Positions 1 to 64,000 of a stretch of 64,000 nt of DNA are shown here, piece by piece. The position numbers and the translations under genes are program-made. The stretch's first letter is position 1. Every line of letters starts with the position of its first letter. Under the pieces are notes generated by a model. That model had not been told where the DNA came from. It was given only the letters and a program-made list of their open reading frames with translations, and ran no database searches. This DNA comes from an uncultured Chthonomonadaceae bacterium (GTDB lineage Bacteria; Armatimonadota; Chthonomonadetes; Chthonomonadales; Chthonomonadaceae), in the NCBI GenBank assembly GCA_963817895.1, contig CAWFQB010000001.1, positions 736,001-800,000 on the forward strand, given 5' to 3'.

Positions 1-636
1 GGCAGGCGCGGCTTCGCCCGTGAATAAATACCCGCTGACATACCGGGCGGGAATTCCCTGTCTACGGCACACGCTCAACATCAGGTGCGCGAAATCCTGA
101 CACACGCCCTGCTTGTTTTCCAGAACTTCCATCAGGGATGTATGGATGGTTGTCGCGCCCGGCGCGAACGTGAACGCGCGGTGCAGCAGGCGTGTCAGGG
201 CGATCAGGAAGGACGCGGTTCCCACGCCCGCCTGCTTGCGGGCCACTGCCGCGATACGGTCGGTTTCCGGGGGAAGCGGGACGCGCGCAGTGGGCTGAAG
301 ATACTCGAACCAAGCTTGCCGAATGTCGGGGCGGGCGTAAAAGTCCCGATCGTCGGCAACTAATTGCAGGCCGGAAAATGGATTGGCGCGATGGGTGACA
401 ACCAGCGCTTCCGCCCGGATCGTGAGTTCCCGATGCGGCGCGCGCAGGTTGAAATGGTGTACCCGACCCCACGCCGAGTCGTAGGCAAACACGCGGACAG
501 GCGGCGTCACGCTCAGGCGAAAATCCAGACAGGTCTGATCGTCGTCACTGAGCGGCATCAGCCGAGCTTCATTGACGCTGTTGATCGCCGGGGAGGAGTA
601 CAGATACCGGGTCGTATGGAGTACGCGCAGGCGCAA
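1..636 (-). CDS. Transglutaminase-like family protein (3' end runs off window)
   Basis: Manual translation from TTG at 636: MRLRVLHTTRYLYSSPAINSVNEARLMP...GVCQDFAHLMLSVCRRQGIPARYVSGYLF. Contains the catalytic GVCQDFAH motif and follows the alpha-E gene. Absent from the ORF track because there is no stop in the window. Confidence 0.9.
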   Translation of the reverse strand, partial: MRLRVLHTTRYLYSSPAINSVNEARLMPLSDDDQTCLDFRLSVTPPVRVFAYDSAWGRVHHFNLRAPHRELTIRAEALVVTHRANPFSGLQLVADDRDFYARPDIRQAWFEYLQPTARVPLPPETDRIAAVARKQAGVGTASFLIALTRLLHRAFTFAPGATTIHTSLMEVLENKQGVCQDFAHLMLSVCRRQGIPARYVSGYLFTGEAAPA

Positions 637-651
637 GAAAAGTCCCTTTTC

Positions 652-743
652 AGGGAGCAGGGAGTAGGTTGTAGGGAGTAGGACACTGCGCTCGTTGCAT
701 ACGGCTTTCCCTACTCCCTACTCCCTACAACCTACTCCCTGCT
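652..743. repeat. Heptamer (GGGAGTA/TACTCCC) inverted-repeat hairpin
   Basis: 27-bp perfect inverted repeat, 656-682 vs 717-743, built from heptamer units; abuts the alpha-E stop codon. Confidence 0.9.
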
Positions 744-1797
744 AATACGACAGATACGCGCGCGTAATGGCGTTGCCGATATTCGCGCAGCGTGTCTGAA
801 CGTCTTCTAAAAACTCGTGCAGGCCGTCGCGAATGATCTCTTTGGGCTGCGAATAGGTCAAGTCGGCGCGAAGCCGTCCTAAGAGACGTTCCGGCTCCGT
901 GGAAGGTTCCTGACTCTGATTGCCGCTGATACGATGCAGACACCCCTCCACGCGCCCGATGCCGTGCCGAACGGACGCGGGAAAGCGCGGGTTAAGAACC
1001 AGAAAATCCACGACATGTGAGGGCTTGATGCCGTCCTGATGCGTTTTGCGGTACATCTCGAACGCGCTGACGGATTTGAGAACCGCGATCCAGCCGTGCA
1101 TGTCCAAAGCCCCGCCCACGCCATACGCGCTCAGGGTCGGCGGTTCAGCGCGCGCTATCGTTCCCTCGATGCTGTCCGTTACCGCCTCGGTTCCGGGATT
1201 CTGGTAGGGCGGCAGCAGGTCGTGGTACTTCACGTCCAGCAGGCGGGCGGTCTGGTCAGCGCGTTCCAGAAAGCGGCCCGTGTCCAGCCAATCCCGCGCT
1301 TCGCTCATCAGCATGGTGCGATTGAGAATGCCCTGCAACAGATAGGAAGCGTCCTTGACGGTTTGAAAAAACTCGTGCGGCCCGGTCGCGAGGACGCGAT
1401 CCACGTCCCACTCGCGCAATTTCAGATACGAGATATTCAGGCTTTCCCACATTTCCGAGGCGATCTGTTCGCGGATACAGCGCGCGTTTTCCCGCGCCTT
1501 TTTCCACACGGTCAGAATGGCGTTGGAATGATCGGGGTCGAAGGCGAAATAGTACAAGACGTCGCGGTCGGTTTCCGTGTCGTAGCGTTGGCGGAACGAT
1601 TCGGCGCTGCTGGAAATCGCCAGAATGGACTGCCAGCGCAGGGTGCTGATTTCGCTGTCCGTATGCCCATCGCGATATGGCGAGAGGGGCGACTCCAGCG
1701 CGGCATGGTAATGCACATCCACCATGCGCGCGGTCGCTTCCGCCCGCTCCACATACCGCCCGATCCAATAACACGAATCCGCGTCTCGGCTCAACAT
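742..1797 (-). CDS. Alpha-E domain protein (DUF403)
   Basis: MLSRDADSCYWIGRYVERAEATAR and GRFLERADQTARLLDVKY (ER motifs); lies between the ATP-grasp and transglutaminase genes. Confidence 0.92.
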   Translation of the reverse strand: MLSRDADSCYWIGRYVERAEATARMVDVHYHAALESPLSPYRDGHTDSEISTLRWQSILAISSSAESFRQRYDTETDRDVLYYFAFDPDHSNAILTVWKKARENARCIREQIASEMWESLNISYLKLREWDVDRVLATGPHEFFQTVKDASYLLQGILNRTMLMSEARDWLDTGRFLERADQTARLLDVKYHDLLPPYQNPGTEAVTDSIEGTIARAEPPTLSAYGVGGALDMHGWIAVLKSVSAFEMYRKTHQDGIKPSHVVDFLVLNPRFPASVRHGIGRVEGCLHRISGNQSQEPSTEPERLLGRLRADLTYSQPKEIIRDGLHEFLEDVQTRCANIGNAITRAYLSY

Positions 1798-1849
1798 GCC
1801 CTCATACTCCCAAAATATAGTTGTCATCTACTTACAACATCTGTTTCAA

Positions 1850-2022
1850 CTACTCGTTATTGCCGCTCAGAATTTGATGCTGTCCCTGCCCGAAGCCCTG
1901 CGACTGCAACATGCCGCCCATTGTCTGCGTTTGCGCCATTCCTGTCCCTTGTTCCCGGTTCCCCATGCTCTGTGATTGCGTCATGGCGTCGCGCGCGAGT
2001 ACCCATGTATCCTTGCTGCCGC
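1850..2022 (-). pseudogene. Displaced duplicate 3' end of the ATP-grasp gene
   Basis: Translates [56 protein letters not shown], homologous to 2595-2743. Confidence 0.9.
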
Positions 2023-2424
2023 AGTCTGCGCTTCCTCTGTTTCTGTCGCTTCAATCACGCTGTCGCGCAGAGTGATCACAGGGGAATGAAAGTTGACGCG
2101 CTTCATAAGATTACGCAGTTCGGTGGCGACATCGGCAGGAGGGTTGCCAGCCAGTCCCGCAGCGGCCATGCGTTCCGCCTCGCGCGTTTCGCCGCAATCT
2201 AAAGCCAACAGCCCTGCGCTGCGGAACAAAATAGATCGTGTTGGCTCCATATCCCTGACGGCAAACAACGCTTCCGCAGCCAGTCGTTCGGCTTCAAAAG
2301 CGGCATGGAAATACTGAATTGCCGTCTGTGGATCATTATTACGCCGCGCAGCCAGCGCCGCATCGGTAAGCTCCATGGCTCGCAGATGATCCTGTTCAAC
2401 TTGTTGTTGTATGTCACGTTGCAT
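1981..2424 (-). CDS. Hypothetical helical (TPR-like) protein
   Basis: ORF with EPTRSILFRSAGLLALDCGETREAERM...GNPPADVATELRNL; its C-terminus runs out of frame into the displaced ATP-grasp tail. Confidence 0.75.
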   Translation of the reverse strand: MQRDIQQQVEQDHLRAMELTDAALAARRNNDPQTAIQYFHAAFEAERLAAEALFAVRDMEPTRSILFRSAGLLALDCGETREAERMAAAGLAGNPPADVATELRNLMKRVNFHSPVITLRDSVIEATETEEAQTAAARIHGYSRATP

Positions 2425-2566
2425 CACGATACGTTACCTCCGCCATTGGCGTACTGAATTCCACTACGACAACAACTGCGGGAAGGTTTGTATTGTCGGA
2501 AACCGAAGTCTGCGCGACTTTTTGCCGGATGCGTCGCTTCACCTCCTGCTCATCTCCAGCGTTAAT
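2414..2566 (-). pseudogene. 5'-truncated remnant of an upstream partner gene
   Basis: Start-less frame INAGDEQEVKRRIRQKVAQTSVSDNTNLPAVVVVVEFSTPMAEVTYRDAT*, whose stop overlaps the next start. Confidence 0.5.
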
Positions 2567-2594
2567 ACTAATTATACGAGTTCGGGATAGCCGC

Positions 2595-4154
2595 TCACTC
2601 GTTATTGCCGCTCAGGATTTGATGTTGGCCCTGCCCAAAGCCCTGCGACTGCGACATGCCGCCCATTGTCTGCGACTGCATACCCATACCCTGCGATTGC
2701 GTCATGGCGTCGTGGGCGAGAACCCATGTATCTTTGCTGCCGCCGCCCTGCGAGCTGTTGACGACATACGAACCTTTTTTCAGCGCTACGCGGGTCAGGC
2801 CGCCGGGAATAATGGTGATGTTGTCGTTTTTGCCATAGAGAATATAGGGGCGCAGGTCTATATGCCGCCCCTCGAAATGATCCTCCACAAAAGCGGGCGC
2901 GCGGGACAGGCCAATAAGCGGCTGCGCGATATAATTCCGCGGTTCGGCTTTTATCTTTTCGGCAAACTCGTCGCGCTCGGCCTGCGTCGCCTGCGGTCCC
3001 ATCAACATGCCGTAGCCGCCCGACTCGTTCGCCGCTTTCACCACCAGTTTATCCAGATTGGCAAGGATGTGCGACTGGTCGGACGGCTTCCACGCGAGAT
3101 ACGTTTCTACATTCGGCAAAATCGGGTCTTGCTGTAAATAGTATTTAATGATCTCCGGCACGTAAGCGTACATCACCTTGTCGTCGGCCACGCCCGTGCC
3201 GATGCTGTTGGCAAGCGCGACGTTGCCCGCCCGGTACGCATTGACCAGTCCCGGCGCGCCCAAAGCGCTATTAGGCCGGAACACGAGCGGGTCTAAAAAG
3301 TCGTCGTCCACGCGGCGATAAATCACGTCCACGCGCTGCGGGCCTCTGGTGGTTTTCATATAAACGATGTTGTCGTCTACAAATAAATCACGGCCCTCTA
3401 CGAGTTCCACGCCCAACTGCTGCGCGAGAAAAGCGTGTTCAAAGTACGCGCTGTTGTACACGCCCGGAGTCAGCAGCACGACGGTCGGCGCTTCATCGCG
3501 GTCATGGGGCGCGAGTTCGCGCAGGTTTTGCAGCAGTTGCGTGGTGTAGTGGCTGACGGGGCGAACGGGCAGGTCGCGAAACAGGGACGGCAAAATGCGC
3601 GTCAGAATCGAGCGGTTTTCCAGCACGTAGCTGACGCCGGAGGGGGTGCGCAAATTGTCTTCCAGAACGCGGTACGTGCCATGTTCATCACGTATCAAAT
3701 CCGTGCCGCAAATGTGGACATAGATGCCGCCGGGCGGGTCCGCGCCGATAAACTCGCGCCGAAAATTGGCCGCGCCCACAATCAGTTCGCGCGGGATGAT
3801 GTTATCCGCCGCGATTTTCTGGTCGTGGTAAACGTCATGCAGGAACATATTCAGCGCGGTCAGGCGTTGTTTGAGGCCGCGCTCAATGTGATCCCACTCA
3901 TCGGCAGGCACGATGCGGGGAATCAGATCGAATGGGAAGGGTTTTTCCACGCCCTTCTCGTCGCCGTACACGGCAAACGTAATGCCCTGATTGATGAGGG
4001 TTAAATCGGCAAGCGTGACGCGGCGCTTGTAATCTTCCAGCGACATTTGCTCTACGCGCTGAAACAGTTTGCGATAGTGCGGACGCGGCTGTCCGTCGGG
4101 CGCGAACATCTCGTCATAGAAACCGTCGTTTTGATAGTTATCGAACAGGGACAT
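2595..4154 (-). CDS. Circularly permuted type 2 ATP-grasp protein
   Basis: [36 protein letters not shown] and [15 protein letters not shown] motifs; Gln/Ser/Met-rich tail. Alternative start at 4196. Confidence 0.95.
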
Positions 4155-4259
4155 AGGGGCTACCTGCTGCAAACGGTTGGATTTCGCGACAGGCACGGCA
4201 TTGTGCGCAAGAGGGATAGCGTATTATATCCTTTTGGGAGGCAGTTGTAAAGGGGAATG

Positions 4260-4847
4260 TTATCTGAGCCGCGCTCCCGCTTTTACAGCAGCCTGCACGA
4301 GGGCATCGGTTTGTGTTTCCGTGCCGACAAATTCTCCCAGATCGCCGCTGATGGTGCAGCCCTTGCACAACTCCTCCAGATCAACGTAAGCGCTTTTATC
4401 TCCGTGATGAAAATGACCTTTGTAAACCTGCGCGGAGAAATCCGGTCTCAGATCGAAAGTGGCGCCCTGCTGAAGCAGCATGGTGACAATATCAATATTG
4501 GGATAGTATTGCGGAGAAAAACTCGCGCCGGTGTGCAGGCTTAACTTGTTCAAAGCAATGGTAAGAGCGGATTTGGTTGCGGAATTAGAAGGCTTGCGAC
4601 TGAAGCGTTCGCGGAGAAATTTCCAGAGGGAAGGGGCGTCCGCACTGCCGGAACCGCGCGCGTTTGGGTTTGCGCCTTGCGCCAGCAATGCTGTGACAGC
4701 GGAGGTGTCATCGCGCCGAATGGCGGCAAGCAGTTGGCTGTTCCGCCATTGCTGCTGCAAGCCGGGAACAACGCGCCATGCGCTGAATAAACAGAGCGCG
4801 GCAGGCAATACAAAGCAAAGCAGCAAAAGGCGGCGTTTACGGTTCAT
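4260..4847 (-). CDS. Membrane-anchored ankyrin-repeat-like protein
   Basis: N-terminal TM segment; LLAAIRRDDTSAVTALLAQGANPNA ankyrin-like repeat. Confidence 0.7.
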   Translation of the reverse strand: MNRKRRLLLLCFVLPAALCLFSAWRVVPGLQQQWRNSQLLAAIRRDDTSAVTALLAQGANPNARGSGSADAPSLWKFLRERFSRKPSNSATKSALTIALNKLSLHTGASFSPQYYPNIDIVTMLLQQGATFDLRPDFSAQVYKGHFHHGDKSAYVDLEELCKGCTISGDLGEFVGTETQTDALVQAAVKAGARLR

Positions 4848-4862
4848 GGTAGTAATTCCTGC

Positions 4863-5444
4863 TCAGGGCGTGGAAGCATTGTCGGGAAACAGCCGATGCA
4901 GAGGAAAAGTAAAACCGGGCAGAACGTCCTCACCTGTCAGCGTGTCGTTTATGCTCAACTGACGCGGTGTTTCGTTCGGGCGATAAATGGTCAGAATGCG
5001 AGTGGCAGGATTGAACTCCCATCCAAGCCGTACTCCCGCCCGTAACCAGCGGCGCATTTTACCTTCCGCTTCCGTTGCGGTGTCGCTTGGTGAGCGCACT
5101 TCAAGGACAATATCAGGAACAACGGCGGAAAATCCGGATAGGGCTTCGCCTATCAGTCGGCCACGGGCGGTAAATGCCCAATCCGGCCCCATTGTTGTGT
5201 CCGGGTTGCGTTGCACGATGAAGCGCGTTTCCGCCGCGTAGCATCTTCCGAGATTGTGTTCCAAAACGTAAACGGTGGCATACGCCCCTAATGTCATGGT
5301 TACAGCGCCGTGCTGTTCGCCGGGCATGGGAGGCATAGGCGTTAATTCTCCTTCAATCAAGTCCAAGCGCAAATCGCTGTCCATCCGCTCGAACTCTTCC
5401 ACTGTTACCAGTTTGCCTGTTTCTTTGATTGCAGTGGCTGCCAT
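4863..5444 (-). CDS. Uma2 family (PD-(D/E)XK) endonuclease
   Basis: LDLIEGEL, PDWAF, PDIVLEVRSPSD and GEDVLPGF motifs. Confidence 0.92.
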   Translation of the reverse strand: MAATAIKETGKLVTVEEFERMDSDLRLDLIEGELTPMPPMPGEQHGAVTMTLGAYATVYVLEHNLGRCYAAETRFIVQRNPDTTMGPDWAFTARGRLIGEALSGFSAVVPDIVLEVRSPSDTATEAEGKMRRWLRAGVRLGWEFNPATRILTIYRPNETPRQLSINDTLTGEDVLPGFTFPLHRLFPDNASTP

Positions 5445-5508
5445 GTCACGCCTCACATTCTAATCGGAATATCTGTTAAAGCCCCTGTAAGGAACCTCGT
5501 TTTCATTA

Positions 5509-6570
5509 GATACTCCGACAAATAAGTTTGGATTTATTCTTGGCGCGGGTAGAATAGACGTATGAACCTTCACGAACTTGGCCGCTATCCCGAAAACAAA
5601 GTCCGTTCGCTCTTCGGACTACCCCACGCCGCCTTAGCTGAACTCTTCCTGGCAGCGCTTCCCGAAATCGAGCGCCGTCGCCAACAAGAACAGGCCAACA
5701 AGCCCACGCGCCGCCGCAAGGTGGGAGGCGGCCGCAAACGCCTGCTCAAGCCCTACCAGGAAGTGTTGCTGACGCTGCTGTACCTGCGCCACAACGTCGC
5801 CTTCTCTGTGGTGGGCATGCTGTTTGGCGTCAGCGCCGATGTGGCGGAGAACACCTTCCATGAGATTGTCGGCGTCCTCAAAGACGTGTGTCCGGCCAAC
5901 CGCTGGGAAGCGGAGAAACGCTGGACCAAGAAAGAACCCTCCTGGAAGCCCGAGGAGGTGGATCAGGTGATTGTGGATAGTTTCGAGACGCCGGTTCCGC
6001 GTCCCTCGATTGAACCCAAGCAACGCGCCTTCTACTCGGGCAAGAAGAAAGACCACACGCTCAAGACCGAGGTCATCACCAACCGCAATGGCGACATTCT
6101 TGATGTGGATGCGGGCTATCGCGGCCCGAAGTCGGACAAGAAAGTGCATGAGCAGAGTACGGTTGCCAAGCAGTTTCCCCATGCGACGGTCAAAGGCGAT
6201 CTGGCCTATCAAGGCTTACCCCACAGCGAAGTGCCGCACAAGAAGCCACGCGGAGGCGCGTTGAGCGCTGTGCAGAAAGAAGAGAACCGCGCCTTTTCCT
6301 CAGGGCGTGTGCGTGTCGAACATAGTATCCGGCGCGTCAAAGCGTTTCGGATGGTGCGTGATGAATATCGTCTGGCGACGGGATTGTTCCGTCGCACTTG
6401 CTTCTGTGTGGTGGGTCTGGTGCAATTGATCGCGCTGACACGCGAGCCGCAAGGCGCGTAAGCCGGGAAAAGTAAACGCGGAAAAAGGGTTTTCGACGGG
6501 TGGAGTGTGTCTGCTCCACCTGAGCGCTAGCCTGCCTCAAAACAGCCTATATACTATTTGTCGGAGTATC
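5509..6570 (+). mobile_element. IS5-family (ISL2-like, DDE_Tnp_4) insertion sequence
   Basis: 16-bp perfect terminal inverted repeats GATACTCCGACAAATA (5509-5524) / TATTTGTCGGAGTATC (6555-6570), flanked by TA on both sides. Confidence 0.9.
5562..6461 (+). CDS. Transposase (HTH_Tnp_4 + DDE_Tnp_4)
   Basis: IVDSFE, YSGKKKDHTLK, GDLAYQG and RVRVEHSIRRVK DDE motifs. Confidence 0.92.
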   Translation: MNLHELGRYPENKVRSLFGLPHAALAELFLAALPEIERRRQQEQANKPTRRRKVGGGRKRLLKPYQEVLLTLLYLRHNVAFSVVGMLFGVSADVAENTFHEIVGVLKDVCPANRWEAEKRWTKKEPSWKPEEVDQVIVDSFETPVPRPSIEPKQRAFYSGKKKDHTLKTEVITNRNGDILDVDAGYRGPKSDKKVHEQSTVAKQFPHATVKGDLAYQGLPHSEVPHKKPRGGALSAVQKEENRAFSSGRVRVEHSIRRVKAFRMVRDEYRLATGLFRRTCFCVVGLVQLIALTREPQGA

Positions 6571-6587
6571 TATTATAGCAGAAGTGG

Positions 6588-7184
6588 TCAGAGCGTGGAA
6601 ACATCGTCACGAAACAGATTGCGCAGAGGAAATGTGAAACCGGGCAGAACATCCTCGCCTGTGAGCGTATCGTTCACGCCGAGTTGTTGGGGCGCTTCGC
6701 CGGGACGGTAGACAGTTAAAATTTGTGGTGTCGGATTGAGTTCCCAACCGAGACATACACCCGCCCGAATCCAGCGATTCATTTTCGCCTGTGATTTGGG
6801 AGTCGTGTCACCGGGCGAGCGTACTTCCAATACCAGATCAGGAACCAGTCGCCAATAGTTTTTAGGCAAGGGGTTGGGAACGCGGTCCGCGCGGATAAAC
6901 GCGAAGTCGGGCGCAATAGACGTGTCAGGGTTGTGCGCGATTACGAAGCGCGTTTCTGCGGCAAAACATCGCCCTAATCTGTGCTGCCGGACAAACCAAC
7001 CGACTTCCAGCGATAAATCCATTGTGATACTGCCGTGTTCGCCTCCGGGCATAGAAGTCACCTCCACTAATCTGCCTTCAATCAAGTCCATCCGTATGCC
7101 ACGAGCCTTGAACTGGCTCTCCATCTGTTCGTATTCATCCGCCGTTACCAGTTTGACGGCTTCCATCACCTGAGTCGCTGTCAT
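6588..7184 (-). CDS. Uma2 family endonuclease (paralog)
   Basis: APDFAFI, PDLVLEVRSPGD and GEDVLPGF; clearly similar to 4863-5444. Confidence 0.92.
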   Translation of the reverse strand: MTATQVMEAVKLVTADEYEQMESQFKARGIRMDLIEGRLVEVTSMPGGEHGSITMDLSLEVGWFVRQHRLGRCFAAETRFVIAHNPDTSIAPDFAFIRADRVPNPLPKNYWRLVPDLVLEVRSPGDTTPKSQAKMNRWIRAGVCLGWELNPTPQILTVYRPGEAPQQLGVNDTLTGEDVLPGFTFPLRNLFRDDVSTL

Positions 7185-7322
7185 GTCTTACCTCGCTTTC
7201 ATTCAGAAATACGCATCGAAAACCATGAGGGAACGTTCTTTCTAGTATAGCACGTCCTACACATAGCGTATTATGCAAAATACAATGACACAGCAAAAAC
7301 CGGAAGAGGAGAAACAGCCCTT

Positions 7323-7580
7323 ATGAAAGCGCAAGTGGAAGGAATGAGGCCGGGGGAACCGAGAATCACGGATGATCAGGGGCGGCGTATCGCGCTCGTA
7401 TTACGGCTGGTTCCCGAAAGCCCCGAAGAGGTGGCGGAACTGAAACGCTTTTGCCGCCTGACGGACGCCTTCACATTCATCATTGACGAAGAGTACCGCA
7501 CAAATCAGGCGCATATCGCCCCGGTTTATGGTGAGCGCACGTTCAGCATCGTGCCGCGCCATGTGGAAGAGATGGAATAA
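7323..7580 (+). CDS. Hypothetical protein
   Basis: 85-aa ORF with GAGGAG RBS. Confidence 0.6.
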   Translation: MKAQVEGMRPGEPRITDDQGRRIALVLRLVPESPEEVAELKRFCRLTDAFTFIIDEEYRTNQAHIAPVYGERTFSIVPRHVEEME

Positions 7581-7664
7581 ATCGCGGGGTAGCAGGAATC
7601 ACGCCTGCTGGCCGCGAACTCCATTTCAACACCTGCTCTTGTTGATTTTAAGAAGGGGATTACG

Positions 7665-9431
7665 ATGCTAAATGAGCCGCGCCGAACGATTCAAAACACA
7701 GGTCTGTGGAAACGATGCCTGACAAGTCTGCGCTTTTTGTGCGGCATGGCGTGTCTGAGCGCGTTGGCGGTGGGCGCGCGGGCGCAGGTCGTTGTCAAGG
7801 GCGAACTCGTGCCGCGCAAGGAGACCGATGAGATCGCCGCGCCCGACCCGATGAAACTCAGCGACATTGTGCGCGTCAAGGCCGAAGCGGACAGCAAATC
7901 GGGCATTGAGCGCATCACCTTTGAGGTGGACGATCAGTTCCGCGCCGAAGCCAAACAGCCGCCGTATCTGTTCGATTGGGACACGCTCAACGAAAACGAC
8001 GGGCAGCATACGATTGCCATCACCGCCTACAACGTCAACGGGCAGACCGGCATTCAGCGGCTCAAAATGACGGTAGAAAACAAACTCAGTCTTGGTATCA
8101 AGCACTGGGTCAAGGATGGGCTGGCCGCGTTCGGGCGCAACGACCTGCGAACGCTGGACAAGGACGCTCGTAAATCCTTCAAAATCAGCCGTATTGACGT
8201 GGACGCGGTCCGCCTGATGGCGCTCAATCTCGGCGCGAAGGGGGATATTGGCGGCGGACTGCGCCTGCTGGACGATCAGCAAATCGGGGTTCCCAAAGAA
8301 GAGCCGTTTACGCTGCGCATCCGGGGCTATCTGGCCCTGTTCCAGAGCGTCAATCAGGGCAACAACGTGCAGATGGTGCAGGAGATGGACAGGGGCTTCG
8401 ATCTCGTGCGCAGGCAGTTCAACGCGGAACTGGCGGACGTGACGAAAACCTATCCTGAATCCTCTACGGACTCCTCCGGGCAGATCGCGCGGGGCGACAT
8501 TCTTTTCCAGCAGCATGCGTATGAACCGGCCCTTGCCGCGTATGAGAAAGCCGCCGGACTGACGCAGAACCGCAGCGACAAACGGCGCGCTCAGTGCCGC
8601 GTGTGCATGAGCCTGCTGCGCCTGAGCCGCGTGGCCGAAGCGGAAAACTTGGCCCGGCGTGTGAACAACAGCGCGGACGCGACGGATACCACGCAGGCGA
8701 TGCTGGCCGCCGCCCTGTTCCAGAAGCGCAAATACGCCGAAGCCCGCGAAACCGCCCGCCCCGCCGCGCAATCCAAAAACATCGTCGGCCTTGTCGTGGC
8801 GTCCCTGTCCGATCTTGCCATGAACGATAAGCAGTTGGGCATGAAGGAGGCGCAGCAGGCGTTCGCGATTGTGGATATTCCCGAAACGCAGTACGCTCTG
8901 AGCGCGGCCCTTGCCGACAACGGCAATCAGGACGGAGCCAAGCGTGGTTTCCGCTCGGCCTTTCTCCGCGCCCCGTTTTTCAGCCAGACGCTGGTAGAGC
9001 GCGCGTGGGAGATTATGGCCTACGACAATTCTGACGAGCGATTCGCGCAGGCGGGCAACATTCTTGATCTTGTTTTGTCGGCGGAACCCGATAACGTTTG
9101 CGCCCTTGCCGCCCGCGCCGTTGCCCTGCTACAACTGAAGCGCTATCAGACGGCCTCGCCTTTAGTTGCCCGTCTTGCGGGAGCCGACCCGCTGGCCCCC
9201 GATACCATGCTGCTGAAAGCCATCACAACGGCGAAAGGCGACCCATCCCATGCCGCCATCAAGCCCGCGCTGGAATACGCGACTAAAACCGACCCGGCCA
9301 ACTATAAAGAGGCGTTTCTGCCGCCCATGCCAACGCTCGTTTCCCGTATTGCCCGCCTGCGCCGCGTCGTGCCGCTCACGCCCGACCTGCTCGACGCCTC
9401 CGACGGCCTGATACAGATAGCGAGTAATTGA
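7665..9431 (+). CDS. Secreted Ig-like (Big) domain + TPR protein
   Basis: Signal peptide (AVGARA-Q), PPYLFDWDT...DGQHTIAITAYN Ig-like domain, then helical TPR-like repeats. Confidence 0.8.
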   Translation: MLNEPRRTIQNTGLWKRCLTSLRFLCGMACLSALAVGARAQVVVKGELVPRKETDEIAAPDPMKLSDIVRVKAEADSKSGIERITFEVDDQFRAEAKQPPYLFDWDTLNENDGQHTIAITAYNVNGQTGIQRLKMTVENKLSLGIKHWVKDGLAAFGRNDLRTLDKDARKSFKISRIDVDAVRLMALNLGAKGDIGGGLRLLDDQQIGVPKEEPFTLRIRGYLALFQSVNQGNNVQMVQEMDRGFDLVRRQFNAELADVTKTYPESSTDSSGQIARGDILFQQHAYEPALAAYEKAAGLTQNRSDKRRAQCRVCMSLLRLSRVAEAENLARRVNNSADATDTTQAMLAAALFQKRKYAEARETARPAAQSKNIVGLVVASLSDLAMNDKQLGMKEAQQAFAIVDIPETQYALSAALADNGNQDGAKRGFRSAFLRAPFFSQTLVERAWEIMAYDNSDERFAQAGNILDLVLSAEPDNVCALAARAVALLQLKRYQTASPLVARLAGADPLAPDTMLLKAITTAKGDPSHAAIKPALEYATKTDPANYKEAFLPPMPTLVSRIARLRRVVPLTPDLLDASDGLIQIASN

Positions 9432-9477
9432 GTTGTCAGGTTGTCAGGTTGTTAGTTGTTAGTTGTTAGTTGTTAGG
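9431..9477. repeat. GTTGTTA/GGTTGTCA short tandem repeat
   Basis: Starts at the stop codon; a reverse-complement relative lies at 27513-27537. Confidence 0.85.
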
Positions 9478-9521
9478 TTCGTGCCTGTTGAAATAAAACC
9501 CTGCCACTTCAAAAACAAGTC

Positions 9522-9612
9522 CGTAGGGACACAACTTGTTGTGTCCTCCTCCGGTTGAGGAGGGCGCGGACACAACCATGCTCATGCGGACACAACAAGT
9601 TGTGTCCCTACG
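9522..9612. repeat. GTAG-type REP doublet (REPIN-like)
   Basis: 25-bp perfect inverted repeat CGTAGGGACACAACTTGTTGTGTCC (9522-9546) / 9588-9612; each arm is internally palindromic. Confidence 0.85.
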
Positions 9613-9660
9613 TAACGGTATGGGTAATAGGGTTTTGTTTTAGGGAGGGGCGCGTATAAC

Positions 9661-10902
9661 ATGCAAAAGCGTCGGGTTCTACAGGTGCTGGCGGCGGGGC
9701 TTCTGCTGACGCTTGCGGCGGAGGTTCTGATGCCGCGCGAACGACTGCTGAGTCATTCCTCCGTACAGGTTGCTTCCCTGAAAGATTGCGTGGCGACGGA
9801 CAGCGTCGTCGGCTCTGATTCAGAAGGTTACGCCTGGCTGTCCAACGACGAACTGCTGATTTTACGCGCCAAACCGCAACCAACCGGACTGGCGCAGGTG
9901 GAAGCGTTTCGGCACGATGTTCACACGCAGCGGGAAACACCGCTTGCTGACTTCAACCGTCGGCAGGCGAACGCGCTTGTCAGCACAAGCAGCTACCCTG
10001 CTGATCCCGGCAACCCCTACACGCGGGAGGGACTGGACAACGCACGCCTGTCCCCGGACCGGCAGCCATTGCTATGGTTTTATGGCCCATATCAGCATTG
10101 GAATTGGCATGTGGCGCGGCTGGATGGCACAACCGTCACCGACTTCAAAAACACTGACAAAAAGCCGAATTTCTCATGCGTCAACTGGCTGCCGGACAAC
10201 CGGCAATGGGTTTCTACAAATTCAATTCCGCTTTACTATCCGTCTAACTCCACTGCGCTTTTAGACCTGCGTTTCTATTCCACCGATCCTAAAAGCGGCA
10301 TTGTAAAGAAAACATTAGATTCTTTTCAAGCCTCGCGTCCCCTGGCATTTTTGCGCAATGGACACCTGTTGTCCACATGCGCGCCTGGTGGCTTGAGCGT
10401 GAAGTCTAAGAACGGGCCTGATGGTCTGCTTCTGAATATGGGCGAGGCGCTCTGTAAGCGCGACATAGACCCGCCCTGGCACTACAAACAGCTTGACAGC
10501 ATTTTTTACGACATCTTGCTGCCCGGCGTGGACAGCGTCAATGAAATCGTCGTTTCGTCGGATGAGACGCGTTTTGCCCTGTTCTGCCGCCTGTCGGAAT
10601 CCGCTTCCCTGTCGCCGCCCATGCAAAAATTGCGCCAATGGCTGCGTATGCCGGATCGTCATATATGGGCTATCTGTACATGCCGCATGGACGGCAGTGA
10701 CCTGCGCGAAATCGGGCATGTAGCGGAAAGCGCAAACCCTGCTTTGCCGGTGTTGCCCCCAACTGCCAGCCCGGTATTTTCTTCCATTGACATTTCCCCA
10801 CAACAGGCCGCCAAACTGCCGCACAACCTGAAATGGTCGCCCGATGACAAACACCTGACTTACTGCCAGAGCAATGCGCTTTACATGGTTCCTACCGAGT
10901 GA
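9661..10902 (+). CDS. Membrane-anchored TolB/PD40-like beta-propeller protein
   Basis: N-terminal TM; LSPDRQ, WLPDNR and WSPDDKHL motifs. Confidence 0.7.
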   Translation: MQKRRVLQVLAAGLLLTLAAEVLMPRERLLSHSSVQVASLKDCVATDSVVGSDSEGYAWLSNDELLILRAKPQPTGLAQVEAFRHDVHTQRETPLADFNRRQANALVSTSSYPADPGNPYTREGLDNARLSPDRQPLLWFYGPYQHWNWHVARLDGTTVTDFKNTDKKPNFSCVNWLPDNRQWVSTNSIPLYYPSNSTALLDLRFYSTDPKSGIVKKTLDSFQASRPLAFLRNGHLLSTCAPGGLSVKSKNGPDGLLLNMGEALCKRDIDPPWHYKQLDSIFYDILLPGVDSVNEIVVSSDETRFALFCRLSESASLSPPMQKLRQWLRMPDRHIWAICTCRMDGSDLREIGHVAESANPALPVLPPTASPVFSSIDISPQQAAKLPHNLKWSPDDKHLTYCQSNALYMVPTE

Positions 10903-10915
10903 AGGAAATCTCCCA

Positions 10916-12106
10916 ATGTCCAAACCCCGCTCACCTCGAAAAAAATCTACCCGCGTCCTGTTCCTGTTTCTGGCGGTATCAGGTGCAATCGCATTGCTGT
11001 GTACCCTGTTGTGGCCGCGCGAACGCCTGCTGCTCACCATCGCGCATCCACTGCCGCTCTCCGCAGAGACTCTCTTTTCGCGGCATGACCAATCTGGTAT
11101 AGGACCGTGGCGCAACAATCGCGAGCAACTGCTGCTGCATCATACTCCGGGCGAAGACCATGATACCGTGTGGGTACGGGACGTATGGACAGAGCAGGAA
11201 ACACTTTTACAGCCGTTCAATGACCACTTCGCGTCCCAACTTAAACTCATTCCCCGGGCATCGGCGCAACGCAACGCGGCAGGCGGAAGTAAACCGCTGG
11301 ATTGCCTGCTGCCGACGCAGCAAGTTTCTCCCGATGGCAAATGGCTGCTGTGTCGGGACGGAAACATTTGGCGCGTGTTCGCAATGGATGGAAGCGCGCG
11401 ACGCGAATGGCCGCGCGACCCGCAGGAGAACAAATACCGCCGCTCTGTTAATTGGAGCTTCGGCGGGCAAGGCTGGTTTCAGCCGCGCTATGATTTCACG
11501 TTTCACATCAACGGCGCGATGCTGCATTCGCTGGAATTTAACGCGCCGGAGGGGGAACGCCTGTTCGCGCAATCCGGCGGAGGCTGGGTACTGGGCACAA
11601 CCCGCGAACGCCATCTGCTGACCTACAATCTTCAGTATGGCGCGACGTTTAATCCGTATACGCTGTATGACACGGATTTGGAAACCAACCACGCCCCCAC
11701 GCGCAAACTCAGTATTCCCCTGCCGCCGGGAACTTCGGGCGCGGACGTTCGGCTTTCGCCGGACGGGACGCGCCTGTTGTGGAACCTGCAAATCCGGCAG
11801 CAACCGCCTGGGTCGCCCCCCATACAAACCCTCCTGCGCCGGTTGGGCATGAAGACCCGGCTGCAAAACGCTTTGTGGGTCAGCAATACGGACGGAACCA
11901 ATCTGCGCGAAGTGGGACACATCACGGCGGACTTAATTCCCCCGCCCCCGCCCGCGAAATTCGCCGTGACAACTGTTCTCCGTATCCAGTTTCAGCAACA
12001 ACTACAGCAGCAGGCTGTGCGCCTTTACGGTATCCAGTGGCTTCCCGACAGCAAACACGCCCTGTTTTTACGCGGCAATGAGGTTTACACGGTGGATGTA
12101 GAATAA
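10916..12106 (+). CDS. Paralogous TolB/PD40-like protein
   Basis: Shares xPRERLL, SPDGKWL, DGTNLREVGH and WLPDSKH with the upstream gene. Confidence 0.7.
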   Translation: MSKPRSPRKKSTRVLFLFLAVSGAIALLCTLLWPRERLLLTIAHPLPLSAETLFSRHDQSGIGPWRNNREQLLLHHTPGEDHDTVWVRDVWTEQETLLQPFNDHFASQLKLIPRASAQRNAAGGSKPLDCLLPTQQVSPDGKWLLCRDGNIWRVFAMDGSARREWPRDPQENKYRRSVNWSFGGQGWFQPRYDFTFHINGAMLHSLEFNAPEGERLFAQSGGGWVLGTTRERHLLTYNLQYGATFNPYTLYDTDLETNHAPTRKLSIPLPPGTSGADVRLSPDGTRLLWNLQIRQQPPGSPPIQTLLRRLGMKTRLQNALWVSNTDGTNLREVGHITADLIPPPPPAKFAVTTVLRIQFQQQLQQQAVRLYGIQWLPDSKHALFLRGNEVYTVDVE

Positions 12107-12124
12107 TGGCGCTTTGAAAAGATT

Positions 12125-13963
12125 TTACTTTTCTGACTGTTGCGAAATGGCTCCCTGCTGAGACGGGAGGCGTGTGCCGCAGTGGGGACAAAAGAGAGCG
12201 CGAGTTTGTTGGCCTTCTGTATGCGCCCCGAACAAATGTAAGGGGAGAACGACCCTGTTTCCGCAGCCGGCGCACGTCACTGCTTGTGGTTGAGCCGCGC
12301 CGCACTGCTGACAGAAGGGAGCGTCCGGCACGATTCGGCCACAGGCTATGCAATGAATTTCGCCCCTGCCCGCCGGAATTGCCAGAGTTTGGAGGGCAGA
12401 GGCAAAAGAAGTGAGTTCCACGCGCAAATTCGTAATCTGCGATTCCAGGCGTTCCCGAAACGCATCCGCTTTGCGCTCGATGTCGTTGTACATCGCGCCG
12501 ACGCCCGACCTCTCCTGCTCGGGTATGTAGTCCAGTCGTTTTGCGACCTCCTCGTATTCCTTCAACAATCCGCTTACGGGTTCGCGGGCGCGTTTCAATC
12601 GGGCGCATATCGGAGCCTGTTCCGCTTCTTGCGCCGATTTCAGGTACTCGGCGGCCTGGGCATCGGCCTGAGCCAATTCCGCGATTTGCGCGCCCATGTC
12701 GGTTGTAATTTTTGTCGCGAGGGCGCGACGCCGGTTGGCATACGCGGTTTCCTGCTCTTGATGATGCCGCTCCCTGCCTCCCGCCCACGCCTGATACGAA
12801 AGCGTCAGGTACGCGATTACGGCAATCGCCGCTCCAATGAAAACGTAGTCTCGCCACCCTCCCCCGTACACGCCATTAACCACCAGTCCAAGCGTGAAAA
12901 CCGCGAGGGGAATCACCCGCGTAATCGCAAAGCGGCGGTTCAGAACGCGGGACACATGCAGGACCAGCAGGGGCAGCGAAAACACGGCCGCGACCAGCAT
13001 GGAAACCGGCGTTGCAAGCCTGCCATGAAATTCTAGAACGGCAAAAATAATGAAAAACAGGGAGTAGGTCAGGGTAAGAAGCAGAAAATGCCCCCAGCGA
13101 AAGCTATCCAGTTGCCCCGGCCTGGTCTGTTCGCTCAGATACCAGAAGCCGGCTCCAAACAGCAGCACGGCCAGGGCGACCAGGCGCGACAGCAGCAGTA
13201 CGTGCGCAAGAGGAGCCTGTTCGCCCGGTATCAGCACAGCGATTTGCCGGTCACTGACGAGGTTCTTGAACTCCCATCGTATCTGTTCCGGGCTGGACGC
13301 GCTGGGCTGGAGAGCGTCATCGGGAATGGCGCGGGCCTGTTCGCCCGGCAAGTTCAGAGTGATGGAAACCGACCGAAGCTGGCGGGCGGGCGGAAGCGGA
13401 TAATTCAACTGTTCGCGGCCCAGCGCGGTAAAACTTACGTCTGCGGTCAGCGCCTGCCCCCGCGCCATGTCGCAAACGCAGTAAATGCCCTTTTTTGAGT
13501 AAGCCACTTCGGTGAGCGAAATCGGCTGGGCGCTTCCACGCCGGAATACCTTCAATTGCACGTCGCGGGCTTCGAGGGCGTTGTCAGGAAAAGGGATGAG
13601 GAGCAACACGCGGTTATCCTTCGCCCCACCGGAGGCTTGAAACACAATCTGCCCCGCGCAGTCCAGACGATAGCGCGTAAATACGTCCATGCCGATGCGA
13701 TGGTAACTCGCGGTGAGGGTCATTTTCAGGTCAACGGTGTCCACAACAGGAAGCGCCCCGGATGGAAGAACGGTCCTGTCCGCTTCCCCCTGCAGGCGTA
13801 GCGGCTTCGACGCGGCCTGTTGCTCGGCGATCTGTCTGGCTTCGTCGCGCGCCTGAATGAACAGCGGGAAAAGCAGGCCGGAGAGTATGGCGACAATAGC
13901 GACCACGACGAGCAGTTCGATCAGCGTAAAAGCGCTTCGAGGAGTGAATTTATTTTTTGCCAC
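12125..13963 (-). CDS. Prepilin N-terminal helix fused to CreD-like polytopic membrane domain, coiled coil and double zinc ribbon
   Basis: [18 protein letters not shown], about 6 TM segments (HFLLLTLTYSLFF), and four C-terminal CxxC pairs. Confidence 0.75.
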   Translation of the reverse strand: MAKNKFTPRSAFTLIELLVVVAIVAILSGLLFPLFIQARDEARQIAEQQAASKPLRLQGEADRTVLPSGALPVVDTVDLKMTLTASYHRIGMDVFTRYRLDCAGQIVFQASGGAKDNRVLLLIPFPDNALEARDVQLKVFRRGSAQPISLTEVAYSKKGIYCVCDMARGQALTADVSFTALGREQLNYPLPPARQLRSVSITLNLPGEQARAIPDDALQPSASSPEQIRWEFKNLVSDRQIAVLIPGEQAPLAHVLLLSRLVALAVLLFGAGFWYLSEQTRPGQLDSFRWGHFLLLTLTYSLFFIIFAVLEFHGRLATPVSMLVAAVFSLPLLVLHVSRVLNRRFAITRVIPLAVFTLGLVVNGVYGGGWRDYVFIGAAIAVIAYLTLSYQAWAGGRERHHQEQETAYANRRRALATKITTDMGAQIAELAQADAQAAEYLKSAQEAEQAPICARLKRAREPVSGLLKEYEEVAKRLDYIPEQERSGVGAMYNDIERKADAFRERLESQITNLRVELTSFASALQTLAIPAGRGEIHCIACGRIVPDAPFCQQCGAAQPQAVTCAGCGNRVVLPLHLFGAHTEGQQTRALFCPHCGTRLPSQQGAISQQSEK

Positions 13964-14265
13964 CGTAGTATCCCTTCGCGCCTTTCGGCGGGTCTTCCAA
14001 CCGCCGCCATTGCGCCTTCACACCGGTTTGTTTACGCCAGTTCCTCACGCCTGTGACAAAAACCTGCCGCGTTATAATGATCCTCGTCAATGTTTCGCGT
14101 CCATGTTCCCCATTCCAAGCTTTCAACCAACCGAGCCTTGACTTTTGGACGGCGGAAACGGTATGATACAACTACCTTTGTCTTAAAAACCGAGCCGTTC
14201 AACGCAGAACGCCGCTCATTTCTCTGTCCATCAACACGCAGTCAACACGATGCCGTAAATGCCCT

Positions 14266-17194
14266 ATGAACGACCTGAACATTTTTCATGGCCCCAACGC
14301 CGGATATGCCGAGGAACTCTACGACCGCTACCGGCAAGACCCCGCTTCAGTGGATGCCACAACCCGCGCCTTTTTTGACGCCTACGCTGCATCGTTGTTG
14401 CCACACGCCCGCAATGGAAACGGTCAGGGAAAAGGGAAAAGGGAAAAGGGAACAGAAGAGATACGAGATACGAGATACGAGATACGAGTAGAAGAGAATT
14501 CATCCCTCATCCCTCATCCCTCATCCTTGCCTTCAGAAGCCATGCGCCTTGCCGCCGCCTCACAACGATTGGCGCGGCTGATACGGCAGCGGGGGCATCT
14601 GCTTGCCAGCGTGGACCCGCTTGGGTTGGCGCGTCCCGAAGACCCGCGACTGGAATTGCAGTATCATGGGCTGACCGAGGCGGACCTGGCAACCCTCCCT
14701 GCCGACCTTGTTGTGGGCGGGCCGATTGCGCGCGAAACCACCAACGCGCTGGACGCCATCACCAAACTGCGTGAACGCTATTCCGGCAACATCGGCTACG
14801 ACGACGAACATATTCAGAATCAGCAGGAGCGCTACTGGTTGCGTGAAGCGGCGGAAAGCGGCGCGTATTTTCACCCTTTGAGCAATCAGGTGAAGCGCGA
14901 CCTGCTGCACCGCCTGACCGAAGTGGACGCTTTCGAGCAGTCCATCCACACACGCTATCCCTCCAAAAAACGGTTCTCCATCGAGGGTACGGACATGCTC
15001 GTGCCGATGCTGGATGAGATGATTCGGCTGGCGGGGCGGATGGGAACCCGCGAAGTGGTCATGGGCATGGCGCACCGGGGCCGCCTGAACGTGCTTTGCA
15101 ACGTGCTGGGCAAACCCTACGCGGCGATTTTCGAGGGCTTCAAAACGATGCAGAACGATGACAACGCTTCTGTGTCGGGGCGCAGTTCGCAGGGATTTTC
15201 GGGCGATGTGAAGTACCATCTTGGCTACCAGCGCGCGTTCAAGGAAGCGGGCATTGCCGAAATGCCCATTCGCCTGATTCCCAATCCGAGCCATCTGGAA
15301 TTTGTCAATCCCGTTGCCGAAGGCCACGCCCGCGCCGCGCAGGAACAGCGCAGCCTTGTCGGCCCGCCCGCGCAGGAGCCGCGCGCCTCGCTTCCCATTC
15401 TGATACACGGCGACGCCGCCTTTCCGGGGCAGGGCGTGGTTGCCGAAACCCTGAACATGTCGCGCCTGCCCGGTTACAGCACGGGCGGCACGATCCACAT
15501 CATTTCCAACAATCAGGTCGGTTTCACCACCTCACCGGGCGAAGGCCGCTCGACGATGTACGCCAGCGACCTTGCCAAAGGCTTTGAAATTCCCGTCGTG
15601 CATGTCAACGCGGACGATCCCATCGCCTGCCTTGCGGTATCGCGCATGGCGCACGATTACCGGACGCAGTTCGGCAAGGATTTTCTGATTGATTTAGTCG
15701 GTTATCGCCGTTACGGGCATAATGAAGCCGAAGAACCCCATCTCACGCAGCCGGAAATGTACGCCGAAATCGGCCCGCATAAGCGCGTCCGCGATCTGTG
15801 GGCGGATATGCTGGTGGCGCAGGGCGTGATAACGACCGGCGAGGTGGAGGCGATGTGGGATGAGGTCATGACCCGCATGGACGCCGCATGGAACACGCCC
15901 CATCAGGCGGACGCGCATCTGGAACTCGACATCATTGTGCCGCAAACCGATCCGCGCTACGCGGAAACCGCCGTACCCGCCGCCAAACTGACCGCGTACA
16001 ATGACGTTTTATATGCCATTCCCGAAGGCTTTACGCCCGACGAGAAATTCAATCGCCGCACCCTGCAAGGGCGGCGCGACGGCTTATCCAAAAAGAACGG
16101 CATTTTGTGGGGACACGCGGAAGCCCTCGCGTTCGCGTCCATTCTCGCGGACGGCACTCCCATCCGCCTGACCGGGCAGGACGTGGAGCGCGGCACGTTC
16201 AGCCATCGCCACGCGGTTCTGCACGACATCAACAACGACAGGCGCTGGACGGCATTGCAAACCCTGCCGCAGGCGCGGGCAAGTTTCGGCATCTATAACA
16301 GCCCGCTTTCGGAACAGGCCGCGCTTGGGTTCGAGTACGGTTACAGCGTTCATGTTCCCGAAGCCCTCGTTCTGTGGGAAGCGCAGTTCGGCGACTTCGG
16401 CAACGGGGCGCAGGTGATTATTGACCAGTTCCTCTCCGCCGGTCTTGCCAAATGGCAGATTTCGCCTTCGCTCGTCCTGCTGCTGCCGCACGGCTATCAC
16501 GGACAGGGGCCGGAACACAGCAGCGCGCGTCTGGAACGGTATCTGCAACTCGCCGCCGAGGACAACCTGCGCATCGCCAACTGCACCACGCCCGCGCAAT
16601 ATTTTCATCTGCTGCGCCGTCAGGCCGCCCTGCTGACGACCGATGCCCGCCCGCTGATTGTCATGACGCCCAAAGGCCTGCTGCGCGCTCCGGTTGCCAG
16701 TTCCTCGCTTGCCGACCTGACGACGGGAACCTTTCAGCCCGTGATTGACGACGAGCGGGCGCAAACCCGCGCCCAGAGCATCACGCGCCTGATACTTGTG
16801 CAGCGGTAAAATCTACCTTGACCTCGTGTACAAGGGCGATACGAACAAGGATTTGCGTCCCGAATGGGCGCAGGCCGAGGGCGTGGCGGCTGTTCGCGTC
16901 GAAGAACTGTACCCCTTCCCGCAGCGGGAATTGCGCGACATCATCGCGGGCTACCCGAACCTGCGCGAAATCGTCTGGTTACAGGAAGAGCCGCGCAACA
17001 TGGGCGCGTGGATGTATATGCAGTCCCGTTTGCGCGAACAGGCGGACTGGACGGGCGACCTGCTGTATCGCGGCAGAGCGGAAGCGGCCAGCCCCGCCGA
17101 AGGCTCGGAAATCTGGCACGGCATCGAACAGGCCCGCATCCTGAAGACCGCCCTGGACCCTGTGCCGGTGAGAGAAGCGGTAGGAACTAAGTAG
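14266..17194 (+). CDS. sucA: 2-oxoglutarate dehydrogenase E1 (frameshifted at ~16795)
   Basis: KRFSIEG, GMAHRGRLN, NPSHLE, IHGDAAF and HSSARLERYLQ. Continues as LCSGKIYLDL...WLQEEPRNMGAW in the +1 frame. Confidence 0.95.
14427..14526 (+). repeat. In-frame compound heptamer insert in sucA
   Basis: (GGGAAAA)3 + (GATACGA)4 + (TCATCCC)~4, encoding GKGKREKGTEEIRDTRYEIRVEENSSLIPHPSS. Confidence 0.9.
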
Positions 17195-17329
17195 ATACGA
17201 GATACGAGATACGAGATACGAGGCATCAAAAGAATAGCTTTGTTTAGTTTCCAATAAGCGCGCTCAGGACATAAATGCCCTTTCGCGTTTGCCTCTTATC
17301 TCTTATCTCGTATCTCGTATCTAATATCT
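17193..17329. repeat. Intergenic heptamer inverted repeat (AGATACG)4 ... (CKTATCT)4
   Basis: Complementary heptamer arms between the sucA stop and the sucB RBS. Confidence 0.9.
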
Positions 17330-17344
17330 ATTCTGGAGTGTGCA

Positions 17345-18706
17345 ATGGACGTAGAAATACGGGTACCCCGAAGCGGGGAATCGGTCGTGGAAGCAACGGT
17401 TGGACGCTGGCTCAAGCAGCCGGGCGACGCGGTAAAGGCCAACGAAGAGGTTGTGGAACTGGAAACCGACAAGGCCAACGAAACGGTGAAGTCGCCTGCC
17501 GCCGGTATCCTGCGAACCATCGCGCGGCAAACGGGTGAAGACGTTGCGGTGGATGATGTGCTGGGAACTATTACGCCGGGAGTGGCCGCGTCGAACGGCG
17601 CTTCCAATGGCGCAAACGGTGGAGTCTCCACGCCGCCCGCCCCAACTCCCACGAATACGGGCAACCAGCAGCCCACCACTTCGCCCACGCCCACGATAAC
17701 AACCGCCCCAATCGCCGCCACGCCGCCAATTACAGGAACAGCCGGGGAAGATCTGGGCGATGTCAACGCGCCCGCCACGCCCACCGCCGCCCGTATGCTG
17801 GAAAAGCACGGCCTGACAGCCGCCAATGTCCGGGGAACCGGCCCCAACGGCAAAGTAATGATCGCCGATGTGCAGAATCACGTCGCCACTATGAACATCA
17901 CCACAACCGGGCAGACAGGCACAAGTGCGCCCCCGACTCCACCATTACCAACGCCACCAACCACCAACCACCAACCACCAACCACCAATCCTCTCCTCTC
18001 CGAAGAGCGGCGCGAGATTGTGGAGCCGATGACGCGGATGCGCAGAACCATTGCCGACGCGCTGGTTCAGGCGCAGCAGACGGCGGCCATGCTCACCACG
18101 TTCAACGAGGTGGACATGACAGCCGTGATGGAGATACGGACGCGCCGCAAGGATGCGTTCAAGGAGAAGCACGGCGTCAACCTGGGCTTCATGTCCTTCT
18201 TTACCAAAGCGGTACTCGGCGCGCTGAAAGCCCATCCGTATCTCAATGCGGAGATTCGGGGTACCGACATCATCAAAAAACAGTATTACGACATCGCCAT
18301 CGCGGTCGGCACGGAGCGCGGACTCGTGGTTCCCGTCGTGCGCAACGCGGACAAGCTGACGTTCGCGGGCATCGAAAAAGAGATCGGTTCCCTTGCGTCG
18401 CGGGCGCGCGAGAATAAACTGGGCATCGCGGAAATGGCGGGCGGCACGTTCACCATCACGAACGGCGGCGTGTACGGCTCGCTGATGTCCACGCCGATTC
18501 TGAACGCGCCGCAGGTGGGCATTTTGGGGATGCACAAAATCGAGGAGCGCCCCATCGCCATAAAGGGGCAGGTTGTCATTCGCCCGATGATGTACCTCGC
18601 CCTCTCCTACGACCACCGGATTGTGGATGGCAGCGAGGCCGTGCGCTTCCTCGTAAAAGTGAAAGAACTGCTCGAAGACCCCGAAACCCTCCTGCTGGAG
18701 GGGTAA
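17345..18706 (+). CDS. sucB: Dihydrolipoyl succinyltransferase E2
   Basis: ELETDKA lipoyl motif, GTGPNGKV E3-binding region, [10 protein letters not shown] catalytic motif. Confidence 0.96.
17954..17988 (+). repeat. (CCACCAA)5 in the sucB linker
   Basis: Five exact heptamers encoding [12 protein letters not shown]. Confidence 0.9.
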
Positions 18707-18746
18707 CAGGACAAAAAACACTTGTATTTGCGCTGTTTTTGTCCTG
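18707..18746. terminator. Hairpin after sucB
   Basis: CAGGACAAAAA / TTTTTGTCCTG inverted repeat. Confidence 0.45.
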
Positions 18747-18763
18747 AATAGTGAAAATATCGC

Positions 18764-18792
18764 TTGCAATTTGTTGTGTTCGCTGTTATACT
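18764..18792 (+). promoter_or_regulatory. Sigma70-type promoter
   Basis: TTGCAA-17 nt-TATACT with TGn extended -10. Confidence 0.6.
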
Positions 18793-18977
18793 TACCTCAA
18801 TGGGGCAAGAAGATATGACAGCGAACACAATGGCGTGTTCATTCTGTTCGATTTTCCCGCTTGCCCCAGGCAATGTAGCCCTCGTGTCATTTCCAACCCG
18901 ATTTGTACGTCGTCACCGTCAATCTTCTCAACACGCGTAAGCGAGATCAAGTTTATTGTATACATATAACAGACGGC

Positions 18978-19007
18978 TTGCATTTTCAACGTAAACACTG
19001 TTATACT
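18978..19007 (+). promoter_or_regulatory. Second sigma70-type promoter
   Basis: TTGCAT-18 nt-TATACT with TGn; shares CTGTTATACTTAC with the first. Confidence 0.55.
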
Positions 19008-19060
19008 TACATAAGAGCTTGAAGTTGACTTCTCGCATGGCGATATGAAAGGTTTGCAAC

Positions 19061-19276
19061 GTGAAACGCAGCAATATTTTAGCCTGTTTGTGCGGCATGG
19101 TTCTGGCATACGGCGCAATGCTGACAGGGTGTTCCAAACCGGCGGAAGAGGCCCCGCCTCCCCCGGCCGCTGCCGCGTCGCCCGCGAAAGAAGCCGGGTC
19201 TGCTCCCGCCACTCCGCCCTCACCCATGAGCGAAAAGGGGCAGTTCGGCCCGGTCACTGACGAAAAAGGCAAATAG
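19061..19276 (+). CDS. Small Pro/Ala-rich lipoprotein
   Basis: Lipobox LTGC followed by SKPAEEAPPPP. Confidence 0.7.
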   Translation: MKRSNILACLCGMVLAYGAMLTGCSKPAEEAPPPPAAAASPAKEAGSAPATPPSPMSEKGQFGPVTDEKGK

Positions 19277-19376
19277 CCGCCCGTTTTCACGACTTGCCTC
19301 ACGCGAATTATCCTTCTGAATTGTTTACGTTAGTCCGCATTCATCATCCGTTCCTCTGTTGTTTTAAGGAGATACG

Positions 19377-20180
19377 TTGAAAAAGTATTCCGGTTTTACG
19401 CTGATTGAACTGCTCGTTGTGATCGCGATTATCGCGATACTCGCGGCCATTCTGTTCCCCGTCTTCGCGCAGGCGCGCGAAAAAGCGCGTTCCGTTTCCT
19501 GTTTGAGCAACAACAAACAGATCGGCACGGCACTTATCATGTACACGCAGGATTATGATGAGGGCCTGCCCACCTGGTCCGACTACTACTACAATCTTAG
19601 TAACGCGGTCACTCCCGCCGGTTCGGATACCAAAGACCGCTACTGGGATGCGAAACTGCTACCCTATGTTAAGAACGGCGCTCCCGCTTTAAGCGATTAC
19701 GGCGGCGCATGGCATTGCCCGTCCGGGGAGGCCAAAACCAACGTGCGCAGCATGGGCATCAACCAGGCGTTAATTTATGATTTCCATCCGAGTCCTTTCG
19801 GCTACCGGTGCATCTCCCTGGTACAAATCCAAAAGCCTGCCAACATTGTTTTTGCGGGTGACGGTGGCAGCAGCGGGCGCATTGCCCCGCCCTTCTACTA
19901 CCAGGGTTACTATGAGAAGTATATCACCGGCGTACCCTATACCCGCGATGCGCCCTGGCGTCATCAGGATGGCTCCAACTACGTCTACTGTGACGGCCAT
20001 GCCAAGTACCAGAAGGGCGACGTAATATTTCCGCACCCGGTTGCGCCGAGTCAGGTGTATACTCAGGCTGCCGGTGGGGCGTACTGCTCCTATGCGAACA
20101 ACTTCGCGCCAAGTTTGGATGAGGCGCAATGGGGCGCGACGACAGCAAAAACCTATGGCGGCAACTGCCCGCAGCAGTAG
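19377..20180 (+). CDS. Prepilin-type N-terminal cleavage/methylation protein (DUF1559, H-X9-DG)
   Basis: [47 protein letters not shown]. Confidence 0.93.
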
Positions 20181-20206
20181 CCTGACTGTTATATGAATAC
20201 GGTTTG

Positions 20207-20239
20207 TTGCCGAACACGAACAATTACCGTGTTCGGCAA
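20207..20239 (+). terminator. Hairpin after prepilin gene 1
   Basis: 12-bp inverted repeat TTGCCGAACACG / CGTGTTCGGCAA with a T-run nearby. Confidence 0.5.
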
Positions 20240-20502
20240 TGGGCTTTTTCAGGTCGTGCAAATGCGTCGCCTGTCAAATTTTTCGGCGGCGTCCGGCAGA
20301 TTGTTGTAAAAGGGCGCAGGGTATGTTATAATCATTCAGCCCCGCTCATTGTTGCGCGTGTTGCTTTTTCTCGTTGTTGTGCGCCGCGACAATCCCCGCT
20401 GATTGCTATCCCGCACTTATTTTCTTTTTCTTCATCAAAGGGGCGCATGCGCAATTGCCACGCAGCCCCGCCTTTCACCTGCATACAAGGAGAGACACCG
20501 CC

Positions 20503-21324
20503 ATGCAAAAACGCTCCGGTTTTACGCTGATCGAATTGCTCGTCGTGATCGCCATTATAGCGATTCTTGCCTCCATTCTGTTCCCTGTCTTCGCCCAGGC
20601 GAGAGAGAAGGCGCGGCAGGCGACCTGCGTTTCCAACCAGAAGCAGATTCTGCTCGCCATTATGCAGTACACGCAAGATTTCGATGAAATGTTGCCACGC
20701 GGGCAAGTGGGCGCAGTCGCTTGGAGCGGAAACATTCCTGCCGATGAAGCCGTCGGCATGGAAAATGAACTGGATCCTTACATCAAAGCGGGCAACACTT
20801 GGGGGCCTGAGCGCTCCTCCAGCGTTTGGAAGTGCCCTTCAGACACATATAAACGCGATGACTGCGCCGGTGGTCCGGGGGTCGCAACAGGCTACGACAT
20901 CAGCTACGCTTTCACCAACTATGATTCGACTAATCCGCGCAAGTTCGGCGTTTTTGCCTTTAGTGCTAGTGCGGCCGTGAACTCGCAAACCCTATCCGGT
21001 GTCGGCAGGTCCGGTGATACAATCATCATGTGGGATTGGTGGAATCCCCAGGCCTACTCGCGTTATGAGGCTGTGACGCGCACAAACATGGATCAACTAC
21101 TTCAGTTTCCTGCTTATCCCGACTCCGTTCAACTCACCAACTACTGTGGAGACGGATATGATTGGAACTTCTCCTTTGGATCGCATGGCGGAATGACCAA
21201 TTTCGGCTTCATGGATGGGCATGTCAAAGCATCCAAGCGCGAGCAACTCTGGAACGTTGATAGTAGTAAAGTATGGGATTACAAAGCGCCCAACAAGATG
21301 CACTGGAATGAGCAGTACCATTAG
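20503..21324 (+). CDS. Prepilin-type DUF1559 H-X9-DG protein
   Basis: [36 protein letters not shown]. Confidence 0.93.
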
Positions 21325-21371
21325 TAGGAGAACGCTCTTCTGGATAGCCTGTAAAACATCAGGGAGGCAGA

Positions 21372-21614
21372 ATGTCAGACCGTGACAAAAAGTTAGCCAT
21401 CGTGGGCGGAGTGTTGCTGATTTTAGCCGCATTGATTGCTTTCAAGACGATGGCCCCGCAACAGGTACATCCCATCAGCATCATTAACGCGACTGGGCAG
21501 AACCCGAAAGCGATATGGATGAAGGAACACAACAACGGCAAAACGCCCGACACGGAAACGCCGTCGGCACAAGAAGGGCCAAAACAGGACCCCAACTCAA
21601 TTGGTGATAAATAA
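21372..21614 (+). CDS. Small single-TM partner protein
   Basis: GGGAGG RBS and one N-terminal TM segment. Confidence 0.75.
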   Translation: MSDRDKKLAIVGGVLLILAALIAFKTMAPQQVHPISIINATGQNPKAIWMKEHNNGKTPDTETPSAQEGPKQDPNSIGDK

Positions 21615-21630
21615 CTCTGCCGATTGTTTG

Positions 21631-21675
21631 AAGCCCGCTGGAGTGTATACTACATTTCAGCGGGTTTTGTCTTTT
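21631..21675 (+). terminator. Rho-independent terminator
   Basis: AAGCCCGCTG...CAGCGGGTTTT followed by a T-rich tail. Confidence 0.7.
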
Positions 21676-21717
21676 ATCAGCCTTCTAATTTTTGTATTCT
21701 AAGGAAGATGTTTCGCT

Positions 21718-22788
21718 ATGCGTGAGGAGTCGTCTCAACAAAAAGATGCTTCCCCTTCTGTGCGCCACGTCCCGACACAACGGTACAGAGTAATCATTTT
21801 ACTTACTATCCTTGCTGTCGTTTCCGCTGTAAGCCTGAAATTCAATCAAAATCGTTCGCATGGGCGCGTAGATGAGTTGAGCGATCTGGAACAGCGCGCC
21901 CGGCAACATCCTGATAATGCAGATGCGTTGCTGAATTGGGCGAACGCATTGCAAAAAGCGGGTCAGCGCACACAGGCCATAGAGGTTTATTCCGACGCCG
22001 CACACCTTGCGCCAAACGATGCGCGGGCTTATGTTGGATTGGGCATTCTCGCGTTGCAGGAAAACCGCGAGGATGTTGCGCTCGTCAATTTTCGAGAGGC
22101 TGTAAAGTGCAATCCTAATGACGCAGACGTATGGAGCGCTCTTGCCCCGCTCGAAGTGAAGGCGCATGACTATCCGAAAGCCATTGACGCTTATCAACAC
22201 CTGACTAAATTGCAGCCCAGAAATGCGGATACCTGGCGACATCTAGGCGCTCTGCAAACCCACAGTCACAGGGTTGCGGAAGGGCATGAGGCTCTGCTGC
22301 AGGCTGTTACGCTCAACCCCGAAGATGCGGAAGCGCAAAACGCGCTGGGCGTCAACGCAATGGCGCTTTCACAACTGCCTGAAGCAAAGCAGGCTTTTGA
22401 AAAAGCGCTGACGAAGCGGCCCTATGATGATGAAGCTCTGACCGGACTGGCGCTGGCGACCCTGCAATTAGACCCCTCTCCTAACGGCTTAAAGTTAGCC
22501 GAGCAGCATGTTCGGCGCGCGCTTGCCCTGCGCCCGACCGCCGACGCGCATCTGGCGCTTGGACGGATTCATCTGCTGCGGCGCGAGTACGACAAAGCCA
22601 TTGCGGAGTTTAATACGACATTGCGCCTGGACAACGGGCAAACCACCGCTTATGTGTATCTTTCACAGGCATACGCGGCAAGCGGCAAGCCAGAACTGGC
22701 GCGTAAAGCCAGCGCGGATTACCAGCAGGCGACGGCAAAAGCAGCCCAAACGTCTGTGCAGGCGGGCAAGGCCGGTCCCGCAAAATGA
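21718..22788 (+). CDS. Membrane-anchored TPR protein
   Basis: TM segment followed by tandem TPRs (PDNADALLNWA, PNDARAYVGLG, PEDAEAQNALG). Confidence 0.88.
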   Translation: MREESSQQKDASPSVRHVPTQRYRVIILLTILAVVSAVSLKFNQNRSHGRVDELSDLEQRARQHPDNADALLNWANALQKAGQRTQAIEVYSDAAHLAPNDARAYVGLGILALQENREDVALVNFREAVKCNPNDADVWSALAPLEVKAHDYPKAIDAYQHLTKLQPRNADTWRHLGALQTHSHRVAEGHEALLQAVTLNPEDAEAQNALGVNAMALSQLPEAKQAFEKALTKRPYDDEALTGLALATLQLDPSPNGLKLAEQHVRRALALRPTADAHLALGRIHLLRREYDKAIAEFNTTLRLDNGQTTAYVYLSQAYAASGKPELARKASADYQQATAKAAQTSVQAGKAGPAK

Positions 22789-24518
22789 GATATTGCCAGT
22801 TCTGCCTGTGTCTGTCAGCGACATTTTTCCTGACGTTCTACCTTATTGGCTGTCGTCCACGTCCTTCTGCTCCGGTTTCCTCACCCTCCGCGTCCGGGCA
22901 GCCGCAAGCGCAATCGTCATCACAACCGCAAGCCCTGTTCCGCGATGTCGCGCAAGTAGTGGGATTGAACTTTCGTTGGGGACATGCCACCCGTGAACAC
23001 ATCAACATACTGGAAACTATCGGACACGGCTGCGCCTTTCTGGATTATGACGGCGACGGGAGAATGGATATACTGCTTGTGGGCAGCGCGCAGTGTCGGC
23101 TTTACCGTAATATGGGAAGCGGCAAGTTCACCGATGTTACCGCGCAGTCGCTTCCCCTTCCCCCGGACAAGGCACACTTTTTGGGTTGCTCGGTTGCCGA
23201 TTACGACAATGACGGCCACCCGGACATTCTGCTGACCGGCTATGGCAGCGTCGCGCTGTACCACAACCGGGGAAATGGAACGTTTGAAGATGTTACAAAA
23301 GGGAGCGGGTTGGCAGCCCGCAACGCCTCGGATTGGACTACAAGCGCGGCATGGGCGGATGTGGACGGAGATGAGCGGCTGGACGTGTATATCTGCCGTT
23401 ATGTGCAGTTTACGCCGCAATCTCGACAGTTATGCGGTTTCAAGGCGCTGGATGGCGCGAATGTTGACATGGCTTGCAGCCCGGTAGATTACCCGGCGCA
23501 GAAAGGTTCGCTGTACCGCAACGAGGGCAATGGTCATTTTCGGGACATTACCAGACAGGCCGGTTTGAGCAATACGCATGGCAATGGTTTGGGCGTCCAA
23601 TTTTGCGACTTTAACGGGGATGGCATGCCCGACCTGTATATCGCCAACGATACGCAAATATGCGACCTTTATCAGAACATGGGGCAGGGCCGCTTTCAGG
23701 AAGTCGGGGCGCAAACCGGCGTCGCCTATGGCGCAAGCGGATTAGTGCAGGCAGGTATGGGAGTGGATTGGGGCGATTACGACAACGATGGGCGTTTTGA
23801 TCTGCTCGTCGCCAATTATGCCAATCAGCCCAAAAGCCTTTACCACAATGAAGGCAGCGTTTTCGTCAATAACACCTATGCCAGCGGCCTTGCCGTGCCG
23901 ACACTGCGTTCGCTTTCGTTCGGCGCGGCCTTTGTGGATTATGATAATGACGGCCTGCTGGACATTGTTTTTACGAACGGTCACGTACAATCCGAAGTGG
24001 AAAAAGTAGATCGGACAACAACGTATTTACAGCCGTCGCAGCTATTCCATAATGCCGATAAGGGACACTTTACCGACGCAGGCGCCGAAGCCGGACCGGA
24101 CTTTGCGCGTCCGATTGCGGGAAGGGGCATGGCAGTGGGCGATTACGATGGCGACGGACGGCCCGACCTGCTTGTTGTAAATGATGAAGGCAGTCCCCTC
24201 CTGCTGCATAATGAGGAGCGTTCCGGCAACCACTGGCTCACCCTGCATTGCCTGCAAGGGCCGGGAAAGTGGGACTCCATTGGCGCGCAGGTAACGGTTA
24301 TAATAGGAAAACGCAAACAGATTGCCGAAGTACGCGCCGGAGGCAGTTACCTTTCCGCCAGTTCGCCCGAAGTTCATTTCGGGCTTGGCAAAGCGATGAT
24401 GGCAAACTCCATTCAAATACGCTGGCCGGATGGACGCAAAAGCCTGTTTCACGCTGCTGCCGCCGACCACATTTATCAGGCTATGTCGTCGAGTAACACC
24501 CTGATTCTCTTGAAATAG
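22785..24518 (+). CDS. CRTAC1 family protein (FG-GAP repeats + ASPIC/UnbV)
   Basis: Multiple DYDNDG motifs; C-terminal GGSYLS...VHFGLG...IRWPDG. Confidence 0.92.
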   Translation: MRYCQFCLCLSATFFLTFYLIGCRPRPSAPVSSPSASGQPQAQSSSQPQALFRDVAQVVGLNFRWGHATREHINILETIGHGCAFLDYDGDGRMDILLVGSAQCRLYRNMGSGKFTDVTAQSLPLPPDKAHFLGCSVADYDNDGHPDILLTGYGSVALYHNRGNGTFEDVTKGSGLAARNASDWTTSAAWADVDGDERLDVYICRYVQFTPQSRQLCGFKALDGANVDMACSPVDYPAQKGSLYRNEGNGHFRDITRQAGLSNTHGNGLGVQFCDFNGDGMPDLYIANDTQICDLYQNMGQGRFQEVGAQTGVAYGASGLVQAGMGVDWGDYDNDGRFDLLVANYANQPKSLYHNEGSVFVNNTYASGLAVPTLRSLSFGAAFVDYDNDGLLDIVFTNGHVQSEVEKVDRTTTYLQPSQLFHNADKGHFTDAGAEAGPDFARPIAGRGMAVGDYDGDGRPDLLVVNDEGSPLLLHNEERSGNHWLTLHCLQGPGKWDSIGAQVTVIIGKRKQIAEVRAGGSYLSASSPEVHFGLGKAMMANSIQIRWPDGRKSLFHAAAADHIYQAMSSSNTLILLK

Positions 24519-24537
24519 TCCTGCAAACAGTTTTCCA

Positions 24538-25822
24538 ATGAAACAACCCGAAATGACGTTTACTGCCGCGATACGCGCTCATACCCTATTTGTACTCGGT
24601 TCGCTTGGCCTGCTGCTGCTGTTGGCAGGCTGCGCCGGTCGAACCCCCTCCCCCGAAAACAAAAGCAACTCCAACGCCTCCGCCCTATCTACGCTGGGAC
24701 ACGAACTGCCGGGAACTGCCGCTTCCACTGATATTGCGGACACGCAGGGCTACGTCGGAAATGCGGCCTGCGCCGACTGTCACCAAAAGGAATTCAAAGA
24801 TCATGGCGACAGCAACCATGCCCACGCGCTGCATTTGATGACCCCGGATGATCTGGGAACGTCCGCGCCTCCCCCCGGCCCTCTGACCAATACGCCCACC
24901 ATGCTCAAACTCGCTGACAAAGCGTACTCTGTGGATACCGACCCGCCGCGAGGCAGAGGATTGCCGCTCCAATACGCGTTCGGGGCAGGCAAGTTCTGTT
25001 TTACCTTTGTCGGCGTACTGCCGGACAGCAAAAGTTTCGAGTTGCGCGCCAGTTATGTTCCCAAAACTCGGAAGTGGCAGAAGACACCGGGGCAGGAATT
25101 CCTCGGTCTTTCCAGCTTCGGTATCCGCCATAACACCCAGGTCAGCCGCAAATGTTTCGGCTGCCACGTCATCACGCTTTCCCCAACGGGATTGACGCCC
25201 GAAAAGCGGTTTATGGGTGTGGGGTGTAAATCCTGTCATGGGCCGGGAAACGCGCATATTACGGCGATGCGTTCAGGGCAAGCCGTAACAAGCGCTACCG
25301 ATTTACACATTGACCGGCCTGCAAACTGGGGCGCGAAACGTCAGAACGAGATGTGCGGGCGCTGCCATCGCACCGGGGCGGATGTCAATACGAAGCAGCC
25401 CGATACGGCAGTCACGGCGCGTTTTCAACCCTATGGCCTGATGCTTTCCCGCTGCTTCAAAGAGAGCAATGACACGCTTTCCTGCTCCACCTGCCACAAC
25501 CCCCACCAGAACACCTCCCACGACATTCGCGCCTACGAAGCCGCCTGCCTGAATTGCCACAGAGGAAACAGGGAAGAAAAGGAGAAAAGGAGAAAAGGAG
25601 AAAAGGAGAAGGGGAATTCACAATCGGCAATCGGCAATCAGCAATCGGCAATGCCTTCATCCTTCATCCTTCATCCTTCATCCTTTGCCAAAGCCTGCCC
25701 GGTCAACCCACAGAGTCGGATGTATCGGCTGCCACATGCCCAAACGTAAAATGCTGCCGGATTCCACGCTCGGCACATCCGCCGCCGACCACTATATTCG
25801 AGTTAATCGCGTCAGCCCATAA
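24538..25822 (+). CDS. Multiheme cytochrome c lipoprotein (c554-like), frameshifted at ~25717
   Basis: LLAGC lipobox; CADCH, CFGCH, CKSCH, CGRCH, CSTCH and CLNCH, plus a seventh motif CIGCHMP...ADHYIR* in the +1 frame. Confidence 0.88.
25571..25685 (+). repeat. In-frame compound octamer/heptamer insert in the cytochrome
   Basis: (GGAGAAAA)n + (CAATCGG)~4 + (TTCATCC)4, encoding EEKEKRRKGEKEKGNSQSAIGNQQSAMPSSFILHPSS. Confidence 0.9.
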
Positions 25823-25969
25823 CGCTTCATTCCTTCCGGCAGAATCTTGTATTTTATACCGTTCACCTGCTATACTAACGCCTGTAATCTTTTAGACCTT
25901 TGCAATCGAACACAACGGCGTGTAGGCAGGGCTTTTCTCCTTTTGGCGCTGCTGCCAATGTCTCAACGC

Positions 25970-25983
25970 TGATAGCGTTTTCA
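25970..25983. promoter_or_regulatory. LacI/cre-like operator
   Basis: TGATAGCGTTTTCA upstream of the third prepilin gene. Confidence 0.45.
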
Positions 25984-26058
25984 ATGTTTGGCTAATCTAC
26001 CATCCTACTGCCGCAGGTAAAAAGGCTTTTGGCAGCAACCGTAAAGGAGTTTGCACGT

Positions 26059-26925
26059 ATGCAGCATCACCCATCCCCGCGCAGGCAATCCGCTTTCACG
26101 CTCATTGAACTGCTTGTCGTGATCGCCATTATCGCGATTCTGGCCGCTATTCTGTTTCCCGTCTTTGCGCAGGCCCGCGAAAAAGCCCGCGCTATCTCCT
26201 GCATTTCCAACATCAAGCAGATAACTCTCGCGCACCAACAGTATATCCAGGATTACGATGAAACCCTGGGGGATCTGGAGGAGGGAGCCATTACCGGACA
26301 GGCGACTACCGCGCACGGCGGCACTCCCGGCTACATTTGGACGGGCTATATGCAGCCCTACATGAAAGGCATACAGGTTGCCTACTGCCCCTCGGCAGGA
26401 ACCAGAATCGTGAAAAGCTATGGCGGCTTCAACTTCACCGGACTTTTATATACTCGCGTAGACCGCAGCCAACTGAACATCGGCATCAACATTGACGGCA
26501 CGATTGGCTGGAACGGCTGGGGCTGCTACAAAAATTACACCGGCAGCAATCCGTACTGTAGTTCACAGTTTTTCACCCTGTCTACCTTCCAGTATCCCTC
26601 GCAAAGCGTGATGTTCGGGGACAGCGTTCCGGTTGATCCCAACGTCGCCAGCGGCAAAAGCTGGTTCATTGACCCGCAGCGCAACCCCGCCATCAACGAA
26701 ATCGGCGCAACCGCCTCGCGGCATCAGGGTGGAACCAACATCGGCTTTTTGGACGGTCACACCAAGTTCTATCCGCGCGCCAATACCCTGATTGTCACAG
26801 ACCAACTCTACAGCTCCGGTGGAACAGGCGAGTGCGTCAACTACAATACGGCCCATGTTTACTGGGACCCGCTGGCGGATGATCCGCAGTTGCTGACGCA
26901 ATGCGCGGGACAGGGATACCGGTGA
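26059..26925 (+). CDS. Prepilin-type DUF1559 H-X9-DG protein
   Basis: SAFTLIELL...[29 protein letters not shown]. Confidence 0.93.
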
Positions 26926-27167
26926 TGAAAAAAGACGTTAATCCCATGGTCTTGATCGGCATTGGCATCGTTGGTGTCCTTGTGCTGATTGTACTCGCTA
27001 TGCGTATCCTTGCGCCGCATCCGCCGGAAGCCACCATTCCCCCGCCGAACATGATGAATGAGGGCGCCATCAAACGCGCCAACATTGAGAAGCAGGCCGC
27101 TGGACAGACTGCGCCGACCGACCCGGCAGCCAGCAAAGGCATCGGCAGCGACCGAACAGGCGACTGA
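26925..27167 (+). CDS. Small single-TM partner protein
   Basis: [31 protein letters not shown] overlap with the prepilin stop. Confidence 0.78.
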   Translation: MKKDVNPMVLIGIGIVGVLVLIVLAMRILAPHPPEATIPPPNMMNEGAIKRANIEKQAAGQTAPTDPAASKGIGSDRTGD

Positions 27168-27218
27168 TACCCGCCCGTCGAATAACCCCGCTTAAACCGG
27201 CAGAAACTCGCTCTGCTA

Positions 27219-27256
27219 ACCGCCTCTCGAAATGCGCAAACGTTTCGAGAGGCGGT
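27219..27256. terminator. Hairpin
   Basis: 14-bp perfect inverted repeat ACCGCCTCTCGAAA / TTTCGAGAGGCGGT. Confidence 0.55.
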
Positions 27257-27764
27257 ATTGCGTTTGCAGGGCGAACACATCTAAAATACTCGACACCTGT
27301 TACATCCTGGCACATTCGCCCCATGCTGCGCCATCGACCTCCTCCTGATTTCCAACGCCAGAAAGAATGCCTGAAAATAGTAGAAAAACATCTGGTAAAA
27401 TAGCAAAAAAAACGAACTCGTGCTGCATCCGCCTCGTCTAACTACGCAATATACATCTACTTAATAGAGTCTGCTAACTAACTAGGCGACGAGACGCTGC
27501 AAATTCGCAATTCCTGACAACTAACAACTAACAACCTAAACTGAAGGGAGGCGCAAGAAGATGCCTGGTCACACCCGTTCGCCGTAACCATACGGAGGTC
27601 ACGACGCCTCCACTGTAAAATTTGACATAACGAGACACTGGGCTGAAAGCGCTGCATTGCCAATATTTCGACGCTGTCTCTACATACTCTTTTCTCTTTT
27701 TCATTCAAAGGTGTTCGCTCTGGCTGCGTTTGCATGCCTGCTGCAAGCCGCGCCGAAAGTGCAG

Positions 27765-27796
27765 TATAATGAGACACGGATTTGCAAACGTTTGCA
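27765..27796 (+). promoter_or_regulatory. -10 box plus perfect palindromic operator
   Basis: TATAAT (27765-27770) followed by TGCAAACGTTTGCA (27783-27796). Confidence 0.55.
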
Positions 27797-27823
27797 GAGG
27801 AAAGAAGTTTCGGAGGAACCGCT

Positions 27824-28282
27824 ATGACCGCTGTTACCGAACACCCCCGGCCTGTTGCGTTGCCGGAAGACGCGAAAATGACGATCACGCTGGAAGTATC
27901 GCCCGATCTGGCGATTCGCCTGACGAACGTGGCGGCGCGTCACGGCATCCCTTTGCGCGACTATGTGAACTGCCTGCTGGAAAAGGCCGCGTCCGAGGAG
28001 ATTCCCGCCCCGCCGCCTTCAACGCATGTCCCCGGCGAAGTCGCGGCGCGCGGCAAAGAGTGGTACGAGCGCGACATTCGCCACAAAGTCAACACGCCGG
28101 AAAACAAGGGCAAAGCCCTGGTCATCAACGTTGAAAACGGCGAATATGAAATGGATGCCGATGGTAATTTAGCGTTGGATCGCGCCCGCGCCAAACACCC
28201 CGACGCGCTATTTCTGCGTATGCGGATAGGTTACAGGGCTTACGGCAAAATGGGCGGCAGTTGGAGGAGCATGGAGGAATGA
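27824..28282 (+). CDS. Ribbon-helix-helix-like + small alpha/beta domain protein (antitoxin-like)
   Basis: TITLEVSPDLAIRLTNVAARHG; GKALVINVENGEYEMD...RIGY; GGAGG RBS. Confidence 0.7.
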   Translation: MTAVTEHPRPVALPEDAKMTITLEVSPDLAIRLTNVAARHGIPLRDYVNCLLEKAASEEIPAPPPSTHVPGEVAARGKEWYERDIRHKVNTPENKGKALVINVENGEYEMDADGNLALDRARAKHPDALFLRMRIGYRAYGKMGGSWRSMEE

Positions 28283-28383
28283 TCCCCGGAGTTGTCAACA
28301 TAGACTCTGACGTTGACGTACAATCCATGAGGAATTTTAGCCGCAAATATACGCGAATACACGCAAATGAGGAAAGATGCAGT

Positions 28384-29172
28384 ATGAGGAACACGGCGAA
28401 TAATGCGCGTACATGGCTTTGGACGGCGCGAATGGGGTGGTTGCTGTGCCTGTGCCTGCTGGCTTGTGGGCGGAGTGGGGCGCAGGCGAAAGGGGAATTG
28501 CGGGTTGCCGCTGCCGCCGATTTGTCCCGCGCGTTTACCGAAGTGGGGCAGGCGTTCGAAAAGCGGACGGGGCAGAAAGTGACGCTCGTTTTTGGGTCGA
28601 GCGGGCAGTTGACGCAGCAGATCGAAAACGGCGCTCCCTATGACGTGTTCGCGTCCGCCAACGAAGATTACATTGCGCGTCTGGATACGAAACGTCTAAT
28701 ATTGTCCGACACGCGCCACGTTTACGCGATGGGCAAACTGGTGTTGTGGACGCGCAAGGGAGGGCCATCACTGCCCGCCACGCTTGCCGAACTCGCCAAC
28801 CCGCGCTATGCCCGCATCGCCATCGCCAATCCCCGAACCGCGCCGTATGGCATGGCCGCGAAACAGGCGTTGGAAAAAGCGGGCGTATGGGACAAAATCC
28901 AGGCCAAACTGGTGACGGGCGAAAACATTCAGCAGGCGTTCCAGTTCGCGGCCAGCGGCAACGCGGACGTTGCCCTTGTTTCCCATTCGCTGACAGTGGA
29001 GAGTGGCGGCAACGCCCTGCCCGTTCCGCTCGCGCTGTACACGCCCCTGCGCCAGACCGTTGCCGTCCTCCAATCCTCGGCCCATGCCCCCCTTGCCCGC
29101 CGCTTTGTTGAGTTCGTTATCGGAAAGGACGGACAGGCAATATTGAAGAAGTACGGCTTTTCCCCGCCATGA
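28384..29172 (+). CDS. modA: Molybdate ABC transporter substrate-binding protein
   Basis: VAAAADL, FGSSGQL, YDVFASAN, IAIANPRTAPYG; start uncertain. Confidence 0.93.
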   Translation: MRNTANNARTWLWTARMGWLLCLCLLACGRSGAQAKGELRVAAAADLSRAFTEVGQAFEKRTGQKVTLVFGSSGQLTQQIENGAPYDVFASANEDYIARLDTKRLILSDTRHVYAMGKLVLWTRKGGPSLPATLAELANPRYARIAIANPRTAPYGMAAKQALEKAGVWDKIQAKLVTGENIQQAFQFAASGNADVALVSHSLTVESGGNALPVPLALYTPLRQTVAVLQSSAHAPLARRFVEFVIGKDGQAILKKYGFSPP

Positions 29173-29837
29173 GCGATGATGTTGCTATTGCCCTCTGGCT
29201 GTCCCTGCGCATTGCCGGTTGCGCCACCCTGCTGTCGGTTCTGATTGGACTGCCTCTCGCGTGGATTCTGTCGCGCCGCCGCGTTCCCGTTCGCGCGCTG
29301 TGGGAAAGCCTTGTCCTGCTGCCGCTGATTTTGCCGCCGACCGTATTAGGCTACTTTCTGCTGACCACACTTGGGGCGCAGTCCCGCGTCGCGCAATGGT
29401 TTCACGCCCTGACCGGGCGCGACCTGCATCTTGTTTTCACCTGGCAGGGCGCGACCCTTGCGGCCTGCATTGTGAGTCTGCCCCTGTTCGTCCGCTCCGC
29501 TCAGGCCGGGTTTGCCGACATTGACGCCGACTTGCTGGACGCCGCCCGCATCTTCGGCGCGAACGAGTCGCAGGTGTTCCGGCTGATTGCCCTCCCGCTT
29601 GCCCGTTCCGGCCTGATGGCGGGAATCGGACTGGCCTTTGCCCGCGCCCTCGGCGATTTCGGCGCGACCCTGATGATCGGCGGCAGCATCCCCGGCCAGA
29701 CCCGCACCCTGTCGCTGATGATCTACGACGCCTACAACGCGGGCAACGAGCGGCTTGCCGGACTGCTGGTTCTGGTTCTATCCGGCGTGTGCCTCGTTTT
29801 CGCCCTGTTCGCCTCCACCTTCGCAAGAAAAAACTGA
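29169..29837 (+). CDS. modB: Molybdate ABC transporter permease
   Basis: LPLILPPTVLGY and FARALGDFGAT. Confidence 0.93.
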   Translation: MSDDVAIALWLSLRIAGCATLLSVLIGLPLAWILSRRRVPVRALWESLVLLPLILPPTVLGYFLLTTLGAQSRVAQWFHALTGRDLHLVFTWQGATLAACIVSLPLFVRSAQAGFADIDADLLDAARIFGANESQVFRLIALPLARSGLMAGIGLAFARALGDFGATLMIGGSIPGQTRTLSLMIYDAYNAGNERLAGLLVLVLSGVCLVFALFASTFARKN

Positions 29838-29839
29838 TT

Positions 29840-29947
29840 GCCCTCAACCCCCGGCCCCTTCTCCCAAAAAAAGCTTGGGAGAAGGGGAGTCGTTTAAGAT
29901 TAAATTAGCCCCTCTCCCAAAGTTGGGAGAGGGGTTGGGGTGAGGGC
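29840..29947. repeat. CCCTC(A)CCCC...CTCTCCC/GGGAGAGGG REP-like palindrome doublet
   Basis: Two inverted hairpin units; relatives at 44061-44344 and 62093-62150. Confidence 0.8.
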
Positions 29948-30037
29948 TTGAACATCAATCTCCCAGATTTGCAACCCAAAAGCCTGCGTCTGCGTAGCAT
30001 AACCAAACAAACTGTGTCTTTGTGAAGGAGAAGCGCG

Positions 30038-31144
30038 ATGAGTCTTTTTGGGAATTTTGCGGAACCGTCGCCTGCGGAACCACCCATGCACACGCCGGAC
30101 ATTGTGGAAACCCGAACCTATACCAACCCCCTGTATAATGGCTATTTTGCCGACCCGTTTATCTGGCAGCACAAGGGCGAGTATTACGCGATTGGAACGG
30201 GGCCACTGGAAGCCAACGGGCAGGTGACGCGGGCGAATGAGATGTCATCCTCCCTGCAAGCGCAGCTTCGCGTGTTTCCTCTGTTGCGCTCCGATGATTT
30301 TGTCACCTGGCATCCGGTGGGCGGGGCATTAATTCGGCCCGATGTCGCGCTTGGCGAAACATTCTGGGCGCCCGAAGTGGCGTATAACGACGGCAGCTTT
30401 TATATGTACTACTCGGTTGGCTTCGAGGACAAGAATCATCAGGTGCGCGTCGCGGCCAGCAATCACCCGATGGGGCCGTATACGGATTTGGGCAAAACGC
30501 TCGTCAATCCGCATACCACGCCGTTTGCCATTGACGCGCACCCGTTTCAGGACGATGACGGAACCTGGTATCTGTTCTGGGCGCAGGATTTTCTGGATAA
30601 CCGGGAGGGCGCGCGACCGGGAACCGCGCTGATGGTGGATCGGATGCTGGACATGACCACGCTTGCCGGAGAAGCCCGCCCGGTTTTGCGGGCGCGTTCC
30701 GAGTGGCAGCGGTTTCTAAAGGATCGTCCCATGTACGGCGGCATCTGGGACTGGCACACGCTGGAAGGCCCCTCCGTTCTCAAGCACGAGGGGCGCTACT
30801 ACTGCTTTTACAGCGGCGGGCGGTGGGAAAACGACAGCTACGGCGTGGATTACGGCGTGGCCGATCACCCGATGGGGCCGTATTCGGACGCGGGCAACGA
30901 GGCGGGCGCGCGGGTTCTGCGCACGGCTCCCGGTCACGCCATCGGGCCGGGGCATAACTCGTTCATCATCGGCCCGGACAGGCAGACGGAATACATCGTG
31001 TACCACGCCTGGGACGCGGGCATGATGCAGCGCCGCCTGTGTCTGGACAAACTGCTCTGGACGCCCGATGGCCCCCGCGCCGACGGCCCCACCTGGACGC
31101 CACAAACGGTTACAGCAATCAAAGATTGGCAGTCTACGTTGTAG
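30038..31144 (+). CDS. Glycoside hydrolase family 43
   Basis: FADPFI, WAPEV, AIDAHPF, LEGP and GPGHNS. Confidence 0.93.
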   Translation: MSLFGNFAEPSPAEPPMHTPDIVETRTYTNPLYNGYFADPFIWQHKGEYYAIGTGPLEANGQVTRANEMSSSLQAQLRVFPLLRSDDFVTWHPVGGALIRPDVALGETFWAPEVAYNDGSFYMYYSVGFEDKNHQVRVAASNHPMGPYTDLGKTLVNPHTTPFAIDAHPFQDDDGTWYLFWAQDFLDNREGARPGTALMVDRMLDMTTLAGEARPVLRARSEWQRFLKDRPMYGGIWDWHTLEGPSVLKHEGRYYCFYSGGRWENDSYGVDYGVADHPMGPYSDAGNEAGARVLRTAPGHAIGPGHNSFIIGPDRQTEYIVYHAWDAGMMQRRLCLDKLLWTPDGPRADGPTWTPQTVTAIKDWQSTL

Positions 31145-31415
31145 GAGCGGATTTATCGCCGAGAAGTTTGCCGCCATCGGCATTCATGGCCTGCAATTGC
31201 TGCGCGATGCGATCAAAATTTTGATTGGCGGTTTCGAGAGAGGTATATTCGGCGACCTGCTGACCGTCTAGTTCATGTCGGACATGTCCCGGCTCCGCGT
31301 AGCGGACAATGCGATAGTAGTTGCCCTGATGTATCAGGGCAACCTCCGCGCCGGTCTCCAGATTCGCGAGTAAACGTTCGTATGCCGGACGTTCGACGTT
31401 GGAAAGTATCCACAT
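31134..31415 (-). CDS. Hypothetical protein
   Basis: GGAGG RBS, 93 aa; the C-terminus overlaps a GTAG REP-like unit (31141-31162). Confidence 0.6.
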   Translation of the reverse strand: MWILSNVERPAYERLLANLETGAEVALIHQGNYYRIVRYAEPGHVRHELDGQQVAEYTSLETANQNFDRIAQQLQAMNADGGKLLGDKSAPTT

Positions 31416-31432
31416 AGCTGTTTCTGCCTCCT

Positions 31433-33364
31433 CTATTTACGGGCAATCCCAAGCACATTGGGGGCGGGAACGCGGGCATAGCCCGGACCGTTCGGAACAT
31501 ACGAGAACCGCCCGATGGCGCGATCTAATTGTGCGCGGCTCTGATTGTAATCGTAGATGGCGTTGACCTGATTGGTTTCCGCCTGCGTGAGCGCGGCCTG
31601 CGCGTCGCTGACTTCGAGCAGGGGCGAAATTCCCACCCGCGCCACCCCTGCCGTATAGCGGACACGCGCCAGTTGAAACGACGCCCGCGCCTGCGACAAT
31701 GCCTGATTCGCGACCGCCACCTGATCCCGCGCCTGCACTAAATTGAGATACGCCTGCTGCACGTCCAGCGTTACACTGTCAATCGCCTGCCGCTTGTTGG
31801 TAATGGCCGTCGCCTCGTCCGCCCGCGCCTGCTGTCTTCGCGCCCGCGCCAATCCGCCATCATAAAGCGGCAGGGTCAGGGCAATTCCCGCTTCCGGCTC
31901 ATTGATGCGGCGGTTGCCCGTCGAGTTGCGTACGTCGTAGTAGCCGAATGTCAGCGCCACACCCGGCAACAGGCTGCGATTCGCGTACTGTATACCCCGG
32001 CGGGCGGCGGCAATCTGCGCGTCACCCTCCAGCACTTCCGGGCGCGTGGCAAGCGCTTCTTTCAGCAGGGGCGCGAATTCGGGGCCGAGCGTCAACGCCT
32101 GATCTATCACCGTATCCGGGCGGGGCGCGGTCAAATTTACATTCTGTGCCGCAATGGTTTCCGGCAGGGGCGCGTTCGGGATGGCCCCGCTCCCTGTGCC
32201 GGAGGGCGGCACGTCGCTTTGTGGCGTCAGGGGCGTCACGGTCGGCGGAAGGACACCCGGCGGCTCCGCAACCGCGTCGCGATCCGAAATGCGCAGGGGC
32301 GTGGTCACATCAATACCGATAGCGTTGTTGAGGTAGCCGGTATTCAGGCTCACGCCGTTACGCGCCTGTATCACCAGTTTTTGCGCGTTTGCCACATCGG
32401 TTTGCGCCCGTACCACATCGAAATACGCCACCGTTTGTGTCTGGTAGCGCGTGTTGGCGAACTTCAGCCTGTCCAGCGAGTTTTGCAGGTTTTCGGTCGC
32501 CACTCCCACAAGAGCTTCGGAGCGCAGAACGCTGTAAAACGCCCCCTTCACATTGTACACAATCTGGTTACGCGCCCGGTTGATGTCTAATCGAGTCGCC
32601 ACTTCCTGAAACTGCGCCTGACTTGTCGCCGCCCGCAACGCGCCCGAAATATCGAACGGAATGGCAGCTACCGAAGTTCCCCCCGGCTGAAGCGAGTTGG
32701 CAAGAAAGGTTGGGCCGACGGAAACGCCGACATTGGGATTCAGCGCGGCGCGGGTTTCCGAGGTTCGCCCCTCCGCCCGGTACAAAGCCGTCGTGGAAAG
32801 CGCCAGTTGCGGGTTGGTTGCAAGCGCGATCCCTACAGCGTCGTTGAGGGTCAGTGGCTGCTCTGACAAACGGGCGGCCAGATCAATCAGCGCGGGCAAC
32901 GTGGCGGCGGGTTTGTCCGGGCGCGACGGCGGAAAAGCCGCAGGCGGAACAGGCGTTTGCAATCCGGTCGGCGGCGCGTCCTGCGGCAGCAGCGTGACGC
33001 CCAGTGGCGGCGAACCACCCTGCTTTTCCGGTTTCGTATCTGATTTAACATCCGGCTTCGCGCCCTGCTTTGTGTCCGGCTGCGTATTTGCGGGGACGGT
33101 TTGCGCGCTGACGGCATTTGCAGCAAAGCACATCAGGAACAGCGTGTATGTCAGGCCAGGCGTTGAAAACGCCTGTCTGAATGGCCTGCGGCCAAGCGTC
33201 CTACGGACGCAAATCTGTGTGTACAATGTCCTGCGTCCGTAGGACGCTTGGCCGCAGGCCACATAGACGGGTACTTTCAGTACCCGGAACAATGTGCCTG
33301 GCAGCGTACCCGTTTCCCCTCTTCTCTTGTTCGCGTTTCTACCTGTCACTAATCTACTTTCCAT
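31433..33364 (-). CDS. TolC family outer membrane efflux protein
   Basis: PLTLNDAVGIALATNP, LTLPLYDGG and ARVRYTAG...LLEVSDAQAAL; start uncertain (33364 or 33349). Confidence 0.9.
   Translation of the reverse strand: MESRLVTGRNANKRRGETGTLPGTLFRVLKVPVYVACGQASYGRRTLYTQICVRRTLGRRPFRQAFSTPGLTYTLFLMCFAANAVSAQTVPANTQPDTKQGAKPDVKSDTKPEKQGGSPPLGVTLLPQDAPPTGLQTPVPPAAFPPSRPDKPAATLPALIDLAARLSEQPLTLNDAVGIALATNPQLALSTTALYRAEGRTSETRAALNPNVGVSVGPTFLANSLQPGGTSVAAIPFDISGALRAATSQAQFQEVATRLDINRARNQIVYNVKGAFYSVLRSEALVGVATENLQNSLDRLKFANTRYQTQTVAYFDVVRAQTDVANAQKLVIQARNGVSLNTGYLNNAIGIDVTTPLRISDRDAVAEPPGVLPPTVTPLTPQSDVPPSGTGSGAIPNAPLPETIAAQNVNLTAPRPDTVIDQALTLGPEFAPLLKEALATRPEVLEGDAQIAAARRGIQYANRSLLPGVALTFGYYDVRNSTGNRRINEPEAGIALTLPLYDGGLARARRQQARADEATAITNKRQAIDSVTLDVQQAYLNLVQARDQVAVANQALSQARASFQLARVRYTAGVARVGISPLLEVSDAQAALTQAETNQVNAIYDYNQSRAQLDRAIGRFSYVPNGPGYARVPAPNVLGIARK
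33182..33261. repeat. GTAG-type REP doublet with 30-bp perfect inverted repeat
   Basis: TGGCCTGCGGCCAAGCGTCCTACGGACGCA (33182-33211) / 33232-33261. Confidence 0.88.
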
Positions 33365-35111
33365 TTGAGACGACATGCACGGGCATGCCCTCCAGTAAAT
33401 CATCGGTGGGGTTTTCCACAAGTGGCTGATTGGCGTTCAAGCCCTGCGTAATTTCCACTTCCTTGCCGTAATCGCGGCCCATGCGCACCGTCTGAAAATG
33501 CAGTTTGTGGTCTTTTGTCACGGTTGCCACGCGCGTCCCCTGCCCGTCGATGATGAGCGTGTCGGCGGGAACCCGCAGCAGCGGTTTGGCCTGCTTGCCT
33601 GTAAACTCCACCTGCGCGTACATGCCCGGTATCAGCGCGTTGTCGGGGTTGGCAAGGCGCACTTCGGTCAGCAGGGTGCGCGAACCCGCGTCCAACGCGC
33701 CCGCCGACCGCGATACCACGCCCGTATAGACTCGCCCCGGCTTCTCCTGAATGGTCACGCGCGCGGTTTGCCCGACCCGGATGGTGTCCATATTTGATTC
33801 GGGAACGTTGACCTGAATACGCAGCATGTCGGTGCGGGCGATCCCGAACAGGCCGGAATGGGGAACCGTGCTGCCCGGATCGTTAGACGCGCTCGAACTG
33901 CTGCCCGCATTGATGAGCGCGCCCGTATCCACGTTGCGGGCGGTAATCACGCCGTTGAACGGGGCCACAATACGCTCGAAACCCTTCAGCGCGGCGTAGC
34001 GGTTGACGCCCGCTTTGCTGGAAGCAATCGTTGCCTCCGACGCCCGGACATTGGCCCAACTCGCCGTGACAGCGGCCTGCATCGCCCGGATGCTGGCCTG
34101 ACTGGACAAAATAGCGGACTGCGCCGCGCCAACTTTCTCCTGCGCTGCGGCAATATCCGCCTGCGCCGCAGCCACATCGCCCTGACGCGAGCCGACGTTT
34201 GCCTGCGCCGCTTCCACATCCGCCTGCGCCAACTCGACATCCGCCTGCGCCCCGGTCACGCTCGACTGCGCGGTTTCAAAAGCGGCCTGCGTCTCGTCCA
34301 GCTCCTGCCCGGATACCGCCCCTCCCTTTGCCAGCTGCTGCCAGCGCTTCCACGTTTTCTCCGCAAGGGCGTAGCGCGTTCGCGCCCGTTCCTGATCAGC
34401 TTTGCGGGCGTTGATTTTTTTGCGGGTCTGCGCCAGCATCGCCTGCGATTGCGACAGCGCGCTTTCCGCTTCCAGTTCTTTGGCTTTGGAATGGGCAAGG
34501 TCGGCGCGGGCGGCTTCCCGATTGGATTGGGCGCGGGCGAGTTCGGCCTGCGCCTGCGCGACATTGGCCTCCAGTCGGGCAACATCGGCCTGCGCCTGCT
34601 CGCCCCCCGCCTGCGATTTCGACGTTTCCGCTTTGGCCTGCATCAGCTGCTCATCCACTTCGGGCGCTTCGATTTCGGCCAGAACCTGCCCCGCTTTCAC
34701 GCGGGAACCGATGTCTACAAACCGATGGCGCAGATAGCCGCCTGTCCGCGCATTGATGGTCGTCTCTTCCACCGCCTGAATGTTGCCGGGTAACACGATT
34801 TCCCCGCCGCCCTTTGTATACTGCGGCAGAACCACGTTAACGGGCGTGACCGTATCGTGTTCCACAACGGCCATTGCGTCGAGTTTCTTTTGCTGTTTCA
34901 GGCGCGGCATAATTCCAAGCGCGAGCAGGCCGCCGACAAGCGCGACACCGGCAGCCGCGCCGACAATCCGCTTGCCCGGACCGGCGGGTGGCTGCTGCGC
35001 CGGATGGTTGCGATGCTTGCTGTGCTGCTGATGCTGCGATTTATGCGCGTCGTGTTCCTCATGGGCGGGCGCGTGGTTTACGGCGTCAGGGGATGCGTGG
35101 GCAGAATTCAT
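33354..35111 (-). CDS. RND efflux periplasmic adaptor (MFP) with long coiled-coil hairpin
   Basis: INARTGGYL...VDIGSRVKAGQVLAEI, IVAPFNGVITARNVD and LIPGMYA. Confidence 0.92.
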   Translation of the reverse strand: MNSAHASPDAVNHAPAHEEHDAHKSQHQQHSKHRNHPAQQPPAGPGKRIVGAAAGVALVGGLLALGIMPRLKQQKKLDAMAVVEHDTVTPVNVVLPQYTKGGGEIVLPGNIQAVEETTINARTGGYLRHRFVDIGSRVKAGQVLAEIEAPEVDEQLMQAKAETSKSQAGGEQAQADVARLEANVAQAQAELARAQSNREAARADLAHSKAKELEAESALSQSQAMLAQTRKKINARKADQERARTRYALAEKTWKRWQQLAKGGAVSGQELDETQAAFETAQSSVTGAQADVELAQADVEAAQANVGSRQGDVAAAQADIAAAQEKVGAAQSAILSSQASIRAMQAAVTASWANVRASEATIASSKAGVNRYAALKGFERIVAPFNGVITARNVDTGALINAGSSSSASNDPGSTVPHSGLFGIARTDMLRIQVNVPESNMDTIRVGQTARVTIQEKPGRVYTGVVSRSAGALDAGSRTLLTEVRLANPDNALIPGMYAQVEFTGKQAKPLLRVPADTLIIDGQGTRVATVTKDHKLHFQTVRMGRDYGKEVEITQGLNANQPLVENPTDDLLEGMPVHVVSNGK

Positions 35112-35143
35112 ACGTTTTTCCTATAATCGCAATCTGTACAGGT

Positions 35144-38100
35144 TTATGGCAAGGGCGCGGCGGCAGGTTCTGTGACCATAAACGGGGGCTTGCGCCGCAA
35201 AATGCTGTAAATCACCGGCACGAACAGCAGCGTGGAGACGGTTGCCAGTATCAGGCCGCCGATAACGGCGCGACCGAGCGGCGCGTTTTGCTCGCCGCCC
35301 TCGCCCAATCCCATTGCCATCGGCATCATTCCCAAAATCATGGCGAGCGCGGTCATCAGGACGGGGCGCAGGCGCGTACAGCCTGCCGCCATTGCCGCCG
35401 TCAGCGCGGTATCGCCCTCCAACTGCCGGTCATTGGCGAATGTCACGACAAGAATACTGTTGGCGGTGGAAACGCCGATACACATGATCGCGCCCATGAG
35501 CGCGGGGACGCTGAAAACCGTATGCGTGATGAACAGCATCCAGATAATGCCGCACAATGCGCCGGGAAGGGCGCTAATGATAATCAGCGGGTCTACGAGC
35601 GACTGGTAATTGACCACCATGAGCAGGTAAATGAAGATGATAGAAAACAGCAGCCCCATGCCAAGCCCGATAAACGAGGTTGTCATGCTTTCCACCTGCC
35701 CGCGCACTACAAGGGATGTGCCTTTGGGCAAATGCGGCTGCATCTGTTTCAAGACCGCGTTGATGTCGCGGGACACGCCGCCCAGATCGCGATCCTGCAC
35801 GTTGGCGTAAATGTCGTAAGTGGGCTGTACATTGTAGTGGTTGATAACTTCGCTGGTCTTGCGCCGCTGCAAAACCGCCAGATTGCTCAACAATTGGGGT
35901 GTCCGCCCGCCGCTTGCCGTTACGGACGTGCTTTGCAGCGTGTCCACGCTGTTCAGGCGGTACTGCGGCGTTTGCACGGCAACCAGATAGCTGACGCCGT
36001 TTTTGGGGTCGAGCCAGTAGTTGGGGAACGTTTGCCCGCTGGACGCGAGCGAAATCAGCAGGTTGTTGGCAACATCGCGCTGTGTCATGCCGAACGCCTG
36101 CGCGCGTTCGCGGTTCACATTCACGCGCAATTCCGGCATATCCACGACCTGATGAATATGCGTGTCCGCCGCGCCCGGAATACGCCGGACACGGGCCGCG
36201 ATCTGTTCGGCAAGCGCGAAGTTGGCCGGGTCGCGTCCCGTCACCTGAATGTCAATGGGCGCGGGCAGGCCGAAGTTCAAAATCTGGCTGGTAATGTCGG
36301 CGGGCTGAAAGAAAAACGTCAGTTCGGGAAACTGCTGCGGCAATTGGCGGCGCAGTCCCTCGATAATATCCGCCGTCGGGCCGTGACCCTCCTTCAGCGT
36401 AATCAGAATCTCGCCGTCCGAAGGCCCGATGCTTCCGGTCGTGCTGTACGCGAAGTTGACGCCGCCCACAGGCAGGCCGATGTTATCCAGTGTCAAATCC
36501 AGTTGATCGGCGGGAATGGATTTTCGGATCGCGCTTTCCACCCGCGAAAACAGCCGCTCCGTTTCCTCAATGCGCGTTCCGGCAGGCGCGCGAACGTGCA
36601 GCCGGAATTGTCCCGCGTCTACGGACGGGAAAAAGTCCTGCCCGATGAACGGCAGCAGACACGCCGACCCGACAAACAGCAGCGCGTACAGCGCCAGAAT
36701 CCCCACTCGATTCGCCAACGCCGCCCGCAGTTTCTTCCGATACCACCCCAAAAACACATCAAAGAACCGATTGAAAATTTGATGGACGCGCCATACAAGG
36801 TCGCCAGAGGGGGTGTTGGGCAGGGATGAGGGATGAGGGATGAGGGATGAAGTCTCCTCTTCTCCTTTTCTCCTTTTCTCCTTTTCTTCTGTCTTCTCCC
36901 CTTCTGAATTTTCGTGTCCATGCGCGTGAAGATGGACTTCCTTGCCCAAAAGCAGGTTGCACATCACGGGAATGTAGGTGCGCGACAGGACGAACGAGGC
37001 GATCATGGCGTACACGACGGCGAGAGCAAGGGGCTTGAACAGGGAACCCGCCGCGCCGCTGAGGAATAGAATCGGCACGAACACGATACAAATGGCGAGC
37101 GTGGCGACAAGGGAGGGCGCGGCGATCTGCTGGCCTCCCTCCACAATGGCGTGAAACAGAGTCTTGCCCATTCCCAGATTGCGGTAGATGTTTTCGATGG
37201 CGACAATGGCGTTGTCCACGAGGATGCCGACGGCAAGGGCGAGTCCGCCCAATGTCATCACGTTCATCGTTTGCCCGGTCGCGCCTAAAATCACAATCGA
37301 ACACAAAATAGCGAGCGGAATGGACGTGGCGACAATCAGGGTGCTGCGCCAACTGCCCAAAAACAGCAGAATCATCAGCGCGGTCAGGGCGGCGGCAATC
37401 ACGCCCTCGCGCACAACGCCGTTGACGGACGCCCGCACGAAAAAAGACTGGTCGGAGAGAATATCCACGTTCAAACCGGGCGGCAGGGTAGACTTGATTT
37501 TAGGAAGCACGGCTCGGACACCGTCCACGACATTGAGCGTACTGGCGTTGCCGCTTTTCAGAATCGTAAGCAAGACCGAGCGCCTGCCGTCAATGTTGAC
37601 GATGTTCGTTTGTACCGCGAAGCCGTCATGCACCTGCGCCACGTCGCGCACATATACCATTGCGCCATTTACCTGCTTGATGGGCAGGCCGTTGAGCAGG
37701 TTGATGGCGTCGGGGCTGCTGTTCAGGCTGACCGTGTATTCGCGGCTGCCCATTTTGGCCGTGCCGGAGGGCAAAATTAAATTCTGCGCGCTGATAGCCG
37801 CGCTCACATCGTAGGCCGTCAACCCCTTTGCCTGAAGCGCCTGCGGGTCCAAATCCACCATGATCTGGCGCGGCTTGCCGCCGTACGGCGAGGGCGTGGA
37901 CGCGCCGCGAACCGTCGCAAGCTGCGTACGCACAAAGTTCTGCGCGTAATCGTAAATCTGCGACTCGGACATGGTTTTGCTGCTGACGCCAAGCTGCAAA
38001 ATGGGGACGCTGGACGCGCTGTACTGAATAATCAGGGGCGGCGTGATACCGGGCGGCAGGGTTTTGAGCAGAGTTTGACTGGTAGCCGTAAGCTGCGCGA

Positions 38101-38416
38101 CAGCGGCCTCCACTTTCGCGCCGGGCTGAAAGAACAGCTTGATAACGCTCACGCCCGGCATGGACTGCGATTCGATGTGTTCAATGTCGTTGACGCTGGT
38201 GGTGTACGAGCGTTCGGCAGTGGTCACGATCCGCTTTTCCATGTCGTTGGGCGACGCGCCGCTGTAGGCCCAGATCACGCTGGCGACGGGAATGTCAATG
38301 TTGGGAAAAACATCCGTAGGCGTACTCTGGACGCTGACCACGCCGATAATCACGATCAGCACCGCCATGACAAGAAAGGTGTAGGGTCGGCGCAGGGCCG
38401 TTTCAACGATAGACAT
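35144..38416 (-). CDS. RND efflux permease (AcrB/AcrD/AcrF family)
   Basis: TDVFPNIDIP, GILVDNAIVAIENI and RLRPVLMTALAMILGMMP. Confidence 0.95.
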   Translation of the reverse strand: MSIVETALRRPYTFLVMAVLIVIIGVVSVQSTPTDVFPNIDIPVASVIWAYSGASPNDMEKRIVTTAERSYTTSVNDIEHIESQSMPGVSVIKLFFQPGAKVEAAVAQLTATSQTLLKTLPPGITPPLIIQYSASSVPILQLGVSSKTMSESQIYDYAQNFVRTQLATVRGASTPSPYGGKPRQIMVDLDPQALQAKGLTAYDVSAAISAQNLILPSGTAKMGSREYTVSLNSSPDAINLLNGLPIKQVNGAMVYVRDVAQVHDGFAVQTNIVNIDGRRSVLLTILKSGNASTLNVVDGVRAVLPKIKSTLPPGLNVDILSDQSFFVRASVNGVVREGVIAAALTALMILLFLGSWRSTLIVATSIPLAILCSIVILGATGQTMNVMTLGGLALAVGILVDNAIVAIENIYRNLGMGKTLFHAIVEGGQQIAAPSLVATLAICIVFVPILFLSGAAGSLFKPLALAVVYAMIASFVLSRTYIPVMCNLLLGKEVHLHAHGHENSEGEKTEEKEKRRKGEEETSSLIPHPSSLPNTPSGDLVWRVHQIFNRFFDVFLGWYRKKLRAALANRVGILALYALLFVGSACLLPFIGQDFFPSVDAGQFRLHVRAPAGTRIEETERLFSRVESAIRKSIPADQLDLTLDNIGLPVGGVNFAYSTTGSIGPSDGEILITLKEGHGPTADIIEGLRRQLPQQFPELTFFFQPADITSQILNFGLPAPIDIQVTGRDPANFALAEQIAARVRRIPGAADTHIHQVVDMPELRVNVNRERAQAFGMTQRDVANNLLISLASSGQTFPNYWLDPKNGVSYLVAVQTPQYRLNSVDTLQSTSVTASGGRTPQLLSNLAVLQRRKTSEVINHYNVQPTYDIYANVQDRDLGGVSRDINAVLKQMQPHLPKGTSLVVRGQVESMTTSFIGLGMGLLFSIIFIYLLMVVNYQSLVDPLIIISALPGALCGIIWMLFITHTVFSVPALMGAIMCIGVSTANSILVVTFANDRQLEGDTALTAAMAAGCTRLRPVLMTALAMILGMMPMAMGLGEGGEQNAPLGRAVIGGLILATVSTLLFVPVIYSILRRKPPFMVTEPAAAPLP
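36823..36905 (-). repeat. In-frame octamer/heptamer insert in the RND permease
   Basis: Coding strand (GGAGAAAA)n + (TCATCCC)4, encoding EEKEKRRKGEEETSSLIPHPSS. Confidence 0.9.
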
Positions 38417-38686
38417 AGGTGTTTCAGGTAAACAGGGTTTCAGGTAAATAAGTAAATAACCCAAGTTGCTACCTTAAACCGTGTTTGAGATAGCGGCGTA
38501 CCAAAAGTAGCTCTTTGCGCCTGTAGCTTCGAGATTGAGAAATCAAGGTAGCAACTTGGGTTAAATAGGGTGAGCGTCGTCAACAATACAGAGGCAGGCG
38601 TGAATGTTTTTGCCTGCCGCAAGTAAGGGCAATTCTTCTTGCCCGAAAAGTTCCGACAGGGAAAACTTTTTTGCGCGTTGCCCATA

Positions 38687-38787
38687 TTCGTCTTGAACCA
38701 TGATTTATGTGATTAACGGATTACCATGATTGTGCCGGTCTTCATCATGGTAGTCCTGAAATCATCAAAATCATGGTTCAAGACGAA
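38687..38787. repeat. Intergenic palindrome with 20-bp perfect terminal inverted repeat and internal GATT/AATC units
   Basis: TTCGTCTTGAACCATGATTT / AAATCATGGTTCAAGACGAA. Confidence 0.85.
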
Positions 38788-38934
38788 GCGCGTATTTTCT
38801 TTTTGCGGCAGGGAACTTTCCACGCCTGCCGGTACGCCAATACAAGCAGAACGCGAAAACACCGTTTGAGTAACCGCGCGCATCATACTGTCAACGATGT
38901 CAGCGATTGTTTGCTTCGGAGAGCGTCATCTGTT

Positions 38935-39573
38935 ATGGCTGTGGAAAATATCTTACAGGCCGCCAAAACCGCATTTACCGAGTCCCCGATGAGGCTGAAG
39001 CTACTCGCGCGCAGGCGCGGCGTAACCGAAACGCGCAACGAGCAGGCCACGTTCGAGGCGCTGATTGACGGCTGCTGGGACGCGCTGTGGCGCTACGCCT
39101 ACCACACCACCGGAAACGCGGAAGAAGCGGAAGACCTGCTGAGTGAAACCCTGCTGGAAGGCTTTCGCAGTTTCGCGCAGTTTCGCGGCGATACCCAATT
39201 CGTTCGCTGGATGTACCGCGTGATGACAACCACGCGCATTGACATGACCCGCCGCGCCGCCCGCCGTAAAACCGAGAGTCTGGACGCGATGCAGGCAAAG
39301 TCATCGGGCGGTGAGGAAGCGTTAGCGGATGGGGAAGCAAACCCGGAAGCGATTATTGTCGGCTCGATGCTTTCCGAGCCGGTGCAGCAGGCGCTGGCCG
39401 GATTGTCCGAAGAGTACCGGGCGGTAGTGGTTCTGGCGGATATGGAACAAATGGATTATGCCGATGTCAGCCGCATCCTACAAATCCCGGTGGGTACGGT
39501 GCGTTCGCGCCTGCACAGAGCGCGCGCCAATCTGCGTCAATCGCTGGCCGCGTATGTGGAAGATTGTTGGTAA
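38935..39573 (+). CDS. ECF RNA polymerase sigma-70 factor
   Basis: AEDLLSETLLEGFRSFAQFRG...WMYRV; GTVRSRLHRAR. Confidence 0.93.
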   Translation: MAVENILQAAKTAFTESPMRLKLLARRRGVTETRNEQATFEALIDGCWDALWRYAYHTTGNAEEAEDLLSETLLEGFRSFAQFRGDTQFVRWMYRVMTTTRIDMTRRAARRKTESLDAMQAKSSGGEEALADGEANPEAIIVGSMLSEPVQQALAGLSEEYRAVVVLADMEQMDYADVSRILQIPVGTVRSRLHRARANLRQSLAAYVEDCW

Positions 39574-39628
39574 GGCGTTTGCAAAAAGATAAACGTTCCA
39601 GTCCGCGCAGGGGAGGACATAACATGTT

Positions 39629-40246
39629 ATGTCCCTACGTTATCACAGTCGCGAGAGAAAATTGAAACAGGTTCTTATGGACACAGGCAGGAAGCAGGAC
39701 ATGGACATACATGAGCGCGTGATGGCGCATCTCAATGACTTCTTAGATGGAACGATGGGGGCGGCGCAGGCGCAGGAACTGAACGCGCATTTGCAGGACT
39801 GCGCCGATTGCCGTCGGGAATACCGCGCCCTGAAAGCCACGCAGGAGTTGGTTCGCCATGCGCCTGTCGCGGACGGCAGCAAAGCGCAAACCCGCGTGAT
39901 GGCGCGTTTCCGGCAGGCCGTTGCCGCGCCCGTTGCAAATCCCGCGCCCGCTCGTGTCGCGTTTCCCATGCGGCGCGCGCTTCCGCTTGGCGCGGCAATG
40001 ATGACGGCAGGCGCGTTGTGCGTGGTTATGCTGCCGCACCTGTACCCCGCCGCTGCGCCTGTTACACTGCCCGACACTCCGATTCTGCTGGCGACGGCTG
40101 CCTGTACGCCCAATCTGCCGACCCCCGACGCGCTGGATCAGATGACTTCGGCCCATGCGGTGCAGAGTTTCACTATTCAGAACGGCAGCGTGGAATTGCA
40201 GCGGGAAACGCTGGCGGATGTGAATTCTCGCCTGTCCTCACATTAG
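39629..40246 (+). CDS. Zinc-binding (zf-HC2) anti-sigma factor
   Basis: HLQDCADC motif and a single TM; start may be 39677 or 39701. Confidence 0.85.
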   Translation: MSLRYHSRERKLKQVLMDTGRKQDMDIHERVMAHLNDFLDGTMGAAQAQELNAHLQDCADCRREYRALKATQELVRHAPVADGSKAQTRVMARFRQAVAAPVANPAPARVAFPMRRALPLGAAMMTAGALCVVMLPHLYPAAAPVTLPDTPILLATAACTPNLPTPDALDQMTSAHAVQSFTIQNGSVELQRETLADVNSRLSSH

Positions 40247-40269
40247 GAAATTTACACGAATATTCCAAC

Positions 40270-41310
40270 ATGAAGATTTGGCCTTACATTTTAACTGCGG
40301 TTCTGGTGGCTGGCGCGGTGGCTGTGTGGCGCGGCGCGGTTGTGATGCGGCAGCGCAGCCCGCGCGGGATTTTTCACGCTTCCATTACGCGGGGGGCGGA
40401 TGTGCCGATGCGCGCCGACCTGACAATGACATGGCGTAAGCACGGGCAGACTTTTACCACGCAGGCGCATGTCACGCAGGGCGCAAAGGGGCGCTACCGC
40501 ATGGAGTACACGTTCCCCGCCGACACGAGCGGCAGGATCGTGTATTCGGACGGAAACACCCAATGGCAGGTGGAACCGAACCGGAACCTGCTTGCCGCGA
40601 CCGATTTGATCCCGGAGAGTGAGCAGAACGGGCGCGATACGGAGGATTTATTAACGCAAAACTATCGCATCGCCCTGGTTTCCGATGAGGAGAAGATTGC
40701 GGGACGGCGCGCTTACCTGCTGGAACTGTTGCCGCGTCAGGAGGGGAAAAGCAGCCAGAAACGCTGGATAGACCGGGAAACCCTCAAGACCCTGCGCATC
40801 GAAACGCACTACCCGGATGGTATTCTCGCCCGAATGATCGCCTACAGTGTGGTCGCTCTGCCCGCGCAGGTTACGCCGTCCGACTTCGCGCCGCCTGCAA
40901 ACCTGAAACTGCGGCGCGTGACGGCTTCCGGCACATCCCCAACATTCGCAACGCGCAATACGGACGTGTCGGCGCGCGGGTTGGGACTGCATATGGAGGG
41001 CGCATTGGGGTTCCGGCTCACGCAAATCGCTTCCAGTCCCGTTGAATCCGCAAAAACGGCGCACCTGCTGTACAGCGATGGCATTGAATCGGTTTCCGTT
41101 TTCGTTCAAAACGGCGGCGCGCCCGCCCTTGCCAACGCCCCCGGCTGGCATAGCGTCACCCTCAACGGCAAGCCCGCGTTCGAGAACCTTGACGGGCATC
41201 TGGACGCGATTGTCTGGACGCAGGGCAAATACCGCTATACCGCCGTGTCTCATCTGGGACCAAAAGCGCTGCAAAATTTTGTAGGCAGCCAGATGGCGGC
41301 AGGTCAATAG
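40270..41310 (+). CDS. MucB/RseB-like periplasmic regulator
   Basis: IAGRRAYLLELLPR, WIDRET and HLLYSDGIESVSVF; follows the anti-sigma gene. Confidence 0.85.
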   Translation: MKIWPYILTAVLVAGAVAVWRGAVVMRQRSPRGIFHASITRGADVPMRADLTMTWRKHGQTFTTQAHVTQGAKGRYRMEYTFPADTSGRIVYSDGNTQWQVEPNRNLLAATDLIPESEQNGRDTEDLLTQNYRIALVSDEEKIAGRRAYLLELLPRQEGKSSQKRWIDRETLKTLRIETHYPDGILARMIAYSVVALPAQVTPSDFAPPANLKLRRVTASGTSPTFATRNTDVSARGLGLHMEGALGFRLTQIASSPVESAKTAHLLYSDGIESVSVFVQNGGAPALANAPGWHSVTLNGKPAFENLDGHLDAIVWTQGKYRYTAVSHLGPKALQNFVGSQMAAGQ

Positions 41311-42392
41311 GATTGAGGATTGAGAGTGGAGGCTTGTTCTTCCTCTTCCAGCATATACAGATTGGCGGGCGAATTGGCGAGCGTGTTAGGGGGCGGCTGT
41401 AGGCGGTCCAACAGTTTTTGGGCGCGCTGATGATAAAACGAAACGGCCTGGGTTTCCAGAACGTCCTGGCATAACGTGATGGCGCGATGGGCGTTTTGGC
41501 GGGCGGCGAACACTTCCGCCTGTATCAGCAGCGTGTTGGCGTGGGCGTTGGGGTTCAGGCCGAGCGCGGCGGAACGCTGCGCATAGTCGCGGGCGCGATC
41601 CCATTCCCCCTGCTTCACGGCCAGTTCCGCCAGAGCGCGTAATGCCGTGCCGCGCCGGAACGGGTCCATGTCGTTCAATTGGGACGCGAGCAGCGCGGCG
41701 ATCTCCTGCGCTTCCGCCAGTTTGTCCGATTCGATCAGCATCACGAGCAATTGCGACTGCACGGCGAACCGGATGGGCAGGGACGGGGCTTTGGGCGCGG
41801 CGGCCTGCCGCGCCAGTTCCAGCGCGTCGTCAATGCGGTTTTGGTATAGGCGGCAGTGGCTCAGGTTGGCAAGCGCGACAATGGCGATGTCGGAATCGGG
41901 TTTGGCGGCTTGCAGAGTGGATTCCAGCAGCTTTTCGGCCTGCGCCAGCCGGTCGAGATTAATACAGGCGTTCGCGGCGAACAGTTCAACGGTTGGGCGC
42001 AGGCGTTTGGGAATGGGGTTGCTCAACGTCTGGTCGAGCAGAATTCCGGCTTCGGCAAAGTCGCCCTGCCGCACCAGAATGATGCCCAGATGCGCGCGGG
42101 CGGCAGCCAGATGCGACGCAAATCCCTGCTTCTCGTTTTCGCGCACAGCAATTTCCGCAAACGGACGCGCCAGCGCGAACTCGCCCAGGCCCACATAGCA
42201 GGCGCACAGAAACCCGGCTGTCGGCCCGCGCCAGCGGGGAAGCGCGCGAGTTGCGGCATGGTACGCGCGCAAAATCGGCAACGCCTGCCGAAAGCGTCCG
42301 GCGCGTATCAGATGCGATCCGTACTGCATCGGCCCGACAATGCCCGTCAGCAGTCCTAATTCAAACAGCAGCGCCCAGGTAATCGTGTCCAT
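41304..42392 (-). CDS. TPR-like protein
   Basis: Repeated helical TPR-like units; its C-terminus STLNPQSY is encoded by TCAATCC-type heptamers. Confidence 0.75.
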   Translation of the reverse strand: MDTITWALLFELGLLTGIVGPMQYGSHLIRAGRFRQALPILRAYHAATRALPRWRGPTAGFLCACYVGLGEFALARPFAEIAVRENEKQGFASHLAAARAHLGIILVRQGDFAEAGILLDQTLSNPIPKRLRPTVELFAANACINLDRLAQAEKLLESTLQAAKPDSDIAIVALANLSHCRLYQNRIDDALELARQAAAPKAPSLPIRFAVQSQLLVMLIESDKLAEAQEIAALLASQLNDMDPFRRGTALRALAELAVKQGEWDRARDYAQRSAALGLNPNAHANTLLIQAEVFAARQNAHRAITLCQDVLETQAVSFYHQRAQKLLDRLQPPPNTLANSPANLYMLEEEEQASTLNPQSY

Positions 42393-42466
42393 AGGGAAGG
42401 AAAAAGGAAAAAGACGAAAGGAAAAAGAACAAGTGTTTATGTTAGTATACCTGTTGGAGAATTGAA

Positions 42467-43135
42467 ATGTGGAAGCCTGTGACTGCCGAACATAAAGGAA
42501 GCAAACGCGCCGCATGGAAAATAGGCGTAGTTTTGTTCTTACTGGCGCTGATGTGGGTTGGCCTTGACGCTTCCATGCGCCGGACATGGCGAACGGTTCG
42601 CCTTGAAGCGGGCGACGGTGGAAGCGCGCTCATCGTTGAGGTTCCGCCGGGGTGGGAGGGAATTTCTGAAGATGACACCCACTCCTATCTGACGGTGACT
42701 GCGCCCCGTCCCACAGGTTTATCTCGCTGGTGGGACGAGTACATCCTCAAGATGGATATGCGCCAGTGGAAGTTTGAAAGCATAACCATCCATATTGGCG
42801 AACGTCCCGTGACAACAAGCGACGAGGGACGCAAAGAGTTGGACATGGTAAGGCAAACACTGATTTCTAATGATCGCGCAATATTCAAAAAGGTGAAAAC
42901 GACACCGCTTACTCACGCCGATTGGGTTGGCTTTGAATTGGAATCAACCGGCTACACAGGTGGGGGCAGCGCGAGATATGGGTTTCAATTCACTGTGCTG
43001 CTGAATCATTACGACGCTTTCAAGCATCGTAGCGCAATGATAACTGTGCAAGCGCCGCCGATGTCGCCAGATTTTCTCCCGTTGAAGCCGACAATGGATG
43101 AAATCATTCGCCGCCTGAAACTCGTACAGAAATAA
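42467..43135 (+). CDS. Hypothetical membrane-anchored protein
   Basis: GGAG RBS, one TM segment, VEVPPGW. Confidence 0.65.
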   Translation: MWKPVTAEHKGSKRAAWKIGVVLFLLALMWVGLDASMRRTWRTVRLEAGDGGSALIVEVPPGWEGISEDDTHSYLTVTAPRPTGLSRWWDEYILKMDMRQWKFESITIHIGERPVTTSDEGRKELDMVRQTLISNDRAIFKKVKTTPLTHADWVGFELESTGYTGGGSARYGFQFTVLLNHYDAFKHRSAMITVQAPPMSPDFLPLKPTMDEIIRRLKLVQK

Positions 43136-43296
43136 TAGAAGCGGATTCGAGTGAACCAAACATTTACCGTCCGCGTCTGGTAAAATAGAAGTAGAGAAAG
43201 TTAAAATAGAACGTTACGATTACGCAGCCGATGATGTTACTGGATATTGCTGCGAGAACCGAGCCTGAACGCCTGTAACAGAACAGGAAGGACATC

Positions 43297-44061
43297 ATGA
43301 GCGCCAATTTACCGACATACCGTTTGCCTGAGCGTTTCCGCGCGGATGGCGTTTCGCCCGCGCAGAAGGATACCCGCGCGCTGCTGCTGTTTGCTACAGT
43401 GCTGACGGTTATTCTAAGTTTTGTGCCCTACAGCGAGGTCTTTTTGTACCCGCTGCGGTTGTTCGTCACCTTTGTGCATGAGAGCGGACACGCGCTGGCT
43501 TCCCTGCTGGTGGGCGGCAGCGTATCGTCCGTGTCCGTCGCGCCCAATGGCAGCGGCCTGACGTATAGCACGGGCTATACCGCGTTGACCGCCTGGCTCG
43601 TATGCAGCGCGGGTTATCTGGGAACCACGCTGTTCGGCGCGGCCCTGCTGCAACTGGGGCGCCTACGCGGACTGCAAAATCCGGGGCGCGTGATGCTGTA
43701 CGCGTTGGCCGGGGCGATGCTGGCGATTATGATATGGGTGCGCGATCCGTTTACGCTTGTGACCGGGTTGGGCATCGCCGGACTGTTCTGGTTCGCGGCC
43801 CGCAAAGCGTCGCCGCGCGTCGCGGAGTTTTTGGCGATGTTCCTGGCCGTACAATGCAGCCTGAACGCGCTGGTGGATTTGCGGACGCTGCTGTACCTGT
43901 CCACCAAAATGCCCGAATCGCAAACCGACGCGCTGAATATGCAGCACATGTATCTGCTGCCCGCCGCGTTCTGGGCGTTTATGTGGGCGCTGACCGCCGT
44001 TGTGGTGCTGGGCGTATCGCTGTGGAGTTACTTCCGCGCCATGGCGAAAAGCCGCTTGTAA
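43297..44061 (+). CDS. M50B-like membrane metallopeptidase
   Basis: TFVHESGHAL, SAGYLG and TDA motifs; multiple TM segments. Confidence 0.9.
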   Translation: MSANLPTYRLPERFRADGVSPAQKDTRALLLFATVLTVILSFVPYSEVFLYPLRLFVTFVHESGHALASLLVGGSVSSVSVAPNGSGLTYSTGYTALTAWLVCSAGYLGTTLFGAALLQLGRLRGLQNPGRVMLYALAGAMLAIMIWVRDPFTLVTGLGIAGLFWFAARKASPRVAEFLAMFLAVQCSLNALVDLRTLLYLSTKMPESQTDALNMQHMYLLPAAFWAFMWALTAVVVLGVSLWSYFRAMAKSRL

Positions 44062-44344
44062 CACACGGAATTACCTCACCCCAACCCCTCTCCTAGCCGC
44101 GCAACGCGCCAGGAGAGGGGCTTTTTTTGACTGATACTACATTTTAATGGTAAGAGGTTGGTGTGTGCAGGGTATTATATGTAATGCTAATTTAGGTTCA
44201 TGCGCTATTTTGATATAAAAAATTTTTATTCATTAAAACTTACTAAAAATCTATATAAGAGCGAAAGTTTTACGAATCAAAAAACCCCTCTCCTGGCGCG
44301 TTGCGCGGCTAGGAGAGGGGTTGGGGTGAGGTAATTCCGTGTGT
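44061..44344. repeat. MITE-like unit: ~60-bp perfect inverted repeats of REP-like palindromes around an AT-rich core
   Basis: ACACACGGAATTACCTCACCCCAACCCCTCTCCTAGCCGCGCAACGCGCCAGGAGAGGGG and its exact reverse complement ending at 44344. Confidence 0.88.
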
Positions 44345-44365
44345 ATCCATTACGTATCGTAGAGT

Positions 44366-44629
44366 ATGAGCGATAACAGACCTTCAACCTCCGCTTCGGA
44401 GGGGAATAATACAACTCCCACTGTCGGCGGGACGCTGAAAGCGGGGGACGAGGGGGCTTGCGGGCATTGCGGCGCGTTGGTCTACGGGGATAGCATCCGT
44501 TGCAGGCAATGTGGGCGCTTTCCCATTCGGATGCGCCAGTGTCCGCGCTGCAAGTCTATTGCCGCTGTGGACACGATGCGCTGCTGGAAGTGCAGGCGCG
44601 TCTTCGATCCCGACGGAGATTACCTGTAA
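44366..44629 (+). CDS. Double zinc ribbon protein
   Basis: Four CxxC pairs (CGHC, CRQC, CPRC, CWKC). Confidence 0.75.
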   Translation: MSDNRPSTSASEGNNTTPTVGGTLKAGDEGACGHCGALVYGDSIRCRQCGRFPIRMRQCPRCKSIAAVDTMRCWKCRRVFDPDGDYL

Positions 44630-44791
44630 TATGCCCGGCTGCTTTATGGTGTGATATAAATCACACTCGCTGTGTAATGTAATTCACTGTTTATTGTTTA
44701 ACGAAACGGCTATAATGAGAGTATAATACTTCCTGAATACCTGCTGAAAACCTTGCTCGCCGGCTTGCGCGGGCTGGTACTGGAAATCACT

Positions 44792-45691
44792 ATGAACGTT
44801 ACCCTGCTCGGAACCGGGGCGGCAGAAGGCTGGCCCGGCCTGTTTTGTCGCTGCCAATCGTGTCTTCAGGCGCGAACGCTGGGTGGCAAGAACATTCGCA
44901 CCCGCTCGTCCGCGCTGATTGACGGCGTACTCAAAATAGACCTGCCCCCGGATACGTTTCATCAGGTGGTTGCCCATAACATTGACCTGTGCAGTATCAA
45001 GGCATTGCTGTTTACGCACATTCATGACGACCACTTTTGCGGCGGGGAACTCCAGTATCTCGGCGCCTATTTTGTCACCGCGCCCCTGCCGGAACCGCTC
45101 CCCGTATACGGCCCGCCCGAAGTGATTGAGTGGCTGTACGCCAATCTTCACGTAGAAACGTTGCCCATCACGCTTCATGTGCTTACGGCATGGGAAACGG
45201 TTTGCATTGACGGCTATCACATCACGCCCCTTGTGGCGCAGCACGACCATTCCACCACCTGTTTCAACTATCTCATTGAGGACGCGCAGGGTACAATTCT
45301 GCTGTATGCCAGCGATACCGGCTGGTACGAGGACATAACCTGGCTGTTTTTGAAGGACATTACCCTTGACGGAATCGTGGTGGAGTGCCAGAAAGGGCAG
45401 GAGGACGGCGGCTATCCGGGGCATCTGTCCATTGGCGATGTGTTGCGGCTGCAATCCCGGCTGATTTCAAGCGGAACCTTTGCGCAGGACAAGCCCATGA
45501 CGGTCACACACCTGTCGCACATGAGCAACATGATGCACGACGAATGGGAAGCGCGCCTCGCGCCCTACCACATTCAGACCGCCTACGACGGCATGACGTT
45601 CATCGTGCCGCCGCCCACCCCTGCGGAACGGCAAAAGCGACGACTTGCCCACAGCGCCGCTCTGTCAGACGAATTACCGGCAGAGAACTGA
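44792..45691 (+). CDS. MBL-fold metallohydrolase (PhnP-like)
   Basis: LLGTGAAEGWPGLFCRCQSC, THIHDDH, YASDTG and AYDGM. Confidence 0.88.
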   Translation: MNVTLLGTGAAEGWPGLFCRCQSCLQARTLGGKNIRTRSSALIDGVLKIDLPPDTFHQVVAHNIDLCSIKALLFTHIHDDHFCGGELQYLGAYFVTAPLPEPLPVYGPPEVIEWLYANLHVETLPITLHVLTAWETVCIDGYHITPLVAQHDHSTTCFNYLIEDAQGTILLYASDTGWYEDITWLFLKDITLDGIVVECQKGQEDGGYPGHLSIGDVLRLQSRLISSGTFAQDKPMTVTHLSHMSNMMHDEWEARLAPYHIQTAYDGMTFIVPPPTPAERQKRRLAHSAALSDELPAEN

Positions 45692-45724
45692 CACGTTGCG
45701 TTTCAGTTAGACTGCGGCTTCAAC

Positions 45725-48268
45725 CTATTCTGCAACCACGTCCCCCATGTCTGTCGGCTCAACATTACGTTTGATTGTCTGAGGCTCTGCGCCTGGCTCC
45801 TGTGTGGGCGGCGTCTTCGCGTGAAGTGGGATACCCCCATCGTCTTTGCCGTCCGGCCCAACACTGTACAGCGCGTAACCGGTTCCCCGGCGCTGATACC
45901 GCAAGGGCGCGTTCAGCGCAAAAGAATCCATCGGGACGCGCGCCAAAATACCTGCTTTCACCAATTCCTGCAAAGTGTCCGGGTACGCGGCATGTTCCTG
46001 CTGATAGGCGCGCAGCGCGAGTTTGGCAATAATCAATTCGTTCAGCGCGCGACAGCCGACATCTTTACACCATGTATTAAGCACGGATACGCCGTCTCCG
46101 TTTGTGTTCTCCGTCAGAATCGTTCCAACCACATTTTGCGGAACCGCAGGCGGAGCCGAATGCGCGGCGTAAGGCTGCGAAACGTAGGCGATACTTTGAC
46201 CCAGGTAACGCGTGTAACTCTCCAGGCAATCCTGCTTACCTGCGAACCACAAGTCCCAACGCATGGTCCTGATACGCGCCTCATCAAACTGACGCTCAAC
46301 GGGACCTGCTTCCTTCCAGGAATTCAGCAGTTTGGCGCGCCAATCTGGTGAGCGGTAAACTTCTATCAGCCCTGCCAGTTGCGCCCATTTTTCCTCCTCC
46401 ATTACCTCGGCAAGCGGTGTTGACGCCGCTTCAATCCCCTCCATGCGGCGCGCCGCGCGCCGCGCCTCCGATGCATGGAGCTTTTCTGCCCATGTCCAGA
46501 GATCACGGCGTCCAATATCCTGGCAGGCAAGGCCCACCAGTCTTCCCAGCATTGAGGCGCTATGCTGAACGCGGCAACCTAAATCCATGATGTCCAGGCC
46601 GCTTTCCGCTGCGCCTGTCAGATCGCCCCGGTCTGCCCGCGCTCGCTCTTCCACGCGCAGCACACGCGCCAGCGCGCGAAAAGCGGCGTATTGTGGAAAC
46701 ATCGTGTCAAACGAGCGATACTGCGGCTCCTGGTAAGCAAATTTCAGTCCCTGTCGAAAGCCGATCAGCGCGTCCGTGTTGGCGCGCAGCAGCGCCTCCG
46801 TTTCGCGCCGCGTGTAGATAATTTCCTTGCCTGTCTTTTCATCCGTTCTGTAGATTTGCCCCTTTTTATTCACAAGAACAAAACTGCGGCTCTCCTTTGT
46901 GAGGGATTTTGACGCCGCCACAAAGTTGTCATAAGCATCTTGATTTGGCGTTATTTTCACGGCGGGAATCTCGATTTGCGGCTCCGCTTCCAGGCTGCTT
47001 CGCCACAGCCCGAAGGCAATCAGGCCGATAAGGGTAACACCGCCAAGCGCTCCCAGCGTCAAGCGAACGCCCCGCCGAAAGGCGCGACCCTGTCGGCGCA
47101 GTTCATCTCCCGGCATGTTTTCGCGTACCCAGGCGCGATTGAATACCTGCCGGTAGATGCGATTGCGGACGCGCAGCCTTCCCTGTTCGCTTCGCGCCAC
47201 CCCCGCCAATTTCAGCCGCTCGACAAGAGGATTGGTGGGATCGTCTGCCACCTGCCTGCCGCGCAGGACACGCTCGTAGAGTTCCAGCAGGGCCGTCGTG
47301 TCCACATCGCCTTTCAGCAGGTGGTTGCGCGCGAACGCGAGATTGTCTTCCGAATTCCGGGCGCGGGTGGAGAGAAACAGTTCGTGACAGAGTTTGTCCA
47401 CTTCGCCGGGTGTGCCATGCCCCCTGCCACGCGCCGCGCTCGCGAGCGGCGTTGCTTCCACGCCTGTAACCGCTTTGAACAACACCTGCGTGAGATAGGG
47501 ATGGCCGTTTGTCCAATAGAAAATACGGTCGAATACCTGCTGCGACCGGCGACTTGAAAGCCTTACGGATTGCGGCTGCGAACCGGCGCTAAGGGATTGC
47601 AGGCCACTGGCAAGCGGCTGCGCTTCCCGGCGGGTGAAATCGCGCAGTTCCACGCGCCGCCCGATGTTGAAGGGCGTGGTTTGCGGGTCGGAAATCAGTT
47701 CGGAAGGCGCGGCCACTCCGAGCAGGCAGAAGGTGAGCCGCGCATATTCCGGCTCCTGAACCCGGCTGTTGTAACATTCGCGTATGGCCGCGAAAAACTC
47801 ATCGGTGGAAAACGGCAGGCTGCGCGCGATGTCAATTTCATCAATCAGAATCACGATTGGTTCGGGGCAACGCTCCAGTCCGACTTCCCGCAGGGTTTCG
47901 AACAAACGCTGCATCGGGCCAAGTTCCTGACGCGCTTTCCAGTGCGCCAGAAACTCCGCGCGCAGGCCAAGTTCGCGCCCGATTTCCGCCAGCAATCCCG
48001 CATACCACTGCTCGGCGGAGAGATTTTTACCGCCGAACCGCGTCAAATCTATGAACACGGTTTTGATGCCGTCCGCCTGCAATCGGGCAATCGTCCGCAC
48101 GCACAGAGAGGATTTGCCCATCTGCCGCGCGTTCAGGACGTAACAATACTCGCCCGCCCGCAACCCTTCGTACAGCTCCGTATCCGCGCGGCGCGTAACA
48201 TAAGAGGAAGATTCGCGGGGCAGCGTGCCGCCCGTAATATAAAAAGGACTGGATGCGTTTGTGGTCAT
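45725..48268 (-). CDS. AAA_35-like NTPase + TM + extracytoplasmic helical domain with GspG-like C-terminus
   Basis: SYVTRRAD, ARQMGKSSL, LIDEID, TPFNIG and WTNGHPYLTQ; TM segment; C-terminal YPDTLQEL...LYSVGPDGKDDGG. Confidence 0.85.
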   Translation of the reverse strand: MTTNASSPFYITGGTLPRESSSYVTRRADTELYEGLRAGEYCYVLNARQMGKSSLCVRTIARLQADGIKTVFIDLTRFGGKNLSAEQWYAGLLAEIGRELGLRAEFLAHWKARQELGPMQRLFETLREVGLERCPEPIVILIDEIDIARSLPFSTDEFFAAIRECYNSRVQEPEYARLTFCLLGVAAPSELISDPQTTPFNIGRRVELRDFTRREAQPLASGLQSLSAGSQPQSVRLSSRRSQQVFDRIFYWTNGHPYLTQVLFKAVTGVEATPLASAARGRGHGTPGEVDKLCHELFLSTRARNSEDNLAFARNHLLKGDVDTTALLELYERVLRGRQVADDPTNPLVERLKLAGVARSEQGRLRVRNRIYRQVFNRAWVRENMPGDELRRQGRAFRRGVRLTLGALGGVTLIGLIAFGLWRSSLEAEPQIEIPAVKITPNQDAYDNFVAASKSLTKESRSFVLVNKKGQIYRTDEKTGKEIIYTRRETEALLRANTDALIGFRQGLKFAYQEPQYRSFDTMFPQYAAFRALARVLRVEERARADRGDLTGAAESGLDIMDLGCRVQHSASMLGRLVGLACQDIGRRDLWTWAEKLHASEARRAARRMEGIEAASTPLAEVMEEEKWAQLAGLIEVYRSPDWRAKLLNSWKEAGPVERQFDEARIRTMRWDLWFAGKQDCLESYTRYLGQSIAYVSQPYAAHSAPPAVPQNVVGTILTENTNGDGVSVLNTWCKDVGCRALNELIIAKLALRAYQQEHAAYPDTLQELVKAGILARVPMDSFALNAPLRYQRRGTGYALYSVGPDGKDDGGIPLHAKTPPTQEPGAEPQTIKRNVEPTDMGDVVAE

Positions 48269-48469
48269 CGTGTTTCCGCTGCGCAAATGTAGAAAGTTCG
48301 CAAGTCAAGTGGAAGCGAATAATGCAAATATCGCTCACAATATCTCTCTAATATAGTCTGTTAGAATACTATTCGCCGGGGAAGCTGAACAATCCTTTTA
48401 CGGCAGGAAAACGCGGTATGCGCTATAATGAGGAAGCGATAACAAATCGAACAGGAATGAGGAGTTGGC

Positions 48470-50092
48470 ATGACGATAATGAGTGAGCGGGAAGTGGAAC
48501 CGAAGGAAATAGAATTAAATCGGGTGGCGATTCTGCTGCGCGACGGGGATGAGGTTGCAGTCGCTAAAACGCGAATTGGAATGGGAACGGTTCTCGCTTT
48601 GCCGGATGGAAGCGCGCTGCGGGTCAACCAGACCGTTCCGCCCGGACATAAATTTGCTTTGAGCGGTGTTGCGGAGGGCGCTCCGGTGCGCAAGTACGGG
48701 CAGGTCATTGGCTACGCCACGCGCCCCATTCTGGCGGGCGACTGGGTGCATGTGCAGAATTTGGGATTTGGCGCGGGCGAAACAGCGGGCGCGGGCGCGT
48801 TGCATCTGGATTACGAGTTCAGCAGCGCCGTGCCGCAAGTCGCGTATGTACCCGCGCATTTGCAGCGGACGTTTCCCGGTTTCGCCCGCCCGGATGGGCG
48901 CGTGGGAACCCGCAACTATGTCGCGCTTGTGTCTACCGTGAACTGTTCGGCCTCTACAGTGAACGCTATTGCCGACCGCTTTCGTTCACCCGATATAATG
49001 CGCGATTTTCCGGGCGTGGATGGCGTAATCCCCTACGCGCACAAGAGCGGCTGTGGGCAGGCGATGGGCAGCGAGGACTACCACCAGTTGCAGCGAACCT
49101 TGAGCGGCATGGCGGATCATCCGAATGTGGGCGCGTATCTGCTGGCGGGATTGGGCTGCGAGGTGAATCAGGCGATGAGCATGGCGCAAAACGGCGGCCT
49201 GATTTCCGCCGATGTACTACTTCAGGGACGTCCGCAACTGCCCCCGATGTTCACGATTCAGGAGTCGGGCGGTATCCGCAAAGCCATTGAGCAGGGCGTG
49301 GAAGAGACTCTCAAATTGCTGCGCAAGGCGAGTCAGGCGAAACGGACGCCGCAGCAGGTATCAGGCCTGATTGTCGGCACGAACTGCGGCGGCAGCGACG
49401 GCAATTCCGGCGTGACCGCGAACCCGGCGGTGGGGGACGCGGGTGATACGTTTGTGCGGCATGGCGCGGGTTGGGTTCTGGCGGAAACCAGTGAAACCTA
49501 CGGCGCGGAACATCTGCTCACCCGCCGCGCCGTAACGCCCGAAGTGGGGCAAAAACTGGTGGATTTGATGCGCTGGTGGGAGTGGTACACGGGCGTATGG
49601 GGCGCAACCATTGACGGCAACCCCTCGCCGGGCAACAAAGAGGGCGGGCTGACAACCATCTACGAAAAGTCGCTCGGCGCGGTATCGAAAGCCGGGTCGT
49701 CGCCGCTTGTCGAAGTATACAAGTACGGCGCGCGGATTGACAAAAAAGGGCTGACATTCATGGACACGCCGGGACACGATCCGGTATCGGTCACAGGTCT
49801 TGTTGCGGGCGGCTGCAATCTGGTCGTGTTTACAACCGGGCGCGGCTCCTGTCTGGGCTTCAAGCCTGCTCCCGTCCTGAAAATCGCCACCAACTCAGCC
49901 CTGTACAACCGTCTGGAAGAGGATATGGATTTGGACGCGGGCGTGATTCTGAACGGCGTTCCGATTGCGGATGTGGGGCATCAGATTTTCGAGACGCTGA
50001 TCGCGGTCGCGGGAGGCCAGAAAACCAAAAGCGAAGCGCAGGGGCTGGGCGAGGACGAGTTCGCGCCCTGGATGCTCGGCCCCGTGATGTAG
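48470..50092 (+). CDS. Altronate/galactarate dehydratase family (UxaA/GarD), SAF + catalytic domains
   Basis: PPGHKFAL, GRVGTRNY, CGGSDG, NPSPGNKEGGLTTIYEKSLG and FTTGRG. Confidence 0.93.
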   Translation: MTIMSEREVEPKEIELNRVAILLRDGDEVAVAKTRIGMGTVLALPDGSALRVNQTVPPGHKFALSGVAEGAPVRKYGQVIGYATRPILAGDWVHVQNLGFGAGETAGAGALHLDYEFSSAVPQVAYVPAHLQRTFPGFARPDGRVGTRNYVALVSTVNCSASTVNAIADRFRSPDIMRDFPGVDGVIPYAHKSGCGQAMGSEDYHQLQRTLSGMADHPNVGAYLLAGLGCEVNQAMSMAQNGGLISADVLLQGRPQLPPMFTIQESGGIRKAIEQGVEETLKLLRKASQAKRTPQQVSGLIVGTNCGGSDGNSGVTANPAVGDAGDTFVRHGAGWVLAETSETYGAEHLLTRRAVTPEVGQKLVDLMRWWEWYTGVWGATIDGNPSPGNKEGGLTTIYEKSLGAVSKAGSSPLVEVYKYGARIDKKGLTFMDTPGHDPVSVTGLVAGGCNLVVFTTGRGSCLGFKPAPVLKIATNSALYNRLEEDMDLDAGVILNGVPIADVGHQIFETLIAVAGGQKTKSEAQGLGEDEFAPWMLGPVM

Positions 50093-50123
50093 CAAAGGAT
50101 AAAGGATGAAGGGTGATATTCCT

Positions 50124-51704
50124 GTGAACGAGACGCAAGTTCTGATTGTCGAAGCGGGGCCAACTGGACTCGCGCTCGCGCTGTTTCTTGCCCGCGCAGG
50201 TATTGCGCCGCGCATCATTGACAAAAATTCCGGTCCCGGCCAGGCGTCGCGTGCGATGGCGGTGCAGGCCCGTACCCTTGAGTTTTACCGCCAACTCGGT
50301 TTCGCAGATGAAGTGGTGAGCAAAGGAATTCCAATTGAGGCCATTCACCTGCGCGCGCATAATCGTCTTGTTTCCGAAATCAAAATCGCCGATTTCGGCA
50401 AGGGCATGAGTCCCTATCCGTTCATACTCAGTTTTCCACAGGATGACCACGAACGGCTGCTCGTCGCGCAACTCAACAACGCGGGCGTTCAGGTGGAGTG
50501 GAATACGGAACTTACGGAATTGCGCGAAGCGGGCGATGCCGTACACGCGACCTTGCGCAACAAAGCGGGGACGCAGGAGGACTGCGTCGCTTCCTATCTG
50601 TGCGGATGTGATGGCGCGCGCAGCGCCGTACGCGGAAGTTTGCGGCTTGGTTTCGGCGGAGGAACCTACGACAAGACGTATTTCGTGGCCGATGTGGAAG
50701 CCAACGGGGAAGCGGCAGGGGGCCACAACTTCAGTCTTTGTCTCACTGCCCGCGACATTCTGCTCATTCTGCCCGTCCGAAGCACGGGAATGAACCGGCT
50801 GATCGGCGTGGTTCCCGAAGAGCTGAAAGGCCGGGAAAACATTGCTTTCGACGACATACGCTCGTTCGTGGAAAAAGAAGCGGACATTCGCGTCGAGAAG
50901 GTGAACTGGTTTTCCACGTACCGCGCCCATCACCGCGTGGCCGATCATTTCCGCATCGGGCGCGTGTTTGTGTCGGGGGATGCGGGACATATTCACAGCC
51001 CTGTGGGCGGGCAGGGCATGAATACGGGCATTGGCGATGCCGTCAACCTGGCGTGGAAACTGGCCGCTGTGGTTAGTGGCCGCGCCGATGTTTCACTCCT
51101 CGACACCTACGAGCCGGAGCGTATCGCCTTTGCCCGTTCGCTCGTCGCCACAACAGACAAACTATTCCAGCTAATGACCGGATCGGGCGTGGGCCATCAG
51201 TTGTTTCGAGAAACACTGTTCCCGCACCTTGTGCCGTTCGCGCTTGGCTTTTCAGGCGTGCGGGATACCGCGTTTCGCCTGGTTTCGCAGACGCGCATCA
51301 ACTATCATCAGAGTCTGCTCAGCGAGGGCGAAGCGGGCAATGTTCACGGCGGCGACCGCCTGCCCTGGGTTCCATTCAGCGACGGAAGCGATAACTTTGA
51401 ACCGCTCCAATCGCTTGATTGGCAGATTCATGTGTATGGCGAGGCTGAACCCCCTTTGCGCGATGCCGCGCAGAAGGCTGGTATCCCCGTCTGTACCTTC
51501 GGCTGGAATGATGACGCGAGTCAGGCCGGATTAGAGCGCAATGCCCTTTACCTTGTCAGACCGGATGGTTATGTCGCGCTGGCCGATGCCCGACAGGAGG
51601 CAGAAAAACTCCAATCTTACCTCTCCCGGTTTAAGATTATGCCCCGCGTCGGGGAAAGAGGTATCCTTAAAGAGGGGAGACAGAAAGAAGAGGGACAGGC
51701 ATGA
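50124..51704 (+). CDS. FAD-dependent monooxygenase (PheA/TfdB-like)
   Basis: GCDGARS, GDAGHIHSPVGGQGMNTGIGDA and LVRPDGYV; the Rossmann motif reads EAGPTG. Confidence 0.9.
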   Translation: MNETQVLIVEAGPTGLALALFLARAGIAPRIIDKNSGPGQASRAMAVQARTLEFYRQLGFADEVVSKGIPIEAIHLRAHNRLVSEIKIADFGKGMSPYPFILSFPQDDHERLLVAQLNNAGVQVEWNTELTELREAGDAVHATLRNKAGTQEDCVASYLCGCDGARSAVRGSLRLGFGGGTYDKTYFVADVEANGEAAGGHNFSLCLTARDILLILPVRSTGMNRLIGVVPEELKGRENIAFDDIRSFVEKEADIRVEKVNWFSTYRAHHRVADHFRIGRVFVSGDAGHIHSPVGGQGMNTGIGDAVNLAWKLAAVVSGRADVSLLDTYEPERIAFARSLVATTDKLFQLMTGSGVGHQLFRETLFPHLVPFALGFSGVRDTAFRLVSQTRINYHQSLLSEGEAGNVHGGDRLPWVPFSDGSDNFEPLQSLDWQIHVYGEAEPPLRDAAQKAGIPVCTFGWNDDASQAGLERNALYLVRPDGYVALADARQEAEKLQSYLSRFKIMPRVGERGILKEGRQKEEGQA

Positions 51705-52801
51705 AACAATCTATCGCGGGATTGATACTGTGTTCGCTGATGGCTGTGAGCGTGTCGGGGGCGTCCAGGCAGACGGGCGGCAAAACGCGGCAAAACGCGC
51801 CCCTTGTCATCGGCTGGCACGACGAGATGAACGATTCGGGTTTGTGGCATCCGCTCAGTATGGAAAATCAGCCGGACGTGTACGCGGCCCGTAAAGGCAG
51901 CCTGACGCTGCGCCTGCCGCATGTGCTCGACGGATTTCCCTATCAATTTCAGTGGAGCGGCGTGACGCGAACCGTGAGCGCGGATTTGGCGCGTTACCCC
52001 GTTCTCATGGCGCGAGTCAGCAGTCTGGAAGCGGGCAGTTACGCGCACCTGGATATTGAGGAGCGCGATATAAGCGGCAAGGCTGTACGCTCGTGGCGCT
52101 CTGCCACCCTGACGCGCCCCGGAATTACGCTCGTGGATATGGGCAAAGCGGCGGGAGCGGATACGCGCCGCCTGACGATACGGCTTATCATCGGCGGTAA
52201 ACTGGCAGGAGCAAAGGGCGAGTACGATTGGATACGCTTCGTAAATCGCGCCGACTCCGCGTTTTTGCAGTCTCATGCCGATTGGCAAAAAGTGACGTCA
52301 ACGGAACCGACCGGTGATACGCCGATGTATGCGCCCGCCGTACCGATCCGCCCCGGCGTCGTTCACGCCAACCTGACGCCGAGCGTTCCCGTGCCGGATG
52401 TGGGCTTGGGGCATCCGATGCGGGAAGGGTTTGGGAGTTTCCCCACTGCGCCACACCGGATTCACTTCAACCTGCGCGACATTGTGCCGGACACGCGCGC
52501 CGGCCATCAGCGCATTGACTTTTTCGTTCGCACGGGTTCTGACGCGCCGCCCCTCGTGACATTAGGCGACAATGGCGGCTTTCCCGAAGTGCAGGCGATT
52601 TATGCCCGCGCCAAAATCAATGACGGCGTTCAGGGTATCACTGTCACTCTGATTTTCGTTGCCGATCCGTCCATTGCCTCGAATACGACAGTCGGTTCCA
52701 AAGCGAGTACGCCCGGTAATCCCGCAATGGCGATCAACATCTGGCAGCCGTCCATACCCGGCGACTGCGCGGTTGTCAAAATCAAACCGGATCAAAAATG
52801 A
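51701..52801 (+). CDS. Hypothetical secreted protein
   Basis: Signal peptide; ATGA overlap with the upstream stop. Confidence 0.7.
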   Translation: MKQSIAGLILCSLMAVSVSGASRQTGGKTRQNAPLVIGWHDEMNDSGLWHPLSMENQPDVYAARKGSLTLRLPHVLDGFPYQFQWSGVTRTVSADLARYPVLMARVSSLEAGSYAHLDIEERDISGKAVRSWRSATLTRPGITLVDMGKAAGADTRRLTIRLIIGGKLAGAKGEYDWIRFVNRADSAFLQSHADWQKVTSTEPTGDTPMYAPAVPIRPGVVHANLTPSVPVPDVGLGHPMREGFGSFPTAPHRIHFNLRDIVPDTRAGHQRIDFFVRTGSDAPPLVTLGDNGGFPEVQAIYARAKINDGVQGITVTLIFVADPSIASNTTVGSKASTPGNPAMAINIWQPSIPGDCAVVKIKPDQK

Positions 52802-52820
52802 GGTGAAAGCAGACAAGCCT

Positions 52821-53291
52821 ATGCAGCAGATGATTTATCGCAACGCCGTGACGTTTTCCGTTCCCGATGATTGGGTGGAAGATGTTGACCTGGAAGACGA
52901 GTCGGGATTGTACTATGAGGATGTGGAGGACGCGGGCATTTTGCGCCTGAGCCTGTTCACCGTGCAGAACCCGAATCAGGTCACGTCGGATATGCTGGCG
53001 CAGGTTTTGGACGCCATGAGCAATTCCAAAACCAAAAAACTGGAAATTCTGAAGAACGGCAACGCGCTGTTGAGTTACACCACCAAAGCGCGGCAGGAGG
53101 ACGGTTCGCTGGAAATTCTGTACGTGTGGATCGTCGGCAACCCGCTTCCGCCGCACCATGCCCGCATCGCCAACTTTAGTTATACGATGGAAGCCGCCGC
53201 CGCCCTGAGCGCGAAAACCCAAAACGCCGTCGCCATGCTGGAAAACTCCATTCGCAGCGCAGAGTTCGCTACGGATCAGGTTGTGGAGTAG
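52821..53291 (+). CDS. Hypothetical protein (PsbP/DUF3805-like fold possible)
   Basis: FSVPDDW...GILRLS; GAGGTG RBS. Confidence 0.65.
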   Translation: MQQMIYRNAVTFSVPDDWVEDVDLEDESGLYYEDVEDAGILRLSLFTVQNPNQVTSDMLAQVLDAMSNSKTKKLEILKNGNALLSYTTKARQEDGSLEILYVWIVGNPLPPHHARIANFSYTMEAAAALSAKTQNAVAMLENSIRSAEFATDQVVE

Positions 53292-53316
53292 AATCAAGAA
53301 AGGTTTCTTAAACACC

Positions 53317-54114
53317 ATGAATACGCGCCATCGCCTTGTTCCCTGTCTCCTCCTTGTCTCGGCTGCCGTGTCTTTGGCATGCCCTTCCGGTTTTGCCCGA
53401 AGGCGACCGGGCGGACACCCGGCGGATTTGGACACCGTGCCGGTCAAGTCGCTTGCCGCAAAGAAAGAACTGCTGTTTGCCGACGACTTCAGCAGCGCGG
53501 AGCATGACAAGCGCTGGCATCGGGTTGTGGATACTTTCGTTTTCGAGAATGGCGCGCTGAAAGGTTCGCAGACGCGCGAAAAGGACACTCCTGCCCCCGA
53601 TGGCAAGTCCATCATCACCGCTCATGCCGCCGTTTACGGACTGGAACTGCCCACAAAAAACAGCGTTGTGGAGTGCAGAATCCGCTTTGAGGGCGCAACG
53701 ATGATGGATGTGGAGTTCGACGATCGCAAGTATGAGGGTTCCCACTACGGCCACCTGTGCCGCGCCCAGGTTCGGCTGGACAGAGTGACCCTCCTTGACG
53801 AACGCGACGGCAGCCAGAGCAACGCCCTCATCGAACTGCGGAAAGATGCGGTTGCCAACAAAGCCGAAATCAGCAAACTGCTTGCCGCGCACAGCGCTAC
53901 GTTCCCCGCGAAACTGGAAGCGGGCAAATGGTACACTTTCGTGGTCGAAACCATCGGTGAGGAGATGCGCGTCACCATTGACGGCAAACCCGCCGGCTAC
54001 CTCAAATCCCCCGGCATCGGCCACGCCACCAAGTCCAAGATCGAGATTGGCGTTGGGGGCAAGGACGGCTGGTTCGACGACATCAAAGTTTGGAACGCTG
54101 AACCGGCAAAGTGA
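53317..54114 (+). CDS. Secreted concanavalin-like (DUF1080-like) protein
   Basis: Signal peptide; LLFADDFS, GKWYTFVVE...VTIDGK and FDDIKVW. Confidence 0.75.
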   Translation: MNTRHRLVPCLLLVSAAVSLACPSGFARRRPGGHPADLDTVPVKSLAAKKELLFADDFSSAEHDKRWHRVVDTFVFENGALKGSQTREKDTPAPDGKSIITAHAAVYGLELPTKNSVVECRIRFEGATMMDVEFDDRKYEGSHYGHLCRAQVRLDRVTLLDERDGSQSNALIELRKDAVANKAEISKLLAAHSATFPAKLEAGKWYTFVVETIGEEMRVTIDGKPAGYLKSPGIGHATKSKIEIGVGGKDGWFDDIKVWNAEPAK

Positions 54115-54465
54115 AGCCGAATTCTATCCTGATACTGAACACGGCTATATCCATATTTCCAATCTCCTGTTCTCCTTTCGTTGGAATCGTTCGTGTATAG
54201 TTCTTGTAAACTCGTGCCAACCGCCTTCTATCGCGTTGGTAGAAGGCGGTTGTCTGTTGCTGCTGTCTTCTGTTGTTCGTGTCTTCGCGGGCTTGCGTCT
54301 TGCCGCCCTCTCGTGTTCACGCGCCCGTTTCACCCCGGCCTGCCTTGTTCCCGGCCTGAACGCCACAAGCCACTCCGATGAGGAAGGGGCTTACTCTATG
54401 ACGGTTCGCCTGTCTCTGGTCGTGTTGTCGTCTCGTGTCTGCCCGGTGCGCCCTGCCGTATCCCG

Positions 54466-56106
54466 CTACGCTCCCGGCTTGTGTCCTAGCTCAATTGGCA
54501 CGTTTGAGGCTTCTGTTTCTTGTCGGTATACTTCAGCGTTAGAAGAAACTTTTCTCTCCTCAACTTCTTTCATCTCGACATTGTGAAAGGCTTTGTTTAG
54601 GAAAGCTCTATGGAATTTATCCAAGAGTTCATTATCTAAGATACCTCCTGCATGAGGCGGCGCGTTGTGAAAATCTGCTTCCTCCACATTAGTATTACAC
54701 CACAATTGGCTGATACTATTTTCATTTACTCCTTCAACGACAATAGCACCGCCAATCATGGCGTTCGTTAGTATGCTCCCCGCAAAACTGGTTCTTTGTA
54801 ACTCTGCATTACTGATATACGCTTCCTTTAAGATGCAAGAGCCTACGAAAGCGTCTTGTAAGTGTGCTGCAAATAGAATAGTTCCTGTCATGTCAGCATG
54901 CAGAAATGTAGATACTGATAAGTAAGCATGTTCTAAGCGCGCTCCCTGCAATTTGCTACCCTTTTTCAATTCTTGGCTCATAAATTTTGTGTTTTGAGCT
55001 TGCGCTCTGACAAGACGCGCTCCCCTCAAATCTGCGCCATCAAAGCGGGAACCTTGTAAGTGCGTATAGTTCATATCCGCACCCGGCAAATGAACATTTA
55101 ACAGGTTTACGCCTGCCAGAAAACACGAGTTCAGATCAATGGGAAAGGTACGCCTCCAATTTCTTAGTTGTGTCAGGTCTTCAGGTACGTCGGACGGTAT
55201 TGATAAGCTACGCAAGGCAATAACCAATGCGTTGCGCGTGTCAACTAGCTTTGCAGAGCGTGACCGGATGTTGATATGAACCTCTTTTTCATGCTCATGA
55301 GCCACTTCTTGGCTTTGCGCGTTCCGTAATGTTCCGTAATACACAGCCGCATTCAAACACTCATCTTCTTGTATCAAACTCTCCAAACATAACAACGTTG
55401 CACTGTGTGAAATACTCAAACGTGCAATACCGGAAAGTTCTTGGAGATAATCCGCTTCATGATTTGTGAAGTATGTAAACTGAGCCAAAGCATCTATAAA
55501 TGCTTTTTTCGCGCTCCGATTTGCATCTGCCAAATTTGCTATTAAAATGTGCAAAAGGTGCTGATTGCCCTTTTCTGCGAATTCTGCCATTTTGCCAATT
55601 GCTTTAATTACTTCATCACGAACTACCTGTTCATCTTCCATATGCAACATCGTAGCAAGTTGGGAAGAGGCACGTTCAAAAAATGGATAGCTCTCAGGCG
55701 TGATTCCTTTGTTTTTGCCCGGTGCTTGCTGACGAGCCATTTCTGCAAGGCGTAAGGCGGCATTGGCTCTTATAGCAGCACTATCTTTGTTGGACAGTCT
55801 GTTTAGAATATCCGTAAATTGAGCATCAAGAGACTGGCGATCAAAATGCTCCTGTTTCTGTTTGTGACTCCGATTGTATGTCCACAACGCCACCGAGCCG
55901 CCAAACAAACCTGCGACGGGAGCCGCATAAGGCCCCAACAATGTCCACCAAGATTTTCCTTGTTCAACTTGCACATAACCTCTAAAGAGAAAGCCTTTGC
56001 GAAGTATCCAGAACACGAAAGCTATCTCAACAGCAAGTAGAACTCCATGTATCCAGTAAAAGGCAAATAGTTTTCGCAGATGTTCAGCATCAAAATACTT
56101 CTTCAT
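54466..56106 (-). CDS. Membrane-anchored pentapeptide-repeat protein
   Basis: Two N-terminal TM segments, AIRANAALRLAEMA, and C-terminal A(D/H)LxG pentapeptide repeats; AT-rich sequence. Confidence 0.85.
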   Translation of the reverse strand: MKKYFDAEHLRKLFAFYWIHGVLLAVEIAFVFWILRKGFLFRGYVQVEQGKSWWTLLGPYAAPVAGLFGGSVALWTYNRSHKQKQEHFDRQSLDAQFTDILNRLSNKDSAAIRANAALRLAEMARQQAPGKNKGITPESYPFFERASSQLATMLHMEDEQVVRDEVIKAIGKMAEFAEKGNQHLLHILIANLADANRSAKKAFIDALAQFTYFTNHEADYLQELSGIARLSISHSATLLCLESLIQEDECLNAAVYYGTLRNAQSQEVAHEHEKEVHINIRSRSAKLVDTRNALVIALRSLSIPSDVPEDLTQLRNWRRTFPIDLNSCFLAGVNLLNVHLPGADMNYTHLQGSRFDGADLRGARLVRAQAQNTKFMSQELKKGSKLQGARLEHAYLSVSTFLHADMTGTILFAAHLQDAFVGSCILKEAYISNAELQRTSFAGSILTNAMIGGAIVVEGVNENSISQLWCNTNVEEADFHNAPPHAGGILDNELLDKFHRAFLNKAFHNVEMKEVEERKVSSNAEVYRQETEASNVPIELGHKPGA

Positions 56107-56199
56107 TGACGATCTCCTATGTGAAACGGAGAGGCAAGCTTTTGCAGTCTCACAATATTCAGGACGTAGAAACGTTTACAAAGATACTACCAGCAAATC

Positions 56200-56403
56200 T
56201 TAAAGTTGTTCGTCTGCTTCTTTCTTCTCCCCGTCCCTCGGATACTCCCTCGGTTTGTATGTTTCCAGCGACTCCTTCACGATGTAATATCTGCCACCGA
56301 TTTTGCCGCCAATAATAGCCTTACGCTGAATTGCATCCCGAACAGAGTCTTCAGTAACTCCGAGCAAACTTGCCGCTTTGGGAACTGTTACGAACGTGTA
56401 CAT
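56200..56403 (-). CDS. Helix-turn-helix (HTH_17/excisionase-like) protein
   Basis: VTVPKAASLLGVTEDSVRDAIQRKAIIGGKIGGRYYI; GGAGG RBS. Confidence 0.85.
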   Translation of the reverse strand: MYTFVTVPKAASLLGVTEDSVRDAIQRKAIIGGKIGGRYYIVKESLETYKPREYPRDGEKKEADEQL

Positions 56404-56495
56404 AGTTGCCTGTTGCCTCCATAGATATAGTACCTCCTATCCCGTGTTTTATGAGAAGATTAAGGATGAAATTTTGCTAATGCCGTATTTCGCCA

Positions 56496-56524
56496 TTGAC
56501 AAAAGGAGATAGAACACATATAAT
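56496..56524 (+). promoter_or_regulatory. Perfect consensus sigma70 promoter
   Basis: TTGACA-17 nt-TATAAT. Confidence 0.85.
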
Positions 56525-56869
56525 TGAAGGTGACAAACAAAGATGCCTGAAAGCGATCTAGAAAATCACTTTCAGGCGGGTGCAGAAAATCTTGCTCGGA
56601 CGCCTGCACCCTTATTCTACTGCATTTGCAGAGATAGCCGAATAAGGAGATAACGAAATTTGAAAATTGTTTCTATGACCTCTACATTGACGACAATGCG
56701 CAGGACGTAATCTGCCGCATGTGTCCCAATGACTACCCTCTCCTGCATGGTTGACGGTTGCCGCCCTGAGCCGCGAAACAGAGCAGTTCATTCTCAAAAA
56801 GTGCAGAATTGTGCAGAATTATTGCCGCTTCCGTTCCAGTGAAGCAGGCGAACGAACTGTAAGAGTATC

Positions 56870-57967
56870 ATGCAAATCACAGTCACCGTCAAACTGAATA
56901 CAACAGCAGAGCAGTTCACCCTCCTTGTGGAAACGGTGAAAATGTGCAATACTGCCTGTGACTGGATTAGCGAGATAGCGTTCTCGGAACGGAACTTCCG
57001 GCAATACGACTTGCATGAGCGGGCGTACTACGCGGCGCGGGAAACGTTCAAACTGCCCTCTTGCCATACCGCGCGCTGCATCAGCAAGGTAGCCAACGCC
57101 TACAAACTGGATAAGGCCGTACCGCGTACTTTTCGCTTACTTGGCGCCGCCGAACTAGATAAGAACCTGCTGACGTGGAAAGTTGACGCGCAAGTTGTCA
57201 ACATCAAAACTCTGAAAAGCAGGCTAAACGTTCCCTTCGCCTGCTCTCCTGTACAGAAAGAACTCCTGCAAGGTAAGCGCGGGCAGGCTGACCTCGTTCT
57301 GCGTAACGGCGTGTTCTACCTGTGCGTCGCCGTCACTGTTCAGGAAGCCGCGCTGATAGAGCCTACGGGCGTAATCGGTGTAGACCTCGGAATTGTCAAC
57401 GTAGCGACAGACAGCGAAGGCAACACCTACACCGGGGAACCGGTCAAGAAGGTAAGGAAGAAGTACCGCCGCCTGCGGCAACTGCTTCAACCGAAGAAAA
57501 CCCGTTCCGCAAGGAAGCATCTTCAAAAAGCGCGGCGAAAAGAGTCCCGCTTCGTCAAAGACGTAAATCACTGTATTTCAAAGAAACTGGTTCAACTGGC
57601 ACTCATGCGACAGAAGGCACTCGCCATCGAAACCTTAACCGGGATTCGGAAACGAGGAAACGGTTTGAATCGCGCTATGCGAGCCGAACTCAACAATTGG
57701 ACATTTCATCAACTCAAAACCTTCCTCACCTACAAGGCGCGTCGTGCAGGCATACCCCTTGTGGAAGTAGACCCGCGTTACAGTTCGCAAACCTGTTCCG
57801 CGTGTGGTCACTGCGAACGAGCGAACCGCAAGAGTCAGGAAGGTTTCTGTTGTGTCTGCTGTGGCCTGAAGTTGAACGCGGACTATAACGCCGCGCTCAA
57901 CTTGAAGGCACGGGGCGAACTGTCACCCGCCCTAATGTTCCGCAAAGAAGCACTCGCTTCCGCGTAG
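56870..57967 (+). CDS. tnpB: RNA-guided endonuclease TnpB (IS200/IS605/IS607 OrfB)
   Basis: GVDLG (RuvC-I D), AIETL (E), CSAC...CVCC zinc finger and NADYNAA (D). Confidence 0.93.
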   Translation: MQITVTVKLNTTAEQFTLLVETVKMCNTACDWISEIAFSERNFRQYDLHERAYYAARETFKLPSCHTARCISKVANAYKLDKAVPRTFRLLGAAELDKNLLTWKVDAQVVNIKTLKSRLNVPFACSPVQKELLQGKRGQADLVLRNGVFYLCVAVTVQEAALIEPTGVIGVDLGIVNVATDSEGNTYTGEPVKKVRKKYRRLRQLLQPKKTRSARKHLQKARRKESRFVKDVNHCISKKLVQLALMRQKALAIETLTGIRKRGNGLNRAMRAELNNWTFHQLKTFLTYKARRAGIPLVEVDPRYSSQTCSACGHCERANRKSQEGFCCVCCGLKLNADYNAALNLKARGELSPALMFRKEALASA

Positions 57968-58002
57968 GGACAAGCCACCTGCTTTAGCAGGTGGTAGTTG
58001 AC
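57905..58002 (+). ncRNA. Probable omegaRNA (reRNA) scaffold / transposon right end
   Basis: Hairpins GGGCGAAC..CGCCC and CCACCTGC-TTTA-GCAGGTGG ending in TAGTTGAC, typical of TnpB element right ends. The 5' boundary is uncertain. Confidence 0.65.
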
Positions 58003-58374
58003 ACAAGCTGGCCTGTCTACCCCCAAGCTACCGTACAGGCTGACCCTTCTACCCCCCAAGTCACCCCCCAAGTTGAGCCATTTACCCCCCAAGCTATTGT
58101 ACAAGCTGCCACGAACAACGCTTCCTCTCTGCCTGCCAGATACAACAGGCAATTTCGGCAACTGCTGGAATTTTGCATCAGCCCTCGTGATCGCGCAAGT
58201 ATGCAGGCGCAGTTAGGATTAAAAGACGCGCGGAACTTTCGGAATACGTATCTCAAACCTTTATTAAGCCGAGGACTTCTGACAATGACTATCCCGCAAC
58301 ATCCAAGTTCGTCTCAGCAAAAATACAGAACGACAGCAGCGGGTACGCAATTTTTACAGGAAACCACATCGTAA
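58003..58374 (+). pseudogene. C-terminal remnant of a Fic/RecG-C-like protein (TPQV linker + winged HTH)
   Basis: TPQVTPQV repeats, then LLEFCISPR...FRNTYLKPLL...MTIPQHPSSSQQKYRTT; no N-terminus present. Confidence 0.7.
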
Positions 58375-58439
58375 ACTATCCTGAGTGTATGCGTGAAGAA
58401 AGGATTGGGACGGGCGTCGCGTTCTCCCGACAACCTGCT

Positions 58440-59108
58440 ATGAGCGACAAATATCCGCGCACAAGTCACCTGCTCTGGTCGCCGGGTGGCACGAAAGATG
58501 ACCGCAAACTTGCGAGTGTGGATGCGCTGCTGCATCGGGAACTGGTGATTACCGAGAAACTGGACGGTTCCAACGTGTGCCTGGAGCGCGAACAGGTGTT
58601 TGCCCGCAGCCATAACGACACCCCGCGCCATCCTAGTTTCGACGCGCTTAAAGCCGTTCACGCCACTTTGCGCTGGCAGATACCCGCGCGCTGGCAAATT
58701 TTCGGCGAGTGGCTGTGGGCGCGGCACAGCATCGCGTACAATCGCCTGCCCGCGTTTCTGCTTGTTTTCGGGATTCGCGATACCGATAAAATGGAATGGC
58801 TGTCATGGGATGAAACTGTTGCCGCCTGTGACATATTGAATTTGAGTACGGTACCGGTATTATGGCGGGGTACAATAACAACCGAAGCGGAACTGCAAAA
58901 GCGAACCGAAATTCTGCTGCAAAAGCGCAGTTACGGCCCAGAGCAGGAGGGCCTTGTTGTTCGCGTTGCGTCAAACTTTGCCGACGCGGAGTTTGCCGTA
59001 AACGTCGCCAAATGGGTTCGCGCCGCGCATGTGCAAACGAGTGAGCATTGGAGTTCGCAGCAAATTACGCGCAATACGCTTGCGAATGAAAACGACCGCG
59101 ATGCCTGA
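58440..59108 (+). CDS. RNA ligase family protein
   Basis: KYPRTSHL, ITEKLDGSN (motif I), FGEW, EGLVVR and KWVR. Confidence 0.88.
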   Translation: MSDKYPRTSHLLWSPGGTKDDRKLASVDALLHRELVITEKLDGSNVCLEREQVFARSHNDTPRHPSFDALKAVHATLRWQIPARWQIFGEWLWARHSIAYNRLPAFLLVFGIRDTDKMEWLSWDETVAACDILNLSTVPVLWRGTITTEAELQKRTEILLQKRSYGPEQEGLVVRVASNFADAEFAVNVAKWVRAAHVQTSEHWSSQQITRNTLANENDRDA

Positions 59109-59123
59109 AGGAGCCGAGACTAT

Positions 59124-59867
59124 ATGTTCAATCTGACGCGGTTTTCTATCGGGGATGTGCTGGAGTGCAGCGACGCGCTTGGTAAAATCGGGACCGGCGC
59201 AGGCAGCATGGAGGAGGTGGCGCAGGAGATTGTCGCCTATCTTTATACGCAGTTGGGCGAGGATGATTCCGGCGAAAAATCCTGTGCGCTCGTCCGCTTT
59301 TATAAAACGCATGATTTCGGGCAATTGCCGATTCTGCTGCGCGGCTTTGCCAGAAACGCGGCGGGCGGCATTGCCATTCAGCCGGAAACCAAATGCCTGA
59401 CGCTGTTGGCGACAGCGGGCGACAGGCCGGAATGGAACGACAGAACGCGCTCCTTAAACCATCAGGCCATTCCCCTGCTGAGTGAGCAGGTCGTGATGCG
59501 GTCGCCCATGATTTCGCAGATGATTCAGCAAATGGGGCTGGAAATCCGCCAGGTCGTCGCGCCCAACTCCGGGCTGATGATGGAAGACGCGAACAAGCGC
59601 AGTTACAACGTTTTCTACGTGCCGGAAGCGGCGGGCAGTCCGTACATCCCCGCGCAGGAGGACTTTGTCCTTTCGCATGGCGTCCGGTCCGTGATCGGAT
59701 TTGGCGGGCTGCTCCCCTCGCGGGAGTTATTTGTCGTGATTGTGTTTGCCAAAACAGCCATTTCGGAGGAAGCGGCCCGCCTGTTCAAATCCATTGCCCT
59801 GTCCGTAAAGGGCAGCCTGCTTCCTTTCGCGCGTGGAACCGTTTTCGCTTCCAAAAAAGTTGAGTAG
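59124..59867 (+). CDS. Hypothetical protein (GAF-like)
   Basis: AGGAG RBS; LVRFYKTH, HQAIPL and SVIGFGGLL. Confidence 0.7.
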   Translation: MFNLTRFSIGDVLECSDALGKIGTGAGSMEEVAQEIVAYLYTQLGEDDSGEKSCALVRFYKTHDFGQLPILLRGFARNAAGGIAIQPETKCLTLLATAGDRPEWNDRTRSLNHQAIPLLSEQVVMRSPMISQMIQQMGLEIRQVVAPNSGLMMEDANKRSYNVFYVPEAAGSPYIPAQEDFVLSHGVRSVIGFGGLLPSRELFVVIVFAKTAISEEAARLFKSIALSVKGSLLPFARGTVFASKKVE

Positions 59868-59883
59868 CGAGTGCCATCCAACA

Positions 59884-60522
59884 TCAATAAGCAATGGTGA
59901 ATCGCTGGCGGATATGCTGCGGATTTTCCGCTTCATCCACAAGCGCGACGGCGTAGTCTTCCGCCGATATGCGGCTGTTGCCTTCCGCGTCGGTCAGCAG
60001 TTGGTCGCCGCCCAATCGGAATTTGCCGGTACGCTCACCCGGTTCAATGAAGGCTGCGGGGCTGAAATAGCTGAAATCCAGATCGTTGCCCTCCGCCCTG
60101 TACACGTCGAGCGCGTCACGGTGCGCGAGGACAAGCGGCATCCACTCTTTGGGCAGATTGTCCGTATCCAATAGCTGAACGCCCGGAGCCACTTCCAGCG
60201 TACCCGCGCCGCCGACAATTACCAGACGCTTGACGCCCGCCTGCTTCAGTCCGGCAATCAGGGAGCGGGCGGCTGTCACCAGCGTTTGCGGATCGCCGCT
60301 GCCTGGCCCGTAGGCAGTAATCACAACATCGTGTCCCGCCACGACCTGCGCCACGCTTTGTGGGTTGAGAATGTCGCCCGTGATGGTTTGCAGGGTGGAA
60401 TTCTGCGCCGTTACGCCGGAGGGGTCGCGCGCGATAGCGGTAACATCATGGCCGCGCTGCAACGCTTCCCGCAAAATCCGCTGCCCGATCATTCCCGTCG
60501 CGCCAAACAAAACGATTTTCAT
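59884..60522 (-). CDS. NAD(P)-dependent oxidoreductase (NAD_binding_10)
   Basis: MKIVLFGATGMIG, VGGAG and ISAEDYAVA. Confidence 0.93.
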   Translation of the reverse strand: MKIVLFGATGMIGQRILREALQRGHDVTAIARDPSGVTAQNSTLQTITGDILNPQSVAQVVAGHDVVITAYGPGSGDPQTLVTAARSLIAGLKQAGVKRLVIVGGAGTLEVAPGVQLLDTDNLPKEWMPLVLAHRDALDVYRAEGNDLDFSYFSPAAFIEPGERTGKFRLGGDQLLTDAEGNSRISAEDYAVALVDEAENPQHIRQRFTIAY

Positions 60523-60731
60523 TTCAAACTTCCTTCCTCACTACTTCCTTTTTGTTTGCGTTTCCTGCCACTGACGCGCGGGAAACATGCTATTATTTAG
60601 AACGCCTGAGCCGAGGTTTTTGCAGCATTTTCTAATGGGATTTGCGCGTGTTTTTTACCTGCTCTTGTGGCGAGGCAAGGCTTGATAGCGAGTTGACGCG
60701 GCTTCATGCGGCTTTTGAAGGACGAATTATT

Positions 60732-62023
60732 CTGATTACACAACGCGAAGGGAACGCGCCCACAGCCGCCGCTTCCTCCCATTCCATTCTGTGGCAGCGG
60801 CGGATGCTGGCATTTACATGCTGCGCGATGATGTTTTTGTATGCCGCGTATTTGGGCGCGATTGGCGTGCTGCTTCCCGCTGTGGGCAAAACGTTCGAGC
60901 TTGGTTCCGCCGCGCAGGGGCGTTTGTTTCCCGCCAATTTCGTCGGCTTCATCCTGATTGTGCTGATTGCCGCGCCCGCGTCGGATCGCTGGAACCGCAA
61001 AACGGTGCTGATGCTCGGACAGGCGATGTTTGTAACCGGCTTGATCGTGTTCAGCCGCGCGCCTTCGTTCGGTGTCGCGCTTGCCGCGTCCCTGCTCATC
61101 GGCGGGGGAAGCGGCGCGGTGGGCGTGATTTCCAGCGCGTTGGCCTCGGATTTGTATCCATTGCGGCGTGGCGCGATGCTGGCGGCGATTCAGGTGGCGT
61201 TCGGATTGGGAGCCGCGCTTGGACCGGGATTGGGAAGCGTCCTGCTGTCGCATCAAGTCTCGTGGCGCTTGCTGTACGCGGGCGCGGCGTTCGCCGGGTT
61301 CGCCCTGCTGCTGGCGTTACAGGCGCAGAAGGAAGAGGGGGAGACAAGGAGAAGTGGAGAAGAGGGAAAAGGGAAAAGGGAAAAGGGAATAGGAGAATCC
61401 CCCTCAACTATCAACTATCAACTATCACCTCCCTCAACTATGCTCTCGCTGCGAAGCAACGCCCGGTACAACTGCTGTGCGTGATGCAGATTTGCTATGC
61501 GGGGGCTGAGGTTGGCTATTTCTCGTGGATGCCTACGTATTTTCAGACACAACTGCCGGGAGGCGCAGCCCTTGCGGGCGCGGTTATCAGCGTGTTCTGG
61601 ATTGCTATGACAATCGGGCGCAGTTTGACCGGCAAGTTTATGGGGCAGGCAGGCTTTATGCGCTCGTGCGCTTATCTGGCGACTGCGGGAGCCGTTTGCG
61701 CCGGAGTGACGCTGATCTGGCATAATCCCACAGTGGTTTTAGCCTGTATAGTTTTAACAGGCCTGTGCTTTGCGGGCATTTTTATTCTGATGAGCGCGGA
61801 AGCGAGCGAGCGGTACGCGCATAGTCTGGGCGCGATTTTCGGCTGCATCGTGGCGTGTGGCGGATTGGGAACCTCGCTGATTCCCTGGGCGGTTGGCGCG
61901 GTTGCGTCCACGAAAGTTGGTTGGACAGGCGGGCTGATGCTGGTTCCCCTTGCGGCGTTGGGCGTCGCCGCCTGCGCAATCCTATTGGGGCGTGAAAAGC
62001 AGTACGAGATTAGCCGCGAATAA
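60732..62023 (+). CDS. MFS transporter split by a frameshift inside a heptamer insert
   Basis: TM1-6 lie in the 60642 frame (SDRWNRK motif A) and TM7-12 in the 60791 frame. The switch falls within 61328-61440; start uncertain. Confidence 0.85.
61328..61440 (+). repeat. Compound heptamer insert in the MFS central loop
   Basis: (GGGAAAA)3 GGGAATA + (TCAACTA)3 with further degenerate units. Confidence 0.9.
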
Positions 62024-62041
62024 ACGCGAATGAACGCGAAT
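62010..62041. repeat. Decamer repeat (ACGCGAATNA family)
   Basis: TTAGCCGCGAAT AAACGCGAAT GAACGCGAAT; supplies the MFS stop codon; relative at 28337-28368. Confidence 0.8.
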
Positions 62042-62092
62042 AGCCATTCAGTCAGGGGAGAATAAACATCATGTCCTACGTACATCTTATAT

Positions 62093-62150
62093 CTAAAAAG
62101 CCCCTCTCCTAGCGCGTTGCGCGGCAAGGAGAGGGGCTGGGGTGAGGTAT
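62093..62150. repeat. Solo REP-like palindrome
   Basis: Near-identical to the right arm of the 44061-44344 element. Confidence 0.82.
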
Positions 62151-62171
62151 TTAGTTTTGAGGAGTAAGGAA

Positions 62172-62718
62172 TTGGGCAAGATTATGGGGCTGGATGTGGG
62201 GGCGAAGACGATTGGGGTCGCATTTTGCGAGGAGGGGACGCGGCTGGCGTTTCCGGGGAAAACTATCTGGCGGCAGGAGGGCAAAAAGCGCGACATGGCT
62301 GCTCTGCGCCAACTGGTTGCCGAAAATGACGTGAAGCGTATCGTGGTCGGAATTCCCCTGCTTTCCGACGGCTCGCGCGGCCCGCAGGCGGAAACCATCG
62401 AAGCGTTTATTGCCACGCTGCGCAACAGCGTCCGTATCCCCATTGTCACGCAGGACGAGCATTTGTCCACGCAGGAAGCTGAACAACTATTGTTCGCCGC
62501 AAACCGCCCCCGCGCCGAACACAAACGCACCCTCGATTCCGTCGCCGCCGCGCTGATTCTGCAATGGCATCTTGAGGAAGAAGAGGGGGAGAGAGGGAAG
62601 AGGGAAGAGGGAAGAGGGAAAAGAAAAGATACAAGATACAAGATACAAGATACAAGAAGAAGAGAACTCTTTCCTTTTCCCTCTTCCCTCTTCCCTGAGT
62701 GGGGCTGCCGATGTCTGA
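62172..62718 (+). CDS. ruvX: Holliday junction resolvase-like RuvX/YqgF with heptamer-derived C-terminal tail (apparent frameshift)
   Basis: MGLDVGAKTIGVA, IVVGIP, QDEHLST and DSVAAALILQ. As written the ORF runs to 62891; the inferred natural stop is 62716-62718. Confidence 0.9.
62576..62695 (+). repeat. Compound heptamer insert at the ruvX 3' end
   Basis: (GGGAAGA)3 GGGAAAA + (AGATACA)4 + TTTTCCC(TCTTCCC)2; the outer arms are complementary. Confidence 0.9.
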
Positions 62719-63787
62719 GCCGGAAACCACGTCGCGAAATTCGCTGCGGGCGCAGACGCTGCGGCAGCAGAAACGGATGCGCCGGATGCGCGGGCTGCTG
62801 GCGGGATTGCTGCTGGCGGGTCTGTGCGCGTGGGGCGGTTGGATGTGGGCGAGTTCCGCGCCTTCCAACAGCCATGCCGCCAAAACCGTAACCATTCCAC
62901 GCGGCGCGAACCGGCTTGCCATCGGCAATCTGCTGGTGGAGCAGGGGCTGATTCGTAGTTCCTATGTATTTATGTTGCAGACGCGAATGGAACACGCCGA
63001 AATCAAGGCGGGCAAGTACCGTCTGACTCCCAACATGGATATGGACGAGGTGATGAAAATTCTGCGGCGCGGCCCGAACGCGACCGTTGAAGGGTTGCCC
63101 GTCACCATTCCCGAAGGCTACACGCTGGAACAGATTGCTGAGGAGATGCAGGCGAAGGGCGTTTCGCAAAGCGAGTCGCTGCTGCAAATGGCGACCGACA
63201 AAGCGTACCTTGCTGGAATTCATGAGGATTTCGCGCTGCCCTCGCAAACGCTGGAGGGTTATCTGTTTCCCGATACCTACTCATTCAAGTACCATTCTCA
63301 GCCGAATGTCGTTTTGGAGGAGATGCTGCGCAACTTCGGGCGGCGGTTCGCGGACGCGCATCAGCAGGAGATTACCGCCAGCGGACACAGTCTGCATGAG
63401 ATTGTTACTATCGCGTCGCTTATCGAGCGGGAAGCGCGCGTCGAGCAGGACCGCGCTCGCATCGCCGGGGTTATCGAGAACCGCCTGCGGCGTAAAATGC
63501 GGCTTCAGATTGATGCCACTGTTCTGTATGCGTTGGGGTATCATAAAGACCGCGTGTTGTACCGGGATTTAACCGTGAAGTCGCCGTATAATACCTACCG
63601 TCACACCGGACTACCCCCCGGCCCGATTGCCAACCCCGGCCTGCCCAGCCTGATGGCCGCCCTGCATCCCGAAACCAACGTCTTTTTGTACTACGTCGCC
63701 CGCCCGGACGGTACGCACCTGTTTTCGCGCACTCCGAAAGAGCATGAGGCCGCCAAACGCCAGGCGCGGCAGGAACGACGAAGGTAA
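62711..63787 (+). CDS. mltG: Endolytic transglycosylase MltG
   Basis: TIPEGY, LEGYLFPDTY, IASLIERE, LQIDAT and SPYNTYRHTGLPPGPIANPG. Confidence 0.96.
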   Translation: MSEPETTSRNSLRAQTLRQQKRMRRMRGLLAGLLLAGLCAWGGWMWASSAPSNSHAAKTVTIPRGANRLAIGNLLVEQGLIRSSYVFMLQTRMEHAEIKAGKYRLTPNMDMDEVMKILRRGPNATVEGLPVTIPEGYTLEQIAEEMQAKGVSQSESLLQMATDKAYLAGIHEDFALPSQTLEGYLFPDTYSFKYHSQPNVVLEEMLRNFGRRFADAHQQEITASGHSLHEIVTIASLIEREARVEQDRARIAGVIENRLRRKMRLQIDATVLYALGYHKDRVLYRDLTVKSPYNTYRHTGLPPGPIANPGLPSLMAALHPETNVFLYYVARPDGTHLFSRTPKEHEAAKRQARQERRR

Positions 63788-63789
63788 GA

Positions 63790-63884
63790 GTATTCGGTAT
63801 TCGGTGTTCGGTGTTCGGCTTATTCTTAAATACCTGCTTAAATCTTTGAATGTTGTACTCTGTTCTGAACACCGAATACCGACT
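63790..63884. repeat. Heptamer inverted repeat (GTRTTCG)4 ... (CGAAYAC)n
   Basis: Begins right after the mltG stop; complementary arm at 63866-63884. Confidence 0.85.
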
Positions 63885-64000
63885 TTTGGGAACAATTAAA
63901 CCGCGCAGAGTGACGAACAGGCAACGATTTTTGAGTTTAAATTTTGAGCAAGGATGGTTTGCCCATGTCACAACAGCCAAACGAAGGCAGCCCGCAAGCG

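Follow-up and report, generated by a model that had tools for sequence, protein, structure and literature searches.

The window, the whole 64,000-nucleotide stretch of DNA analysed here, comes from the genome of an uncultured Chthonomonadaceae bacterium (G000) and carries six genes that a preliminary description had reported as unrelated carriers of short tandem-repeat blocks. The gene labels were upheld by Pfam (E1_dh, 2-oxoacid_dh, multiheme cytochrome, ACR_tran, MFS_1, and RuvX), and the six blocks were found at the positions and with the units claimed for them, as were the peptides GKGKREK, EKEKRRKGE, and SSLIPHPSS in the window translations. Two genomes were used for comparison, a sister species of the same genus (G002, 1.9 of ~8 Mb covered) and a relative in which heptamer arrays are scarce (G001, 0.48 of 6.6 Mb covered).

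The sucA gene (E1; 14266..17194, +) is interrupted near 16794 by a one-base frame break that lies outside its cassette. This compound cassette in the N-terminal linker (14426..14527, +) consists of AGGGAAA x3.9, GAGATAC x4.4, and TCATCCC x3.9, is in frame, and falls in the interval separating the two domains matched in solved E1 structures; it has a twin elsewhere in the genome (91% over 107 nt). The same site holds GGGTGTC/ACACCCG arms in G002 and no block in G001. Contigs of relatives end at the sucA block, none spanning it, and a SucA self-search returned 29 self-hits. The sucA-sucB spacer contains a matched cassette (17190..17329, no strand assigned) with AGATACG x4.3, a loop of ~70 nt, and the inverted arm, for which a long hairpin of -60.7 kcal/mol was predicted by folding without a shuffle control; in G002 this site is taken by AGGTGTC/AGGTTTC arms around an unrelated loop. 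The SucB linker carries a single right-type arm, CCACCAA x5 (17954..17988, +), and a three-array cassette in G002, both in frame.

In the multiheme cytochrome gene, a compound cassette (25571..25685, +) of AGAAAAGG x4.5, CAATCGG x4.6, and CCTTCAT x4.6 sits between a CxxCH motif and a CPVNP motif, and a one-base frame break follows ~30 nt past the block, outside it. Two G000 paralogues have different cassettes at the same position and a third has none. The RND pump cassette (36822..36905, -) is composed, on the coding strand, of a GGAGAAAA-type arm and then a TCATCCC arm, in the loop equivalent to AcrB ~506-516; a different cassette occupies this site in G002 and in one G000 paralogue, and G001 has none. 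An AlphaFold2 model of the RND protein, built with no alignment, had a mean pLDDT of 39.5, too low to be informative. The central loop of the MFS protein contains a compound cassette of a purine tract, GAAAAGG x5, and TCAACTA x3.4 (61328..61440, +), in frame with the upstream gene half (ORF 60642-61484); a one-base gap near 61452, just past the block, breaks the gene. The compound cassette in the RuvX C-terminal tail is made of GGGAAGA x4.7, AAGATAC x4.6, and CTCTTCC x4.3 (62576..62696, +). The ruvX frame is shifted by one, either in the block or past it, and reads over mltG, and the G002 orthologue stops at the mltG start. In G002, the MFS and ruvX blocks are near-identical to each other. The one-base frame breaks in these four window genes are probably assembly errors; G000-G002 alignments have 1.7 non-3n gaps per kb, and indel errors were seen in both assemblies.

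Four further features lie in the window: an intergenic matched cassette (652..740, no strand assigned; AGGGAGT/TCCCTAC) with one variant unit mirrored in both arms; an intergenic cassette after mltG (63790..63880, no strand assigned) with a GTATTCG arm and a degenerate partner, where G002 has GGTGTTCA arms; a single left-type AGTTGTT arm at a stop codon (9431..9476, +); and a single AAGGAAA arm (42397..42427, +), also found in G002. The window blocks take the place of part of the native linker and are not mere additions to it.

Throughout the genome, 1,724 arrays of period 7-9 were grouped in 1,108 blocks. Tandem Repeats Finder gave 1,123 rows at period 7, 544 at period 8, and 116 at period 9, with 45 at period 6 and 25 at period 10, and no arrays in 2 Mb of simulated sequence (fifth-order Markov), so that the genome-wide scan called for by the preliminary description found period 7-9 arrays far above chance and the neighbouring periods rare. 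Copy number was modal at ~4.5 (616 of 1,087 heptamer arrays). Polarity was strict, with a G-rich left and a C-rich right arm (410 vs 1), and the outer units were exactly inverted in 238 of 499 left-right blocks vs 25.5 after shuffling. Both arms shared one variant unit in 25 of 33 elements (8.1 when permuted). Terminal inverted repeats were present in matched elements and absent from most compound coding blocks. More than 30 unit families occur together, and most of them lack G-tracts; certain families dominate each genome, a single one occurring in up to 166 arrays. A full-length twin of at least 90% was found for 50 of 248 compound blocks, on another contig in 37. No one conserved palindromic sequence defines the family, as the window blocks are mosaics whose best genome matches are 70-91%. 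The modal copy number, the dominant unit families, and the sucA twin bear out the proposal that units were spread across loci by a trans-acting process and not by local slippage. Array density was 62/Mb in G001 vs 231 and 359 in the other two genomes.

The family is mainly intergenic, with 220 of the 1,108 blocks inside open frames, in 196 genes, where they lie in frame within unrelated conserved genes. Stop-bearing units were largely kept out of ORFs. Of 25 orthologous coding sites, 19 were open in both species despite different cassettes. Both observations indicate selection on translation. With copies modal and the frame kept, these are not phase-variable repeats. As had been described, the blocks were located in variable linkers. 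They are under selection for open frames, and the coding ones are likely translated as floppy, disordered, dispensable linkers.

Comparison with the sister species showed that sites persist and contents do not. When G000 blocks were mapped to G002, 147 of 173 positions were occupied (12.9 by chance), with a unit shared at only 20, and each of the five window genes that have an orthologue kept the site and changed the content. Gene junctions were occupied in G002 in 62 of 73 cases (85%) where G000 was occupied and in 40 of 178 (22%) where it was not. Boundaries of orthologous blocks agreed to within a few bases; flank identity was 81-85% to 15 nt before the arm and fell over the last 14 nt to 76% and then 64% (147 arms), and arms of different families aligned in register at ~62% identity. 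Filled/empty pairs were flagged in 17 of 137 and 4 of 96 cases, including clean gains at empty junctions, and no target duplication was seen by eye in 14 candidates, at least 2 of which were not truly empty. The preliminary description had proposed deposition with persistence only in tolerant linkers, which predicts independent hits: the linkers were confirmed, but G002 also holds a block at the sites of 30 of the 33 intragenic blocks that could be mapped, so independent deposition is not supported. As judged from the aligned sequences, sites are inherited and their contents replaced between the two species; fixed positions holding differing blocks suggest that the sites have likely been overwritten repeatedly by copying between blocks.

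The loops between arms were also compared. Among 38 orthologous long-loop pairs, most were no better matched than unrelated loops, 4 beat all unrelated loops and 13 fell in the top 14%; ~3 were flipped. Loop family tracked arm family, and the loops were later resolved into diverged families. No twins occurred among 270 loops, the maximum pairwise value being 0.65-0.81 in the families shown, which counts against recent whole-element copying. In the ACTACTG family, the arms are 98% perfect and mean loop identity was 56%, less than the 66% found at four-fold sites between the species. Outer arm units were no more alike than inner ones, indicating that crossovers within arms are rare; one clear hybrid was found. 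Retention by base in the loops was A 0.70, C 0.67, G 0.74, and T 0.65, with a transition bias, and adenine-specific mutagenesis was rejected. Several other origins and functions for the loops were tried and discarded. Capture of foreign or local DNA yielded 31 non-self genome matches for 250 G000 spacers, nearly all of them repeat arms, and no excess match to their own flanks (the search covered the genome itself). Promoters were not enriched relative to dinucleotide shuffles. For mini-ORFs in translational coupling, an ATG near the arm was found in 47 sense, 45 antisense, and 35.5 shuffled cases, and an open frame in 15, 24, and 12.3 of 162, respectively. Searches for TIGR02436 gene remnants gave 9 real vs 3 shuffled hits by blastn and 4 vs 6 by tblastx, of 270.

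Genes of the TIGR02436 (four-helix-bundle) and GxxExxY families had been suggested as candidates for flanking by such arrays, and both were found flanked by them. Arrays stood on both sides of 70 of 76 evaluable TIGR02436 relatives, in several phyla, vs 14 of 72 for a control window. G000 has two TIGR02436 ORFs between inverted repeats (contigs C1 and C2), and the window blocks have none; by eye, both genes are in a protein-coding and not an rRNA context, the C2 gene following a protein gene. At the positions of three gene-bearing G002 cassettes, G000 shows either a cassette lacking the gene, a nested cassette of 9-mers, or an unfilled site, so that gene-bearing and gene-less forms evidently swap at one site; the two forms have their arm design in common. 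The two unit families carried by a pair of TIGR02436 proteins of 73% identity are those found to correspond at 14 of 24 orthologous arms. No TIGR02436 hit was obtained in the 0.48 of 6.6 Mb of G001 examined; the link between protein and arrays is based on three genomes and a single pair of orthologues. The closest solved structure was the five-chain XCC0516 (PDB 2GSC).

The cargo scan yielded only TIGR02436, GxxExxY, two IS-like ORFs, and host genes, with no recombinase, nuclease, or polymerase tied to 7/8-mer cassettes and no transposase between arms; G000 has three Y1 transposase genes, none among these results. Its single RVT_1 gene, which we take to be retron-like from its motifs, lies on contig C6, apart from the TIGR02436 genes, and the same gene was found in G001. 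A further genome (G005) gave no RVT_1 hit and contains a long-armed gene cassette.

The comparison thus displays a fixed anatomy, persistent sites, replacement reaching a few bases beyond the arms, coupled arms, and frame and stop selection. On this basis, we consider it about evenly balanced that inherited sites are overwritten by copying between cassettes, assisted by the four-helix-bundle protein, with the blocks serving as dispensable disordered linkers. An incoming cassette would pair with the resident arms in register, where even arms of different families are ~62% alike, and would replace them whole or arm by arm, which would give rise to compound blocks. Fold-back template switching would then equalise both arms and flip the loop, new sites would occasionally be gained at stop-to-RBS junctions, and the protein would likely aid copying by binding the arms. 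More tentatively, and with some doubt, this may be a new class of mobile system, in which a pentameric four-helix-bundle protein recognises arms of ~4.5 units, five purine-G motifs per arm serving one subunit each, and drives homing into existing cassettes with edge-to-edge replacement. Such homing would need no transposase, target duplication, or sequence-identical target, and would keep rewriting ~4% of host proteins in their linkers, plus a fifth of gene junctions.

Concerted evolution by the host alone, in which ordinary replication and repair cause template switching and ectopic gene conversion at hairpin-prone sites and TIGR02436 is a passenger looped out and tolerated between arms, appears rather unlikely. 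Template switching, as described in the portions of PMC8604942 drawn on here, homogenises arms and inverts spacers, which matches the arm coupling and flipped loops; no dedicated enzyme was found, and just 2-3 TIGR02436 genes stand against over a thousand blocks. However, host processes alone fail to explain the fixed copy number and strict polarity, how families only ~62% alike replace one another, the clean gains at junctions that were empty, and arms around 70 of 76 gene relatives in several phyla. MITE-like elements inserted independently in each lineage and kept only in tolerant places, shared sites being convergent, would account for the filled/empty pairs, the location in variable loops and junctions, and the paralogous cytochromes struck at one position; the 85% vs 22% junction occupancy, the shared intragenic sites, the coinciding boundaries, and the lack of target duplication by eye make this improbable.

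Diversity-generating retroelements use a four-helix-bundle accessory factor (Avd), and error-prone cDNA of a cassette RNA might replace the resident by comparable mutagenic retrohoming. In-place replacement, pristine arms around twinless loops with a near star-like spread, and the five-chain XCC0516 structure are consistent with this, but loop changes are not adenine-specific, no reverse transcriptase lies beside the accessory gene, the lone retron-like RVT_1 gene also occurs in array-poor G001, and the G005 cassette exists without an RVT_1 hit; we give this reading little chance. Local slippage, ancient conserved linkers, or an assembly artefact are very improbable. The assembly does have indel errors at the gap rate above, but in an independent genome both the sites and the anatomy recur with other units, and copy number, polarity, and widely shared unit families speak against slippage. 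G001 and family orthologues lack the segments, and these comparisons already go most of the way to refuting the three readings.

Several known systems resemble these cassettes. Rickettsia palindromic elements are dispersed repeats that are read in frame within unrelated conserved genes, where they occupy surface positions, and are sequence families with a consensus palindrome; the present blocks share the in-frame location, but are mosaics of mostly unmatched arms that are replaced between species. MITEs and REPIN/RAYT systems comprise non-autonomous inverted doublets that descend from a form carrying a gene, whereas here no target duplication, identical long-loop copies, or transposase between arms was seen. 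Geobacter metallireducens has paired tandem hepta/octanucleotide arrays (Aklujkar et al. 2009, PMC2700814), and Xanthomonas and Nostoc have convergent arrays of GGGAATC and GGGGA(C/T)T, respectively (Rehm et al. 2015, PMC4692102). These likewise have about four 7-8 nt units, opposite-strand pairs at variable distance, intergenic and intragenic positions, and adjoining IS elements, and were read as regulator sites or quadruplex formers; content exchange at fixed sites, frame/stop selection, the TIGR02436 link, and more than 30 unit families go beyond the parts of those reports considered here. In the Nostoc trnL intron P6b, a heptamer-armed stem-loop was repeatedly replaced whole by another repeat class (Kaasalainen et al. 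2015, PMC4476775); as presented in the sections used, this concerns one non-coding locus and two classes, unlike the hundreds of loci, many classes, coding linkers, and gene-bearing forms found here. Intervening sequences of 23S rRNA contain an S23p four-helix-bundle ORF within terminal inverted repeats, and the homologue from Xanthomonas forms a homopentamer (Warrier et al. 2016, PMC4990558; PDB 2GSC). In contrast, both G000 genes are neighboured by protein genes and have arms made of tandem repeats, and the window blocks are gene-less; RNase III excision without ligation (PMC4990558) would be inapplicable to translated blocks. TAACTGA heptamer runs adjoin start and stop codons in Beggiatoaceae, Cyanobacteria, and Bacteroidetes, their stop-bearing orientation being excluded from ORFs (MacGregor 2015, PMC4679880); that work deals with a single directly repeated unit, for which it proposes a role in translation, and its main text does not contain "four helix bundle".

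Both such heptamer repeats and the replacement seen at a single Nostoc locus have been published; in the open literature searched, no paper was found on genome-wide overwriting or on a link between the repeats and TIGR02436. The overwriting reading would join two long-standing orphans, the heptamer repeats and the TIGR02436/S23p family, into one testable system, for which the genome pair offers named donors, recipients, and empty sites. The pair shows that linker DNA of essential enzymes (SucA, SucB, the RuvX tail, the RND loop, and ~196 genes in all) can be exchanged wholesale between sister species with frame and stops alone under selection, so that new low-complexity peptide sequence can arise by a route other than slippage or ordinary transposition. 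For annotation, motifs such as SSLIPHPSS and EKEKRRKGE create false homology between unrelated proteins.

The six heptamer blocks that the preliminary description had recognized in the window, within the sucA, sucB, multiheme cytochrome, RND, MFS and ruvX genes, were borne out by TRF and direct reading, and Pfam backed its gene labels; as it had counted, five of the six are compound, the sucB block being a single arm. The same two methods revealed further blocks at 652-740, 17190-17329 (the sucA-sucB spacer) and 63790-63880 (after mltG), together with single arms at 9431, 27517 and 42397. Genome-wide, the host assembly (G000; 7.48 Mb, 14 contigs, 81% completeness) contained 1,724 arrays with periods of 7-9, counted without overlap, in 1,108 blocks, and no arrays were found in 2 Mb of Markov-simulated sequence. 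Earlier papers (PMC2700814, PMC4692102 and PMC4679880) already describe such repeats with a bias towards four units, set in convergent pairs and also occurring inside genes, and whole replacement of a heptamer stem-loop in one Nostoc intron is described in a passage of PMC4476775. The blocks are real and are an unusual form of a repeat class that is known yet still lacks an explanation, and they could credibly lead to a mobile system of a new kind.

The anatomy of the cassettes was then quantified. The modal array had ~4.5 copies (rounded), in 616/1,087 heptamer arrays of G000 and 305/541 of the same-genus genome G002. A G-rich first arm and a C-rich last arm were found in 410 of 447 compound clusters, and the opposite order in one; owing to this polarity, the G-rich arm faces the centre on both strands. 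AG or GG was present in 97% of left units (raw percentage), and the outer units were exactly inverted in 238/499 left-right blocks, compared with a shuffled expectation of 25.5. By simple ad hoc gene calls, 145/165 matched elements (inverted arms around a loop of at least 30 nt) were intergenic and 103/248 compound blocks with short joins were coding. Genome-wide, the left arm includes a stop in several of the commonest unit families of matched intergenic elements, so that successive frames meet a stop whichever side the element is entered from, and many of these elements start at the stop codon of the upstream gene.

For comparison between genomes, 1.90 Mb of G002 (four-fold sites 66% identical to G000) and 0.48 Mb of G001 were used. 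At sucA, sucB, RND, MFS, ruvX, the sucA-sucB spacer and after mltG, G002 carried a cassette with other units at the same place, and G001 had ordinary linkers at the first five. No orthologue of the cytochrome gene was found in the fetched comparison DNA; two of its paralogues had different cassettes at the equivalent codon and a third lacked one. When G000 blocks were mapped to G002, 147/173 sites were occupied (chance 12.9); in the reverse mapping 142/257 were occupied (chance 10.9), with a unit in common at 21 of the 142 (4.2 permuted). Junctions were occupied in G002 at 62/73 where G000 was occupied versus 40/178 where it was not, and mapped intragenic blocks at 30/33. Flank identity stayed above 80% up to 15 nt before the arm and then dropped to ~62% within it. 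Among 38 long-loop pairs, homology was recognizable in about four loops with orientation kept and in about three with it flipped, and the rest scored as unrelated loops do. Filled/empty candidate sites numbered 17/137 and 4/96; in the 14 printed candidates, at least two of which are not truly empty, most elements occupied the interval separating one stop codon from the following start, with a few bases replaced, and no target duplication was seen by eye. Independent insertion into tolerant sites is an improbable explanation of this shared occupancy.

Open frames of 196 of the 4,913 called G000 genes enclose 220 blocks. A heptamer run passes through every frame, and stop-bearing units should therefore be barred from ORFs. 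With half of each family count as denominator, left arms lay inside ORFs in 13 of ~374 cases for stop-bearing units versus 209 of ~489 for stop-free ones, and right arms in 3 of ~189 versus 175 of ~673. Stop-containing units are almost wholly kept out of ORFs. The AAGGATG left arm includes TGA, and a variant unit removing it was present in 7/7 ORF copies read in sense but in just 5/79 arms elsewhere. At 67 orthologous sites with coding flanks, the block was open in at least one species at 25 (counting one unrelated 9-nt coding repeat and one site without an array in G002) and in both at 19, where the cassettes differed in content and length. The six open/closed-discordant sites are in line with the general frequency of non-3n gaps separating the two assemblies, 1.7 per kb. 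The predicted peptides favour E, K, R and S, with A, L and V scarce. The SucA block falls within residues ~43 to ~100, clear of the two segments that match solved E1 chains; the RND block corresponds to the loop at AcrB 506-516; the others fall in the SucB linker, the MFS central loop, the RuvX tail and the cytochrome inter-heme linker. Coding repeats are known from Rickettsia; our literature search found no paper on genome-wide overwriting of coding linkers. One-base frame breaks, probably assembly indels, were seen in sucA (16794), the cytochrome (~25715), MFS (~61452) and ruvX (~62696) genes, and comparable breaks in G002 fall elsewhere, in its sucA and RND genes. A coding repeat of 21/42-nt period in an HlyD-family gene (34119-34251) probably encodes a typical coiled coil with no connection to the cassettes.

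The preliminary description had raised TIGR02436 (four-helix-bundle) and GxxExxY genes as families that might be flanked by such arrays, and all six in G000 (two and four, respectively) indeed had inward-facing arms, of 8-mers around TIGR02436 and 9-10-mers around GxxExxY. Among 76 evaluable TIGR02436 relatives from several phyla, a set rich in Mesorhizobium and not independent, 70 had arrays on both sides and 48 matched units. Of three G002 TIGR02436 cassettes, one mapped in G000 to an AGATACG element that carries no gene but has identical edges, another to a nested 9-mer element and the third to an empty junction. The closest TIGR02436 protein pair (73%) occupied different sites carrying the two corresponding unit families. 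G001 gave no TIGR02436 hit; its GxxExxY matches numbered six and its array density was 62 per Mb, several of the arrays being 9-mers. No paper linking heptamer repeats to TIGR02436 was found in the literature search. The nearest solved structure is XCC0516, with five chains, described as a homopentamer in part of PMC4990558; its five subunits may correspond to the ~4.5 arm units. No enzyme emerged, and all that the cargo scan of cassettes contributed was host genes and IS-like ORFs sitting within loops. ORFs inside cassette loops, between matched arms, at C14:676233-677752 and C3:336298-337392 of G000 are presumably IS-like transposases by sequence type. At two orthologous sites the GxxExxY gene persisted, with both 9-mer arms changed together (C6:254503 versus L130) or the left arm alone (C3:444820 versus L117). 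The retron-like RT at locus L112 (G000 C6:131448-135080) is conserved across G000, G001 and G002, and the unit of the compact cassette upstream of it differs between G000 and G002.

Near-copies were also shared among elements. Fifty of 248 compound blocks had a full-length twin at ≥90%, on another contig in 37; the sucA block matched C1:5599 at 91% over 107 nt, and the G002 MFS and ruvX blocks, separated by 1.2 kb, were near-identical. Slippage or artefact is a very improbable source of these blocks. Replacement prefers kin unit families: G002 AGTAGTC arms corresponded to G000 GTAGAT-type arms at 14/24 arms. Loop families track arm families, and both differed between G000 and G002 at one site. 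In 214 elements, both arms carried the same variant unit in 25/33 cases (8.1 expected), which template switching, described in PMC8604942 as making arms alike, would yield; selection for pairing would do so too.

We favour, at roughly an even chance, a joint account in which the four-helix-bundle protein would bind the arms, an incoming cassette would pair in register with resident arms and take their place completely or partly, fold-back synthesis would equalize arms and flip loops, and selection inside genes would retain only open, stop-free versions. Concerted evolution by the host only is a less likely alternative. G000 has a single RVT_1 gene, also present in G001, whose product we take to be retron-like from its motifs. 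Error-prone retrohoming is unlikely. In the AGTAGTC family (16 core of 21 members), arms were 98% perfect and loops averaged 56% similarity (75% at most), their changes being of the usual transition-biased kind; this contrast resists explanation, and either arms are refreshed oftener than loops or loops mutate above the neutral DNA rate.

Other repeats in the window include a ~430-nt stretch at ~27270-27700, possibly an IS remnant, with more than 20 matches among those listed in G002. Dispersed repeats at ~33155-33297, ~38453-38568, ~38687-38788, ~44070-44335 and ~62095-62152 are REP-like in appearance; several of them match in either orientation, and copies are numerous in G001 and G002. The segments 19377-21324 and 26029-26925 belong to a large paralogous family, and N-methyl and DUF1559 domains were found in 26029-26925, the member that was scanned.
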